Shown: one piece after another, positions 1-64,000 of the stretch
How the letters are laid out: every line of letters starts with the position of its first letter
Position numbering within the stretch: the first letter of the stretch is position 1
Program-made: the position numbers and the translations under genes
Notes under the pieces: generated by a model
What the model saw: only the letters and a program-made list of their open reading frames with translations
Databases searched by the model: none
What the model was told of the DNA's origin: nothing
DNA from: Macrostomum hystrix
Taxonomy: Eukaryota; Animalia; Platyhelminthes
Direction of reading: 5' to 3'
Assembly: GCA_950097015.1 (NCBI GenBank)
Contig: CATNEN010000038.1
Span: forward strand, 35,278,001 to 35,342,000
Length of the DNA: 64,000 nucleotides

Positions 1-400
1 ACAACCTCTCACAAGGCTACAACCTCTCACAAGGCTACAACCTCTCACAAGGCTACAACCTCTCACAGGCTACAACCTCTCACAAGGCTACAACCTCTCA
101 CAAGGCTACAACCTCTCACAAGGCTACAACCTCTCACAGGCTACAACCTCTCACAGGCTACAACCTCTCACAGGCTACAACCTCTCACAGGCTACAACCT
201 CTCACAAGGCTACAACCTCTCACAAGGCTACAACCTCTCACAAGGCTACAACCTCTCACAAGGCTACAACCTCTCACAAGGCTACAACCTCTCACAAGGC
301 TACAACCTCTCACAAGGCTACAACCTCTCACATGGCTACAACCTCTCACAAGGCTACAACCTCTCACAAGGCTACAACCTCTCACAAGGCTACAACCTCT
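1..400. repeat. Minisatellite, 18-bp unit ACAACCTCTCACAAGGCT (some 17-bp variants); continues off the window start
   Basis: About 22 tandem copies are directly visible. They explain the spurious (RGCSLV)n ORF. Confidence 0.97.
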
Positions 401-680
401 AAAATATAAAATAAGTATAAAAAGAAACAATTTAATAAATAAAATACAATCAGCAAATACAGTCCACATGGTTACATGATGAAATTTTGTGAGCAGAACA
501 ATTATGCCTACACTGGTGGCTTTTGCCCCCAGACATCCCGGCGAGAATCCTTGAATATCTCGACGATGCTCGACTTATATCTCGACTTTCGCGGCAAATG
601 GTTGAATATTTTAGAAAATAGAGAAAAAACAAAGATATTGTTATTGGCCGTTAATTAAAAAAAAAAAAATTTTTTCAGGC

Positions 681-1709
681 ATGGATGGCAACTACAGTAC
701 CAGCAGTCTGGGACCGCAGAACACCACAGATGCCACCGAGCTGGATGGCGTCGACCCTCCGTGGTTGAAGTTCGCCGACACATTCTTTCTCATTGTTGGC
801 ATTTGCGCAGGCGTCTGCGGCAACCTGCTGACAATATTCTCAGTGACTCGCTTCAAACAACTCAAGTCGGCCACCAACTTCCTGGTCGTGAACATCGGCT
901 TGGCCGACCTTCTTGTCAGCGCCTATTCGATCCCCACCATTCTGGCTAACAGGCTGGCTGAGAACAACATTTTCCACAACATCATTTGCGGCGTGAACGC
1001 CTACGCGCTTTTCACAGCCGCTGGCGTGTCGAACTTCAGCTTCACGCTAATCGCTGTTGCTAGGAACCTGTGTGTGCTGCAGCGAGCCATTTATCAGCGG
1101 CACTTCACAGATGCCAAGGTGCTGTGCTACTGTGCAGCTTGCTGGGTGATCTGGCTCAGTGTCAGCGGCCTGTTCTGGTCGCAAGGTGGCTTCGGCTACA
1201 TCCCGGAGGTGTTCATCTGCTTCTACTACGACAACGATTCGCCTTTCGCTTTGAGCTTCCTGCTCACTTTGCTGGGGGTGGCGGTGCCATCGCTGCTGGC
1301 GGCCGGTTGCTACATCTTTCTCTTCTTTCGACTGTTCCGCCTGAAAAGGGAGACATCGATTTCAATCTCTGGCGATGCTGGTGGAACAACCAGCGTCAGC
1401 AAGGAGTGGAAGGCCCTGGCCCCAGTGCTGACTGCCTACATTGTGTTCAACCTGTGCTGGGGACCGTACAGCATTCATGTTTACATTGACAAATTCGTGG
1501 CCCCAGTGGGCAGAATACCACACAAAGTGATCACATGGCTGGCCGTATTCAATTCTACGCTGAACCCAATTATCTACGGCCTGATGAACTCGCACTTCCG
1601 GCGATGCTACATGCGCCTTGTTCGCGCCGCTTTCGCTTACTGCGTATGCAAAAGATCCACAGCTATTGCGCCATTGGAGACAGGAGATTGCTCCACTGCA
1701 CGAAGCTGA
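681..1709 (+). CDS. Class A (rhodopsin-like) 7TM GPCR, 342 aa, intronless CDS, melatonin-receptor-like/orphan
   Basis: Seven hydrophobic segments; GN in TM1; TNFLVVNIGLADLL in TM2; Cys at the start of TM3 and in ECL2; CWGPY in TM6; NSTLNPIIYG in TM7 followed by a helix-8-like FRR; N-terminal glycosylation sequons NYS and NTT. Confidence 0.93.
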   Translation: MDGNYSTSSLGPQNTTDATELDGVDPPWLKFADTFFLIVGICAGVCGNLLTIFSVTRFKQLKSATNFLVVNIGLADLLVSAYSIPTILANRLAENNIFHNIICGVNAYALFTAAGVSNFSFTLIAVARNLCVLQRAIYQRHFTDAKVLCYCAACWVIWLSVSGLFWSQGGFGYIPEVFICFYYDNDSPFALSFLLTLLGVAVPSLLAAGCYIFLFFRLFRLKRETSISISGDAGGTTSVSKEWKALAPVLTAYIVFNLCWGPYSIHVYIDKFVAPVGRIPHKVITWLAVFNSTLNPIIYGLMNSHFRRCYMRLVRAAFAYCVCKRSTAIAPLETGDCSTARS

Positions 1710-1719
1710 GCTGGTCGTT

Positions 1720-2782
1720 CCTGAACTCATCGTCTCATCATTTCTCAGTCCCTGAGCTCATTGTCTCTGAACTCATCGTCCCTGAACTCATTGTCCCTGA
1801 ACTCATTGTCCCTGAACTCATTGTCCTTAAACTCATTGTCCTTAAACTCATTGTCCTTAAACTCATTGTCCTTAAACTTATCGTCCCTGAACTCATTGTC
1901 CCTGAACTCATTGTCCCTGAACTCATTGTCCCTGAACTCATTGTCCCTGAACTCATTGTCCCTGAACTCATTGTCCCTGAACTCATTGTCCCTGAACTCA
2001 TTGTCCCTGAACTCATTGTCCCTGAACTCATTGTCCCTGAACTCATTGTCCCTGAACTCATTGTCCCTGAACTCATTGTCCCTGAACTCATTGTCCCTGA
2101 ACTCATTGTCCCTGAACTCATTGTCTCTGAACTCATTGTCCCTGAACTCATTGTCCCTGAACTCATTGTCTCTGAACTCATTGTCCCTGAACTCATTGTC
2201 CCTGAACTCATTGTCCCTGAACTCATTGTCCCTGAACTCATTGTCCCTGAACTCATTGTCCCTGAACTCATTGTCCCTGAACTCATTGTCCCTGAACTCA
2301 TTGTCCCTGAACTCATTGTCCCTGAACTCATTGTCCCTGAACTCATTGTCCCTGAACTCATTGTCCCTGAACTCATTGTCCCTGAACTCATTGTCCCTGA
2401 ACTCATTGTCCCTGAACTCATTGTCCTTAAACTCATTGTCCCTGAACTCATCGTCCCTGAACTCATTGTCCCTGAACTCATTGTCCCTGAACTCATTGTC
2501 CTTAAACTCATCGTCCCTGAACTCATTGTCCCTGAACTCATTGTCCCTGAACTCATTGTCCCTGAACTCATTGTCCTTAAACTCATTGTCCTTAAACTCA
2601 TCGTCCCTGAACTCATTGTCCCTGAACTCATTGTCCCTGAACTCATTGTCCCTGAACTCATTGTCCCTGAACTCATTGTCCCTGAACTCATTGTCCCTGA
2701 ACTCATTGTCCCTGAACTCATTGTCCCTGAACTCATTGTCCCTGAACTCATTGTCCCTGAACTCATTGTCCCTGAACTCATT
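1720..2782. repeat. Minisatellite, 15-bp unit CCTGAACTCATTGTC, about 70 copies
   Basis: Tandem array directly visible, starting just after the GPCR stop codon. Confidence 0.97.
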
Positions 2783-3629
2783 ATTAAAGAACTTAAAATC
2801 GTAGTAACTTGTTAAATGCTCATAAAACAATGCATGATACATGCCTGTGCATTGTGCAAAGAATCGTATATTTATCAAGTTTATCTGTCGAAACCAAAAA
2901 GCTTTAGATACACAACAGCTTTATGATACACCCAAAATTATTTACTAAACCTAAAATGAACCGTTTAATCTCCCAATGTAAGTTTCGATCCTGTAACAGG
3001 ATAATCAGTTTGTGTAGAACAGTAACATTTATGCTCAATCCCTATTACTTTTGCTTGCACCAATGAAATTCGAGACCTATTAAACAGACCGTAATGTCTG
3101 AGCAAACTCACTGATCACTTGAACAGAACAATGGACAAATGACTAATTAGCAGAGCGCACCAGTTAATGAGCATAGATCAAAGATATAATCACGATTTTC
3201 GACAATTTTTTTCACTGCAGAGTGATCTATATAGTCAAAGAGTCTGGCCTGCACCTGATTTGGGGAATCGCGAGAACTGACAAAGAAAAAATTGGCTCGA
3301 TGAGAAAATGGACACGTGCAGTTGGTCAGCGTCATTGATTCTCAAAGGACAGATGCATGAGACAGGACGGATTTTTCGTTTAATTTTATCGTGGTGTAGC
3401 AGTGCTACCGAATTGGCAAATATAGCTTTCCTTTTGGTTTAATGCAGAAAGACAGACTCGTTCACCCGAAAATAGGGACTCTGATGATTGGGTCGTTTTA
3501 GCAAGACTCTGTTAGGTAAATGAGAGTGATTTTACCTCACAGCATTACTAAGTTAATTTAGTAGGTGGGTTTGCTTTTAGGGAAATGTTAGAATTTTATA
3601 TAACAAATTATGCATTAAACAATGTGAAA

Positions 3630-3850
3630 ACCCCGCGGTTGTTCAAATACCCACATTTTATATTTTCTATATCTCCCAAAATATTCAAACCATTTCTATG
3701 AAAGTCCAGAACACTGGCAAAACAATTCCGCTCCATCCGATAAAAAACTACCAGAATCACAAAACACCGGCATCGTCAACATATTCATTGATTCTCGACG
3801 GGGTGTCTGCTGGCAAAAGTTACCAAAATATGCAAACATTTTTTGCTCAC
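3630..3850. mobile_element. Partial copy of the MITE family seen intact at 10032-10572
   Basis: Shares the TTCAAATACCCACA terminal motif and the reverse complement of the internal GAGAATCnTTGAATATCTnGACGATGC motif. Further fragments lie at about 470-640 and 16290-16580. Confidence 0.55.
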
Positions 3851-3877
3851 CTAACTTAATGATGTAACCATGTCGGC

Positions 3878-4235
3878 TGGGGTGGGTGGCAGAGCGGTCA
3901 ACGCGTTTGCCTTCGCGCACCAAGGTCCCTGAGCTCGATTCCGCGGCGAGGCCACATTCATTAGGGGCGCGGCGGCTGAGAGAAGGCTTGAGGACTTGTC
4001 GCGCATTTTACGGCCTTGAGGGCCAACCTCCAAGGCACAGTGAGAGTGTACGCTGCCTGACGATGAGAAAGTCAGGGCAGATGTACACACCTGTGTGAGT
4101 GTATGCGTGCATACGGTATCTGTGAGCGTGTGTGCTCAGGACTCAGCGGAATGGGCAGAACTGCCTCCTCGCTGGCAGCGGGTTTATTGTCACTAAGATG
4201 ATGTGCCATTGCCCGCAGCACTATTGTTAGTTATA
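3878..4235 (+). mobile_element. tRNA-derived SINE, near full-length (about 350 bp)
   Basis: Pol III A box TGGCAGAGCGG and B box G(C/T)TCGATTCC, a conserved body (CTGCCTGACGATGAGAAAGTCAGGGCAG) and an AT-rich tail; at least 7 more copies or fragments in the window. Confidence 0.8.
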
Positions 4236-5692
4236 TTGCATTGATTATATTGTACATTCAATATTGGTTCACCATAGAAATTTTTACAGGGCATTGTTAG
4301 TTGTCCTTGACACCAGGTTCTTCGCTTCGACAAGAGTCGCTGACGTCTGACAGCTTCGAAAGTTCATTCATCGAAAAGGGCAGAAATGTTCATGAGGTAA
4401 ACCAGTTGCTGGACTTTCACGAAAATTGTTCCTTTGGATTCGGAGCTATCCAAATGGAGTAATGGAGTAGGCAGTGGGTATTTGGTATACCCTCGTAGTC
4501 TTCCCCATTGGGGAAAAACAGCGTGGTTTTTCAACTGTTGATCATGACACATCTTAGTCATCGCATTCAGCAATTTTCCCTCAAAATCAATTAAACTAGG
4601 GTTATAAGTGAAGTTATGAGTTGGGTATTGTGGTAATAAAAGTATTGGGAGGCCATGTCCACCTGTGAAGCCAAATCAATAAGTTAGTTTTTTGACATGT
4701 GAACCGTGAAACATGCACTTTAATTTCTTCGAGATTGAAGACATTTTTTAACAGGAGTTAAGCCCATAGACAGCCTTGCTCTACAAAACTGCAAAGGGAG
4801 CTTGAGACGAATACAACTGAGGCATCAACTGAAGCGGAAGATTAACAAAAAAGAGTAGAAGCGCAACTTGAAAGCGTGATGGATCCATTCTGCATGTCCC
4901 ACTGCACTCCGAACTGCAAGACAGTTCTCGATCCGTTCTGCATACGTCAGCCGCCAAGGCAGAGCGAGTGTTATTTCAACCCGTTCCTGCACGCCCAGTG
5001 CCTCGGCGTAAACATGAACTCGGAAGGCTTGCAGAGAGATATTCAAAAGTGCCAGGAGGAGTACAAAATGAAAGTGTGGGCCATATTGAGGAAGTACGCT
5101 GTTGACGAAGCTGGCGCGTCGCAAAGCATCGACAAATAACACGGCTGACTTCACTTCAGTCGTCTTGTTGCACCTGAACTTTACTAAATCTCTCGACGCT
5201 GCTATTTCGTTAGCTCCACGACGTCTCTGATATTATCTCTCCAGCTCTGATCAATCTTATGTTAGAACATTTTCCTTGCCTAACGAACCCTCCGTTCAAT
5301 GTGCAAGCTAAAGTGCATTTTAATCCCAAACAAGCACTATAGGTTCCTTCCGTTTTACCATGACTGTACGCTCAGTTGCATTCAATTTTTAAGTGCTCAG
5401 GCAGACTTATTTCAACTCATTTGTTCAGCAATATTAACACCACAGCATTCAGCTGGGGACTTACTTGCCAAACCCTAGTAAGCCAACCAGCTTCGCCACT
5501 TTTGCGATAATATATCAGAGACCGATAGAAAGATTTCGCCTTTAAAAAGCTGCGAGAAAATTGTTCAGTCAAAGTCATTGAATTTTTTCATTTAATTATT
5601 TTGAATCAATTTACTTTTTATTGCCATCATCAAGTCACATTGAAAGAAGTATAGATTTTCTTAAGCCCGATTTGTTCTTAAACCTGAGTTTT

Positions 5693-6076
5693 CCATCAAA
5701 CACATGAGTATTCCAATCACACACCTGAGTATTCCAATCACACACCTGAGTATTCCAATCAAACACCTGAGTATTCCAATCACACACCTGAGTATTCCAT
5801 CCAAACACCTGAGTATTCCATCCAAACACCTGAGTACTCCATCCAAACACCTGAGTATTCCATCCAAACACCTGAGTATTCCATCCAAACACCTGAGTAT
5901 TCCATCCAAACACCTGAGTATTCCATCCAAACACCTGAGTATTCCATCCAAACACCTGAGTATTCCATCCAAACACCTGAGTATTCCATCCAAACACCTG
6001 AGTATTCCATCCAAACACCTGAGTATTCCATCCAAACACCTGAGTATTCCATCCAAACACCCGAATATTCCATCCA
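5693..6076. repeat. Minisatellite, 21-bp unit CCTGAGTATTCCATCCAAACA
   Basis: About 18 tandem copies are directly visible. Confidence 0.96.
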
Positions 6077-6655
6077 CAGAATTTACTTTATATATTTTGT
6101 GGTTCCATCGAAGTTAACCAAAGCTGCATTTAATTTAGGAATATCAGTAGATTGGCTGCCAAGGCCGGCAGTCAGAGGCTCTTTGAGGTAAAATGTGTTT
6201 AATTTATAATTTAGGGACCATGCAGTGGCTCGAGCTATGTGCTACAAGTGCTCTTACTGCCATTGTACCTTCCATACCCTAAAATATCTTCATAATAAAA
6301 TAGCTACACGTACTTATAAGATTGGAATTAAATTGTAACAGTTGAAATTTTCAGCTGCGGCTCATTTCATTGATACGTTTTGTAGCGAAACATAGAGATT
6401 ATGGTTTAAAACTGAGCCTTTTATTAACTAAAATTTGCATCAATAAAATTATTAGCAAAATGAACGAAGATTGGCGAAAATTGACACATAGAGATGCTTT
6501 AAGCCAGAAAGATGCAATCTTTGTAACCCCAAAAAGGACATCAACTTAAAACGAAAAATAAATTTCTTTTCAATTGTCAAGAAGTTGTGACTTCTAGACT
6601 ATATAGTTTGACCGAGTCTTGTAGTTAGGTGGCAGCCATTTTTATTTAATTGAAT

Positions 6656-8656
6656 TCAAATAATTTTATCTTTCAATCGAATGCCGCGACCAGCGCTAGA
6701 CTCTTGATCACTAGCTGCATCGGCTTTTGATTGAGTGCCCTGCTGACTTGGAGTCCTACCCATTGGTCGCTGAAAGTTCAGGCTGCCCCAATCATAGGCC
6801 AGGTTCGGCTTCACCGCATCGCCGGGTGTCGCCGAATTCTGAGGTCCGCCCTCCACCAGTGTCTTCTGCCCCGTCGAGAGCTCAACACCAGCGCCCCAGC
6901 GTCGAGCGGCGGTATCAGCAACAACTCGCGCCCGATCCAGAGCGTCTCGCAGCATAACGCTGCAGATCGCTGGCTCCTGGAGCCGTCCCGTCATTGAGCT
7001 GCCTGCCACTACTCTGGCTGCGGCAGAAACGCCACATTGCAACAGTCGATCATCGTTTAGGACGACATCCTGACGTTCGCTGTCCCTGCTCGGCTCCTCA
7101 GTTGTTGAATCGGCATCGGTTGTAAAGTCAAACTCCAACTGCATGTCGCAGTCGATGATGCACACAGCATCTGCCGGCTTGAGTGTCTTCACCTCGAAAT
7201 GAAACAACCTGTGGATGGGATGTGTTACGCTATGAGTACGCTGGACTAAATTAAAAAACTTTGATTGCATGAAATGACACGTGGTCCGAACTCAGTTGAC
7301 ATAGGCACTGACACAGAATGTAGCACTGAACGACTCGGCAGCTCGACAAAAGGCTTCGTACAGCTGTTCAGTCCACGGACTGGGAGACCCCGAGACAAAC
7401 CCGAATTCTTCCTTATCTAATGTTGGTACATGTATTAATAATGAAAATATTTTTTGCTTGACGGCTGTGGTCACTGGCACATCATTTGGTGGCACTAGAC
7501 CTGCAGCCAGCGAGGAAACAATACTGCCCGTTTCCTTGACTTTCTCATCGTCAGGCAATGCATTACACTCATCTGTGCCTTGGAGGTTGGCCCTCAAGGA
7601 CGTAAATTGCACGACAAGCCCCCCGAGCCTTCTCTCCACGCTGCGCCTCGAATGAATGTGGCCTCGCCGCGGAATCGAGCTCAGTGACCTTTAATTGTTA
7701 ATTGCTCTGCCACTCACCCCCCGCTGGTGCCAATTTCTCAACTTAGTTCTTAAATAATATTGCTTAAGGATTTGAAGTCACGCCCCTGTGAAAAGTTTTC
7801 ATAATTGTACACAGTACTCTAGAAACTGTTAAGCCTGTGAGAGATACAATTCAGACTACTGACAACAGTAGAAAGGCAAAGACTTGGCTGCAAAACTCTC
7901 ACATAACACTAAAAAATATCGCCATAAAAATGGCAAGCTTAAAAGAGACTTCTGTGCACACTAAGAGTGGTGGGAGAGGACTGCGTGTGGCTATGGCTGA
8001 CTGACGAAGGCAAACAAGCCAGAAACCGGTCTCGGTCTGCCAGCGCGAGGTTCGTTCCCCACTTTTAGTGTGTTACAAAGCCAAACATTGTTAAGCGTTT
8101 ACCTGTCCAGGTAGGAGATGCTGAACACGGACCCAACAGAGAGGCATGCAAAGTGGCGCAGTTTCTTATTGAGAATGGCAGTTGGATTAGCCCACGCAAA
8201 AACTTCAGTTGGTTCAAGCGGCCGAAGTCGAATGTAGTTTCCTGTAGGCATTGTGACAATGGACAGAGTGGCCTTGCAGTCGATACTGATGGTAGCATTC
8301 GTGTCTGGAGTTGTGCTGCTCGATGACCCTTTTCCAGTACTCGAAAGCTGCCTTGCCGCCCAGCTGGGAACAATGGCGGGATTGCTGTTGAATGTGGGGC
8401 CGTCATCTTCAGTGAAGCTGCGAAACACTGGATAGCCGAGGTGCACGAAGGCGGACGTGGTGGATAGACGGAAGAGGAATGGCGGCTGGCTAGACGTTAG
8501 TCGATGCAGCAGTCGGTCGGGCAAAATAAGACGACCTGTGTTTTCAATTTGGCACTCTGAATCTGGAGCACTGCTCAAAATTTCTTCTGCTTTGTCATCC
8601 GTGTAGATTTTAAATGTTCCTAGCAGCATCGTTGCTGATTGAAAATCAAAAGACAT
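6656..8656 (-). CDS. UFD1: Divergent UFD1-like protein (p97/Cdc48 adaptor family), 2 exons (8656-8103, 7208-6656), about 368 aa
   Basis: Exon 1 reads ENTGRLILP...PFLFRL...NPTAILNKKLRHFACLSVGSVFSISYLD. A GT-AG phase-2 intron (8102-7209) joins it in frame to RLFHFEVKTLKPADAVCIIDCDMQLEFD, matching the UFD1 UT3 domain consensus. The C-terminal PNLAYDWGSLNFQR and GRGIRL resemble the NPL4-binding and SHP motifs. Confidence 0.85.
7470..7722 (-). mobile_element. tRNA-SINE copy (internally deleted) in the UFD1-like intron
   Basis: Reverse-complement match to 3878-4235. Confidence 0.75.
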
Positions 8657-9545
8657 AGCTCTCTTAAAAGTAGACTGAAAATTAAGCGTCCTCAATAATA
8701 GGCTATTTGATCTAAATTAGACCAAAGACGACTTGAAACGTCTATGGCCAACGTCGAGCTTGTTATAATCAACTCACCGACAAACCACCAGTTAATAATG
8801 ACCGCAGGAAAGCACAGAATTAACAGAAAGTTTTGTGGACTTCATAGAAAGCATACTTAAAGCTAGATAAAAAATCCACTGCCCTGAGGCCCATAGTTAG
8901 AATGCTGGACAATAGTTTGAGTTTTAGTTTCCGATAGTAATATTTGATAGTAACTCGCAAAAACACAATAGATATTCTCCTTTCTGGAGCAAAGTGATAT
9001 CAGTCACAGTTTTTATTTTTCTTTTTAAATTTCAATATTTGATTTTTTGTTTTAATGCCTTTGTTTACAAATTTAAAATATTTTATTAACCTAAAATTAA
9101 TCTCATGCATGCTACTGTTTTTCTATCGCCGTTTTTTATCAAATCGTTCAGCCTTGTTACCAACATCAAACAAACAAAAAAAGCAGCACCCAATCAATAA
9201 TAATAATAATAAAACTAATTAGCTATTTGAGCAACGCTTCTTATGGTAAGATCTGCTTCGGGTAATGCACACTCGCAGAACAAGATAACTTTTAAAACTG
9301 TCTATAGGTAGCTGCTCTATGTGATTTTAATATTATAGGCACAATTTGCAGACCAGATTCTAACTACGGTGCAGTAAAGCTGTCCTTTCCTTAGACCTCG
9401 CTTCTCATTGGCTCAGCAATACTGCATGTCCATCCTGTCTCATAAAGAGCTTATGGAAATTTGCTCAACACGCAGGACTCCCACAGTAACCATTTACTGG
9501 CAAGCATTTCTTGATTAGCGACACCATTGTTATTCAACCTGCAGC

Positions 9546-10863
9546 ATGCCTTCTGCTTACCTTGCGGCCATTGCTTTAGCCCTGCTCCTGGCCTCTCCAG
9601 CCGCAATGGCTGCCAGGCTGCTGAACTACAAGTACCTCGGCTGCTATGTGGAAAGCGACCCAGCTAATCGGGACCTGGTCGGTCTCCGAGGACTCGCCCA
9701 GCTTGGCCCCTACTCAGTTTCCGTGCCTGCTGAAGGTCTGACGTCCTTAGCTGGCATGACAGTCGACATGTGCAGCCAGCTGTGCGCTCTGGGTGGCTTC
9801 GGCTACTTCGGCGTCCAGTTTGCGTCCTACTGCTCGTGCGACTTCACCTACGGCTCATTTGGCAGAGCTGCTGAGGCCGACTGCTCACTAGCCTGCAGCG
9901 GAAACTCCGCTCAGAAATGTGGAAACGCTTTTAGAAACTCCATGTACCAGGTCACTTACTCGAGTAAGATTATTTTCTAAGAATTCCCACAGATTATTAG
10001 AACTTTTGATGAAGCATATGGAACAAAAAATGTAGAAAGACTGGGGAAAGTCCACGGGGGTATTTCAAATACCCACAGCCTATAAAAAAATAGCTCCCAA
10101 ACCGAATGACCGATTTTCGTGAAAGTCCACCATGTGGATTGAAACTTTCAAAAACGTACGAGCCAGCATCATTCAGCGATTCTTGTCGAAGACCCAGGTA
10201 ACAAGGACACAAAAAATTCTCTGCATAAACCTCTTTGGCGAATCCATATCGGTTCAAAAAAATTTAAATTAACGGTATAATTAATGCAAAATAGTCAACA
10301 ATTGTAGCCGGCTTAATTACGAGATAAAAATTTGTCAGCAGAAAATGTGTGCTAATTTTTGTGATTTTTGCCACCAGAGACCCCGACGAGAATCGTTGAA
10401 TATCTGGACGATGCCAATGTTCTGTGATTCTGGAAATTGTTTCATCGGATAGAGCGGGAAATTTTAGCCCGTGGGCTCTGGATTTTCATGGTTCGTTTGT
10501 ATTGGTTGAATATTTTAGGAGATACAGAAATAGAGAAATGTGGGTATTTGAAATCCCCCTGGATCTTTCTACTGTTACTGAACACTTCAGCAAATCGTTT
10601 TTTCAGAGCACGACAGCTTTGACGCACTATCAAACGCAAGTGATTCAACGGTGCTTGTTGCAGCGGGGTATAATGTCACCACTGACAGACTGGGCAACTC
10701 CAAGACTTTACTGCGTTGCCTCCTTGAGTGCCAAGACAACCCGGTGGCGCTTTGCCAGGCGATCTTCTTCATCGACGAGAACAATAGCTGCTTTCTGCTT
10801 CCGTTTGCCGCCCGTCCAACCTCCTTGATCGGCGTCAACGGAAAGTTCTGGACCAGGACCTAG
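9546..10863 (+). CDS. Secreted WSC-domain + PAN/apple-like protein, 2 exons (9546-9963, 10607-10863), about 224 aa
   Basis: Signal peptide followed by the WSC motif YLGCY...MTVDMC..LC...YFGVQFASYCSC...C..ACSGN..QKCG. The GTAAGA donor and TTTTTTCAG acceptor join in phase 1 to KHDSF...CLLECQDNPVALCQAIFF...SCFLL, a PAN/apple-like Cys spacing. Confidence 0.85.
10032..10572. mobile_element. Non-autonomous DNA transposon (MITE) filling most of the WSC-gene intron
   Basis: Inverted repeats of about 25 bp (CCACGGGGGTATTTCAAATACCCACA / TGTGGGTATTTGAAATCCCCCTGG), plus outer GTAGAAAGA/TCTTTCTAC; related fragments occur elsewhere in the window. Confidence 0.65.
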
Positions 10864-12454
10864 GATCAAACTTGGTGTTGTTTTGTCAGGATATACTCTG
10901 AATAAGAAAAAATGTTAATACAGAGAAACTATAACTCATTCATTAAAAAAAACACGAAGATATGCTGCATGAGCAGGAAGTTAAGAGTTAACAGCCAGTT
11001 GTCTCTGTGAAGGCTCTTATTTTGAAGCGCAGTTTTTGTTATGTATTGTATTTTAACGACCAAATGATACTCAAGATGTTAGAACGAACCATTATATTCC
11101 TAATTATACATTGAAACGTACTAGTATCAAGGAATTGTTTACAGTTCTGAGCTAATTATACAGATCCTGTAATTTAAGATGAAAAACACTTTTTGGCGAT
11201 CAGTCGGAACATTAGAAATCTTTGAGCTTGCATCTTCGGGTAGTTCACACTCTTTTGGGATGCAGCCAATGAGCGAAGATTCTCAGTTTGTTTCGATCCA
11301 TGTTCGGTGACAGTTGTACAACCCTTTGTACATCCAAACGGCCCAGGGTATACATTAGTGTGTCATCTTCACAAAAACACTTTCTGCGCCTCGTTGCTGA
11401 CTTTACATTCTGTTGCTATCGAAGTCTACACGATGCTAGGCTCAATCATTAAAAACAAGTTTATGATTATTATTCTCCACACATACGCCTATTTATCTTA
11501 AAAAATTAAGCTGAATGCCTCAAAAACAAAGTTTACAACTTGAACGTGTGTATGACAGACAGCTTTGCTGGAAAACGTCCCACTGCCAAGATTCGTAGAT
11601 CAGTCTAATGACCCCATAAAGGATCATAGGGTATGTGCTCTTGGGACATTGTCTCGATGGCTAGGTGTTCTCTCAAGCCTATTTGCTATTTCCGTGCTTG
11701 TATGTGTTATGAAATTTAGGCTTTTGTCGAAAGCATTTAAAATTCTGCGGGAATGGAAGCATCTTCCTTCTTTCCCTTATCTCTAATAGGAACATGTCTG
11801 GCTTTAAGCAGAGAATTAATGCTTAGAATAATACTACAGGTGATTAATAGTAAGATTAGTCGAAAAGTAAGTAAAACAACTATATAATGAGCCAAGTTTA
11901 ATTGACTTTTTTTCAGTCCTTTAACTTCGTCATTTCCTTTATTATGTTGCCAAGCTGCCAAACATAACTGCTCGCTAAATATTTCAGTATGCAGTTGGTT
12001 TCTCTATGCCATTGTTTCTAAGTACAGGTGAGCAGCCCACTGGATGTGGAAGCCAACAGTGCAGCAGAATCTCTTCCAAACCTGAGCTCTTCCAAACCTG
12101 CATATTTCATGCGCTGTTTCTCAAGCAGCTCGGATGAAGTTATTCTTCAGAAGTCCAGCAGAAGCTCCAAACAACGCCGCAGAAAGAATTTAATCACGCA
12201 ACAAAGGTGGTGAGTGGTTTAAGACAAGAAAATATTTCTGCATTGCTCTTCAATTGAACGCCAAAATGGACGATCCGGTTCTTACTTAGCTCGCCCCTAT
12301 ACTGCTATAAGCCTCCGTCTCATTAGCTGGCATGAATATTTTTCCTGGGCCTCGCAACTTGCACGACACAACGCAGTATTAGTACTTTGCAGCCAAGTCG
12401 AGAAATAATAATTATTATTATTGTTATAACTATAATTGCAGGAGGGCTGCAAGC

Positions 12455-12663
12455 AATGGCTTATCGTTTGGTACCAATAGACCCGCAGCCAGTAAGGAGG
12501 CAAATTCTGCTCATTTCCGCTGACTCCTGAGCACACACACACAGATAATGCATGCAGGGCGTAAATTGCACGACAAGCCCCCAGCCAGCTCTGCGCCCAA
12601 ATTTAATGTGGCCTCGCTACGGAATCGAACTTAGGAACCTTGGTGCGAGAGTCAAACGCGTTA
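12455..12663 (-). mobile_element. tRNA-SINE copy, degenerate and deleted
   Basis: Reverse-complement match to the SINE head and 3' body. Confidence 0.65.
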
Positions 12664-13714
12664 GAAATACAATTGGAACATTGTATTGCATTACTTAGAT
12701 ATTGAGAAATTGATATAATGTAGATTTTGGTTTATTCCTTGCAAGACATGATTTAACGGAAGGTGTAGCTAACCATGACATTATGCTTGTAACTGCCAGA
12801 CCAAGAATTCACTACGATAGCATGTAATGACGTAAAAAACGAGGTCCACTTCTTACTCAAGTGTAGTTTGCCGAGTTGCTTGGCTCCCAATCTGTGGCTT
12901 CACAGAAATCTATGAAAAAAAAGAAATAAAATGGCTTGAATTAATTTTTAGCAAAAAAATCAAAAGCAACTACTAAAAGTAGTTGAATAAATACTTTTTC
13001 ATAGAGGAAAGAAAAGTTTTGTGCTAAACTAACTTAGTGTTTTGCACTTTTTTTCTCGCTTTTGGATTTTAGCATCCTCTCTCCCCGTTTTAGTCTATTG
13101 GCTGTTGAATGCCATAGACAAAAATCGCCTAACCCCGACGTGTTCAATGTGAAATCATGTGGTATGTTCCAGGCACTGGAAAACAAGGATGTAGGAATGG
13201 TAGATTTACGCACTAGGAAGCCTAGCATAAGTGCATTGATTTATGACCAAGTGTGTGTGCGCAAGACCAGCTCCTTCGGCCCATAGACAATACCCGTCTG
13301 GGATTTACTGCATAGTAGCTGCAGGTCTACTACTACCGCATAGTCATGTCATTTACCGCACAGTTGCGGAATTTACTGCACACTTCAATCTATTTCTTTG
13401 ATGGCCTTTAGGCCATAAACTAACTATACACGAGCTTGAGACGTTTACGCACACTTGGTTATATGTCAATGTTATAATTTGTGCTAAAATCTATCGTAAA
13501 AAGTCCATGCGTTCCTTCTCACAACCATTTACTTTGTACTTTATACCATGCACTTTCCACTAACATGACTACCGAGAATTTTCACGTTTTTTCACCATAC
13601 GGTGGAAATTCTAATTGCCTACCTTTAACAAGCGAACATCCGGGACTTCATTGACAAGCCACTGGTGCTGCTCTTTCAGTTCGCACTTCACAATGTCTCC
13701 ACTTATGTAACCAT

Positions 13715-14180
13715 TACTGGTGTGCAAACCTACCTGGTTTGACACTCAGGTAGGCAGCCGGACAGTTGTCCGAGGCGCAGAAGACGCTTCGCTGAAGCAG
13801 CTAGATTTCTACTGGCATTTTGTCTCTCCTGGTCACCTCGAGTTCGCAGCTGGGTCGCCTTCAGCGCATCTACATTCAACGCTGAGACATTCGCCTCGGT
13901 TGGAGCAGTTACCTAGGCACAGACCTTCGGTTAGGGCCTTAATCTTGCTGGAGTTTCTGAGCAACACAGTGGCATTGTACGAGCTCGTAGTTTATTTCAG
14001 TGTAGCACATTCCAAGCATTGAGCTGAAGAGGGACTGGGTGAAGTCAAACGTGCCGAGTGTGGAAGCATATAGAGCTCAAATCAACTTGAATTTGAACTT
14101 CCGCTTGACCATTTGGGTCTTTTGTTTCGGCGCAGATCTCAGTGCTGACAGACCGCCCTCTGTGAGTTCCACGCATTCGA
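13715..14180 (-). pseudogene. Decayed exon with an EGF-like module (possibly VWD/EGF-protein-like)
   Basis: The minus strand reads ...GTFDFTQSLFSSMLGMCYTEI, then after a frameshift ...LTEGLCLGNCSNRGECLSVECRCAEG followed by a premature stop. A CAG|GTAGGT donor-like site lies near 13733. Confidence 0.4.
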
Positions 14181-15239
14181 GGAATATGGTAAATCAATTA
14201 GTCGCATGTAACTAACAACCTGCATGTACACCTGAACCTGAAGGCTGCATACGGCTGTTCAGTCCATGGACAGGGGGGCGCTACACTTGCCTTAAACTAT
14301 TTCCCAGTTAATGCTTTGACCATTTAACAGCTAAGAGACCTGAAGAAATGCAGACTTAGCTGTCTTGCTAAAGCACAAATTTTTTCCCTTTCATGAATCA
14401 GGAATCAGGAATCGAACCCCCGACATTCAAGTAGTGGGTCCGATGCTCGAACGACTATGGTATACAATCCCAAGAAAACTTACACCCTATATTTGTTGAT
14501 TCGATTGCAATTAGACGAATTAGTTCAGCACAGTTAAAAGGTGACTTTTTACTAGCAGACAGAAATTCTTGCCCCTATATATGCACCCTTAAACACGTAG
14601 TCATAATAAATTCCACTGATTAATAAACACTAGATCAGATGCAAAAGTTGATATAGCTTAGATGTTTAGATGTTTGAGAGGACTATTGGTGCGATGTCGC
14701 CATAGCAAAGTATTTATGCACCGGTGCAGCGCAGATTGAAGCCACACAGACTAAAAGCCACTGCACTGCTGCTGCTACTGCTGCGGAATTCAAAGAACGA
14801 CACTTTTAAAATCTATAACAGTCCCGTCCGTATGAATATTCTGGCCTTTCACTAAGAGCGAAAATCTGCGGCAATATGAGGTGATATTCTTAGTAGTTTG
14901 CTTCTGGAAAGCTACGAGCATAATTTAGTCTCAATGCGAGTTTCTTAATAAACATGCTTCATTAAGCATGTTACTCACCAACTTATATTGACTCAAACAT
15001 AGGCAGTATTTACTTGACAGCTTATTTCATAAATATTTCACTACAAACCCTAAAATTTCCCTATCAAAAAAGTTTACTTTTAATTATCACTTTCCAGAAG
15101 GTTCCTTTTCCTGAACTTTCTCTTCCCTGAAGTTTCATTTCCATGAAGTTTGCATTGGTAATTGTACGCAACAAATAGCAGAGAATAACAATTTTTTTAT
15201 TTGTATTGTTTATTTGAGTGGCTTAAATAACAATAAATA

Positions 15240-15596
15240 ATAATTGCAGGAGAGCATCGGGCAATGGCACATCATTCGGTGACACTAGACCCGCAGCCAG
15301 CGAGGAGGCAATTTTGCACACTTTGCTGACTCTTGAGCACACACGCACACAAATACAGTATGCAGGCACACACTCAAATAGTTGTACATCTCCCCTGACT
15401 TTCTCATCGTCAGGCAGTGCATTACACTTATCTGTGCCTTGGAGGTTGGCCCTCAAGGACGTAAATTGCATGACAAGCCCCCAAGCCTTCTCTCCCATGG
15501 CTGCGCCCCAAATAGATGTGGCCTCGCCGTGGAATCGAACTTTGGGGACCTTGATGCGAGAGGCAAACGCGTTAACCGCTCTGCCACCGACCCCCG
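15240..15596 (-). mobile_element. tRNA-SINE copy, near full-length
   Basis: Reverse-complement match to 3878-4235, including A/B boxes and an ATT-rich tail. Confidence 0.8.
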
Positions 15597-15991
15597 AGTA
15601 GCTTTAAAAATTGTAAAAATAATTTTCTGAACTATAAAAACAAGGTTAATCAATATAGAAAAATTTAGGAATACTTTTTTGTCGCGTAAACACAAAGTTG
15701 GATGATAAATGACTGATGCTAGAATAGATTCATTGCTAGATTACTGCTCACAACATGGATATGTAAAATAGTGGTTAAATCGTATTAAAGTTTAGTCACA
15801 ATAAATGAAATTATGAAGATTTGTCAACAGTTTGTGAGACGACCTACTTGGAAGTTGTTTTTGGAAGTCAGGTACAGCACTGCTATTGTTGATTGGCTTG
15901 ATCGTTATCCATTCTGACGCACTGCATTGTAATGCACTGCCTGGGGAATTCTCCAATGGATTTGAGCAAAACGAATCGTTTTCTATGCAAT

Positions 15992-17729
15992 TCATAACAG
16001 AGATAAGCAGTAGAACAGCAGCAGAAGCCAAGCAAGCAAATGCGTCTTCGAAAGCCACAAAGTCAATCTCGAATTGCAGTCGCGACGTAGTTGAAGTCTG
16101 TCAATGGGTCCGTTGCACAATGGCTGCTGACAGCAGATGATACTGGCACTTTCGTAGCAGACGCTTGGTACGGGAAGTCGAATGACAGGGCCAGAACTCG
16201 ACACTATTACCTGTTGAGTTTGGAAGAGATAAGGGGCACAAGAAGTGATTAACAGTTGAAAAACAACGCTATTTTCCCTCTGGGGAAAGACCACAGGAGT
16301 TGCAAATACCCACTGCCTACTTGACGATAGCTCCCAAACCGAATGACCAGTTTTCGTGAGAGTATAAACAAGTTTTCGCCCTTTTCGGATAAACTGACTA
16401 CCTTTTTAAGCCTTCCGAGTAAGCACCGTCGAGATATTCAGCGATGATTATCGAGTGACAAGGACAACAATTATTGCAATGTATAAACCTTTTTCCATTT
16501 TGGTTGAAAAAAAACTAAGAATATAGTCAATACAATAAAACCGAAGTGGTTATATGATGGATTTTGTGGCTCTTGCCACCAGACACTCTTGCTGTTTCTA
16601 CGGTTAGGAGATAAAAGGATTGACGAGCCCAAATATTAAAATGTGTATTCTTGAGCAAGGCCTTCATTCTCTAGAGCTTCAGTTCAACCAGCTGTAAAAT
16701 GAGTGTGAATTAAGCCTCCACAGTCCATCGACTGAAAAGCTTACACAGTAAGCTAATAATATTTGCTAGAAATTTGTTTTTCGATTTCTTTGTTGATCAA
16801 TTTTGCGAGTGCTGCAATAATGAAATTTATTCACTGAAACCATCATCCTAAGTTTGGGGTGGTGAGTAGCAGAGCGGTTAACGCGTTTGCCTCTCGCATC
16901 AAGTTCGATTCCACGACGAGGCCACGTTTATTTGGGGCGCAGCCGCGGAGAGAAGGCTTGGAGGCTTGTCGTGCGCTTTATGCCATAGAGGGCCAACCTC
17001 CAAGGCTCAGTGAAAGTGTACACTGCCTGACGATGAGACAGTCAGGGCAGATGTGTAGTTCGTACACACGTGTGAGTTTGAGTCATTGCCTCCTCGCTGG
17101 CTGCGAGTCTACTGTCACCAAATGATGTGCCAGTGTTTACAGCTCTCTTGCTATATTGTTCATATTATTAAACAAAGTTTCTGTAACTATGTAATAATGC
17201 TCTGTACTGTAAGCACATCACAACTAGCTTACCACGCAGTATTTTCCACTAGCTGTTGGTGTCTGCTCATCGACTGTCGGACAGTTCTGACAGTTGTAGC
17301 AAATGATTCTGGAGTCGGCACTGCTGTTGCCCTGAGCTATGGCGAACGGTGCTAGAATTTTTGAGGGGGATTTTTAAGGGTCTTGAAGATATTCAAGGAC
17401 AGAATTTTCGGATTATGTAGGATTGGAATTTGAAAATAATTTGAAGATACTTTGAGATGGGATTTGAAGATTAGTGCTCAGCGCTTTGTCCTGAAATGAT
17501 TTGAGATGGGATTTCAGGATGGGATGGGATTTTAACATAATTGGAGACGGGATTTCGGAATATTTTCAGATGAGATTTAACGATAAAAGCGACCAAGAAA
17601 TTGTTCTTTGCCAATCAATTCTCGTTTTAAGTGTAAGAGACAAAAATGTGAGATGTTTTTATTTAAATACTTGCTATGGAACTCACTCAAATAGATTAGC
17701 AATCCAAGTATGATTCCACAATGGTTCAT
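15992..17729 (-). CDS. Ly6/uPAR three-finger protein 'E' (divergent paralog), 3 exons (17729-17687, 17351-17233, 16210-15992), 126 aa
   Basis: MNHCGIILGLLIYL|TPFAIAQGNSSADSRIICYNCQNCPTVDEQTPTASGKYCV|VIVSSSGPVIRLPVPSVCYESASIICCQQPLCNG... ending in a hydrophobic tail. GT-AG introns in phases 1 and 0, as in A-D; CCxxxxCN signature. Confidence 0.82.
16855..17150 (+). mobile_element. tRNA-SINE copy in intron 2 of gene E
   Basis: Direct match to 3878-4235. Confidence 0.75.
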
Positions 17730-18454
17730 GTTGTCGAAAATTTCAGAAAACTTTCTAATTATTTTTAAACGTGCCTATCAAAGTGTGGACAGAAGCCTAT
17801 AAATTTATAAGCGTATTCAGGTGTAAGCAGTGATGGATACCTGTGGCAGACATGAAGGCTATTTTCGACAAAAAATCACTGGCTACATGAATTAATCCAG
17901 CATGTTTGCAATGGGTGCTTTGCTGTGCATTCTCTAGCTGATTGCAAGGGAGGTCAATATTACTTGCAAACTGTTATGTGCTTTATGTACAGATCTCTCT
18001 ATCATAGTAGTGCGTACATCTCCTTCTATACTGACTCCTTCCATCTAACCCTCCGAACATGCAGCATCTCCCCCTTCCCCTGTGTACGGCACGGCCTTCT
18101 AAATTCACTTTCCGAACTTTCACTCCGTCAAAAAATCGTGTGCGTTTATGGTTCTATCACTTTACCAGTAGCGTAGGGAAATTGAGAGATGTACTTTATC
18201 GTCTTATATTTACATGTACATGAAGATGTACGTATAAATCTTATCGTACATAAAAAAATCTGTCATAATTTTATCGCGCCAGAATTTCATCTCATCTCTC
18301 GAGTATCTCATCTCTCCCCTATCTCTTCTCTCCTGGGTCTCATCTCTCCTGTTTCTCATCTCTCCCCTATTTCTTCTCTCCTGTGGCTCATTTCTCCTGT
18401 GTCTCATCTCTAACCTTTCTCATGTCTCCACTATCTCATATTTCTAAAGTCAAT

Positions 18455-19285
18455 GCTACAGAACTGAGATTCTTCAGGACTGCAAAGCTACTGGACTGAG
18501 ATTCTTCAGGACTGCAAAGCTACTGGACTGAGATTCTTCAGGACTGCAAAGCTACTGGACTGAGATTCTTCAGGACTGCAAAGCTACTGGACTGAGATTC
18601 TTCAGGACTGCAAAGCTACTGGACTGAGATTCTTCAGGACTGCAAAGCTACTGGACTGAGATTCTTCAGGACTGCACAGCTACTGGACTGAGATTCTTCA
18701 GGACTGCAAAGCTACTGGACTGAGATTCTTCAGGACTGCACAGCTACTGGACTGAGATTCTTCAGGACTGCAAACTTACTGGACTGAGATTCTTCAGGAC
18801 TGCACAGCTACTGGACTGAGATTCTTCAGGACTGCAAAGCTACTGGACTGAGATTCTTCAGGACTGCAAAGCTACTGGACTGAGATTCTTCAGGACTGCA
18901 AAGCTACTGGACTGAGATTCTTCAGGACTGCAAAGCTACTGGACTGAGATTCTTCAGGACTGCAAAGCTACTGGACTGAGATTCTTCAGGACTGCACAGC
19001 TACTGGACTGAGATTCTTCAGGACTGCAAAGCTACTGGACTGAGATTCTTCAGGACTGCACAGCTACTGGACTGAGATTCTTCAGGACTGCAAACTTACT
19101 GGACTGAGATTCTTCAGGACTGCACAGCTACTGGACTGAGATTCTTCAGGACTGCAAAGCTACTGGACTGAGATTCTTCAGGACTGCAAAGCTACTGGAC
19201 TGAGATTCTTCAGGACTGCAAAGCTACTGGACTGAGATTCTTCAGGACTGCAAAGCTACTGGACTGAGATTCTTCAGGACTGCAC
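18455..19285. repeat. 32-bp satellite array (GGACTGCAAAGCTACTGGACTGAGATTCTTCA), intergenic between genes A and E
   Basis: About 26 highly homogeneous copies. Confidence 0.96.
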
Positions 19286-19632
19286 GATTTAACTTGCTAT
19301 AGAAATAGATGATGGCAGAAACGGTTTATTTTTTATTGCGTTTGAAGTACGAGTTTGAGTACGAGTATGAGTTTGCTTATTGCGCAAAAGTATTATAGCT
19401 TCAAATGTAGCTATTGAGTAATTAGCAAGTTTTAAATATGCAATGCTAAAAATATTATATTTTTTGGTTCATAAGTGGTAGGATTGGCTTCTTTTTAATG
19501 ATGCTTAAACAAGAACTTCTATACCACCTCTAGTTCATTCGTCTGTTTTTGCTTTAGTAGGCATGGTACAGAACGTTCGGATTATTGTAAAAAAAAGCAC
19601 AGAAACTAGAAAATCATCCATGGAACATTGCT

Positions 19633-22206
19633 TTATAGGCTGCAGTTGCTGACAATCTGCTGCAGGACAACCGAAACTATCAGAAGGAACAGAGCACCAG
19701 ACACTTGATGGCCGGTGTTGCACAGGTTAGATACGCAGCAGTATGAATAATCCAGTACCTCAAGGCAGAACGGAACAGCGCTTCTAGCGACAATTCCTTT
19801 CACAACCAATTTCTGTTTGTTAAATTGTTAAAAAGTAAATTCTATTCAGAGGTTGCATCGGAAAGATTTAGGGATTAGAAATCATATTCATTTGGTGGCA
19901 GACTCAAGTCTATGTGCATGGCCTCCTAAAGATTCCTACTCAGGGACTTTGGTGTGAGAGGCAAACGTGCGAACAAATCTCTCCCTCAGCCCCAGATAAT
20001 GAAAAGTTTAGTTTGATATTTTAACCACAAGTAAAATAAATTTTTGTGTTTTTTCGAATCCAATTGACAGGACTGCAAACTTACTGGACTGAGATTCTTC
20101 AGGACTGCAAAGCTACTGGACTAAGATTCGTCAGGACTGCAAAGCTACTGGACTGGGATTCTTCAGGACAGCGGATCTACTGGGCTGAGATTCTTCAGGA
20201 CTGCAAAGCTTCTGGACTGAGATTCTTCAGGACTGCAAACTTACTGGACTGAGATTCTTCAGGACTGCAAAGCTACCGGACTGAGATTCTTCAGGACTGC
20301 AAAGCTACTGGACTGAGATTCTTCAGGACTGCAAAGCTACTGGACTGAGATTCTTCAGGACTGCAAAGCTATGGACTGAGATTCTTTAGGACTGCAAAGC
20401 TACTGGACTAAGATTCTTCAGGACTGCGGATCTACTGGAATGAGATTCTTCAGGACTGCGGATCTACTGGAATGAGATTCTTCAGGACTGCGGATCTACT
20501 GGAATGAGATTCTTCAGGACTGCGGATCTACTGGACTGAGATTCTTCAGAACTGCAAAGCTTCTGGACTGAGATTCTTCAGGACTGCAAACTTACTGGAC
20601 TGAGATTCTTCAGGACTGCAAAGCTACTGGACTGAGATTCTTCAGGACTGCAAAGCTATGGACTGAGATTCTTTAGGACTGCAAAGCTACTGGACTAAGA
20701 TTCTTCAGGACTGCGGATCTAATGGAATGAGATTCTTCAGGACTGCGGATCTACTGGAATGAGATTCTTCAGGACTGCGGATCTACTGGAATGAGATTCT
20801 TCAGGACTGCGGATCTACTGGACTGAGATTCTTCAGGACTGCAAAGCTTCTGGACTGAGATTCTTCAGGACTGCAAACTTACTGGACTGAGATTCTTCAG
20901 GACTGGAAACTTACTGGACTGAGATTCTTCAGGACTGCAAAGCTACTGGACTGAGATTCTTCAGGACTGCAAACTTACTGGACTGAGATTCTTCAGGACT
21001 GCAAAGCTACCGGACTGAGATTCTTCAGGACTGCAAAGCTACTGGACTGAGATTCTTCAGGACTGCAAAGCTACTGGACTGAGATTCTTCAGGACTGCAA
21101 AGCTACTGGACGGAGATTCGTCAGGACTGCAAAGCTACTGGACTGAGATTCGTCAGGACTGCAAAGCTACTGGACTGAGATTCTTCAGGACTACGAATCT
21201 ACTGGACTGAGATTCATTAGGACTACGAATCTGCTGGACTGAGATTCTTTAGGACTACAAATCTACTGGACTGAGATTCTTTAGGACTACAAATCTACTG
21301 GACTGAGATTCTTTAGGACTACAAATCTACTGGACTGAGATTCTTTAGGACTACAAATCTACTGGACTGAGATTCGTCAGGACTACGAATCTACTGGACT
21401 GAGATTCTTTAGGACTACCAATCTATTGGACTGAGATTCTTTAGGACTACGAATCTACTGGACTGAGATTCTTTAGGACTACGAATCTACTGGACTGAGA
21501 TTCTTTAGGACTACCAATCTACTGGACTGAGATTCTTTAGGACTACAAATCTACTGGACTGAGATTCTTTAGGACTACGAATCTACTGGACTGAGATTCT
21601 TTAGGACTACGAATCTACTGGACTGAGATTCTTTAGGACTACGAATCTACTGGACTGAGATTCTTTAGGACTACGAATCTACTGGACTGAGATTCTTTAG
21701 GACTACGAATCTACTGGACTGAGATTCTTTAGGACTACGAATCTACTGGACTGAGATTCTTTAGGACTACGAATCTACTTGACTGAGATTCTTTAGGACT
21801 ACGAATCTACTGGACTGAGATTCTTTAGGACTACGAATCTACTGGACTGAGATTCTTTAGGACTACGAATCTACTGGACTGAGATTCTTTAGGACTACGA
21901 ATCTACTGGACTGAGATTGCGTTTATGTCCACTGCAGCGCTTGTTTTTAGGTTCGTGATACATGACTCACAAGGCAGTATGAACTCTCTATTATTTCGGT
22001 TGTATCGTCCACACTATTGCAGCCTATGCAGACATAGCACTTTGCGGCGTTGGTTCCAGCGATGCAAACTAAAATGTTAAAAATCGTTGTATGAAGCTTT
22101 AAAACTAATGAAAGCTGAATTTCTAAATTGAAAAAAAATGATGAGACTGTCTTGACTAACATGCAGACAGTATTCCGATCGAAAGAATGGAACGAAGTTT
22201 CAACAT
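19633..22206 (-). CDS. Ly6/uPAR three-finger protein 'A', 3 exons (22206-22161, 22068-21971, 19812-19633), 107 aa, predicted GPI anchor
   Basis: MLKLRSILSIGILSA|FCIAGTNAAKCYVCIGCNSVDDTTEIIESSYCL|KLVVKGIVARSAVPFCLEVLDYSYCCVSNLCNTGHQVSGALFLLIVSVVLQQIVSNCSL*. Canonical GT-AG sites and an intact frame. Confidence 0.88.
20068..21918. repeat. 32-bp satellite in intron 2 of gene A
   Basis: About 58 copies; from about 21190 onward a homogenised variant (GGACTACGAATCTACT...TTCTTTA) takes over. Confidence 0.96.
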
Positions 22207-23299
22207 TTTTCTAGCTTCCAGTAAGGCTTGGACAGGTGCTGTAGAAGAAACTCGCCCTGCTTTTAAAAAATTTAGCGATAAATATTCCTTTAGCTTGATG
22301 CGAAATTAAAGTAGAGAAACTGCAGCAAGTTATAAACACACCGAAAGTTATTCAGAATAAACTTTAGTGCTGGAGGAAGTGTACAACGTTGTCTAGAAAT
22401 GACGAAACAGCTTGTCGCTAACTTTTATGAGCAGTGGAGTCTAATGGGAATAAACAGGGTATGTTCAGCGAATGAATATTTGGTAAATATGATTTCGCTG
22501 AATTAACGCATTTGTCAGACTATGTGGATAGTAGCGTGGCTACTCCAGGTTAGTGAACGCGGCGGGGGAGGACCGCTGCCCCACCCCAGCCTTTGGGGGT
22601 GTTTTAAGCGCCATGCGCGGGCCTCCTGCGCACGGCTGCCCTATCACGGCGTGCTCAATGTCTTATCTTTATCCATGATTTTTTACTCCCTAATCTTTCT
22701 TACCGCTGTTAAATAAAACTTTTTCTTATTGCTAAAAATGCTTTCGCACCTCACAGGGGTTTTGTTCCCCGCTTTGTTCGCTTTGCTCACCACTGCCTCG
22801 CCTTCGCCTTACTTCCGCGGCGCTGTTCACAAAATCCTCCTAATTGATTTCTTCTCATTACCGATGATTAACTTTACTTTACTTTAGTTTCAGCTTCCAT
22901 TTCAATTCATTAGTTTTGTCGTGCCGTAACAACAGGGAGAACTATTGTTTTAAGATAGCTCAGCTAAGAAAAATACAAACCTAATTAATGGCCACTCTGG
23001 CCCTTTATATTATTTTGAACATGACTGACGGCAACGTGCCGCCCAAAACATAATGTGAATATAGCGCAATCAACCAGAGTAACGTGCCGTATGTGGACGC
23101 TACGAAGAACAAGTACATTAGTTAAGAAGTACCTTAGTTTAGCAGACAGACACGCACAGTACAGCAGAGATAGTTAATGATTATGAACATAGTTAACTAG
23201 TCAAGTGGTGCCACAGTTTTTTATACTTATTGTCTTTGGCCTTAATACAGGCTTTTAACTCAGCTAAAAACTACATATCCGCAAGTGCAATGTCCTCAA

Positions 23300-26200
23300 A
23301 CAAATATGAAATACATAAAGTCAAATCAAATGCGCTTGGCGGCCACACATTAAATTCATTGTCTCCGACCATTTTGGTAGCAGAGCGACTAAATCCGGCC
23401 CAAGCGACAAGTTTGATCCACGCCATGTCGAATCCATGCGCATTCGTCAGTACGACCGACAGATGCTCAGAGGATACAGATACTTGTATTTACTTCTTGT
23501 TCAGTCGGCTGTGCAAATGACTCTGCATCGAAGACTTTGCCTTCAGCCTCAGTAGAAGCAGTAGAATTGAGCTCCTTGAACTCTGACGGCTCCTTGGCCT
23601 GTGAAGTCTCCTGGTCTAGAGTCCTGGTAGTGATGTCGGATTGGTGCACTAACCGGGCTCGATCCAACCGGGAATTTGGTTGGGATTCGATTTCACACGA
23701 ATGTACACAGGCTTAGCAGATTCTGTTGGTGGGTGAAACTCTGTTGCAGAAGTAGAAAAGAGCGTGCGCGGAATTTTCAGGATGACCTGGCCAGCAGGAA
23801 TGGCTCCGATTGCAGATGGTGTGGTGTTTTGTGTCAGGCAGAACGCGTTGATTGAATGGTCCACATCACCAGCTGATCTGTTTAGCGACAGCTTGAGCTC
23901 TTGAATCACTCGCTCATTGTCGACCAATGCCGCTGCGTGGCGTGGTGGCGTTCCTGCGACTCTTCGTTGACAAGCCTGGCCTCGGAGCGGCCTCTGTGAA
24001 CTTCTCCCGGCCTCTGCTCAGCCCGCTTGGACATCCTGGACATCTGGTGATGTCCAGGAGGCGCTAAAACGTGTTGTATTTGGTTTTGTTTTACGAAGCG
24101 CTGGAATTCTTCCGAACGAAAATTAGTTCCGTTGTCTAAGAGAAAAAACTTGGGCAAACCAACATTACTTAAAACTCCTCCTGCAAGCCTTGATGACAGA
24201 AGAAGATGCGAGGAAATTGCGAACTTGCACATCAATCCAGCAAGAAAATACGAGGAACTTAAAGTATTGGTACATCGCAATGTCGATGTGAACACGTTCA
24301 AGAAATTCCTAAGCATCCGTCCAACTGGCTAGGTTGGCATTGGGCTTCTTGAGTGCGTGTAGCTGGCATGTGGCGCATCTGTTAATGTGCAAGTCCATGG
24401 ATGGCCACAAGAAATACTGCCGTCCAAGACGAATCGTTCGGATGATGCTGCGATGCTGCTCGTGGAGAAATTTCAGAATTTTGAGTCTCATTGCAACGGG
24501 AGGAGCGATTGGAATGTAGACGATTCCATTCTGGATGGTGTATTCGGATCGGTCTTAACTATACGGCTGCATAGATCGTCCTTGAGCGTCTAAAATGCCA
24601 GGCAAATAAGTGCGAGTTCTGTGACTTTGCAAAAGACTTTATTCTCTCACTGTTCATCTTCGGCTTGAAGAGCCAGTCTCTTCGTCAAAAGTTATTTGCC
24701 AAGGACCAGTTCACGCTCGAAACTTCGAGTGACTGAATCTCAGGATCCTTGGAAGCAGAAATTCTTTGAAGAAGTGTCTGTCAGATTGTCTGAACTCCTG
24801 AAGACTGTTAATCTCTTGCATGTTTACACAGCTAGTCCTTGCGGCTTCTCGACAACTTGGCAATCTCAATTGTCTCTCCTTGGGGCGAGCATTGGGTCGA
24901 AAGGAGCGAGCATTGTCTCTCCTTTCGAATAGCACACCCTGTAGTTTTATGAGCTTAGAGTAAGAGCCCAACGCTGCGGACGAGCAGAAACACTCTCTGA
25001 AGTGTTCCTTGGGTTAAAGATGTACATCAGGGGCGATGGTCAGATAGAATCAGATAGCTCTCAGGTGACCTGATTTACCACACGAGAAACATGCGCCCTT
25101 TAGCTGCATCCTGCGAGAAATTGTTGAAAGTATTTTACTCCTTTAACTATTGCCAACGCCTCGCGCTCGATGTTAGAGTAGTTGGACTCGGCATGCGTCA
25201 GCATCTGACTAGCGAGCCAGACAGCTCGCCTTTGGTTCTCGTCATATAAGAGCACGAATCCAATGCCATCCTTTGACGCATCGCAAGTGAGATATAGCGG
25301 CTTCGAGATGTCGTACGGAACTACTACTCTAGCAATGTTGGCTTTTAATTTGTTAAATGCCAGTCTATGAGTCTCTGTGCAACTCAATTGTACGTTCTTC
25401 ATGGAAAAGTTCTTGCAAAAGAGTTCATAATTTCAAAGGGTGGATATAGCACTTCGCAGCTTGTCCTTGTCCCTTGGCTCTGGTAGCTCAGTCAAAGCCT
25501 CCATCCGAGTACAGTTGTCCGTATTAAAGTATGAAGCCGAGGAACTTGACACTTTCATTGCACTTTTGCGACTTTTGGGTGTTGATTCTGAAGCCATACT
25601 GCGAAAATCGGTTCTTTACGAGGGACAGAACTCGGTGATGCTCTTTCAGACCTGGTGTTCCGAACATATCGTCCTGGTACGAAGCGACGTTCGGTCGAAT
25701 GTCGCGGGGAAGTTTATCCATCACTTCTTGGAAGATCAACGGTGCCGCAGAGATTCCGAATTGCACTCGACAATAGTCTTCCTTGAGAATGGTAATGATC
25801 GGGCTGGGTAGCACATGCTTTCGAATGACACTCCGGATTTCAGGCGAAAGCTTGCTCTGAATTTGTCTGCCTCATTGACAGAGACATGAGAGCACTTTAA
25901 GCTTGAGTCCAAGTCAGGTATCAGGTGCAGTGCTCAATTGAAGTTCAAAACGAGAATACTGTGCGTGTCCGGCTCTCAAACGAAAATGTCTCCGACTGCG
26001 CTCTTCTCGCTGTTGTCCTTGACCGTAGCATACCTCAGCACTCCGAGAGCAGCTGCCTGTGAGCCCCCACACTTTCAGAGACTTTGTGTTGTCACTTTGG
26101 ATTTTAAGGCCGGTCCTTTCATAGTGATGGCAGTGATTTGGCTCCCAGAGTCGACGCAGATAGTAGTTTTCAAATCACCAATTCGAAGCTCTTCAACCAA

Positions 26201-27045
26201 AGGATACTACTTGCCGTTCCGAACTCAACAGATAGAATGCTGCCGGGTTGATCACGTTTGAGGCTTTAGTTTGAGGCTGGCATGCAGTGCACGGGTTTTG
26301 CAGCCAATCGGCATGCGGATGCAATGTGCCCTTGCTTTCCGAACTTGTTGCAGACTGCCTGACTGAATCTGCAAGCGGTTCTCAGGTGACCTGATTTACC
26401 ACACGAGAAACATGCGCCCTTTGAGGCTTGATTGGCGCCAGAAACGGAGTTAGCGCCGGCTTCTGAGTCTGGTTTTCGGACCGCCTTTGAAACGGCCGTC
26501 GTGAATTTGAAAGCTGCTTCCTTCCGATGCAGTAGGGGTACAGTGGTGATGGTTTTCTGGGGTTCGGTAGCGACGTGCACGGATTCTGATAGCTTCCTGA
26601 ACGGAAGTTTCGAGCGTGAACTGGTCCTTGGCAAATAACTTTTGACGAAGAGACTGGCTCTTCAAGCCGAAGATGAACAGTGAGAGAATAAAGTCGTTAG
26701 CAAAGTCACAGAACTCGCACTTATTTGCCTGGCATTTTAGACGCTCAAGGAAAGTCGAAATCAATTCAGCAGACTTTTGTGTCTTAAAATGCAGGACATT
26801 CCATACGTATTGCAGGAGTCTTTTTGGCTTGAGGTGCTCCAGGATCATCTTTTCATTGCTTCCAAGGTGCAGTTGTTCGCGCTGATGCCAGTAGGCTTCA
26901 TCGAAGTTTCAACTAGAGTAAGTCACAACTGTAATTGGGTTAGGAGCTTTGGTACACCGGTATCGGGACTAATTCCTCTGATTCTGAAGCCAGGAGAATT
27001 AACTAAATAGACTAGTTAGTTCAGTTGATCCTCGTCGTCGTGTTA
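23300..27045 (-). mobile_element. Degenerate Gypsy/Ty3 LTR retrotransposon internal region (gag-PR-RT-RH-IN)
   Basis: Gag with zinc knuckle [14 protein letters not shown]; protease CVDSGS (about 26145); RT FGISAAPLIFQ...YQDD; RNase H LTCDASKDGIG...YSNIEREALAI; integrase HHCC (LHEQH...CATCQ) and DNGTNF. Domain order is Gypsy-type. Many stops and frameshifts. A PBS-like CGACGAGGAT lies at about 27030; LTRs were not identified. Confidence 0.9.
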
Positions 27046-27214
27046 TAAGTCTAAGACGTAGGAATTTCTAGTGTTGTGCGAAATCGTAGCAGCAATTATA
27101 TTGATAAGCGCTTATATAACAATATATAACAGTCCGCAATCCAGGCAGCACAGCCCTTTTAACGATTCAATGAGTGCCTTGTCTTTGGTTAGCACGTTAA
27201 ATTTAATAACTGAA

Positions 27215-27538
27215 GGATGGCTGCGGGCAATGGCAAATCATTTCGTAACACTAGACCTGCAGCTAGTGAGAAAGCGATTCTTCCCATTTCGCTGACTCCT
27301 GAGCACACACGCACACAAATACCGTACGTTGGCACTCAAACACAGTTGAATACATCTATACCCCGACTTTCTCATCGTCAGGGAGTGTACACTCTCATTG
27401 TGCCTTGGATGTTGGTCCTCGGGGTCGTATGCCTTCAGTCCGCGGCTGCGCCTAAGAATAATGTGGCCTCGCCGCGAAATCGAGCTCAGGGACCTTGGTG
27501 CGAGAGGCAAACACGTTAACCGATCTGCCACCGCTCAC
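27215..27538 (-). mobile_element. tRNA-SINE copy
   Basis: Reverse-complement match to 3878-4235. Confidence 0.75.
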
Positions 27539-27866
27539 CTGCTTCATAGCATTCGCTACTACTAGTTTTATCGGTTTCGCCAGGAAAGAAAATTATTTAA
27601 CTTTAGTAATGCTTTTTAATTCGTTTTCGTATCTTACAAAATTTTTGCTATTAGCGGGGCTAAAGAGTAAAAATGGGCTTGAACTTGCGAGGCTTAAAAA
27701 AGAACCAATTTATTATTCAACAATGTTACATCTTATTCGCAATGATACTCTCTAAGTACTCGTACTATAGTATTTTCGTCAGTTTTTTAGGCATCACAGA
27801 ACTATCGGATATATTGTTTAATAAAATTTAGCAACAAAGTAGTTAAATTATAAATGCAACATTTGT

Positions 27867-27950
27867 TTACAGGCTGCATCTGCTGACAAACTGCTGCAGG
27901 ATGGTCAGGACAACCGAAGCTATCAGAAGGAACTGAGCACCAGACACTTG
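27867..27950 (-). pseudogene. Ly6 gene remnant: only the hydrophobic-tail half of exon 3, fused directly to satellite
   Basis: Reads QVSGAQFLLIASVVLTILQQFVSRCSL*. The flank 27480-27830 is homologous to the 3' flanks of genes B and C. Confidence 0.8.
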
Positions 27951-28388
27951 ACTGCAAAGCTACTGGACTGAGAATCTTCAGGACTGCAAAGCTACTGGAC
28001 TGAGATTCTTCAGGACTGCAAAGCTACTGGACCGAGATTCTTCAGGACTGCAAAGCTACTGGACTGAGATTATTCAGGACTGCAAAGCTACTGGACTGAG
28101 ATTCTTCAGGACTGCAAAGCTACTGGACTGAGATTATTCAGGACTGCAAAGCTACTGGACTGAGATTCTTCAGGACTGCAAAGCTACTGGACTGAGATTA
28201 TTCAGGACTGCAAAGCTACTGGACTGAGATTATTCAGGACTGCAAAGCTACTGGACTGAGATTCTTCAGGACTGCAAAGCTACTGGACTGAGATTCTTCA
28301 GGACTGCAAAGCTACTGGACTGAGATTCTTCAGGACTGCAAAGCTACTGGACTGAGATTCTTCAGGACTGCAAAGCTACTGGACTGAG
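27950..28388. repeat. 32-bp satellite array of the remnant Ly6 gene
   Basis: About 14 copies. Confidence 0.95.
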
Positions 28389-28699
28389 TGCCTAACTTTT
28401 CCAGTCTTTTGATCCTTGGACGTGCTGGACTCCGTAAGTCGCTGGAAAAAAAATAGGATAAAGCCGCTAATGGTGTGCTTGCTGTAACTTAAATAAAGCT
28501 TGAGTTCAGTTCTGTAGGGGGTGTGTATGGATAAATGTGTTATCGAGCGAATGAGCGAACTTTGAGAACTGTTGATATTGAGGGACGCAGCCGCTCCCTA
28601 CAGTTTGAGTTAGTGTACGAGCGTCATCGGAAACAGTCAGCAATGGTATGATTTTGTGCCACAGACAACATTTGTGCGGACCACCCGGAGTGTGGTCCG

Positions 28700-31340
28700 G
28701 TGGGTCCTGTAGCGGCGCTGTCCGGGGGAAAGCGCTGGCAAGCATGATGTCCAGCCATTCGCCAGGATTCTCGGCCATCCTGTCTTTTGATCACTGAGAG
28801 CTTCGACATTTTGTCAAGGGTGAGCGCTTTTACTACGCGAGAGGTCCAGCAGACTTTGCTTTCCTGGTTTCACGCTTAAAGTCGCAAATCGCATTCTGGT
28901 AGGCGGTCAGGTCAGCTGGTTCTTTGCTTTTTCGCGCAATCCGCTGGAGGGATTTGGCCTTGCGCCAGAGGGTTCCAAGCTCTGGGTCCACCAGGGAGCG
29001 GATTTTTTGCCTTTGTAGGCATTGAGGGGGCAAGAGGTTTCGTGGGCCGTCAGGATGGTCGAACTGAGTAGATCAGCGAAATCGTCCACTTTGTGGCAGG
29101 TGCAGGAACGGCGGTTTCAAACTGGTTAGTCTGGCGCTTCACGGAGTTCGCTAAGGCCGTCCAGTCAGCTTCCGGGCGTTCCTTTTCCACAGAATGCCAG
29201 GCTTTGAATAGAAGCTTTGCAACCGGAAGCGAACGAAGCGATTTTCAGACAGAGATTCCTCTTCCTCTTTGGCCCTGGGAGGCAAGGGTCACGTCGAGGA
29301 CTTCCGTCCACCGCCCATTGTCAAAGGTGGGTGTGCCACCCGTGTTGCAGAACTCAATATTAGCGGTGCAGATGTAGGGAAGGAGATCCTCGCCTCTGCA
29401 GTTGGAATTGTAACACTGCCCCTGTGGGTGTGGTGGGCGTTAATATCGCAAGCCCCCAGCAGCTCAAAGTCACGGTCTGAGCAGTAGTCCACAAGGGATG
29501 TGAGACTGGGTAGAAACGCGGGACCGTCACCAGGAATGTAGATAGAGGCGATGATGACGGTACCGTTCGAGAGAATTAGGTTTGTTTGGATGACACAGAG
29601 GTCTTTGACAAAGACGTCTGGTCTATGCCAAGCTTCGAGATCGTTAGTCGCGAACACAGCAGCCCTGGGGTTTTGGGGCTTAAAAACAATCAAAACCAAC
29701 AGGAATGTTCGGACCTTTCTTCGTCCAGGGCTCCTGGAGGAGGATGATGCCCAGATTTGCGAAGCCCACCACACGCAACAGGTTGGTCGAGGCCGCGATG
29801 CAGTGGTGCAGGTTTAGCTGCAGGAAGCTCACCCCAGGAGGGGCGGTTCGTACGGCTGCCTGCTGGCCGACGGCGAGCTGTTCAGGAGAGCTTCCTCATC
29901 CTAGTCGGTGGTGTGCCCGAGCTCCAATGGGCTCCTCCTGAATCGGATCCAGAGCCGAGGCCGGGTCTGCTACAGCAGCAGCGTCCGTATCCTCAGCCCG
30001 GTTTTCCGCCGGGGGCTCCGTTGTGACATTGGGCTGGGTGGTGCTGCGGTGGCGTCCTCCGTCGGAGTCCGGCAGCTGTCTGCTGCGCTGAGTCAGGCCA
30101 GGCAGATGGTGCTGCAGGCTGGTTTTTGGCCCTTACCATGTCCGCCTGCGGCTCTCGCCGCTTTGCCCCCGACAGGGACCGCGTCCTCGGAGTGGTCGTG
30201 ACGGCCAGGAGTCTGTATTCCAGGGCGCTATGGCCTGGCAGAACTCTGGTTCCGCTTTTCCGGACGCGGCGGGTGAGTGGCGTCAGACTCGAAGCTGAAA
30301 ATCTGGATTCGAGTGAGACCTGTACTGATGTAGGACATGTCTAGGCAGCAGAGCATCCAGCAGTTCGACAGTCCAAGAATGGCTGTGAAACCATCTCAAA
30401 CATGCCTGGTGATGGTTTCATGAACACGATGCCATTTGAGGGCAGATCCTGATGGATCGCCAGCAGCAGGCGGCGCAGCTCCTCAGCATTTGTGACGGCG
30501 CTACGAGCTGGAATCCAAACACGATGACTGGGTGTCTGGAAGCGCTCATTCTCCCTGTAGACTAACAGTTTGCCCATTTCCGTACCCCAATCGAGGGTTT
30601 TCAGCAGCTCGAGGAGTTGCTGACTGGACTGGTTGTCGGCAGGCTGGACAATGAGGGCTTGGTCCTGGATGTCGGTCTTTAGGACATGCAGCATAGTGCC
30701 ACTCAGTGCCAGTTTGACCAGATTGGAATCCAATCTGCGCCAAATTTGGTCGAGCTGCCCTGTCGATAAGGGCGTCTCCTGACCTCGGATAACCAAGGCC
30801 GGCTGCCTCTTGGCCATTGCAGCGTAAGTGTGCTTTGGCCTCGTAGTTTGGCCAGCGCCTCCCACCACGGGCCCCCAGCAGTCGTCGGAGTTTCTAAATG
30901 ACAGTGAGAGAGGAACCGGATGCCCTAGAAGCCTGGGCTGCACTTTCCGGCACTTCCAGGTTTCCCGCACGGCGCAAGGAGTCCGCCTCCTTGTTGGGTG
31001 TCGGTTCCTCCGAGATATTCGCAGAGTTACCGGCCCCCTCCACAGAGGCGGCGGTTGGCGCGGAATTCGCAGCCAACCGTGCTTTCTGTTTGCGCCGCCG
31101 GAATTCCAAGTCTCTGAGCCCTTTCTCAGCCCTTTCTCAGTTTGCCCTTTGATCCTGCCACTCTGGTGGCGGCGGGGCAGGATGATTTTGGGGCATCGAT
31201 GGATCCGATGTTGCCCTGGCGTTAATCCTGAGGAGCTACGTCGCCAACCGGGGTCAGCTTTTTGGCATAGTCCTGGGACGTGCTGGACTCCGTAAGTCGC
31301 TGGAAAAAAATAGGATAAAGCCGCTAATGGCCGACAAAAC
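28700..31340 (-). mobile_element. Degenerate, 3'-truncated non-LTR retrotransposon (LOA/R1-like): ORF1 plus AP endonuclease
   Basis: APE motifs LQLNLHHCIAAS, LLQEPW, IASIYIP and GACDINAHH; linker APWW...KRETRKAK; an upstream ORF1-like frame at 30341-31150; frameshifts present; RT core absent. Confidence 0.75.
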
Positions 31341-31996
31341 TCACCGGACCTTCCAGCCCTGCGGCGCGGTGAGACCTTAGGTCAAAATTTTAGCTCAAAC
31401 CTTAAGTCGAACCATTCACTCATGAGCCGAAGCATGAGTACACATTACGACCAGAGGCTCTGGATGGGTCGTCCAGCGCTCTTGCCCATTCAATCCGGCT
31501 GCCCTTAAACTTGAGCTGCTGGCACATCATGAAGACATTCAGTCCGTATATAAGTGCGTTGCTCCAAGTTTGATGGAAACTCCGTTTTTCTAAGCCGGCT
31601 GTTTCTTAAATTGTGTTCTTTTGGCTAGAATTTTTTAATATAAAATATGCTAATCGGTTGTTGTTTCGACTATAGTTTTTACTTTTAGCATCCTTGTCCC
31701 CCCTTTTTCTTCATTCTATTCTTTCCTCCATGCTGCCACCACAAGTGTTGTCTGTGGCATCAAATCATACCATTGCTGAACGTTTCGGATGACGCTCGTA
31801 CACTCACTCCAACTGTCTGGAGCGGCTGCATCCCTCCAAATCTACAGTTCTTTAAGTTCGTTCATTCGTTTAAAGTGCAATATTCTACTGGACCCCTGCC
31901 TGCTCTCTCCTCCCCTATCGCCGTCGTCACCACTCGGATTAACCATTGGCTGGCCTCGAAGCACAAGGAAAGGTGGATCAAGACCGCCATTAGTCG

Positions 31997-32188
31997 TAGA
32001 GAGAAGGCTTGAGGCTTGTCGTGCAATTACGCCCTTGAGGGCCAACCTCCAAGGCACAGTGCGAGGGTACACTGCCTGACGAATAAAATACACTGACTGC
32101 CAAATAATAATGTGGCCTCGCCGCGGAATCGAGCTCAGGGACCTTGGTGCGAGAGGCAAACACTTTAACCGCTCTACCACCACTCACC
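31997..32188. mobile_element. Composite SINE fragments (plus-strand body joined to minus-strand head)
   Basis: Matches 3878-4235 in both orientations. Confidence 0.65.
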
Positions 32189-32609
32189 TGCTTCATAGGG
32201 TTCGCTACTACGAGCGTAGTTATCGGTTTCGCCAGGAAAATAATTATGAGCCGTATTTAACTTTAGCAACGCTTTAATCCTTAGCTCGTGAAATCTATTC
32301 GTATTTGTCCATTTCAATTGTATTTGCCGGTACACTCACACGTTGGAAAAATTAGTGTTTGCCTTACTAAGTTTTTTATTGCACACAAAAGACTATTACT
32401 ATTGCGGGGCTGTAGACTAAAAAATAGGCTTATATTTGCTAGACATACAAAAAAACATTTTTTTTCAAAAGTATTTTATCTTATTCGCGATTATACTCCA
32501 TAAGCACTGTAGTGTTTTAGTCATTCTTTTTAGGCTGCACAGAACACGCGGATAAATTGTTTAATAAATCGAAGCCCGGAAACTAGAAAATCATCCATGG
32601 GAAATTGCA

Positions 32610-34270
32610 TTATGGGCTCCAGCTGCTGACAAACTGCTGCAGGATGGTCAGGACAACCGAAGCTATCAGAAGGAACAGAGCACCAGACACTTGATGGCCG
32701 GTGTTGCACAGGTCAGATTGGCAGCATGAAAAGATACCCTCTATCTTGTTGCAGTTACGAACAGCGCCCCGATCGACAGATCGTATCTTATACTTTTTCT
32801 GTTTGTTAAATTGTTAAAAAATTGATTCTATTCAGAGGTTGCATCGGAAAGATATAGGGATTAGAAATCATATTCATTTGGTGGCAGACTCAAGTCTATG
32901 TGCACGGCCTCCAAAAGATTCCAGCACAGGGACCTTGGTATGGGAGGCAAACGTGCGAACAAATCTCTCCCTCAGCCGCAGATAATGAGAAGTTTAGTTT
33001 GATATTTAAACCACAAGCAAAAAAAGTTTGTATTTTTTTAAATCCTAATGACAGGACTGCGAAGCTACTTAACCGAGATTCTTCGGGACTGCAAAGCTAC
33101 TGGACTGAGATTCTTCAGGACTGCAAAGCTACTAGAATGAGATTCTTCAGGACTGCAAAGCTATGGACTGAGATTCTTCAGGACTGCAAAGCTATGGACT
33201 GAGATTCTTCAGGACTGCAAAGCTATGGACTGAGATTCTTCAGGACTGCAAAGCTATGGACTGAGATTCTTCAGGACTGCAAAGCTATGGACTGAGATTC
33301 TTCAGGACTGCAAAGCTATGGACTGAGATTCTTCAGGACTGCAAAGCTATGGACTGAGATTCTTCAGGACTGCAAAGCTACTGGACTAAGATTCTTCAGG
33401 ACTGCAAAGCTACTGGACTGAGATTCTTCAGGACTGCAAAGCTACAGAACTGAGATTCTTCAGGACTGCAAACTTACTGGACTGAGATTCTTCAGGACTG
33501 CAAACTTACTGGACTGAGATTCTTCAGGACTGCAAAGCTATGAACTGAGATTCTTCAGGACTGCAAAGCTATGAACTGAGATTCTTCAGGACTGCAAAGC
33601 TACTGGACTAAGATTCTTCAGGACTGCAAAGCTACTGGACTGAGATTCTTTAGAGATTCTTCAGGACTGCAAAGCTACAGAACTGAGATTCTTCAGGACT
33701 GCGGATCTACTGGACTGAGATTCTTCAGGACTGCGGATCTGCTGGACTGAGATTCTTCAGGACTGCAAAGCTACTGGAATAAGATGATTAAGGACTGCAA
33801 AGCTACTGGAATAAGATGATTAAGGACTGCAAAGCTACTGGAATAAGATGATTAAGGACTGCAAAGCTACTGGAATAAGATGATTAAGGACTGCAAAGCT
33901 ACTGGAATAAGATGATTAAGGACTACAGATTAAGCTATGGACTCAGATTCTTTAGGACTACGAAGCTACTGGACTGAGATTGCGCTTTTGTCCACTGCAG
34001 CACATGTTTTTAGGTTCGTGATACATGACTCACAAAGCAGTAAAGTCCTTCCATTGTTTTGGTTTTTTCGTCCACACTATTGCAATCTTGGCAGGAATAG
34101 CACTTGACGGCGTTGGTTCCAGCGATGCAAACTAAAATGTTGAATTTCGTGCTAGCAAGCATAAATTATGAAAGCTTAATTTCAAAATTGAAAATAGAAA
34201 AATAATGATAACGACTTGACTAACTTGCAGACAGTATTCCGATCCACAGTATTGAACGAAGTTTCAACAT
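32610..34270 (-). CDS. Ly6/uPAR three-finger protein 'B', 3 exons (34270-34225, 34131-34034, 32798-32610), 110 aa
   Basis: MLKLRSILWIGILSA|ICIAGTNAVKCYSCQDCNSVDEKTKTMEGLYCF|KKYKIRSVDRGAVRNCNKIEGIFSCCQSDLCNTGHQVSGALFLLIASVVLTILQQFVSSWSP*. Canonical splice sites. Confidence 0.88.
33052..33981. repeat. 32-bp satellite in intron 2 of gene B
   Basis: About 29 copies, including 30-bp and GGAATAAGATGATTAA variants. Confidence 0.95.
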
Positions 34271-34776
34271 TTTTTAGCTTCCAGTAAGGCTTGAAGAATG
34301 GTTGACGAAATCTGCCTTGCCTTTACAAAACTTAGCGGTTACCAGAATGACTGATGAACTGATGAAATATTGCCTTGGCTTGATGCCAAATTCAAGGCAA
34401 GAAACGGCAGCAAGTTCTAAAAGCTGAATGCCATTAAGCAGAAACTTTAGTTTTGGAGTGGGTGTACGAGGGTCATCTTAAAGGCAAGCGTATGATTTTG
34501 TGCCACAGACAACTTGTGATGTGGCAGCCTTTCAGCCTTGGAGAATATATTTCCTCATCGTTGGTTTGGTCCATTTGAGCCGATTGCAGTACAGTGAGAT
34601 TTTTAACTTTTTTACTTAAAACGCTCGAGTAGTCTTAAATTCGAATAAGTAGCAGTCTTGCCCATAGAAATCTCTCAGTACTTCAGTCGGCTCAAATGGA
34701 CCGGATCTCCAATGTTAAACTTGCTGTTGCCTTGAATTTTGCATCAAGCCAAAGCAATATTTCATCAGTTCATCAG

Positions 34777-36708
34777 GACTTCATTCTTATTTTGAGCCAG
34801 CGTGCGGGAATGAAGGCAGTTGTGCAGGAATGAAATAATCTATGGCCAAATATCCACAGTTTTACACATGGACATCGTGCAGGAATGACACTCTCCGTTC
34901 CTGCACGCAAACAATTTATTTATATGCATTTGATTTATTTTTAACCCCCTCTCTCTTTCCTCCCTCCACGAGGGCGATCGATAAATTGATCAAACACAGA
35001 GCTCGCACGCTCATTGGCTGAGGGAAAATAACATTGATGCATTTGCGAAAACATCCTAGGGACAGCGCGATGTACGTTGCACGACCGGCGAGAGACTCGG
35101 TCAGCTGGCTGCTCATCTTGGCAAGAATGCTGTCTCTTCGTGGAGCTCAGTGACTATAGTGGGTCGAACACAGTGCGCTGTATAGCTTCTCGACAGCCCG
35201 GCACTGGAAGATATCCGCTTAAGCATTGGTCCAAGCGTACTGATTCGATTGCCTGTTTCGTATACCACAGGCCATTCGAGCCAACCAGCTGCTTCGGTCG
35301 CAGAAAAAAGTCCGAACCGTTCCATCCAGGCACTGCTTCGATCTTCCGCAAACACACGCGAAAGGCTTCAACGGGACACGATTTCTGATCGGACCCGGCC
35401 ACCATGATTGCTTGCTTTGGGTCGTCGCTCTGCCTCAAATCCGTTGATCCATGGACAGTTTTACTGGTTCCAACTTGAAGCACGATGGCCACTCGTCCCT
35501 CAGCCAGACGCTTCTCAGAAAACGACTTTGCAGTCAGTCCTCTGAGCCGTTCGCGGCCCCGGTTACCGAAATAATATAGAATGCTGAAATACACTTCATC
35601 CTGAAGTTTGGTTGGACTGCTCCGATCGAAGTAGGTGTTAAGTTTAGACAGGTCGTCCAATTTCAATGGCCGAGAAATGATTGATTCTTCCTCCAAGACG
35701 CAGGAATTCGTTACAGGCATGTTTCAATGTCAGATTGGCCGAATGGAATTGCGGCAGAGAGAGAATGTCCAAAGAGCGAAGCCTCATAAAGTGCCGATAA
35801 AGTCCGGCACGCATTCCCAACATTGTGTTGGGTGAATAGGATGGGCCGTCAGGCTTCTTCAGAGCGGCGTAATGCTCGCTTACGCTCGGCTTCCTCTTGG
35901 TCATTACGGATGCGATATCTCATCTTGATAAGATGTAACTAACGTGTCAGGATAGGAAAGCACGTTTTTTTTACTTTTAACGATTACCGCTTTTTCCCAG
36001 TTGAACTGATTTGGATGCTGTTTTTTGCAGTCTAACTGAGCGTGCATCTAACGCGCCATCTAAAGTAGTAAGCCAACGTAATACAATGCAACGCACGAGT
36101 GCCATAGACCAGTTAAGCACAAAAAATCGATGTATGAATCCTACATTCGAGTTTTAATTTACGACGCGTCTTCTGGCGAGCGAATCGGGTTAATACAGAT
36201 GTCACAAAGATACGTCGTTGGCGCCTCCTCAACAGAAGTTCATGAGCGCACTGAACGAGAGGGCATCATGCAGGCTTTGTTAGATGATATTGCTTATCTT
36301 AGCGCTGGAGAACTCGAATACATGCTCTGTGGCGATACCACAGAAGGTGATCTTCTAAAGGAATTGGATCTTTTACAGTTACACAACACGTCAGATAAAC
36401 ATTATAAATAAACATTATTGAAGATCTCCGTTTTGAGCGGAGGCCATTTGGTATACCCCTAAAAATCCCTTCAAAATGATACAATGAATTAACCTTATAT
36501 GTCGGCGTGAAATAAAAAAGCACAAAAATCCATTTATTTTTAACCCCCTCTCTTTTTCCTCCCTCCGCACTTTATTCTTAATATGAATTTTGTCTATGGT
36601 TAGAATAGCTCTAAAAAAAATGAAATTCATGAACGCTTACTCGTGCGTCTATGGCCAAAGCACTCGTGCTTTTCCCATTGACGCACTCGTAAGCGTTCAA
36701 GAAATATA
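34777..36708 (-). mobile_element. Degenerate Crypton (CryptonA/DUF3504-type tyrosine recombinase) transposon inserted upstream of gene C
   Basis: Frameshifted pieces: YAALKKPDGPSYSPNTM..MRAGLYRH; LQDEVYFSILYYFGNRGRE.LR...SCPVEAF...FFLRP; LGPMLKRISSSAGLSRSYTAHCVRPT (RGRE and HxxR motifs). Boundaries come from comparison with the uninterrupted upstream region of gene D (TTCATCAG-T-CATTCCGGTACC). Confidence 0.82.
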
Positions 36709-36786
36709 CATTCCGGTACCGCTAAGTTTTGTAAAGGCAAGGTAGATTTCGTCAACCTTTCTTCAAGCCTTACTGGAAGCTAAAAA

Positions 36787-39700
36787 ATGTTGAAACCTCG
36801 TTCAATACTGTGGATCGGAATACTGTCTGCAAGTTAGTCAAGTCGTTATCATTATTTTTTCCTTTTTCAATTTTGAAATTAAGCTTTCATAAATTAAGCT
36901 TGCTAGCACGAAATTCAACATTTTAGTTTGCATCGCTGGAACCAACGCCATCAAGTGCTATTCCTGCCAACATTGCCTAAGAGAAGACATTGACCGTAGA
37001 ACCAACACAATGGAAGGACTTTACTGTGTTGTGAGTCTTGTATCACGAACCTAAAAACATGTGCTGCAGTGGACAAAAGCGCAATCTCAGTCCAGTAGCT
37101 TTGCAGCCCTGAAGAATCTCAGTCCATAGCTTTGCAGTCCTGAAGAATCTCATTCCGGTAGCTTTACAGCCCTGAAGAATCTCAGTCCATAGCTTTGCAG
37201 TCCTAAAGAATCTCAGTCCAGTAGCTTTGCAGTCCTTAATCATCTTATTCCAGTAGCTTTGCAGTCGTGACAACAACAACAAAATACGCTAGCCCCAAAT
37301 TTCAGGGAGGCAGCGTCAGATGGTGCGCCGCAGAGCCAGCGCGCGAACATGGTCCGCGCCGGTGGCAGTGTCGGGCGCCCCGGCGTCGCTCAGCAGGCAG
37401 TCGACGTAGCGGCGGGTCCGAGCCTGGCCGCGCCTGAACGGGCCCTGCAGGGTGAGCAGCAGGACGTCCTGGGCGGGCTGGCGGCAGTAGCTCTCGGCCC
37501 GAATAACGTGGCCCGCTAGTCGAAGTCGCCGCTGGTGCAGGATGGTGGACGGGCGTTGCAGATCGGCTCTCTCGTACAGAGACTTAGTCCCGACGCTCTC
37601 GTCAGCTTGAAAGGCCGCACGGAGCAGCCCCGAGTGCGCCGAGTCCAACTGCCGCTCCAGCGTAGCCGTCAGCGTCCACGACTCGGCGTTGTACAGCAGG
37701 ACGGTCTCGACCACCGCCTGCCACAGCCGAGCCCTCTGGCGGTCAGGCTGCGCTGTGGACTGGAGGACGGCCCGGATCGAACGTTAGGCCGCCCATGCGA
37801 GTCCTCTGCGCCGCCGGATGTCGTCTTCCACGTTGGGCACCAGACCGCCGACGTAAGTGAACCGCTGGCAGCGTGCGAGCGAGATAATCTGCCTGTCTGC
37901 GCCGCGGCACGTCATGTCCTCTGGGATGTCAGCCGGCACGGTCAGCACCTCGGTCTTAAGCGTGTTGATCACTAGGCTGACGCTTGATGCCTCCTCAGCC
38001 AACCTGTCAATATGGCGCTGGGCACCTTCGACAGTTGAGGACAGGAGGGCGAGGTCGTCAGCTTCAGCTTGAGGCGCTTCTCATCGTGGCGGCGACCCAT
38101 GCGTCTGCGGAGCAGGAAGCCGTCTTCAGCCGAGGGGAGCGCAGTCCGAAGCACCCAGTACAGGAGAAGCACGAAGAGGAACGGCGCCAGCGTGTCGCCC
38201 CGCAGCACTCCTGACGAGGTGGCAAACAGGTCGGACAGGCCGTCCGCCGTAACACAGCAGCACGCGTGTCGCGATACAGCGACATGATAGCGGCGACTAG
38301 CTGCTCCGGGACCCGGTAGGCACGAAGGACGAGTGGGAGCGCGGCCCTCGACACTGAGTAAAACGCCTTGCGGAAGTCGACAAACACTATGATCTGCGTT
38401 GACTGGCGCATGCGCGCCTCCTCGATGACACGGCGGAGTGCGAGGATCTAGGTCACTGTACCGCGCCGCGACCGGAACCCGTTCTGCATCGACTGCAGGC
38501 GATCGAGAAGCAGTCGGTTGAAAAGCTTCGTGGTGCAGGACATAAGCGAGATCCCTCGGTGATCTTCTTTCCGCGTTGTCCCGGCCTTATTCGGGATCGG
38601 CACGATGTGTGCTACGGTCCACTCGGTGGGCGCAGGGGCGCCGACGAGCACGCGGTTCATGGCGCCTGTGACTTGGGAAGCCACACAGCGGAGCCGCAGC
38701 GCCTCGACCGGAACCTCGTCGGGGCCGAGCGCCTTGCCGCCAGATGTTCTCCGAGCGAACCGCACAACATCCTCCACGGTGACTGGGCTGGTGCGAAAAT
38801 CCTCCTCAGCTGGCAGGGCCGTGTCCGTCGGCAGTGCAAAACTGGGTGGCAGCGGGGGCGAGGGTGCGTTTTCAATGCCGGCGAAGAAGTCGCGCAATTC
38901 ATTCCTGCGCTCCTCCGGAGTGTCGCCGGTCAGATTTAGCGCCACACGCCTCTTGCGCCCCGTCAGGGTCCGAACGGTCGTCCACACTGCGCAGCTCCTC
39001 ACGTCGGGGCCAGCTGCTGCGATTGACTGGATGGCGTCGTCGACTGCGGCCTGCTGCCGCGTGTCCAAAAGACGCGCGAGCGCCTCCTCGGCGTCACCAG
39101 TGGGCCGTCGGGAACTTCGGAGTCGCTCGATCTTCAGCCGCGCCTGCCTGATCGTTGGATCGCTCTGCCAGACTGGCTGCGTTCGCTCCGCCGGTCGCAT
39201 CAGCGGGACCGTCTTCTCAGCTGCAGTTCTCACGGCAGTGCTGATGTCGGCATACTCCGCCTCGCGCTGGTTTCCAAGCGCGCCAGCGAAGGCGCCCGCG
39301 AATTGGTACTTTACGCGGGGGTCCCACAAGGCACGATAGTAGCGCCGTGGCCGCTGCTTCGGAGGTCGGTAGAGCGGGTCGTTGAGCCGCAGGTCGCAGA
39401 GCAAGTCGGTGGTCAGAACGGAGAGCCAGCGGAGCCATGGTGTCGCAGTTGATGACGCGGTGGTGCTCGCGAGCGCGAACCAGCACATGATCGAGTTGCG
39501 CCAGCCGCCTCGTGGCATTCCGCCCACGCGCGTTCCGTCGTCTCCTCTTGCAGCCCGCGAAGGTGACCAGGCGGGCCGAAGGCTTGCGGAAACGGGAATT
39601 GACATCAGGTCCAGCCTTTCTAGCAGGTTCTCCAGCGCATCCGTGTTGGCTTTCTCGCGTCCCGTGACGAAAGGCGATCGCTCGAACCTACGTGGTAGGT

Positions 39701-41599
39701 CCGTACGGCGCGTTTAGGTCTCGGAGCGCCGCAAGCTGTCTTCCAGCTGTCCGGCCAGAAACTCGAAAAAGGCGAGAGCTTCGTCCGGGTGGGCAGCCGT
39801 AGGGGCGAACGCGCAGAAAAGCCGGATGCAGCGAGCGCGCAGGCGCAGGTCAACCCACAGCAGACGCGGGGAGAGTGGGGCGCAGTGCACGCTCTGCCGA
39901 AGACGCGGTCCGATCAGCACGCCGACGCCGCCACGCCCGCGGCCGTCTACCGACGTGTACAAGAGGCTCCATCCGGCTCCAAGGTCCTCGTTTTGAAGGC
40001 CTGGCTCAGCCACGATAGAGACCTCCTGCAGCATTATGAGGTCCAGCTGTAGGTCGTGGGCCAGCTGGACGAGCAGAATGCGACGCCAGGGGGGCCTTCA
40101 GGGTCCGGCAGTTCAGCGTGCCGAGCCTCAGGCGACCACCTGGTACGGCTAGGGCCAGATGACGTTGGGACTCATGGGCCACGGCGCCACCCTGCGGATC
40201 CGATTCAGAAGCGGCAGAGACCCGGGACGACTGGCGTCTTGAAGCACCGCGAAGTCGCCCACGCCGGTTGCGCTGCGCTATTCCTCTGCTCGTCCCTGAT
40301 GTGCCGATCTTGGCTGCCGCAGCCGAGGCGCGGCCGTCCGAGCCAACCGAGGTCATCTGCAGCCTGATGGGCTGACCACGATGCCAGGAGGTGTCGACAC
40401 TTTTTGCACAGATGTGCAAATATAATGGCTCTGCAAATATAATAGCTCTGCAAATATAATGGCTCCAATTATGGCTCCAATGGACGTCTTCCTGAAAAAT
40501 CTCAATCCAGTAGCTTTGCAGTCCTGAAGAATCTCATTCCAGTAGCATTGCAGTCCTTAATCATCTTATTCCAGTAGCTTTGCAGTCCTGAAGAATCTCA
40601 GTGCCGTAGCTTTGAAGTCCTGAAGAATCTCAGTCCAGTAGATCCGCAGTCCTGAAGAATCTCAGTCCAGTAGCTTTGCAGTCCTGAAGAATCTCAGTCC
40701 AGTAGCTTTGCACTCCTGAAGAATCTCAGTCCAGTAAGTTTGCAGTCCTGAAGAATCTCAGTCCAGTAGCTTTGCAGTCCCGAAGAATCTCAGTGCCGTA
40801 GCTTTGCAGCCCTGAAGAATCTCAGTCCAGTAGATCCGCAGTCCTGAAGAATCTCAGTCCAGTAGCTTTGCAGTCCTGAAGAATCTCAGTCCAGTAGATC
40901 CGCAGTCCTGAAGAATCTCAGTCCAGTAGCTTTGCAGTCCTGAAGAATCTCATTCCAGTAGCTTTGCAGTCCTGAAGAATCTCAGTCCAGTAGCTTTGCA
41001 GTCCTGAAGAATCTCAGTCCAGTAAGTTTGCAGTCCTGAAGAATCTCAGTCCAGTAGCTTTGCAGTCCCGAAGAATCTCAGTTAAGTAGCTTTGCAGTCC
41101 TGAAGAATCTCATTCCAGTAGCTTTGCAGTCCCGAAGAATCTCAGTTAAGTAGCTTTGCAGTCCTGTCATAAGGATTCAAAAAAATACAAAAATTTATTT
41201 TGCTCGTGGTTAAAATGTCAAACTAAACTTTCCATTATCTGGGGCTGAGGGAGAGATTTGTTCGCACGTTTGCCTCCCACACCAAGATCCCTGTGCTGGA
41301 ATCTTTGGGAGGCCATGCACATAGACTTGAGTCTGCCACCAAATGAATATGATTTCTAATCCTTTAATCATCACGATGTAACCTCTGAATAGAATCAACT
41401 TTTCAACAAACAGAAAGCGATTTTTAGAGAACGCGTCAGTCGAACCGCTGCTCACGTTTGCAAGAAGGAAAAGAATTATTACTGCTGCCAAACTGACCTG
41501 TGCAACACCGGCCATCAAGTGTCTGGTGCTCTGTTCCTTCTGATAGCTTCGGTTGTCCTGAACATCCTGCAGCAGTTTGTCAGCAGCTGGAGCCTTTAA
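36787..41599 (+). CDS. Ly6/uPAR three-finger protein 'C', 3 exons (36787-36832, 36927-37030, 41414-41599), 111 aa
   Basis: MLKPRSILWIGILSA|ICIAGTNAIKCYSCQHCLREDIDRRTNTMEGLYCV|KAIFRERVSRTAAHVCKKEKNYYCCQTDLCNTGHQVSGALFLLIASVVLNILQQFVSSWSL*. Canonical splice sites. Confidence 0.87.
37084..41166. repeat. 32-bp satellite in intron 2 of gene C (37084-37268 and 40490-41166), split by an RTE-like LINE
   Basis: Satellite units are present on both sides of the insertion. Confidence 0.9.
37269..40400 (-). mobile_element. Near full-length degenerate RTE-like non-LTR retrotransposon (APE + RT)
   Basis: RLGTLNCRTL, LQE, GRGGVGVLI and CAFAPT (APE); HRGISLMSCTTKLFNR, FVDFRKAF, RGDTLAPFLF and VETVLLYNAESWTL (RT and C-terminus); short (GTT)n 3' tail at about 37270; GC-rich; stops and frameshifts. 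Confidence 0.88.
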
Positions 41600-42127
41600 T
41601 GCAATTTCCCATGGATGATTTTCTAGTTTCCGGGCTTCGATTTATTAAACAATTTATCCGCGTGTTCTGTGCAGCCTAAAAATAATGACTAAAACACCAC
41701 AGTGCTTATGGAGTATAATCGAGAATAAGATTAAACTGTTAAAGAATAAAATGTTTGTTTTTGTAAGTCTAGCAAATTTAATCCCATTTTTTCTCTACAG
41801 CCCCGCAATCGAATATTTTTTGTATGCAACTAATTTTTTCCATTGTGTAAGTGTACCGGCAAATACAATTGAAATGGACAAATTTCACGAGTAAAGGATT
41901 AAAGCGTTGCTAAAGTTAAATACTGCTCATAATTATTTTCCTGGCGAATCCGATAACTACGCTCGTAGTAGCGAACGCTATGAAGCAGGTGAGTGGTGGT
42001 AGAGCGTTTAAAGTGTTTGCCTCTCGCACGAAGGTCCCTGAGCTCCAAGGCTAAATTATTTTTAGACGCAGCCGCAGACAAATAATCTGCGGCTGTCTTT
42101 GTCGTATAAGACAAAGGGCTTGGGCCC

Positions 42128-45100
42128 ACTAGAAAAAATCCTAGGGGGCCGCTAGAGGATTCTTAGGGGATTGGGGGAATACTAGGGGAAGTAGAAAACT
42201 GCAGAATATATATTGTTTAGTATTATAATACAATAAATCAATGCTCTATGTTTGTTAGATGCGTCTTTTATAGTTAAGTCTTTGTGGGTTATTTGTCGGC
42301 GTTCAAGGGGCTGTACCCTTAGGGGTCGCCCGCTAAATACACCACAGTCGTCCGCTAAACAAGGAAAAAACGTGAATTGCATTTTAACAATACATATATA
42401 TAAAATATTGGTGGCTTAAATACTAACCTAAAAAAACAAATTATTTGACTTTTGCCTACTACTTTTTAAAATTCAAGTTACTTCTCATGATTTTTTGTTT
42501 TACTTACACTACTTTTCCAACTGAACCCTGCGATTTATCGAACGTTTCAAGGCACCCGCACATGGCAACAGGTTATTATGTAGCCCAGAAGTAGATATTC
42601 ATCAGATAAAATAGAAATATTATAGCTATTCTAGCTCTCAACCAATATTATTTGAATAACAGTTGGTCTGTTAAACAGGCTCTGTTCTCTTTATTGTCAT
42701 TATCATTCTAATATCAGGTACCTGGACACTTCGTCATCTTACAACTTCGTCATCCAGATGACGATCTGTCCAATATCTCAGAGGGTGGATGACGAAGAGA
42801 CTTAGACTTGTGGACACTTTGTCATCTATAAAACAAAAGTTTTCAAAGTTAGAACAGAACCACCCCTCCCCACCTCCTCACATAGTGTTGGCACCTTTCT
42901 TTCAACTCTTATAATGAAATCAGTTTTGACACCTCTTTTTGGCCTTTTAAGACGTGAAGTGTGTGACTCTGCCCCACCACCACCCTACCCTCACTTTATT
43001 GATGACGAGCTTAATTGCTTATTTGTTATTAGTAGATGACGAACTGACCAAACTTTAAAGCATGCCAATTGGCTGGATGACGAATTTGTAAGATGACGAA
43101 GTTGTAAGATGACGAAGTGTCTAGGATCCCTAATATCATGGCCTATGGGCCTTATAATTTTTGCTATACCTAAGGCTAAGCCTAGGGCCTACTTATACAA
43201 AATGGTTACGCTTTGCTAGGCCTACTACTAGCCTACTGCATCAAGTAGCTGAACTTATTGTTATTTAAATTATAACTTACTGAGCAGCTGAGCCTCAGAG
43301 CCTGGTTAGGTAGGCCTAGCCTAGCCTAATAAAAATAGACTAGCTAGATTGTTTGTTTGAAAAGTTTGCTAGTTAAGCTATCTATCTATGCCCTCAGTTG
43401 ATATTTTGAAGCAACCAGTTTCATTGGCTATCATTCTTGATTTATTTTTCTAGGCTTTGAAGGTCAATCTGTGTGCTATTTTGTGCTATATGTGCATTGT
43501 CTGTGTCGTATATAATACTGTTTCTCAGTGTTTCTATGTGTTGCTTCTTAGAAAGGAGCCATGCCATGGTATACCCCTTGCTTTTGCACTGCATGTGCCA
43601 AGAACCATAGTATATGCCATGGTTTTGTATCACATGCACCAGGAACATTGTTATATACAATGATTGTGCAAAGAATGTACCAGGGATCCTTCATGTGAAA
43701 TGGAATTTTCTATCCTATTGCCATTGGCCTTCCTGACTATAGTCTATGCTAAATTAGGCATACTTTTAAGAATACGCATTACATTACATGTAAACTATTT
43801 TGTACTACAAATTTAGACTTAAGTTTGCATGTTAAGCTACAAATCAAAGTAAAGGTAAATCTGAAAAGAATGATTTGTATTTGGCAAAGTCACTAAGTGC
43901 AAAATTCTTCAAAGGCAAGAGAGGCCTAAATTTGAAAAGTTTGAAAATTTGAAATTTGAAAAAATGATCAAAATTTTAGCTATCCCTAGCTTCAAAATAG
44001 ATTTTGTCAATAATCTATTGACAATAATCTAGCTATCCCTAGCTTCAAAATAGATTTTGTCAATAAATGTTGTCATATTAAAATGAGCTTGTAGTTTTGC
44101 TTAAAATATATAAGCTCCCAAATTAGTATTATTCAAGATCCCAAATGATTAAGTTCAAACTATATTTTTTAGAAATTAAATGAATCTTATTTGTATATCT
44201 TTAGATTTCAAGTAAATATTACAGAGACTTCAGAGATTATAATATACAAAATTCATGCATACCTTATATATTGTAACAATCTTAACAAAATTATGCAAAA
44301 CATGATAGTCTTCATTCTGTCAAACTGGCTTCAGTGCGATTTTAATCAAACTGATACTGAGATCAAAAATATGTTTGCTGGGCCCTTGGAAGAATTAGTT
44401 CGAGATGCAACCCACAAGGTCCATCCTAACGCAGATGACAAAGCAGTGAGGAAGGCTGTTGCTGCAGCTTTGAAAAATTCTCGCTACAGACTTGGTGGGC
44501 ACAACAAGAGACAAGTTCGCTCTTTGTCATACGGCGAATCTAATGGTTGAGAATGAGGGAGAACATTCTCGCAGGACTCAGCAACGCTGCTCTTGAAAAT
44601 TACTTCATCCAAGGATTGAAAGTGATTCTGATTGACCTGAGGACTTTATTTTTCATCATTTTTCTATAGCGTTGTATCACCCTGTTCCATTTTTGCAATT
44701 ATTTTTTGTGGTTTTGTTGTGCACCGTTTTTTGAGTCTAGTTATTTATTAACAAATGAGACTTGAGTTTGACAGAAGACCTCTAGGACTAAAGCAAAGCG
44801 AGCAAAAGAAACAAGGCTCGAAATCTGAGTTAAAAACAAAAGTAGATTCTGTTCTATATGAGTATGATTTAAACAAACTGTCAGATCTGCTTGCAGTTAT
44901 TGAATATTTCATGTTATAAGTGCGTAGAATTTTGTGTCTTGTGAACATGAAATATGTCAATTTTCAATCTATTTCTTATAATATTTTCATTTGTTACTTA
45001 TGTTAAAGTGAATGCTAATTATATTAAATTAAGCTAGCATACATAGCATACATTTTGTAAGAACAATTGGTAGCCATTTCAGCTTATTTCTTAAAGTGCA

Positions 45101-46050
45101 TGGATGGATAAAATGTACATTAGGATAAAAAAAAGCTTGATACGTCTATTGTGTTTTTCCTGTTACTTTGGAAATATTACATGCAAGCATTTAAATATTC
45201 ATTTTAAGCATACCAAATGTATTTTTCGATTTTGCTGCTGTAACATTTGACAATTTTTTCTTGTATGCTCTGTTATTGTGTGCTAATTAGTTTGCACAAA
45301 ATAATTCATGTGGGTAATTTTACTTCTCTGAAAATAAGTTTTAATCCCTAAAAGTTGCATTTCAAATGCTATATACTAAAACTGAACTCTTGTTTTCAAA
45401 ATTGCACTTTTGAAAACATCTCCCTATTTATAATAACAATGGTTAAAGGCCAAGTTTAACCTTATCGATGCTATATGGTTCAACAAAGGTTTTTCATAAC
45501 AAACTTAAATCTTAAATTCCTTTACTATACTGGACCAGTACTTAATAATTTAAATATTAATTCGTTATTTTTATCCTGTTGTTGAAAATGTGAAAATTTA
45601 GTTTAATATATAGAACATGAGACAAGGTTACATTGGAATTGAAATCTGTACTAAATTGTTTTGCACGAGCAAAACTCTATCTACTTGTGATTTGTTTTCA
45701 AGTGGTTTGTTTATAATTTCTCATTTTGTGCACTGATGACATGCTGTGTGGCGTGGTTTATAAAAATATTCTGTCAGTGAAAGTATTGCTGTTGTGTGCA
45801 TTAGGTACATGTATTCAATCAATTTTATATCCAGACACGACAAAAGGGGTGAAACTGAAACTCATGCTAACATTACTCGGCGCCAATACAGTGAAAATCT
45901 ATAGTGGTTCGCGAACGAGGGCCCCTGGGGGGGCCATCTAGGGGCTGCACCGCCGGCATGCTAGGGGCCCCATGGGGACTGTGAGGGGCAACCTTGGGTG
46001 GCACCGGGGTGGGATCTAGAAACGGCGCGAATCAAACTTGAACATTTCAG
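42128..46050. mobile_element. Possible EnSpm/CMC-type DNA transposon relic
   Basis: Begins CACTAGAAAA and has G-rich TAGGGG-type repeats near both ends. An internal fragment (44191-44550) ending AVAAALKNSRYRLGG resembles the C-termini of DUF4806/BEN-like accessory ORFs. A right TIR was not found. Confidence 0.35.
42717..43129. mobile_element. MITE with TIRs of about 38 bp and a 9-bp TSD (Mutator-like)
   Basis: GGTACCTGGACACTTCGTCATCTTACAACTTCGTCATC at the left end and its near-perfect inverse at the right; flanked by the direct repeat CTAATATCA (42708-42716 and 43130-43138). Confidence 0.88.
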
Positions 46051-47816
46051 TTTTAGTATAGCGCAGCAGATTTATGTGGTAGCTAGTCGAAAGGGCTCCT
46101 TCTAAATTCATTATTTCTGTATGCGAAATCTTATCTCTAGAGTGCAGAATTTTAATTCAGTTGACTGTCATTCAAATTTTCGAAATCGTGGCATTTTAAT
46201 TTTCAATTTAATACAGGCTTATTGTTTGAGTTTCAAAATTCTGATTTGTGACTTACTACTATGAGTAGGCTGTGTGAGTGGATTTCATGTTAGTGTCTTC
46301 GGGTTATGCGGTTACCGTAGGATGCCACGGGCTGTCTGATGGGTCTCTAGTATGAACGCTGGCTATTGGTGTCGCGGGAGGCCTGCGTACCTGGGTCCGA
46401 AAGTGCCGCATAACTTTGACCAAGTCTGACTTAGGTGAGGACCTGTTAGGAAGCTGGGATCCGGAACCCAACCGCAACCCAGTTAGGCAGCCGCGAGTCT
46501 AACGACACGCGAATACAGCTGCGCCCCGAAGCTGTGCTTAGGCTTTTTTGGACCCTAAGGACAGGCTAGAATCTAGTCGGCACGACTCTCTTAGTGTAAA
46601 GGGAGTCTTGGAGAGGCTAAACAGAGGACCGGGCATTGTCCCTACGGCCTCCTAACCGAGCGAGTTCCCAGGCTTATGGATCCTGGATTCCACGGTCTCG
46701 TAAATCGCGAGGGGAGCCCCTGGCAATGCAGCCGGGAAACGATGACTCCGCCGAGCGAGTCGGGGATTATCCCTTCCTTGTGTGCTCTATTGAGTCGTGT
46801 GCTTTCTGAGGTGGGGTGGGTAGGCCAAGGCCTAGGACAGAGCACTCCATAGTCTACAGAAGCAGGTGGCATGAGAGTGATGTGGTAAATCTGCCCTACG
46901 CAGTAAATCCGGCTAGTCCTAGATCCGCCGTTCACTCTGGGCAGGCTGTACCTATAGTGTAACAGGTCGCTATAGGGTTGCAGAACGAGTGCTAAGTTAA
47001 AACCTAGACTTCTATGTCCCAAGCTTGAGTGCGCGCGAGCAGTTGTTGATGGCCAAGACTGGAAGCAAAGCTAGCCAGGTCCCCGGGCCCTATTTCTTTT
47101 CTTATTTATTTATTCTTTGTTACCCTTATCGACCACTGCATCGCAGTGTTGTTTATTGGGGCCTAGGAATTCTCCTTATCGTTCATTAACGTAGAGGTGA
47201 CGCAAGGTCGTCAGGCTCTTTCCCTTTTCACGACCCCAAGTCGTGCTCTGAGCAGTGCTCAACCCCGCCTCCTTCTTTTCCCCATTGTCGCTGTTTAGCG
47301 TCACCCCCCTCTCTGACAAGCAAAATCCTCGTCCCTCTTTTGGTCGAAATGTCCGACCAGGAAAATGAGGTCTTCGAGACAATCGGCGCCCCGCGTCTAA
47401 TTGGAGGTAGGGCTGTCTCCGCGGAGAGGAAGTCTTGCGTAAGATTTTTGATAAATGCAGCACTAGGGCTTGCACCTTCCTTGTGTAGAGGATGTGTAGA
47501 AAATCTCACAGTACAGGATGTGTACTGTGAGATTTTAAACTTTTTTACTTAAAACACTCGAGTAGTCTTAAATTTGACCAAGTAGCAGTCTTGCCCATAG
47601 AAATCTCTCAGTATTTCAGACGGCTCAAATGGACCGAACAAACGATTAAGAAATATGTTCTCCAGTGTTAAACTTGCTGTCGTTTCTTGCCTTGAATTTG
47701 GCATCAAGACAAAGCAATATTTCATCAGTTCATCAGTCATTCCGGTACCGCTAAGTTTTGTAACGGCAACGCATATTTCGTCAACCATTCTTCAAGCCTT
47801 ACTGGAAGCTAAAAAA

Positions 47817-48054
47817 ATGTTGAAACTTCGTTCAATACTGTGGATCGGAATACTGTCTGCAAGTTAGTCGAGTCGATATCATTATTTTTTCCATTTTCAA
47901 TTTTGAAATTAAGCTTTCATAAAAAAAGCTTGCTAGCACGAAATTCAACATTTTAGTTTGCATCGCTGAAACCAACGCCGTCAAGTGCTATTCCTGCTTT
48001 ATTTGCGATAGTGTTGACAGTAAAACCGGCATACTGGAAGGAACTTACTGCGCT
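47817..48054 (+). CDS. Ly6/uPAR three-finger protein 'D', exons 1-2 (47817-47862, 47957-48054); exon 3 expected beyond the window
   Basis: MLKLRSILWIGILSA|ICIAETNAVKCYSCFICDSVDSKTGILEGTYCA followed by a GTGAGT donor, then the same intron start as A-C and the satellite. Confidence 0.8.
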
Positions 48055-48106
48055 GTGAGTCATGTATCACAAGCCTAAAAACAAGAGCTGCAGTAGACAA
48101 AAGCGC

Positions 48107-51100
48107 AATCTCAGTCCAGTAGCTTTGCAGTCCTAAAGAATCTCAGTCCAGTAGCTTTGCAGTCCTGTAGAATCTCAGTCCAGTAGGTTTGCAGTCCTGA
48201 AGAATCCCAGTCCAGTAGCTTTGCAGTCCTGTAGAATCTCAGTCCAGTAGCTTTGCAGTCCTGAAGAATCTCAGTCCAGTAGCTTTGCAGTCCTGAAGAA
48301 TCTCAGTCCAGTAGCTTTGCAGTCCTGAAGAATCTCAGTCCAGTAGCTTTGCAGTCCTGTAGAATCTCATTCCGGTAGCTTTGCAGTCCTGAAGAATGTC
48401 AGTCCATTAATTGGCTTTGCAGTCCTTAAGAATCTCAGTCCAGTAGCTTTGCAGTCCTGAAGAATCTCAGTCCAGTAGCTTTCCAGTCCTGAAGAATCTC
48501 AGTCCAGTAGCTTTGCAGTCCTGAAGAATCTCATTCCAGTAGCTTTGCAGTACTTAAGAATCTCGGTCCAGTAACTTTGCAGTCCTGAAGAATCTCATTC
48601 CAGTAGCTTTGCAGTCCTGAAGAATCCCAGTCCAGTAGCTTTGCAGTCCTGTAGAATCTCAGTCCAGTAGCTTTGCAGTCCTGAAGAATCTCAGTCCAGT
48701 AGCTTTGCAGTCCTGAAGAATCTCAGTCCTGTAGCTTTGCAGTCCTGAAGAATTTAGTCCAGTAGCTTTGCAGTTCTGAAGAATCTCAGTCCAGTAGCTT
48801 TGCAGTCCTGAAGAATCTCAGTCCAGTAGCTTTGCAGTCCTGAAGAATCTCAGTCCAGTAGCTTTGCAGTCCTGAAGAATCTCAGTCCTGTAGCTTTGCA
48901 GTCCTGAAGAATTTAGTCCAGTAGCTTTGCAGTTCTGAAGAATCTCAGTCCAGTAGCTTTGCAGTCCTGAAGAATCTCAGTCCAGTAGCTTTGCAGTCCT
49001 GAAGAATCTCAGTCCAGTAGCTTTGCAGTCCTAAAGAATCTCAGTCCAGTAGCTTTGCAGTCCTCAAGAATCTCAGTCCAGTAGCTTTGCAGTCCTGAAG
49101 AATCTCAGTCCAGTAGCTTTGCAGTCCTGAAGAATCTCAGTCCAGTAGCTTTGCAGTCCTGAAGAATCTCAGTCCAGTAGCTTTGCAGTCCTCAAGAATT
49201 TCAGTCCGGTAGCTTTGCAGTCCTGAAGAATCCCAGTCCAGTAGCTTTGCAGTCCTAAAGAATCTCAGTCCAGTAGCTTTGCAGTCCTCAAGAATCATAG
49301 TCCGGTAGCTTTGCAGTCCTGAAGAATCTCTGTCCAGTAGCTTTGCAGTCCTGTAGAATTTCAGTCCAGTAGGTTTGCAGTCCTGAAGAATCTCAGTCTA
49401 GTAGGTTTGCAGTCCTGAAGAATCTCAGTCCAGTAGGTTTGCAGCTTTAAAGAATTTAAGTCCAGTAGCTTTGCAGTCCTGAAGAATCTCACTCCAGTGG
49501 CTTTGCAATCCCGAAGAATCTTAGTCCAGTAGCTTTGCAGTCTAGAAGAATCTCAGTCTAATAGCTTTGCAGTCCTGAAGAAACTCAGTCCAGTAGGTTT
49601 GCAGTCCTGAAGAATCTCAGTCCAGTAGGTTTGCAGCCTTAAAGAATTTAAGTCCAGTAGCTTTGCAGTCCTGAAGAATCTCACTCCAGTAGCTTTGCAA
49701 TCCCGAAGAATCTCAGTCCAGTAGCTTTGCAGTTCTGAAGAATCTCAGTCCAGTAGCTTTGCAGTCTAGAAGAATCTCAGTCTAGTAGCTTTGCAGTCCT
49801 GAAGAAACTCAGTCCAGTAGCTTTGCAGTCCTGAAGAATCTCAGTCCAGTAGATTTGCAGTCCTGAAGAATCTCAGTCCAGTAGCTTTGCAGTCCTCAAG
49901 AATTTCAGTCCGGTAGCTTTGCAGTCCTGAAGAATCTCTGTCCAGTAGCTTTGCAGTCCTGTAGAATTTCAGTCCAGTAGGTTTGCAGTCCTGAAGAATC
50001 TCAGTCCAGTAGGTTTGCAGTCCTGAAGAATCTCAGTCCAGTAGGTTTGCAGCTTTAAAGAATTTAAGTCCAGTAGCTTTGCAGTCCTGAAGAATCTCAC
50101 TCCATTGGCTTTGCAATCCCGAAGAATCTCAGTCGAGTAGCTTTGCAGTTCTGAAGAATCTCAGTCCAGTAGCTTTGCAGTCTAGAAGAATCTCAGTCTA
50201 ATAGCTTTGCAGTCCTGAAGAAACTCAGTCCAGTAGCTTTGCAGTCCTGAAGAATCTCAGTCCAGTAGGTTTGCAGTCCTGAAGAATCTCACTCCAGTAG
50301 GTTTGCAGTCCTGAAGAATCCCAGTCCAGTAGGTTTGCAGCCTTAAAGAATTTAAGTCCAGTAGCTTTGCAGTCCTGAAGAATCTCACTCCAGTAGCTTT
50401 GCAATCCTGAAGAATCTCAGTCCAGTAGCTTTGCAGTTCTGAAGAATCTCAGTCCAGTAGCTTTGCAGTCTAGAAGAATCTCAGTCTAGTAGCTTTGCAG
50501 TCCTGAAGAAACTCAGTCCAGTAGCTTTGCAATCCCGAAGAATCTCATTCCAGTAGCTTTGCAGTCCTGAAGAATCTCAGTCCAGTAGCTTTGCAGTCCT
50601 GTAGAATCTCATTCCGGTAGCTTTGCAGTCCTGAAGAATCTCAGTCAGGTAGCTTTGCAGTCGTGAAGAATGTCAGTCCATTAATTGGCTTTGCAGTCCT
50701 TAAGAATCTCAGTCCAGTAGCTTTGCAGTCCTGAAGAATCTCAGTCCAGTAGCTTTCCAGTCCTGAAGAATCTCAGTCCAGTAGCTTTGCAGTCCTGAAG
50801 AATCTCAGTCCAGTAGCTTTCCAGTCCTGAAGAATCTCGATCCAGTAACTTTGCAGTCCTGAAGAATCTCATTCCAGTAGCTTTGCAGTCCTGAAGAATC
50901 CCAATCCAGTAGCTTTGCAGTCCTGTAGAATCTCAGTCCAGTAGCTTTGCAGTCCTGAAGAATCTCAGTCCAGTAGCTTTGCAGTCCTGAAGAATCTCAG
51001 TCCTGTAGCTTTGCAGTCCTGAAGAATTTAGTCCAGTAGCTTTGCAGTTCTGAAGAATCTCAGTCCAGTAGCTTTGCAGTCCTGAAGAATCTCAGTCCAG

Positions 51101-54100
51101 TAGCTTTGCAGTCCTGAAGAATCTCAGTCCAGTAGCTTTGCAGTCCTAAAGAATCTCAGTCCAGTAGCTTTGCAGTCCTTAAGAATCTCAGTCCAGTAGC
51201 TTTGCAGTTCAGAAGAATCTCAGTCCAGTAGCTTTGCAGTCCTGAAGAATCTCAGTCCAGTAGCTTTGCAGTCCTGAAGAATCTCATTCCAGTAGCTTTG
51301 CAGTCCTATAGAATTTTAGTCCGGTAGCTTTGCAGGCCTGAAGAATCCCAGTCCAGTAGCTTTGCAGTCGTGAAGAATCTCAGTCCAGTAGCTTTGCAGT
51401 CCTCAAGAATCATAGTCCGGTAGCTTTGCAGTCCTGAAGAATCTCTGTCCAGTAGCTTTGCAGTCCTGTAGAATTTCAGTCCAGTAGCTTTGCAGTCCTC
51501 AAGAATCATAGTCCGGTAGCTTTGCAGTCCTGAAGAATCTCTGTTCAGTAGCTTCGCAGTCCTGAAGAATTTCAGTCCAGTAGGTTTGCAGTCCTGAAGA
51601 ATCTAAGTCCAGTAGGTTTGCAGTCCTGAAGAATCTCAGTCCAGTAGGTTTGCAGCCTTAAAGAATTTAAGTCCAGTAGCTTTGCAGTCCTGAAGAATCT
51701 CACTCCAGTAGCTTTGCAATCCCGAAGAATCTCAGTCCAGTAGCTTTGCAGTTCTGAAGAATCTCAGTCCAGTAGCTTTGCAGTCCTGAAGAAACTCAGT
51801 CCAGTAGCTTTGCAGTCCTGAAGAATCTCAGTCCAGTAGCTTTGCAGTCCTGAAGAATCTCAGTCCGGTAGCTTTGCAGTCCTGAAGAATGTCAGTCCAT
51901 TAATTAGCTTTGCAGTTCTGAAGAATCTCAGTCCAGTAGCTTTGCAGTCCTGAAGAATCTCAGTCCAGTAGCTTTGCAGTCCTAAAGAATGTCAGTCCAG
52001 TAGCTTTGCAGCCCTAAAGAATTTCAGTCCGGTAGCTTTGCACCTCTAAAGAATCTCAGTCCAGTAGCTTTGCAGTCCTCAAGAATCTCATTCCAGTAGC
52101 TTTGCAGTCCTTAAGAATCTCAGTCCAGTAGCTTTGCAGTCCTGAAGAATCTCATTCCAGTAGCTTTGCAGTCCTTAAGAATCTCATTCCAGTAGCTTTG
52201 CAGTCCTGAAGAATCTCATTCCAGTAGCTTTGCAGTCCTGAAGAATCCCAGTCCAGTAGATTTGCAGTCCTGTAGAATCTCAGTCCAGTAGGTTTGCAGT
52301 CCTGAAGAATCCCAGTCCAGTAGCTTTGCAGTCCTGTAGAATCTCAGTCCAGTAGCTTTGCAGTCCTGAAAAATCCCAGTCCAGTAGCTTTGCAGTCCTA
52401 AAGAATCTCAGTCCAGTAGCTTTGCAATCCCGAAGAATCTCATTCCAGTAGCTTTGCAGTCCTGAAGAATCTCAGTCCAGTAGCTTTGCAGTCCTGTAGA
52501 ATCTCATTCCGGTAGCTTTGCAGTCCTGAAGAATCTCAGTCTGGTAGCTTTGCAGTCCTGAAGAATGTCAGTCCATTAATTGGCTTTGCAGTCCTTAAGA
52601 ATCTCAGTCCAGTAGCTTTGCAGTCCTGAAGAATCTCAATCCAGTAGCTTTGCAGTCCTGAAGAATCTCATTCCAGTAGCTTTGCAGTACTTAAGAATCT
52701 CGGTCCAGTAACTTTGCAGTCCTGAAGAATCTCATTCCAGTAGCTTTGCAGTCCTGAAGAATCCCAGTCCAGTAGCTTTGCAGTCCTGTAGAATCTCAGT
52801 CCAGTAGCTTTGCAGTCCTGAAGAATCTCAGTCCAGTAGCTTTGCAGTTCAGAAGAATCTCAGTCCAGTAGCTTTGCAGTCCTGAAGAATCTCAGTCCAG
52901 TAGCTTTGCAGCTCTAAAGAATCTCAGTCCAGTAGCTTTGCAGTCCTCAAGAATCTCATTCCAGTAGCTTTGCAGTCCTTAAGAATCTCAGTCCAGTAGC
53001 TTTGCAGTCCTGAAGAATCTCATTCCAGTAGCTTTGCAGTCCTTAAGAATCTCATTCCAGTAGCTTTGCAGTCCTGAAGAATCTCATTCCAGTAGCTTTG
53101 CAGTCCTGAAGAATCCCAGTCCAGTAGATTTGCAGTCCTGTAGAATCTCAGTCCAGTAGGTTTGCAGTCCTGAAGAATCCCAGTCCAGTAGCTTTGCAGT
53201 CCTGTAGAATCTCAGTCCAGTAGCTTTGCAGTCCTGAAAAATCCCAGTCCAGTAGCTTTGCAGTCCTAAAGAATCTCAGTCCAGTAGCTTTGCAATCCCG
53301 AAGAATCTCATTCCAGTAGCTTTGCAGTCCTGAAGAATCTCAGTCCAGTAGCTTTGCAGTCCTGTAGAATCTCATTCCGGTAGCTTTGCAGTCCTGAAGA
53401 ATCTCAGTCTGGTAGCTTTGCAGTCCTGAAGAATGTCAGTCCATTAATTGGCTTTGCAGTCCTTAAGAATCTCAGTCCAGTAGCTTTGCAGTCCTGAAGA
53501 ATCTCAATCCAGTAGCTTTGCAGTCCTGAAGAATTTAGTCCAGTAGCTTTGCAGTTCTGAAGAATCTCAGTCCAGTAGCTTTGCAGTCCTGAAGAATCTC
53601 AGTCCTGTAGCTTTGCAGTCCTGAAGAATTTAGTCCAGTAGCTTTGCAGTTCTGAAGAATCTCAGTCCAGTAGCTTTGCAGTCCTGAAGAATCTCAGTCC
53701 AGTAGCTTTCCAGTCCTGAAGAATCTCAGTCCAGTAGCTTTGCAGTCCTGAAGAATCTCAGTCCAGTAGCTTTGCAGTCCTGAAGAATCTCGGTCCAGTA
53801 ACTTTGCAGTCCTGAAGAATCTCAGTCCAGTAGCTTTGCAGTCCTGAAGAATCCCAATCCAGTAGCTTTGCAGTCCTGTAGAATCTCAGTCCAGTAGCTT
53901 TGCAGTCCTGAAGAATCTCAGTCCAGTAGCTTTGCAGTCCTGAAGAATCTCAGTCCTGTAGCTTTGCAGTCCTGAAGAATCTCAGTCCTGTAGCTTTGCA
54001 GTTCTGAAGAATCTCAGTCCAGTAGCTTTGCAGTCCTGAAGAATCTCAGTCCAGTAGCTTTGCAGTCCTGAAGAATCTCAGTCCAGTAGCTTTGCAGTCC

Positions 54101-57100
54101 TAAAGAATCTCAGTCCAGTAGCTTTGCAGTCCTCAAGAATCTCAGTCCAGTAGCTTTGCAGTCCTGAAGAATCTCAGTCCAGTAGCTTTGCAGTCCTGAA
54201 GAATCTCAGTCCAGTAGCTTTGCAGTCCTGAAGAATCTCAGTCCAGTAGCTTTGCAGTCCTGAAGAATCTCGGTCCAGTAACTTTGCAGTCCTGAAGAAT
54301 CTCAGTCCAGTAGCTTTGCAGTCCTGAAGAATCCCAATCCAGTAGCTTTGCAGTCCTGTAGAATCTCAGTCCAGTAGCTTTGCAGTCCTGAAGAATCTCA
54401 GTCCAGTAGCTTTGCAGTCCTGAAGAATCTCAGTCCTGTAGCTTTGCAGTCCTGAAGAATTTAGTCCAGTAGCTTTGCAGTTCTGAAGAATCTCAGTCCA
54501 GTAGCTTTGCAGTCCTGAAGAATCTCAGTCCAGTAGCTTTGCAGTCCTGAAGAATCTCAGTCCAGTAGCTTTGCAGTCCTAAAGAATCTCAGTCCAGTAG
54601 CTTTGCAGTCCTCAAGAATCTCAGTCCAGTAGCTTTGCAGTCCTGAAGAATCTCAGTCCAGTAGTTTTGCAGTCCTGAAGAATCTCAGTCCAGTAGCTTT
54701 GCAGTCCTGAAGAATCTCAGTCCAGTAGCTTTGCAGTCCTCAAGAATTTCAGTCCAGTAGCTTTGCAGTCCTTAAGAATCCCAGTCCAGTAGCTTTGCAG
54801 TCCTCAAGAATCTCAGTCCAGTAGCTTTGCAGTCCTGAAGAATCTCTGTCCAGTAGCTTTGCAGTCCTGTAGAATTTCAGTCCAGTAGCTTTGCAGTCCT
54901 CAAGAATCATAGTCCGGTAGCTTTGCAGTCCTGAAGAATCTCAGTCCAGTAGCTTTGCAGTCCTGAAGAATTTCAGTCCAGTAGGTTTGCAGTCCTGAAG
55001 AATCTCAGTCCAGTAGGTTTGCAGTCCTGAAGAATCTCAGTCCAGTAGGTTTGCAGCCTTAAAGAATTTAAGTCCAGTAGCTTTGCAGTCCTGAAGAATC
55101 TCACTCCAGTAGCTTTGCAATCCCGAAAAATCTCAGTCCAGTAGCTTTGCAGTTCTGAAGAATCTCAGTCCAGTAGCTTTGCAGTCTAGAAGAATCTCAG
55201 TCTAGTAGCTTTGCAGTTCTGAAGAATCTCAGTCCAGTAGCTTTGCAGTCTAGAAGAATCTCAGTCTAGTAGCTTTGCAGTCCTGAAGAAACTCAGTCCA
55301 GTAGCTTTGCAGTCCTGAAGAATCTCAGTCCAGTAGCTTTGCAGTCCTGAAGAATCTCAGTCCGGTAGCTTTGCAGTCCTGAAGAATGTCAGTCCATTAA
55401 TTAGCTTTGCAGTTCTGAAGAATCTCAGTCCAGTAGCTTTGCAGTCCTGAAGAATCTCAGTCCAGTAGCTTTGCAGTCCTAAAGAATGTCAGTCCAGTAG
55501 CTTTGCAGCCCTAAAGAATTTCAGTCCGGTAGCTTTGCAGCTCTAAAGAATCTCAGTCCAGTAGCTTTGCAGTCCTCAAGAATCTCAGTCCAGTAGCTTT
55601 GCAGTCCTGAAGAATCTCAGTCCAGTAGCTTTCCAGTCCTGAAGAATCTCGGTCCAGTAACTTTGCAGTCCTGAAGAATCTCAGTCCAGTAGCTTTGCAG
55701 TCCTGAAGAATCCCAATCCAGTAGCTTTGCAGTCCTGTAGAATCTCAGTCCAGTAGCTTTGCAGTCCTAAAGAATCTCAGTCCAGTAGCTTTGCAGTCCT
55801 GAAGAATCTCAGTCCTGTAGCTTTGCAGTCCTGAAGAATTTAGTCCAGTAGCTTTGCAGTTCTGAAGAATCTCAGTCCAGTAGCTTTGCAGTCCTGAAGA
55901 ATCTCAGTCCAGTAGCTTTGCAGTCCTGAAGAATCTCAGTCCAGTAGCTTAGCAGTCCTAAAGAATCTCAGTCCAGTAGCTTTGCAGTCCTCAAGAATCT
56001 CAGTCCAGTAGCTTTGCAGTCCTGAAGAATCTCAGTCCAGTAGCTTTGCAGTCCTGAAGAATCTCAGTCCAGTAGCTTTGCAGTCCTGAAGAATCTCAGT
56101 CCAGTAGCTTTGCAGTCCTCAAGAATTTCAGTCCAGTAGCTTTGCAGTCCTGAAGAATCCCAGTCCAGTAGCTTTGCAGTCGTGAAGAATCTCAGTCCAG
56201 TAGCTTTGCAGTCCTGAAGAATCTCTGTCCATTAGCTTTGCAGTCCTGCAGAATTTCAGTCCAGTAGCTTTGCAGTCCTCAAGAATCATAGTCCGGTAGC
56301 TTTGCAGTCCTGAAGAATCTCTGTCCTGTAGCTTTGCAGTCCTGAAGAATTTCAGTCCAGTAGGTTTGCAGTCCTGAAGAATCTCAGTCCAGTAGGTTTG
56401 CAGTCCTGAAGAATCTCAGTCCAGTAGGTTTGCAGCCTTAAAGAATTTAAGTCCAGTAGCTTTGCAGTCCTGAAGAATCTCACTCCAGTAGCTTTGCAAT
56501 CCCGAAGAATCTCAGTCCAGTAGCTTTGCAGTTCTAAAGAATCTCAGTCCAGTAGCTTTGCAGTCTAGAAGAATCTCAGTCTAGTAGCTTTGCAGTTCTG
56601 AAGAATCTCAGTCCAGTAGCTTTGCTGTCTAGAAGAATCTCAGTCTAGTAGCTTTGCAGTCCTGAAGAAACTCAGTCCAGTAGCTTTGCAGTCCTGAAGA
56701 ATCTCAGTCCAGTAGCTTTGCAGTCCTGAAGAATCTCAGTCCGGTAGCTTTGCAGTCCTGAAGAATGTCAGTCCATTAATTAGCTTTGCAGTTCTGAAGA
56801 ATCTCAGTCCAGTAGCTTTCCAGTCCTGAAGAATCTCAGTCCAGTAGCTTTGCAGTCCTAAAGAATGTCAGTCCAGTAGCTTTGCAGCCCTAAAGAATTT
56901 CAGTCCGGTAGCTTTGCAGCTCTAAAGAATCTCAGTCCAGTAGCTTTGCAGTCCTCAAGAATCTCATTCCAGTAGCTTTGCAGTCCTTAAGAATCTCAGT
57001 CCAGTAGCTTTGCAGTCCTGAAGAATCTCAGTCCAGTAGCTTTGCAGTCCTGAAGAATCTCAGTCCAGTAGGTTTGCAGCCTTAAAGAATTTAAGTCCAG

Positions 57101-60100
57101 TAGCTTTGCAGTCCTGAAGAATCTCACTCCAGTAGCTTTGCAATCCCGAAGAATCTCAGTCCAGTAGCTTTGCAGTTCTGAAGAATCTCAGTCCAGTAGC
57201 TTTGCAGTCCTGAAGAAACTCAGTCCAGTAGCTTTGCAGTCCTGAAGAATCTCAGTCCAGTAGCTTTGCAGTCCTGAAGAATCTCAGTCCGGTAGCTTTG
57301 CAGTCCTGAAGAATGTCAGTCCATTAATTAGCTTTGCAGTTCTGAAGAATCTCAGTCCAGTAGCTTTGCAGTCCTGAAGAATCTCAGTCCAGTAGCTTTG
57401 CAGTCCTAAAGAATGTCAGTCCAGTAGCTTTGCAGCCCTAAAGAATTTCAGTCCGGTAGCTTTGCAGCTCTAAAGAATCTCAGTCCAGTAGCTTTGCAGT
57501 CCTCAAGAATCTCATTCCAGTAGCTTTGCAGTCCTTAAGAATCTCAGTCCAGTAGCTTTGCAGTCCTGAAGAATCTCATTCCAGTAGCTTTGCAGTCCTT
57601 AAGAATCTCATTCCAGTAGCTTTGCAGTCCTGAAGAATCTCATTCCAGTAGCTTTGCAGTCCTGAAGAATCCCAGTCCAGTAGATTTGCAGTCCTGTAGA
57701 ATCTCAGTCCAGTAGGTTTGCAGTCCTGAAGAATCCCAGTCCAGTAGCTTTGCAGTCCTGTAGAATCTCAGTCCAGTAGCTTTGCAGTCCTGAAAAATCC
57801 CAGTCCAGTAGCTTTCCAGTCCTGAAGAATCTCAGTCCAGTAGCTTTGCAGTCCTGAAGAATCTCAGTCCAGTAGCTTTCCAGTCCTGAAGAATCTCGGT
57901 CCAGTAACTTTGCAGTCCTAAAGAATCTCAGTCCAGTAGCTTTGCAGTCCTGAAGAATCCCAATCCAGTAGCTTTGCAGTCCTGAAGAATCTCAGTCCAG
58001 TAGCTTTGCAGTCCTGAAGAATCCCAGTCCAGTAGCTTTGCAGTCCTGAAGAATCTCAGTCCTGTAGCTTTGCAGTCCTGAAGAATTTAGTCCAGTAGCT
58101 TTGCAGTTCTGAAGAATCTCAGTCCAGTAGCTTTGCAGTCCTGAAGAATCTCATTCCAGTAGCTTTGCAGTCCTGAAGAATCCCAGTCCAGTAGATTTGC
58201 AGTCCTGTAGAATCTCAGTCCAGTAGGTTTGCAGTCCTGAAGAATCCCAGTCCAGTAGCTTTGCAGTCCTGTAGAATCTCAGTCCAGTAGCTTTGCAGTC
58301 CTGAAAAATCCCAGTCCAGTAGCTTTGCAGTCCTAAAGAATCTCAGTCCAGTAGCTTTGCAATCCCGAAGAATCTCATTCCAGTAGCTTGGCAGTCCTGA
58401 AGAATCTCAGTCCAGTAGCTTTGCAGTCCTGTAGAATCTCATTCCGGTAGCTTTGCAGTCCTGAAGAATCTCAGTCTGGTAGCTTTGCAGTCCTAAAGAA
58501 TGTCAGTCCATTAATTGGCTTTGCAGTCCTTAAGAATCTCAGTCCAGTAGCTTTGTAGTTCTGAAGAATCTCAGTCCAGTAGCTTTGCAGTCCTGAAGAA
58601 TCTCAGTCCAGTAGCTTTGCAGTCCTAAAGAATGTCAGTCCAGTAGCTTTGCAGCCCTAAAGAATTTCAGTCCGGTAGCTTTGCAGCTCTAAAGAATCTC
58701 AGTCCAGTAGCTTTGCAGTCCTCAAGAATCTCATTCCAGTAGCTTTGCAGTCCTTAAGAATCTCAGTCCAGTAGCTTTGCAGTCCTGAAGAATCTCATTC
58801 CAGTAGCTTTGCAGTCCTTAAGAATCTCATTCCAGTAGCTTTGCAGTCCTGAAGAATCTCATTCCAGTAGCTTTGCAGTCCTGAAGAATCCCAGTCCAGT
58901 AGATTTGCAGTCCTGTAGAATCTCAGTCCAGTAGGTTTGCAGTCCTGAAGAATCCCAGTCCAGTAGCTTTGCAGTCCTGTAGAATCTCAGTCCAGTAGCT
59001 TTGCAGTCCTGAAAAATCCCAGTCCAGTAGCTTTCCAGTCCTGAAGATTCTCAGTCCAGTAGCTTTGCAGTCCTGAAGAATCTCAGTCCAGTAGCTTTCC
59101 AGTCCTGAAGAATCTCGGTCCAGTAACTTTGCAGTCCTAAAGAATCTCAGTCCAGTAGCTTTGCAGTCCTGAAGAATCCCAATCCAGTAGCTTTGCAGTC
59201 CTGTAGAATCTCAGTCCAGTAGCTTTGCAGTCCTGAAGAATCCCAGTCCAGTAGCTTTGCAGTCCTGAAGAATCTCAGTCCTGTAGCTTTGCAGTCCTGA
59301 AGAATTTAGTCCAGTAGCTTTGCAGTTCTGAAGAATCTCAGTCCAGTAGCTTTGCAGTCCTGAAGAATCTCATTCCAGTAGCTTTGCAGTCCTGAAGAAT
59401 CCCAGTCCAGTAGATTTGCAGTCCTGAAGAATCTCAGTCCAGTAGGTTTGCAGTCCTGAAGAATCCCAGTCCAGTAGCTTTGCAGTCCTGTAGAATCTCA
59501 GTCCAGTAGCTTTGCAGTCCTGAAAAATCCCAGTCCAGTAGCTTTCCAGTCCTGAAGAATCTCAGTCCAGTAGCTTTGCAGTCCTGAAGAATCTCAGTCC
59601 AGTAGCTTTCCAGTCCTGAAGAATCTCGGTCCAGTAACTTTGCAGTCCTAAAGAATCTCAGTCCAGTAGCTTTGCAGTCCTGAAGAATCCCAATCCAGTA
59701 GCTTTGCAGTCCTGTAGAATCTCAGTCCAGTAGCTTTGCAGTCCTGAAGAATCCCAGTCCAGTAGCTTTGCAGTCCTGAAGAATCTCAGTCCTGTAGCTT
59801 TGCAGTCCTGAAGAATTTAGTCCAGTAGCTTTGCAGTTCTGAAGAATCTCAGTCCAGTAGCTTTGCAGTCCTGAAGAATCTCATTCCAGTAGCTTTGCAG
59901 TCCTGAAGAATCCCAGTCCAGTAGATTTGCAGTCCTGTAGAATCTCAGTGCAGTAGGTTTGCAGTCCTGAAGAATCCCAGTCCAGTAGCTTTGCAGTCCT
60001 GTAGAATCTCAGTCCAGTAGCTTTGCAGTCCTGAAAAATCCCAGTCCAGTAGCTTTGCAGTCCTAAAGAATCTCAGTCCAGTAGCTTTGCAATCCCGAAG

Positions 60101-63100
60101 AATCTCATTCCAGTAGCTTGGCAGTCCTGAAGAATCTCAGTCCAGTAGCTTTGCAGTCCTGTAGAATCTCATTCCGGTAGCTTTGCAGTCCTGAAGAATC
60201 TTAGTCTGGTAGCTTTGCAGTCCTGAAGAATGTCAGTCCATTAATTGGCTTTGCAGTCCTTAAGAATCTCAGTCCAGTAGCTTTGCAGTTCTGAAGAATC
60301 TCAGTCCAGTAGCTTTGCAGTCCTGAAGAATCTCAGTCCAGTAGCTTTGCAGTCCTAAAGAATGTCAGTCCAGTAGCTTTGTAGCCCTAAAGAATTTCAG
60401 TCCGGTAGCTTTGCAGCTCTAAAGAATCTCAGTCCAGTAGCTTTGCAGTCCTCAAGAATCTCATTCCAGTAGCTTTGCAGTCCTTAAGAATCTCAGTCCA
60501 GTAGCTTTGCAGTCCTGAAGAATCTCATTCCAGTAGCTTTGCAGTCCTTAAGAATCTCATTCCAGTAGCTTTGCAGTCCTGAAGAATCTCATTCCAGTAG
60601 CTTTGCAGTCCTGAAGAATCCCAGTCCAGTAGATTTGCAGTCCTGTAGAATCTCAGTCCAGTAGGTTTGCAGTCCTGAAGAATCCCAGTCCAGTAGCTTT
60701 GCAGTCCTGTAGAATCTCAGTCCAGTAGCTTTGCAGTCCTGAAAAATCCCAGTCCAGTAGCTTTCCAGTCCTGAAGAATCTCAGTCCAGTAGCTTTGCAG
60801 TCCTGAAGAATCTCAGTCCAGTAGCTTTCCAGTCCTGAAGAATCTCGGTCCAGTAACTTTGCAGTCCTAAAGAATCTCAGTCCAGTAGCTTTGCAGTCCT
60901 GAAGAATCCCAATCCAGTAGCTTTGCAGTCCTGTAGAATCTCAGTCCAGTAGCTTTGCAGTCCTGAAGAATCCCAGTCCAGTAGCTTTGCAGTCCTGAAG
61001 AATCTCAGTCCTGTAGCTTTGCAGTCCTGAAGAATTTAGTCCAGTAGCTTTGCAGTTCTGAAGAATCTCAGTCCAGTAGCTTTGCAGTCCTGAAGAATCT
61101 CATTCCAGTAGCTTTGCAGTCCTGAAGAATCCCAGTCCAGTAGATTTGCAGTCCTGTAGAATCTCAGTCCAGTAGGTTTGCAGTCCTGAAGAATCCCAGT
61201 CCAGTAGCTTTGCAGTCCTGTAGAATCTCAGTCCAGTAGCTTTGCAGTCCTGAAAAATCCCAGTCCAGTAGCTTTGCAGTCCTAAAGAATCTCAGTCCAG
61301 TAGCTTTGCAATCCCGAAGAATCTCATTCCAGTAGCTTGGCAGTCCTGAAGAATCTCAGTCCAGTAGCTTTGCAGTCCTGTAGAATCTCATTCCGGTAGC
61401 TTTGCAGTCCTGAAGAATCTCAGTCTGGTAGCTTTGCAGTCCTGAAGAATGTCAGTCCATTAATTGGCTTTGCAGTCCTTAAGAATCTCAGTCCAGTAGC
61501 TTTGCAGTCCTGAAGAATCTCAATCCAGTAGCTTTGCAGTCCTGAAGAATCTCATTCCAGTAGCTTTGCAGTACTTAAGAATCTCGGTCCAGTAACTTTG
61601 CAGTCCTGAAGAATCTCATTCCAGTAGCTTTGCAGTCCTGAAGAATCCCAGTCCAGTAGCTTTGCAGTCCTGTAGAATCTCAGTCCAGTAGCTTTGCAGT
61701 CCTGAAGAATCTCAGTCCAGTAGCTTTGCAGTCCTGAAGAATCTCAGTCCAGTAGCTTTGCAGTCCTGAAGAATCCCAATCCAGTAGCTTTGCAGTCCTG
61801 AAGAATCTCAGTCCAGTAGCTTTGCAGTCCTGAAGAATCCCAGTCCAGTAGCTTTGCAGTCCTGAAGAATCTCAGTCCTGTAGCTTTGCAGTCCTGAAGA
61901 ATTTAGTCCAGTAGCTTTGCAGTTCTGAAGAATCTCAGTCCAGTAGCTTTGCAGTCCTGAAGAATCTCATTCCAGTAGCTTTGCAGTCCTGAAGAATCTC
62001 AGTCCAGTAGCTTTGCAGTCCTGAAGAATCTCAGTCCTGTAGCTTTGCAGTCCTGAAGAATTTAGTCCAGTAGCTTTGCAGTTCTGAAGAATCTCAGTCC
62101 AGTAGCTTTGCAGTCCTGAAGAATCTCAGTCCAGTAGCTTTGCAGTCCTGAAGAATATCAGTCCAGTAGCTTTGCAGTCCTAAAGAATCTCAGTCCAGTA
62201 GCTTTGCAGTCCTCAAGAATCTCAGTCCAGTAGCTTTGCAGTCCTGAAGAATCTCAGTCCAGTAGCTTTGCAGTCCTGAAGAATCTCAGTCCAGTAGCTT
62301 TGCAGTCCTTAAGAATCTCAGTCCAGTAGCTTTGCAGTCCTCAAGAATTTCAGTCCAGTAGCTTTGCAGTCCTGAAGAATCCCAGTCCAGTAGCTTTGCA
62401 GTCGTGAAGAATCTCAGTCCAGTAGCTTTGCAGTCCTGAAGAATCTCTGTCCAGTACCTTTGCAGTCCTGTAGAATTTCAGTCAAGTAGCTTTGCAGTCC
62501 TCAAGAATCATAGTCCGGTAGCTTTGCAGTCCTGAAGAATCTCTGTCCAGTAGCTTTGCAGTCCTGAAGAATTTCAGTCCAGTAGGTTTGCAGTCCTGAA
62601 GAATCCCAGTCCAGTAGCTTTGCAGTCCTGAAGAATCTCAGTCCAGTAGGTTTGCAGTCCTGAAGAGTCTCAGTCCAGTAGGTTTGCAGCCTTAAAGAGT
62701 TTAAGTCCAGTAGCTTTGCAGTCCTGAAGAATCTCACTCCAGTAGCTTTGCAATCCCGAAGAATCTCAGTCCAGTAGCTTTGCAGTTCTGAAGAATCTCA
62801 GTCCAGTAGCTTTGCAGTCTAGAAGAATCTCAGTCTAGTAGCTTTGCAGTCCTGAAGAATCTCAGTCCAGTAGCTTTGCAGTCCTGAAGAATCTCATTCC
62901 AGTAGCTTTGCAGTCCTTAAGAATCTCATTCCAGTAGCTTTGCAGTCCTGAAGAATCTCATTCCAGTAGCTTTGCAGTCCTGAAGAATCCCAGTCCAGTA
63001 GCTTTGCAGTCCTGAAGAATCCCAATCCAGTAGCTTTGCAGTCCTGTAGAATCTCAGTCCAGTAGCTTTGCAGTCCTGAAGAATCTCAGTCCAGTAGCTT

Positions 63101-64000
63101 TGCAGTCCTGAAGAATCTCAGTCCTGTAGCTTTGCAGTCCTGAAGAATTTAGTCCAGTAGCTTTGCAGTTCTGAAGAATCTCAGTCCAGTAGCTTTGCAG
63201 TCCTGAAGAATCTCAGTCCAGTAGCTTTGCAGTCCTGAAGAATCTCAGTCCAGTAGCTTTGCAGTCCTAAAGAATCTCAGTCCAGTAGCTTTGCAGTCCT
63301 CAAGAATCTCAGTCCAGTAGCTTTGCAGTCCTGAAGAATCTCATTCCAGTAGCTTTGCAGTCCTGAAAAATCCCAGTCCAGTAGATTTGCAGTCCTGTAG
63401 AATCTCAGTCCAGTAGGTTTGCAGTCCTGAAGAATCCCAGTCCAGTAGCTTTGCAGTCCTGTAGAATCTCAGTCCAGTAGCTTTGCAGTCCTGAAAAATC
63501 CCAGTCCAGTAGCTTTCCAGTCCTGAAGAATCTCAGTCCAGTAGCTTTGCAGTCCTGAAGAATCTCAGTCCAGTAGCTTTCCAGTCCTGAAGAATCTCGG
63601 TCCAGTAACTTTGCAGTCCTAAAGAATCTCAGTCCAGTAGCTTTGCAGTCCTGAAGAATCCCAATCCAGTAGCTTTGCAGTCCTGTAGAATCTCAGTCCA
63701 GTAGCTTTGCAGTCCTGAAGAATCCCAGTCCAGTAGCTTTGCAGTCCTGAAGAATCTCAGTCCTGTAGCTTTGCAGTCCTGAAGAATTTAGTCCAGTAGC
63801 TTTGCAGTTCTGAAGAATCTCAGTCCAGTAGCTTTGCAGTCCTGAAGAATCTCATTCCAGTAGCTTTGCAGTCCTGAAGAATCCCAGTCCAGTAGATTTG
63901 CAGTCCTGTAGAATCTCAGTCCAGTAGGTTTGCAGTCCTGAAGAATCCCAGTCCAGTAGCTTTGCAGTCCTGTAGAATCTCAGTCCAGTAGCTTTGCAGT
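48107..64000. repeat. Giant 32-bp satellite array (more than 15.9 kb, about 500 copies) in presumed intron 2 of gene D
   Basis: Continuous AATCTCAGTCCAGTAGCTTTGCAGTCCTGAAG units to the window end, with recurring blocks of variant units. Confidence 0.98.

Follow-up and report, generated by a model that had tools for sequence, protein, structure and literature searches.

The question posed by this locus is whether the short cysteine-rich exons scattered along it belong to real genes and, if they do, what kind of protein these encode. The window (i.e., the whole stretch of DNA that was analysed, 64,000 nucleotides of contig C38 of Macrostomum hystrix) is best read, with a probability of about three in four, as a cluster of small genes that each encode a single domain, belong to the Ly6/uPAR (three-finger, LU-domain) superfamily and derive from the flatworm CD59-like type. 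The cluster is a well-known protein family in a new variant form, not a new kind of system.

A six-frame motif scan of the window finds five exons with the pattern CxxCxxC...YC (at 17281, 22019 and 34082 on the minus strand, and at 36956 and 47986 on the plus strand) and four CCxxxxCN sites (16112-16135, 19717-19740 and 32703-32726, minus; 41483-41506, plus), each of the latter followed by a hydrophobic tail. The exact gene models (Table 1) yield four complete genes of three exons each (E, A, B and C), a fifth gene (D) of which exons 1 and 2 are present, and a single truncated remnant; all introns of the five models are GT..AG, the first in phase 1 and the second in phase 0. This agrees with the earlier note, which had seen at least five genes and a remnant in these places, with exons of 43-219 bp (the same range in the exact models) and a common layout of signal exon, phase-1 intron, CxxCxxC...YC exon, phase-0 intron and C...CCxxxxCN exon with tail. 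Its assignment of this layout to Ly6/uPAR genes is supported, since the typical gene of that superfamily has a signal exon, an exon for the N-terminal half, and one for the C-terminal half and the anchor signal (PMC4839075). Exon 3 of gene E can be aligned with the other third exons at V, R, C, CC, L, C and N, and its exon 2 comes up, at E 5e-4, when the whole genome is searched with exon 2 of gene B. The cluster stands at the end of the contig, which stops 3,953 bp past the window, and the third exon of D is missing from the assembly; the satellite array in its second intron continues to that end.

Table 1. Genes, exons and satellite-related features of the window (positions are those of the window).
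Feature	Positions	Strand	Content or basis
Gene E	17729-17687 / 17336-17233 / 16210-15992	-	121 aa
Gene A	22206-22161 / 22068-21971 / 19812-19633	-	107 aa
Gene B	34270-34225 / 34131-34034 / 32798-32610	-	110 aa
Gene C	36787-36832 / 36927-37030 / 41414-41599	+	111 aa
Gene D	47817-47862 / 47957-48054	+	third exon absent from assembly
E exon 3	15992-16210	-	domain C-half, CCxxxxCN, long spacer, hydrophobic C-terminus, stop
E exon 2	17233-17336	-	signal peptide end, CxxCxxC...YC
E exon 1	17687-17729	-	start codon, signal peptide; 43 bp; donor GTGAGT
Satellite block between A and E, downstream of A	18451-19284	-	32-bp minisatellite again
A exon 3	19633-19812	-	CCxxxxCN scan, gene model
A intron 2	19813-21970	-	~82% 32-bp minisatellite, sense orientation
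A exon 2	21971-22068	-	CxxCxxC...YC scan, gene model, whole-genome search
A exon 1	22161-22206	-	gene model
Remnant	27669-27956	-	exon 3 tail part (coding 27876-27956) and 3' flank
Satellite block joined to remnant	27950-28388	-	
B exon 3	32610-32798	-	transcript contigs end/join exactly at 32798
B intron 2 satellite	33052-33981	-	
B exon 2	34034-34131	-	spliced contigs match both exon ends
B exon 1, coding part	34225-34270	-	transcript contig reaches upstream to at least 34396 (5' UTR)
C exon 1	36787-36832	+	gene model
C exon 2	36927-37030	+	CxxCxxC...YC scan, gene model, whole-genome search
C intron 2 satellite	37083-41166	+	two parts: 37083-37270 and 40490-41166
C exon 3	41414-41599	+	CCxxxxCN scan, gene model, Pfam CD59 match
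D exon 1	47817-47862	+	gene model
D exon 2	47957-48054	+	CxxCxxC...YC scan, gene model, whole-genome search
D intron 2	48107-64000	+	32-bp satellite, ~496 copies in window; runs further 3,953 bp to contig end

In the assembled contigs of public runs, the gene B junction 32798|34034 is joined in runs X1, X7 and X9, and the junction 34131|34225 in X1 and X7, both predicted junctions being matched exactly by spliced contigs; the absence of spliced transcripts, which would have told against the reading of the earlier note, is therefore not what is found for B. At this gene, X1 and X7 contigs cover exons and UTRs only and leave the introns without coverage. For this reason, and for the lack of any intron-free B-type copy in the whole-genome search, the idea that the spliced form is a retrocopy in DNA was rejected. 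Run X1 also has a loose end at 32726 whose translation corresponds to the mature part of a paralogue on another contig (C39, L006), and a second family member is therefore transcribed. Exons 1 and 2 of gene C have no coverage in the contigs of the public runs. Transcripts are thus detected for B and one paralogue, coverage having been examined for B and C. The cluster is real and partly expressed.

A genome-wide count of paralogues, as the earlier note had proposed, gives about 16 such genes, that is, about 10 three-exon members and 6 intronless relatives. These numbers bear out in part the claim of an expanding family, but the truncated remnant belongs to the picture too. In the invariant residues C, C, C, C, K, R, C, CC, C and N the six intronless paralogues agree with the three-exon genes, with which they align gap-free over the exon 2/3 junction. 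For 13 members, a maximum-likelihood tree is unresolved apart from one supported fork, because the sequences are too short and too divergent, and no duplication order is claimed; the joined (spliced) proteins were used for this tree, for the frame checks and for the divergence counts. A survey published in 2026 (PMC13719153) reports only ~12 three-finger genes per flatworm genome, against which one mini type alone accounts for ~16 genes in M. hystrix.

The precursor has ~110 residues and begins with a signal peptide, for which the probable cleavage site lies behind ..TNA. What follows is a mature domain of ~57 residues with eight cysteines, spaced C-x2-C-x2-C-x14/16-C-x14/20-C-x8/10-CC-x4-CN, with the N-terminal CxxC and C-terminal CCxxxxCN motifs found in all members. 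The size limits usually quoted for LU domains are 60-90 residues, and the conserved core disulfides of CD59 are 3-26, 19-39, 45-63 and 64-69. Alignment to bucain and CD59, as well as comparison with the flatworm pattern, indicates that these proteins have no equivalent of 19-39 and retain the optional pair of loop I (C6 and C9 in their numbering), so that the family appears, judging from its sequences, to lack one usually conserved disulfide of the three-finger fold. With a mature domain at or below the usual lower size limit, and seemingly without a hallmark disulfide, the family is a useful natural test of the minimal needs of this fold.

Once in the endoplasmic reticulum, the protein would fold into a compact three-finger beta structure with four disulfides and go on to be exposed on the outside of the cell membrane; for the window proteins, we infer a GPI anchor, the way in which the disulfides pair, and a role in binding or recognition. 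The C-terminal tail, read by rule, is a putative GPI-attachment signal, in which the small residues N-T-G are followed by a short polar spacer and then by a hydrophobic run of 13-15 residues. It could instead be a short transmembrane anchor, or be removed to release a soluble secreted ligand or toxin-like peptide, the domain being three-finger-like but without GPI. Secreted members of the superfamily do exist (PMC13719153), and in B and C nine further residues follow the hydrophobic run. This is nevertheless unlikely, as the small-residue triplet, spacer and run are typical of GPI signals, no charged stop-transfer residues come after the run, and the intronless relatives end in classical hydrophobic C-termini. 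Moreover, the alignments to Pfam's CD59 model and to the CD59 precursor include the anchor signal (with the full-domain profile, the precursor is aligned from its signal peptide as far as that signal, E 0.007), and the tail is more conserved than the introns and therefore functional.

The paralogues share nearly identical signal and putative anchor parts and differ at about half of the residues of the finger-forming parts. Nucleotide identity between paralogues is 94% in the signal, 93.5% in the tail, about 87% in the introns and 68-70% in the mature parts, where protein identity is 50%. Genes B and C differ at 30% of sites in their mature parts and at 6% in their introns (Fisher p 6e-11), and in between-type pairs in general the divergence of the mature-coding parts is 2 to 5 times that of the flanking introns. 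From these comparisons, selection appears to favour differences between the finger loops, and this suggests that they are binding modules tracking a fast-changing partner. An entirely different view of the same figures would be that of recent duplicates drifting to pseudogenes, with mature parts diverging under relaxed selection and flanks kept alike by gene conversion. In its favour, the pooled dN/dS of the mature parts is near 1 (exon 2, 0.86; exon 3, 1.42), the close pairs C/F and G/H show no significant excess of mature-part divergence over introns, the cluster contains a truncated remnant, and one gene has an intron swollen by more than 19 kb of satellite. Drift alone, however, cannot raise mature divergence above that of introns as in the between-type pairs, and conversion would need to skip two short mature segments in every gene. 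Furthermore, open frames, canonical splice sites, the eight cysteines and the K and R are retained in all eight complete three-exon members, the cysteines, K and R persist even in the six intronless relatives, which are far more distant, and correctly spliced transcripts exist for B and one paralogue, all of which makes drift a quite improbable account of the family.

The membership of these genes in the Ly6/uPAR superfamily rests on a weak sequence signal and a predicted fold. In an exon-by-exon search, none of the Pfam LU-domain models PF00021, PF25152 and PF00087 reaches its curated cut-off (the best, PF25152, scores 20.8 bits against 33.9), and the full-length intronless paralogue J scores 13.6 bits, also below the cut-off. 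Even so, PF25152 (CD59) matches exon 3 of C at E 3e-4 and of B at E 3e-3, and across the genome this model finds members of the mini-Ly6 family only; PF00021 matches a different gene. Searched against PDB sequences, the exon-3 profile gives 45 matches, all of them three-finger fold proteins and the best the CD59 precursor (E 1.2e-4); the exon-2 profile finds no three-finger protein there and only a chance LIM-domain match. The language-model neighbours are all Ly6/uPAR/CD59/sleepless clusters. Word-based homologue searches with B exon 3, paralogue J and the alignment of the six intronless genes found no relatives, and a HMMER search of 1.84 billion representatives with the exon-3 profile gave nothing at E <=0.001. 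As no relative turns up in the public protein sets searched (5.8-billion and 1.84-billion entries), exon-poor annotation and standard domain models probably miss such genes.

As for the fold, it was predicted for paralogue J (L013:1668-1994, minus strand), which is 21-56% identical to the exon pieces of the window. Its AlphaFold2 model has a pLDDT of 94-97 over the domain, three-finger proteins make up all of the top 50 Foldseek matches, and VIA-align gives Z 8.2 to GPIHBP1 (rmsd 1.9 A over 59 residues), 7.7 to uPAR domain 1, 7.0 to CD59 and 6.9 to Lynx1. By this model, J can be confidently predicted to fold as a three-finger domain. The structural check proposed at the outset thus gives a three-finger fold for J rather than for the spliced window proteins, which have invariant residues in common with J in a colinear alignment and would themselves probably fold likewise. 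Of the original Ly6/uPAR assignment, then, the layout, the PDB matches, the language-model neighbours and the fold of J stand on one side, the missed Pfam cut-offs and a non-canonical cysteine set on the other. That an unrelated small cysteine-rich family came to end in CCxxxxCN by chance is highly improbable, for although the scores stay under the cut-offs, exon 2 has no sequence matches of its own and one canonical disulfide is missing, it would require the three-exon layout, the flatworm-type C-x2-C-x2-C start, and the C-terminal motif with its anchor signal to coincide, PDB matches to be exclusively three-finger proteins, and J to superpose on known three-finger structures across the full domain at rmsd 1.6-2.2 A.

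The Ly6-type genes have a further peculiarity, a 32-bp minisatellite that occupies 0.1 to more than 19 kb of intron 2 in every family member except E. So strict a link between a single minisatellite and a single intron of one gene family is unusual in a genome, and it can be checked. In gene C the satellite is interrupted by a 3.2-kb dispersed-repeat insertion (37271-40489), and in the remnant the array is fused straight to the tail part of exon 3, with the mature-coding part gone; the minisatellite is responsible for at least one truncation. No shuffling of exons from one paralogue to another across the array is seen, the similarities of exon 2 and exon 3 pairing the same genes (C/F and G/H). 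It is tempting, but doubtful, to regard the mini-Ly6 genes as a set dedicated to variable recognition at the cell surface, in which the parts for export and anchoring are constant, the finger loops are deliberately diversified for a fast arms race, and the minisatellite of intron 2 is the recombination substrate creating, reshuffling and deleting members. Were this so, the opponents in the arms race might be microbes; alternatively, mating partners or gametes of this hermaphroditic worm might be set against each other.

Amongst the closest known systems are SmCD59.1-7 of Schistosoma mansoni and their relatives, which are likewise flatworm proteins with a single LU domain behind a signal peptide, and have in common with the window family the C-x2-C-x2-C start (Cys3, Cys6, Cys9), the CCxxxxCN end and a predicted GPI signal (PMC3812095). 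The start is a flatworm signature, and the platyhelminth CD59-like subgroup is defined by ten cysteines with exactly two residues between the second and third and between the fourth and fifth (PMC3812095). The window family falls outside this definition, with the first spacing, C-x2-C-x2-C, in every member but without the ten-cysteine set. SmCD59-type proteins have a further C-x2-C pair, together with its partner (Cys24-Cys45 in SmCD59.2), whereas the window family has eight cysteines and lacks exactly that pair, the fourth cysteine and its partner being absent in 8/8 three-exon and 6/6 intronless genes; its mature domain is also shorter (~57 residues against ~75).

Human CD59 (PF25152; PDB 2uwr, 8b0h) is the best sequence match, aligned from signal peptide to GPI signal, has the same three-exon coding layout and superposes on the model of J with rmsd 2.1 A over 59 residues. 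Unlike it, the window family stays below the Pfam cut-off, has no equivalent of the C19-C39 disulfide and has much shorter loops, and it shows no sign of acting as a complement inhibitor. Lynx1 and sleepless (QVR), which are receptor modulators, are small single-domain GPI-tethered three-finger proteins, as the window proteins are predicted to be; Lynx1 superposes on J with rmsd 1.6 A over 55 residues, and sleepless-type clusters are among the nearest language-model neighbours. These families are conserved, whereas the window family is hypervariable between paralogues and gives no sign of an ion-channel partner.

Snake three-finger toxins resemble the window family in size (57-65 residues), in their eight cysteines and in fold (Z 6.3-6.9 with J). 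The eight cysteines of the toxins form four core disulfides, whereas the window family would have the loop-I pair in place of one core pair. The toxins are, moreover, secreted and without anchor signal, whilst all window-family members have a conserved hydrophobic C-terminal extension, and this anchor-type tail leads us to reject a toxin-like secreted role; a function in venom is not suggested by anything seen here. In snake three-finger toxin genes, the mature-coding parts change faster than the introns and the signal peptide is constant. Here the pattern of constant signal and hypervariable mature part is met in a putatively membrane-tethered, not a secreted, family, and suggests that this free-living flatworm, a laboratory model, has surface molecules on which diversifying selection acts.

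A six-frame scan of the window finds four copies of the CCxxxxCN motif, all with a hydrophobic tail after them, and five of the CxxCxxC...YC exon, at positions matching the CCxxxxCN sites, with signal-peptide exons 90-350 bp upstream of each of these exons. Four complete miniature Ly6 (mini-Ly6) genes (E, A and B on the minus strand, C on the plus strand) and the first two exons of a fifth (D, plus strand) could be modelled exactly, with GT..AG introns throughout, the first in phase 1 and the second in phase 0, exons of 43-46, 98-104 and 180-219 bp, and precursors of 107-121 residues. This is the layout that the earlier note had read by eye, down to its starting coordinate, 15992, where the stop codon of gene E lies. 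The remnant it had also proposed is real: the 32-bp minisatellite that characterizes intron 2 of this family (the satellite) runs there straight into the tail part of exon 3, and the mature-coding part is absent. The assembly contains no more than two exons of gene D, whose intron 2 is satellite up to the last base of the window's contig, C38. In a joint alignment with the proteins of intronless relatives, the window genes' exon-2 pieces meet their exon-3 pieces exactly, with a gap-free junction, which provides an independent check of the splice model.

Transcript contigs from public sequencing runs were examined over the stretch with gene B and exons 1-2 of gene C, with A, D and E lying outside it. 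Contigs of three runs (X1, X7 and X9, from two studies) skip one gap in gene B and contigs of two (X1 and X7) another; read on the plus strand, each gap has CT..AC ends, and the two coincide exactly with the introns that were predicted. Spliced transcripts, whose absence the earlier note had held to count against these genes, thus exist for gene B, and both its predicted junctions are exact, whereas exons 1-2 of gene C gave no contig in the runs examined. A 372-base contig runs from 34396 in the 5′ UTR of gene B through exons 1 and 2 into the beginning of exon 3, with a single mismatch, and X1 and X7 coverage is confined to exons and UTRs. One further X1 contig has only the conserved tail in common with gene B, and its upstream letters translate to the mature part of a paralogue on contig C39 (locus L006), so a second family member is transcribed.

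The sequence evidence for Ly6/uPAR identity is weak but specific. The Pfam CD59 model matches exon 3 of genes C (E 3e-4) and B (E 3e-3), both under the model's cut-off, and over the whole genome it matches this family only. A profile of eight exon 3s against all PDB sequences gave 45 matches at E up to 10, all of them of three-finger fold (CD59, cardiotoxins, neurotoxins, GPIHBP1, Lynx1 and activin/BMP receptor ectodomains), the best being the CD59 precursor (E 1.2e-4); with the full-domain profile the alignment to that precursor extends from the signal peptide through the anchor signal (E 0.007). Language-model neighbours fall without exception in Ly6/uPAR, CD59, toxin or sleepless clusters, which we count as a lead only.

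The structure prediction, made with the family alignment, is of an intronless paralogue, J (locus L013:1668-1994, minus strand), and bears out for J the three-finger fold that the earlier note anticipated for the window genes. The model (mean pLDDT 79, rising to 94-97 across the mature domain) has five strands, and the first 50 PDB matches in Foldseek are all three-finger proteins (probability up to 0.99, E from 0.02). VIA-align gave Z 8.2 against GPIHBP1 (rmsd 1.9 Å over 59 residues), 7.7 against uPAR domain 1, 7.0 against CD59 and 6.9 against Lynx1 (rmsd 1.6 Å over 55 residues). Since a Z below 8 can by itself mean a common arrangement, the three-finger reading of J follows from the uniform match list and from matches spanning the whole domain, not from Z alone.

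Whole-genome searches, one exon at a time, extended the family as the earlier note had suggested. Complete three-exon copies beyond the window number one on contig C14 and two on C39, where there is also a lone exon 3 near the contig end, with exons 1-2 absent within 9.5 kb; one C39 member lies 51 kb from that contig's end. Exon 2 of gene B matched an uninterrupted reading frame at C38:0.69 Mb, the starting point for finding six intronless genes that encode 107-129 residues (three at that site, one at C38:6.4 Mb and two on contig C7). All six have the eight cysteines of the three-exon genes and their invariant K and R. An exon-3-like match on C34 and two identical degenerate matches on C38 may be more members or dead copies.

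Among seven or eight close family members, DNA identity is 94% for exon 1 and the signal part, 93.5% for the exon 3 tail and 84-87% for intron 1 and the ends of intron 2, but only 68-70% (50% in protein) for the mature-coding parts. Pairwise, signal plus tail have fewer differences than introns, and the divergence of the mature parts is 2 to 5 times that of the introns flanking them (B and C: 30% against 6%, p 6e-11; A and B: 33% against 10.5%, p 4e-8); in neither of the two most recent pairs is such an excess significant. The exon 2 part has a pooled dN/dS of 0.86, the exon 3 part one of 1.42. The excess needs selection for change, or else conversion of everything but the mature segments, which again implies selection keeping those segments different; relaxed constraint alone cannot explain a rate above that of introns.

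Excepting E, the satellite makes up 14-82% of intron 2 wherever a three-exon member has both exon borders assembled; it always lies in sense orientation and starts 52 bases after the donor in six of the seven genes. All 63 exact consensus-unit copies listed for the genome are at family loci, a count that does not cover the 985 one-mismatch copies. Arrays range from about 0.1 kb to more than 19 kb; C38 ends inside one of at least 19.8 kb, with no telomere-type repeat seen at that end. In gene C the array is split by a dispersed repeat with at least 40 genome copies at about 93% identity, most with the same first base and a truncated opposite end; Pfam gave no match for the repeat's 385-residue frame. 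In the remnant, a deletion runs from the array into exon 3. The satellite thus belongs to the unit that duplicates and is an evident cause of instability; any role in generating diversity is speculation.

Other sequences were seen in the window and elsewhere in the genome (see table). The two UFD1 frames are probably exons of one gene, and the frame between genes B and C looks like transcribed mobile-element-type sequence common to samples. Scanned over the genome, PF00021 matches only the larger LU (Ly6/uPAR three-finger) domain on C7, which may belong to the 'finger domain on a stalk' type, and the C24 locus may encode a protein of many tandem LU-like domains.

Coordinates of features in the window (unprefixed) and elsewhere in the genome assembly (G000)
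Feature	Position	Strand	Description
Receptor frame	681-1709	+	intact; rhodopsin-type seven-transmembrane match (Pfam 7tm_1, E 1e-31)
Tandem array	1706-2782		15-bp unit; open in several frames, directly continuing the 7tm_1 frame
UFD1 frames	6656-7270; 8099-8695	-	match N-terminal subdomains of ubiquitin fusion degradation protein UFD1
Remnant	27669-27956	-	satellite block, exon 3 tail part, 3′ flank
Remnant to gene B	28389-32409		53% GC; three open frames (155-209 residues), no Pfam matches; unique within window except about 230 bp common to flanks of gene C and remnant
Gene B intron 2 (exon borders)	32798 to 34034	-	skipped in X1, X7, X9
Gene B intron 1 (exon borders)	34131 to 34225	-	skipped in X1, X7
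Frame between B and C	35154-35720	-	188 residues; sub-threshold DUF3504 match (E 4e-6); 1,555-base contig of run X2 (another organism) covers 35079-35872 at about 97% identity
Insertion in gene C satellite	37271-40489		GC-rich, 3.2 kb
Gene D satellite	48107 to C38 end	+	intron 2
C38 end (L009)	G000:C38:35342001-35345953		satellite
Degenerate matches	G000:C38:33367405; 33374429		full-length matches, three stops each
Exon-3-like match (L027)	G000:C34:6862759-6862917		64-residue frame (E 0.005)
LU domain	L014:956-1729 (G000:C7:11.33 Mb)	-	canonical-looking, about 12 cysteines, CCxxDLCN end; then long run of short proline/serine-rich repeats
C24 locus	G000:C24:4815501-4817849	+	about nine overlapping weak paralogue matches (E 0.4-8); open frames 469-812 residues

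The protein sets searched yielded no relatives of the family, and the literature searched no mention of Ly6 or three-finger genes of Macrostomum. Typical Ly6 genes are likewise laid out as three coding exons (PMC4839075). Ten cysteines are reported for flatworm CD59-like proteins, the second and third, like the fourth and fifth, being separated by two residues, and the pairs given are 3-27, 24-45, 49-65 and 66-71 plus Cys6 and Cys9 (PMC3812095). The mini-Ly6 family has the same C-x2-C-x2-C start but is without the fourth cysteine and its partner (aligned to bucain, the 'RGC' cysteine is replaced and the next one kept), and because of this absence the likely pairs, as judged from the alignments, are C3-C24, C6-C9, C41-C51 and C52-C57. 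At about 57 residues, the mature domain does not exceed the lower bound of the 60-90-residue range given for LU domains (PMC13719153). These genes belong to a well-known superfamily, where fast-evolving, lineage-specific expansions occur often, and are not a new kind of system; within the superfamily they are a distinct variant, miniature, without one canonical cysteine pair, hypervariable between constant export and (predicted) anchor parts, and tied to one minisatellite.

Follow-up and report, generated by a model that had tools for sequence, protein, structure and literature searches.

A cluster of duplicated, spliced genes in Macrostomum hystrix is predicted from its sequence to encode small, GPI-anchored, Ly6-like cell-surface proteins with eight cysteines, and the mature domains of these proteins are three to four times as divergent as the neighbouring introns. 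Positive selection after duplication very probably drove the exposed finger residues apart. The fuller account that we favour, in which eight-cysteine surface proteins diverge under positive selection around a partner that likely acts in mating, is in our judgement probable. The window (the whole 64-kb stretch of DNA that was analysed) holds three intact three-exon genes, A, B and C, and gene D, which has exons 1 and 2 only, exon 3 being absent from the 64 kb. It also contains fragment E, which codes for a tail and nothing else, and F, an older paralog. Intron 1 is in phase 1; intron 2 is in phase 0 and lies one codon past Cys5 in A–D and in F. The coding features, with the public contigs that touch them (named by run), are as follows.

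15992..16210, minus strand: older paralog F, exon 3; intron position and eight-cysteine pattern as in A–C
17233..17350, minus strand: older paralog F, exon 2 (putative acceptor)
19633..19812, minus strand: gene A, exon 3 (loops 2–3, CCxxxxCN, hydrophobic tail); tail in an X1 contig
21971..22068, minus strand: gene A, exon 2 (end of signal, Cys1–3, Cys5)
22161..22206, minus strand: gene A, exon 1 (start of signal peptide); matches an A-type spliced contig of run X1
27867..28388, minus strand: fragment E, satellite (27950–28388) joined directly to a tail-coding piece, without mature exons
32610..32798, minus strand: gene B, exon 3; contigs of X5, X9 and X13 start at 32798
34034..34131, minus strand: gene B, exon 2; the loose contig end at 32798 (X5, X9) consists of its final 30 bases
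34225..34270, minus strand: gene B, exon 1
36787..36832, plus strand: gene C, exon 1; similarity to B and D ends about 80 bases upstream
36927..37030, plus strand: gene C, exon 2, with a two-codon insertion
41414..41599, plus strand: gene C, exon 3; a C-like loop is seen in run X13
47817..47862, plus strand: gene D, exon 1
47957..48054, plus strand: gene D, exon 2

The coding sequence of paralog F is in frame and its intron carries no satellite; its exon 1 was not located in the window. Public contigs show genes A and B spliced as modelled, together with additional paralogs, and carry a spliced leader that matches that of Macrostomum lignano. Spliced A-type and B-type contigs reproduce the modelled lengths exactly, with 168 and 129 letters between, and contigs show the exact exon 2/3 junction. 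The tail piece of the X1 contig has exactly the four differences by which A departs from C. Exon 3 of B is identical in three runs (X5, X9 and X13, filed under two organism codes and, in part, as a sediment sample), a fourth run being without coverage there, so an arms race at this exon seems not to be ongoing. Run X13 holds both B-like and C-like variants, and in one of its contigs exon 3 of B, without change, follows an exon 2 end in which four residues are replaced. Contigs record presence only; among the matches listed for X1, X5, X9 and X11, none reaches the variable stretch within exon 3 of C or the 3′ half of exon 2 in D.

A preliminary description of this locus had called the mature domain hypervariable between nearly identical flanks, and pairwise counts confirm this, with qualifications for the flanks of A and for intron 2. 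Base differences reach 31–38% in the mature domain and 7–12% in the introns. Set against unique intron DNA, the mature part differs at 56/171 versus 45/394 sites between A and B (Fisher p 5e-9), at 63/168 versus 47/389 between A and C (p 5e-11) and at 52/168 versus 28/391 between B and C (p 3e-12). Near identity of exon 1 and the flanks holds for B, C and D (0–1/46 in exon 1, 4–7/93–94 in intron 1) and fails for A (17–18/88–89 in intron 1, 122–128/~300 in the 3′ flank); in the 3′ flank B and C differ at 35/395 sites (9%) and A and B at 128/302, which places A at about 40%. Intron 2 is similar in its unique flanks (8–10% different) and dissimilar in its satellite core, where lengths are very unequal. 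At the protein level, identity is 20–22/23 in the signal, 21–22/27 (pairs with A) or 28/30 (B–C) in the tail, and 22/56 to 29/56 in the mature part. The loop peptides and common tail quoted in that description were found in A at 19812 (minus), B at 32798 (minus) and C at 41414 (plus), K, V, R, A and C are indeed the sole residues that A–C share in exon 3 before CC, and the two-codon insertion in C exon 2 is present. Twenty positions are invariant, including all eight cysteines and the Asn, and the frame of the protein is therefore constrained. The contrast between mature domain and introns likely arises because selection favours new recognition surfaces.

Codon models were fitted with our own MG94 implementation rather than PAML, on a hand-made codon alignment of four sequences to which D contributes exon 2 only. 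Site models reject neutrality (M1a/M2a, 2dL 24.0; M7/M8, 2dL 26.8), with an omega of 5.2 on 67% of 59 aligned mature codons. The result is stable on two alternative trees (2dL 25.0 and 24.5), after trimming of the indel-flanking loops to 41 codons (2dL 24.9) and for each exon tested singly (p 0.007 and 0.0008). Permitting double and triple hits leaves a nominal 2dL of 16.3 for selection, and the neutral branch lengths of this multi-hit model (0.075, 0.034, 0.046 and 0.045) agree with those obtained under intron calibration (0.079, 0.039, 0.045 and 0.047). None of 31 null simulations on mosaic trees and none of 31 with heavy multiple hits attained the observed value, the closest of the latter giving 23.8 against 24.0. 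Counting methods return a dN/dS of just 1.3–1.5 for the A–C pairs. Diversifying selection, as the earlier reading proposed, is thus supported by site models, under which omega in the mature domain clearly exceeds 1. That reading had named two contrary outcomes, a dN/dS of 1 or less with equal divergence of mature exons and introns, or proof that conversion limited to the flanks explains the contrast, and neither was obtained. A neutral domain with a free rate, 6.2 times that of the introns, is the prediction of conversion in the flanks only, and it fitted worse than selection by a 2dL of 22.8 (p 1e-5).

Segmental, conversion-like exchange among the copies is evident. Gene A is the deviating copy at 35/38 variable 5′ sites and 55/67 in the 3′ flank, but at 12/34 within the 3′ portion of intron 2 (p 3e-6 and 2e-5). 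This exchange does not explain the amino-acid excess. A history without selection, in which old copies drift neutrally in their loops while conversion resets signal, introns and tail, can draw on the mosaic just described, on a signal and tail less diverged than the introns with omega about 1, and on a synonymous rate in the mature part that may be raised, the estimate being 2.2 times the intron rate (interval about 1–4, p 0.044). We regard it as largely refuted and very improbable: besides the failure of the free-rate neutral domain, only 3/20 invariant codons contain a synonymous difference, and in all three pairs among A–C the first two codon positions are enriched for differences. A local mutator, or block replacement that rewrites loop-coding DNA, has been proposed for conotoxins and snake toxins. 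Here 17–20 of 56–57 codons differ at two or three positions, and a contig of the sediment run has four differences across the four consecutive codons with which exon 2 ends, as such a process could produce. Selection nonetheless persists once multi-base changes are permitted, transition/transversion counts are similar in introns and mature parts, and B exon 3 is without variant in three runs; a mutator is accordingly very unlikely. Exon 2 of B was also considered as an A/C recombinant, and this was rejected, as the D sequence favours changes on the C branch as the simpler history.

The proteins resemble the Ly6/uPAR family (CD59, SmLy6/SmCD59, FhLy6/FgLy6 and the Quiver family, PF17064) in their signal-like N-terminus, C1xxC2, CCxxxxCN and hydrophobic tail, and in their three exons and small cluster. 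The exon layout, a signal exon followed by two domain exons, is that of single-domain LU proteins. Both the C1-xx-C2 motif and the Asn after the last cysteine are found in A, B, C and F, and D has C1-xx-C2; the C2xxC3 spacing is that of flatworm CD59-like proteins (PMC3812095). They depart from the family in a mature domain of 57–58 residues and in a phase 0 intron after Cys5, the LU domain being typically split in phase 1, at the loop 2 tip (PMC6600238). A, B, C and F also have eight cysteines against the ten of the LU pattern (1-5, 2-3, 4-6, 7-8, 9-10). In alignment with a ten-cysteine protein, P0002, the Cys4 and Cys6 sites hold other residues, Cys6 being an invariant Ala in A–C. Of the bridges by which the TFPD superfamily is defined (B1, B2 and B4; PMC3812095), the cysteines of B1 and B4 are present, as are those of B3, and those of B2 (4-6) are absent, which places the proteins outside that definition. 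With eight cysteines and no 4-6 bridge, they are therefore Ly6-like rather than canonical members. In excerpts of the LU review (PMC6600238), bridge 2-3 is named as often lost and 7-8 as rarely lost, with 4-6 not among the losses named, which makes the cluster of interest for the fold too.

Database comparisons point to the same family at a distance. Pfam CD59 is matched at E 3e-4 and 3e-3, and PF25152 scores 17.6 and 20.8 bits with exon 3 of B and C, below its cut-off of 33.9, and does not match A, single exons being the queries; 0/5 exon 2 pieces matched in the profile scan. Atlas neighbours are QVR and Ly6-type clusters (0.90–0.91). An exon 3 profile run with HMMER against 1.84 billion representatives gave two distant matches and no close relative: P0002, a QVR-like protein (E 7e-4), and P0001, a lamprey protein rejected as a homolog for sharing little beyond the CC..CN motif. 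Word-based searches with B exon 3 (110–2000 aa; 15 candidates) and with the exon 3 alignment (32–126 aa; 335 candidates) yielded no homolog, and a PDB sequence search gave 24 matches, the best at E 0.11. For a neighbouring GPCR gene, no homolog appeared at E 1e-30, a threshold too strict to inform.

We propose that the signal peptide, assigned by eye, would be cleaved before the first cysteine and that a GPI anchor would replace the tail past the CN motif. The tail comprises 27–30 residues, with a best 19-residue hydropathy of 2.0–2.15 and no charged cytoplasmic end. Four disulfides (1-5, 2-3, 7-8, 9-10) would hold the three-finger core, and absence of the 4-6 bridge may loosen loop 2. Copies would be duplicated, homogenised and deleted by unequal exchange within the intron 2 satellite or close to it while selection holds the finger-coding blocks distinct, and their divergence is predicted to let each copy bind a different partner.

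As to what that partner is, mating (the surface of sperm, partner or egg) is our first guess, held tentatively. Three-finger proteins have repeatedly been co-opted for reproduction (PMC8830517) and the genus Macrostomum has fast-evolving reproduction genes (PMC7336406, PMC8662610); flatworm Ly6 proteins, in the published excerpts, are tegumental and not reproductive (PMC8763315), which counts against mating. The same selection might instead diversify a coat of the epidermis or gut as a defence against microbes, parasites or predators. In trematodes, Ly6 proteins form expanded families in the tegument (PMC8763315, PMC3812095), the diversity here lies between paralogs whose copies are born and lost, and mature charge varies (K+R 4, 10 and 11, D+E 6, 7 and 7); nothing found separates defence from mating, and we hold defence to be possible though doubtful. 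A partner outside both mating and microbes or parasites is rather unlikely. Allorecognition, also offered by the preliminary description, would require a self/non-self locus with many alleles under balancing selection. A variable ectodomain, predicted to be surface-anchored, and the B-like and C-like variants in X13 are in keeping with this; the variants of the window, however, are paralogs at separate loci. The invariance of B exon 3 across three of four runs weakens it further, though only slightly because contigs drop rare variants, and we consider allorecognition very improbable.

Accelerated evolution of this kind is itself well documented for three-finger toxins and for the pheromones of salamanders, and in snake toxins exons evolve faster than introns. 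Here it appears in a predicted membrane-type family of a free-living flatworm. Bouncer is not known to form a cluster of hypervariable paralogs. With Bouncer and SPACA4 the proteins share a single LU-type domain and a GPI anchor, both predicted in our case, and those two act in fertilisation recognition (PMC8830517, PMC6600238). Snake three-finger toxins share duplication and positive selection, and loss of one disulfide has been proposed to free their diversification (PMC6600238). Those toxins are secreted without an anchor and retain 4-6, the elapid types having lost 2-3, whereas the flatworm proteins keep 2-3 and the tail and lose 4-6; sequence likeness to toxins is weak (PDB matches at E 0.19–9.7) and nothing suggests a venom role. 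Plethodontid salamander PMF is alike in duplication, a positively selected coding part and conserved non-coding sequence (PMC6487043), but it acts as a secreted pheromone and its UTRs share about 98% identity, while a GPI-type tail is kept here and 3′ flanks diverge as given above.

The family is absent from the titles and abstract openings of published work found on Macrostomum with Ly6 or CD59, and the supplements of PMC5977470 and PMC5173321 gave no match for its motifs or family names. This flatworm is a laboratory model for sexual conflict in which RNAi and transgenes work (PMC5173321, PMC5977470). The partner is thus directly testable, since the common tail would allow one RNAi for the whole family and the loops would serve as copy-specific probes. 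Should their role prove reproductive, the proteins would become candidates for molecules of recognition or conflict in a hermaphrodite and would offer invertebrates a counterpart of Bouncer and PMF.

Intron 2 of every young copy contains a 32-bp satellite, whose core measures 0.9 kb at its shortest and, in D, over 15.9 kb.

18451..19284, minus strand: solo array of the satellite downstream of A, 25 units
20068..21918, minus strand: satellite in gene A intron 2, 58 units
33052..33981, minus strand: satellite in gene B intron 2, 29 units
37083..41166, plus strand: core of gene C intron 2, satellite at 37083–37266 and 40490–41166, split by an insertion
48107..64000, plus strand: satellite at the position of D intron 2, 496 units in higher-order blocks, running off the window

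This satellite may drive exchange and copy loss. A bolder reading, which we think unlikely, is a Macrostomum-specific mating-recognition family on a three-finger scaffold without the 4-6 bridge, with the satellite as a recombination hub that reassorts exon 2 (loop 1) and exon 3 (loops 2–3) for selection. It is compatible with a difference in branch lengths between exons 2 and 3 (2dL 10.7, p 0.014), the joined contig of X13, the breakpoint of fragment E, which falls inside satellite, and the confinement of the arrays to genes, every array of the window lying within or beside the Ly6-like genes. The insertion in gene C intron 2 is a 3.2-kb, GC-rich, frame-broken, LINE-like element on the minus strand. 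Pfam gave no match in the one piece of it that was scanned, and by eye it contains what we take to be reverse-transcriptase-like motifs.

The young Ly6-like paralogs A, B and C are intact genes of three exons each (107, 110 and 111 codons, respectively); the minus strand carries A and B, and the plus strand C and the fourth young paralog, D. In A–D, a 46-base exon 1 (signal start) is followed by a phase-1 intron of 92–94 bases, an exon 2 (signal end and loop 1) of 98 bases in A, B and D and 104 in C, and a phase-0 intron 2; exon 3 encodes loops 2–3 and the hydrophobic tail. Within the window, D comprises exons 1–2 only. Two copies were absent from the preliminary description: E, a tail-coding piece joined straight to satellite at 27950, and F (17350–15992), an older paralog sharing the intron position and cysteine pattern of A–C.

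The mature part of the protein, between signal peptide and tail, has diverged far more than its surroundings: 31–38% of sites differ in mature-coding DNA versus 7–12% in unique intron DNA (p 5e-9 to 3e-12). The flanks had been described as nearly identical, which holds for B, C and D but goes too far for A, with differences of approximately 20% in intron 1 and approximately 40% in the 3′ flank. Path counting, which places synonymous steps within multi-hit codons, gives a dN/dS of only 1.3–1.5 for A–C pairs. Site models were run in our own MG94-type code (not PAML) on 59 aligned mature codons of A–D and gave 2dL values of 24.0 (M1a/M2a), 26.8 (M7/M8, the comparison proposed earlier) and 24.0 (M8a/M8), with an omega of 5.2 on 67% of codons. 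The signal is kept with the other two trees, without the indel-adjoining loops and in each exon singly. In a joint fit with the introns, synonymous change in the mature part runs at 2.2 times the intron rate (interval approximately 1–4, p 0.044), and omega ranges from 2.7 to 10 across that interval. Allowing double and triple hits gives a test value of 16.3 (p 3e-4, chi-square, not bootstrapped), and brings the neutral branch lengths to those calibrated on introns. Null simulations reached 24.0 in 0/31 cases with mosaic trees (maximum 10.2) and in 0/31 with heavy multi-hit change; the maximum of the latter, 23.8, means that the plain site-model test can be affected by multi-base changes. The diversifying selection proposed for the mature domain is supported by the site-model and multi-hit results together.

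Gene conversion confined to the flanks, the competing account of the contrast, is not upheld as its whole cause: a flank-conversion model with a neutral domain and free rate fits worse than selection by 22.8. For signal and tail, omega is approximately 1 and the branches are very short, a pattern more suggestive of homogenisation than of purifying selection. In counts that exclude sites where A, B and C all differ, the deviating copy is A at 35/38 variable 5′ sites and at 55/67 in the first 200 bases of the 3′ flank, whereas towards the 3′ end of intron 2 it is A at 12/34 sites, B at 10 and C at 12 (p 3e-6 and 2e-5). A and B diverge by 0.21 upstream but by 0.09 within intron 2 (p 4e-4), and the best-fitting branch lengths differ between exons 2 and 3 (p 0.014). 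Thus, intron 2 is likely the centre of conversion-like exchange, which would act besides selection rather than replacing it.

All young copies (A–E) share one 32-bp repeat at a common intron 2 position, and within the window all arrays sit inside or adjoining Ly6-like genes.

Units of the 32-bp satellite in each array
A: 58
B: 29
C: 26, divided by a 3.2-kb LINE-like insertion
E: 14
D: at least 496
Solo array downstream of A: 25

Four variant units are common to A and B, and four to B and the larger C array; the D array holds mostly variants of its own. D intron 2 leads into satellite occupying 48107–64000, where the repeat has expanded to >15.9 kb and is organised in long higher-order blocks; either D is a broken copy or its gene contains a giant satellite intron.

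Transcript evidence comes from contigs of five public sequencing runs (X1, X5, X9, X11 and the sediment run X13) among 13 matching runs in four studies. Contigs of X9 and X11 skip intron 1 at GT..AG. Others connect the tail with exon 1 or exon 2 across 168 and 129 letters, the exact spliced lengths of A and B, and contigs of X5 and X9 begin at the exon 3 acceptor of B with a loose end matching the final 30 bases of B exon 2. The satellite-bearing intron 2 is therefore removed by splicing. An X1 contig carries the 5′ UTR of A and the four differences of A from C.

Pfam CD59 matches of single exons were all sub-threshold, Atlas neighbours fell in Ly6 and QVR clusters (0.90–0.91), and PDB matches were weak (best CD59, E 0.11). 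A full HMMER search returned two proteins, the relevant one a ten-cysteine QVR-like protein (E 7e-4). The LU consensus has ten cysteines paired 1–5, 2–3, 4–6, 7–8 and 9–10, and loss of the 2–3 bridge is common and of 7–8 rare, in the accessible portion of PMC6600238; the 4–6 bridge is compulsory in another family definition (PMC3812095, in excerpt), and trematode Ly6 screens demand ten cysteines (PMC8763315, in excerpt). Aligned to the QVR-like protein, A–C and F have only eight, retaining Cys1, 2, 3, 5, 7, 8, 9, 10 and the final Asn and jointly missing Cys4 and Cys6. Judged by sequence, the genes are thus Ly6-derived but outside strict membership, and are predicted to work like GPI-anchored Ly6 proteins.

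The proteins would be secreted and then GPI anchored (tail hydropathy 2.0–2.15), with a four-disulfide core that displays three variable loops. Copies are likely gained and deleted through the satellite intron; selection would hold the loop-coding blocks distinct, and exchange would blend their flanks. Such a selection and divergence pattern is already known from three-finger toxins and PMF. We tentatively favour a partner in mating, because three-finger proteins have been recruited several times to gametes and pheromones (PMC8830517, PMC6487043) and reproduction genes are fast-evolving in Macrostomum (PMC7336406, PMC8662610), as far as the accessible text of these sources goes. Epidermal defence is an alternative of nearly equal plausibility. 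The accessible text of a seminal-fluid screen (PMC5977470) makes no mention of Ly6 or GPI, and its supplement holds no family motif. The family was not found in literature searches (subscription papers and bioRxiv supplements, which may hold expression data, lay outside their scope), in the paper supplements examined or among protein representatives in the full HMMER search.

Mature B exon 3 is unchanged in three of four runs (X5, X9, X13), X11 having no contig there; this invariance is a point against an active arms race, so that most of the diversity seems to be between paralogs. B tail and UTR differ at 3/327 bases in X9. An X13 contig (depth 2.2) joins unchanged B exon 3 to an exon 2 end with 4/30 bases changed, replacing four successive residues; an allele, gene shuffling or a chimera formed in the library could each account for it. 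Other loose ends represent at least two more expressed paralogs (runs X5, X9, X11, X13): that of X5 has a different end of loop 2 and that of X9 a loop 3 longer by two residues, both from outside the window, and X13 has a C-like loop with 3/30 bases changed. X11 also yields a variant tail followed by a different 3′ UTR.

Between C and D, a short trans-spliced transcript (44334–44758, plus strand) occurs in X1, X5 and X9. The X1 contig is identical to the window there, preceded by 16 foreign letters found at the end of the spliced leader of Macrostomum lignano (PMC5173321, in excerpt), which points to Macrostomum as the likely source of the window; the longest surrounding reading frame has approximately 125 codons (44173–44550).

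Between head-to-head B and C lies a DUF3504 frame (35154–35723, minus strand; Pfam, E 4e-6), probably a transposon remnant, DUF3504 being presumably tied to tyrosine-recombinase elements. The upstream likeness of C to B and D stops near this frame, so the promoter that C originally had may be lost.

Other features of the window
615–1709, plus: single-exon rhodopsin-family GPCR (Pfam 7tm_1, E 1e-31)
1748–2782: 15-bp minisatellite behind the GPCR
8099–8716, minus: exon of a divergent UFD1-like gene (Pfam matches sub-threshold)
9519–9980, plus: small secreted-type WSC-domain protein (Pfam, E 3e-11)
23650–26910: integrase-core and gag-like remnants between A and E
24579–24726 and 26604–26751: 148-bp inverted pair (98.6%) within these remnants
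28413–31380: retroelement-like remnant adjoining the satellite of E
28413–28473 and 31271–31330: 61-bp direct repeat in the retroelement-like remnant
3879–4219, 7460–7691, 12432–12663, 15238–15595, 16858–17143, 27204–27533 and 31995–32181: dispersed repeat of approximately 350 bp, in many copies

F intron 2 also contains the dispersed repeat, probably a SINE, as do the stretches behind B, C and E.
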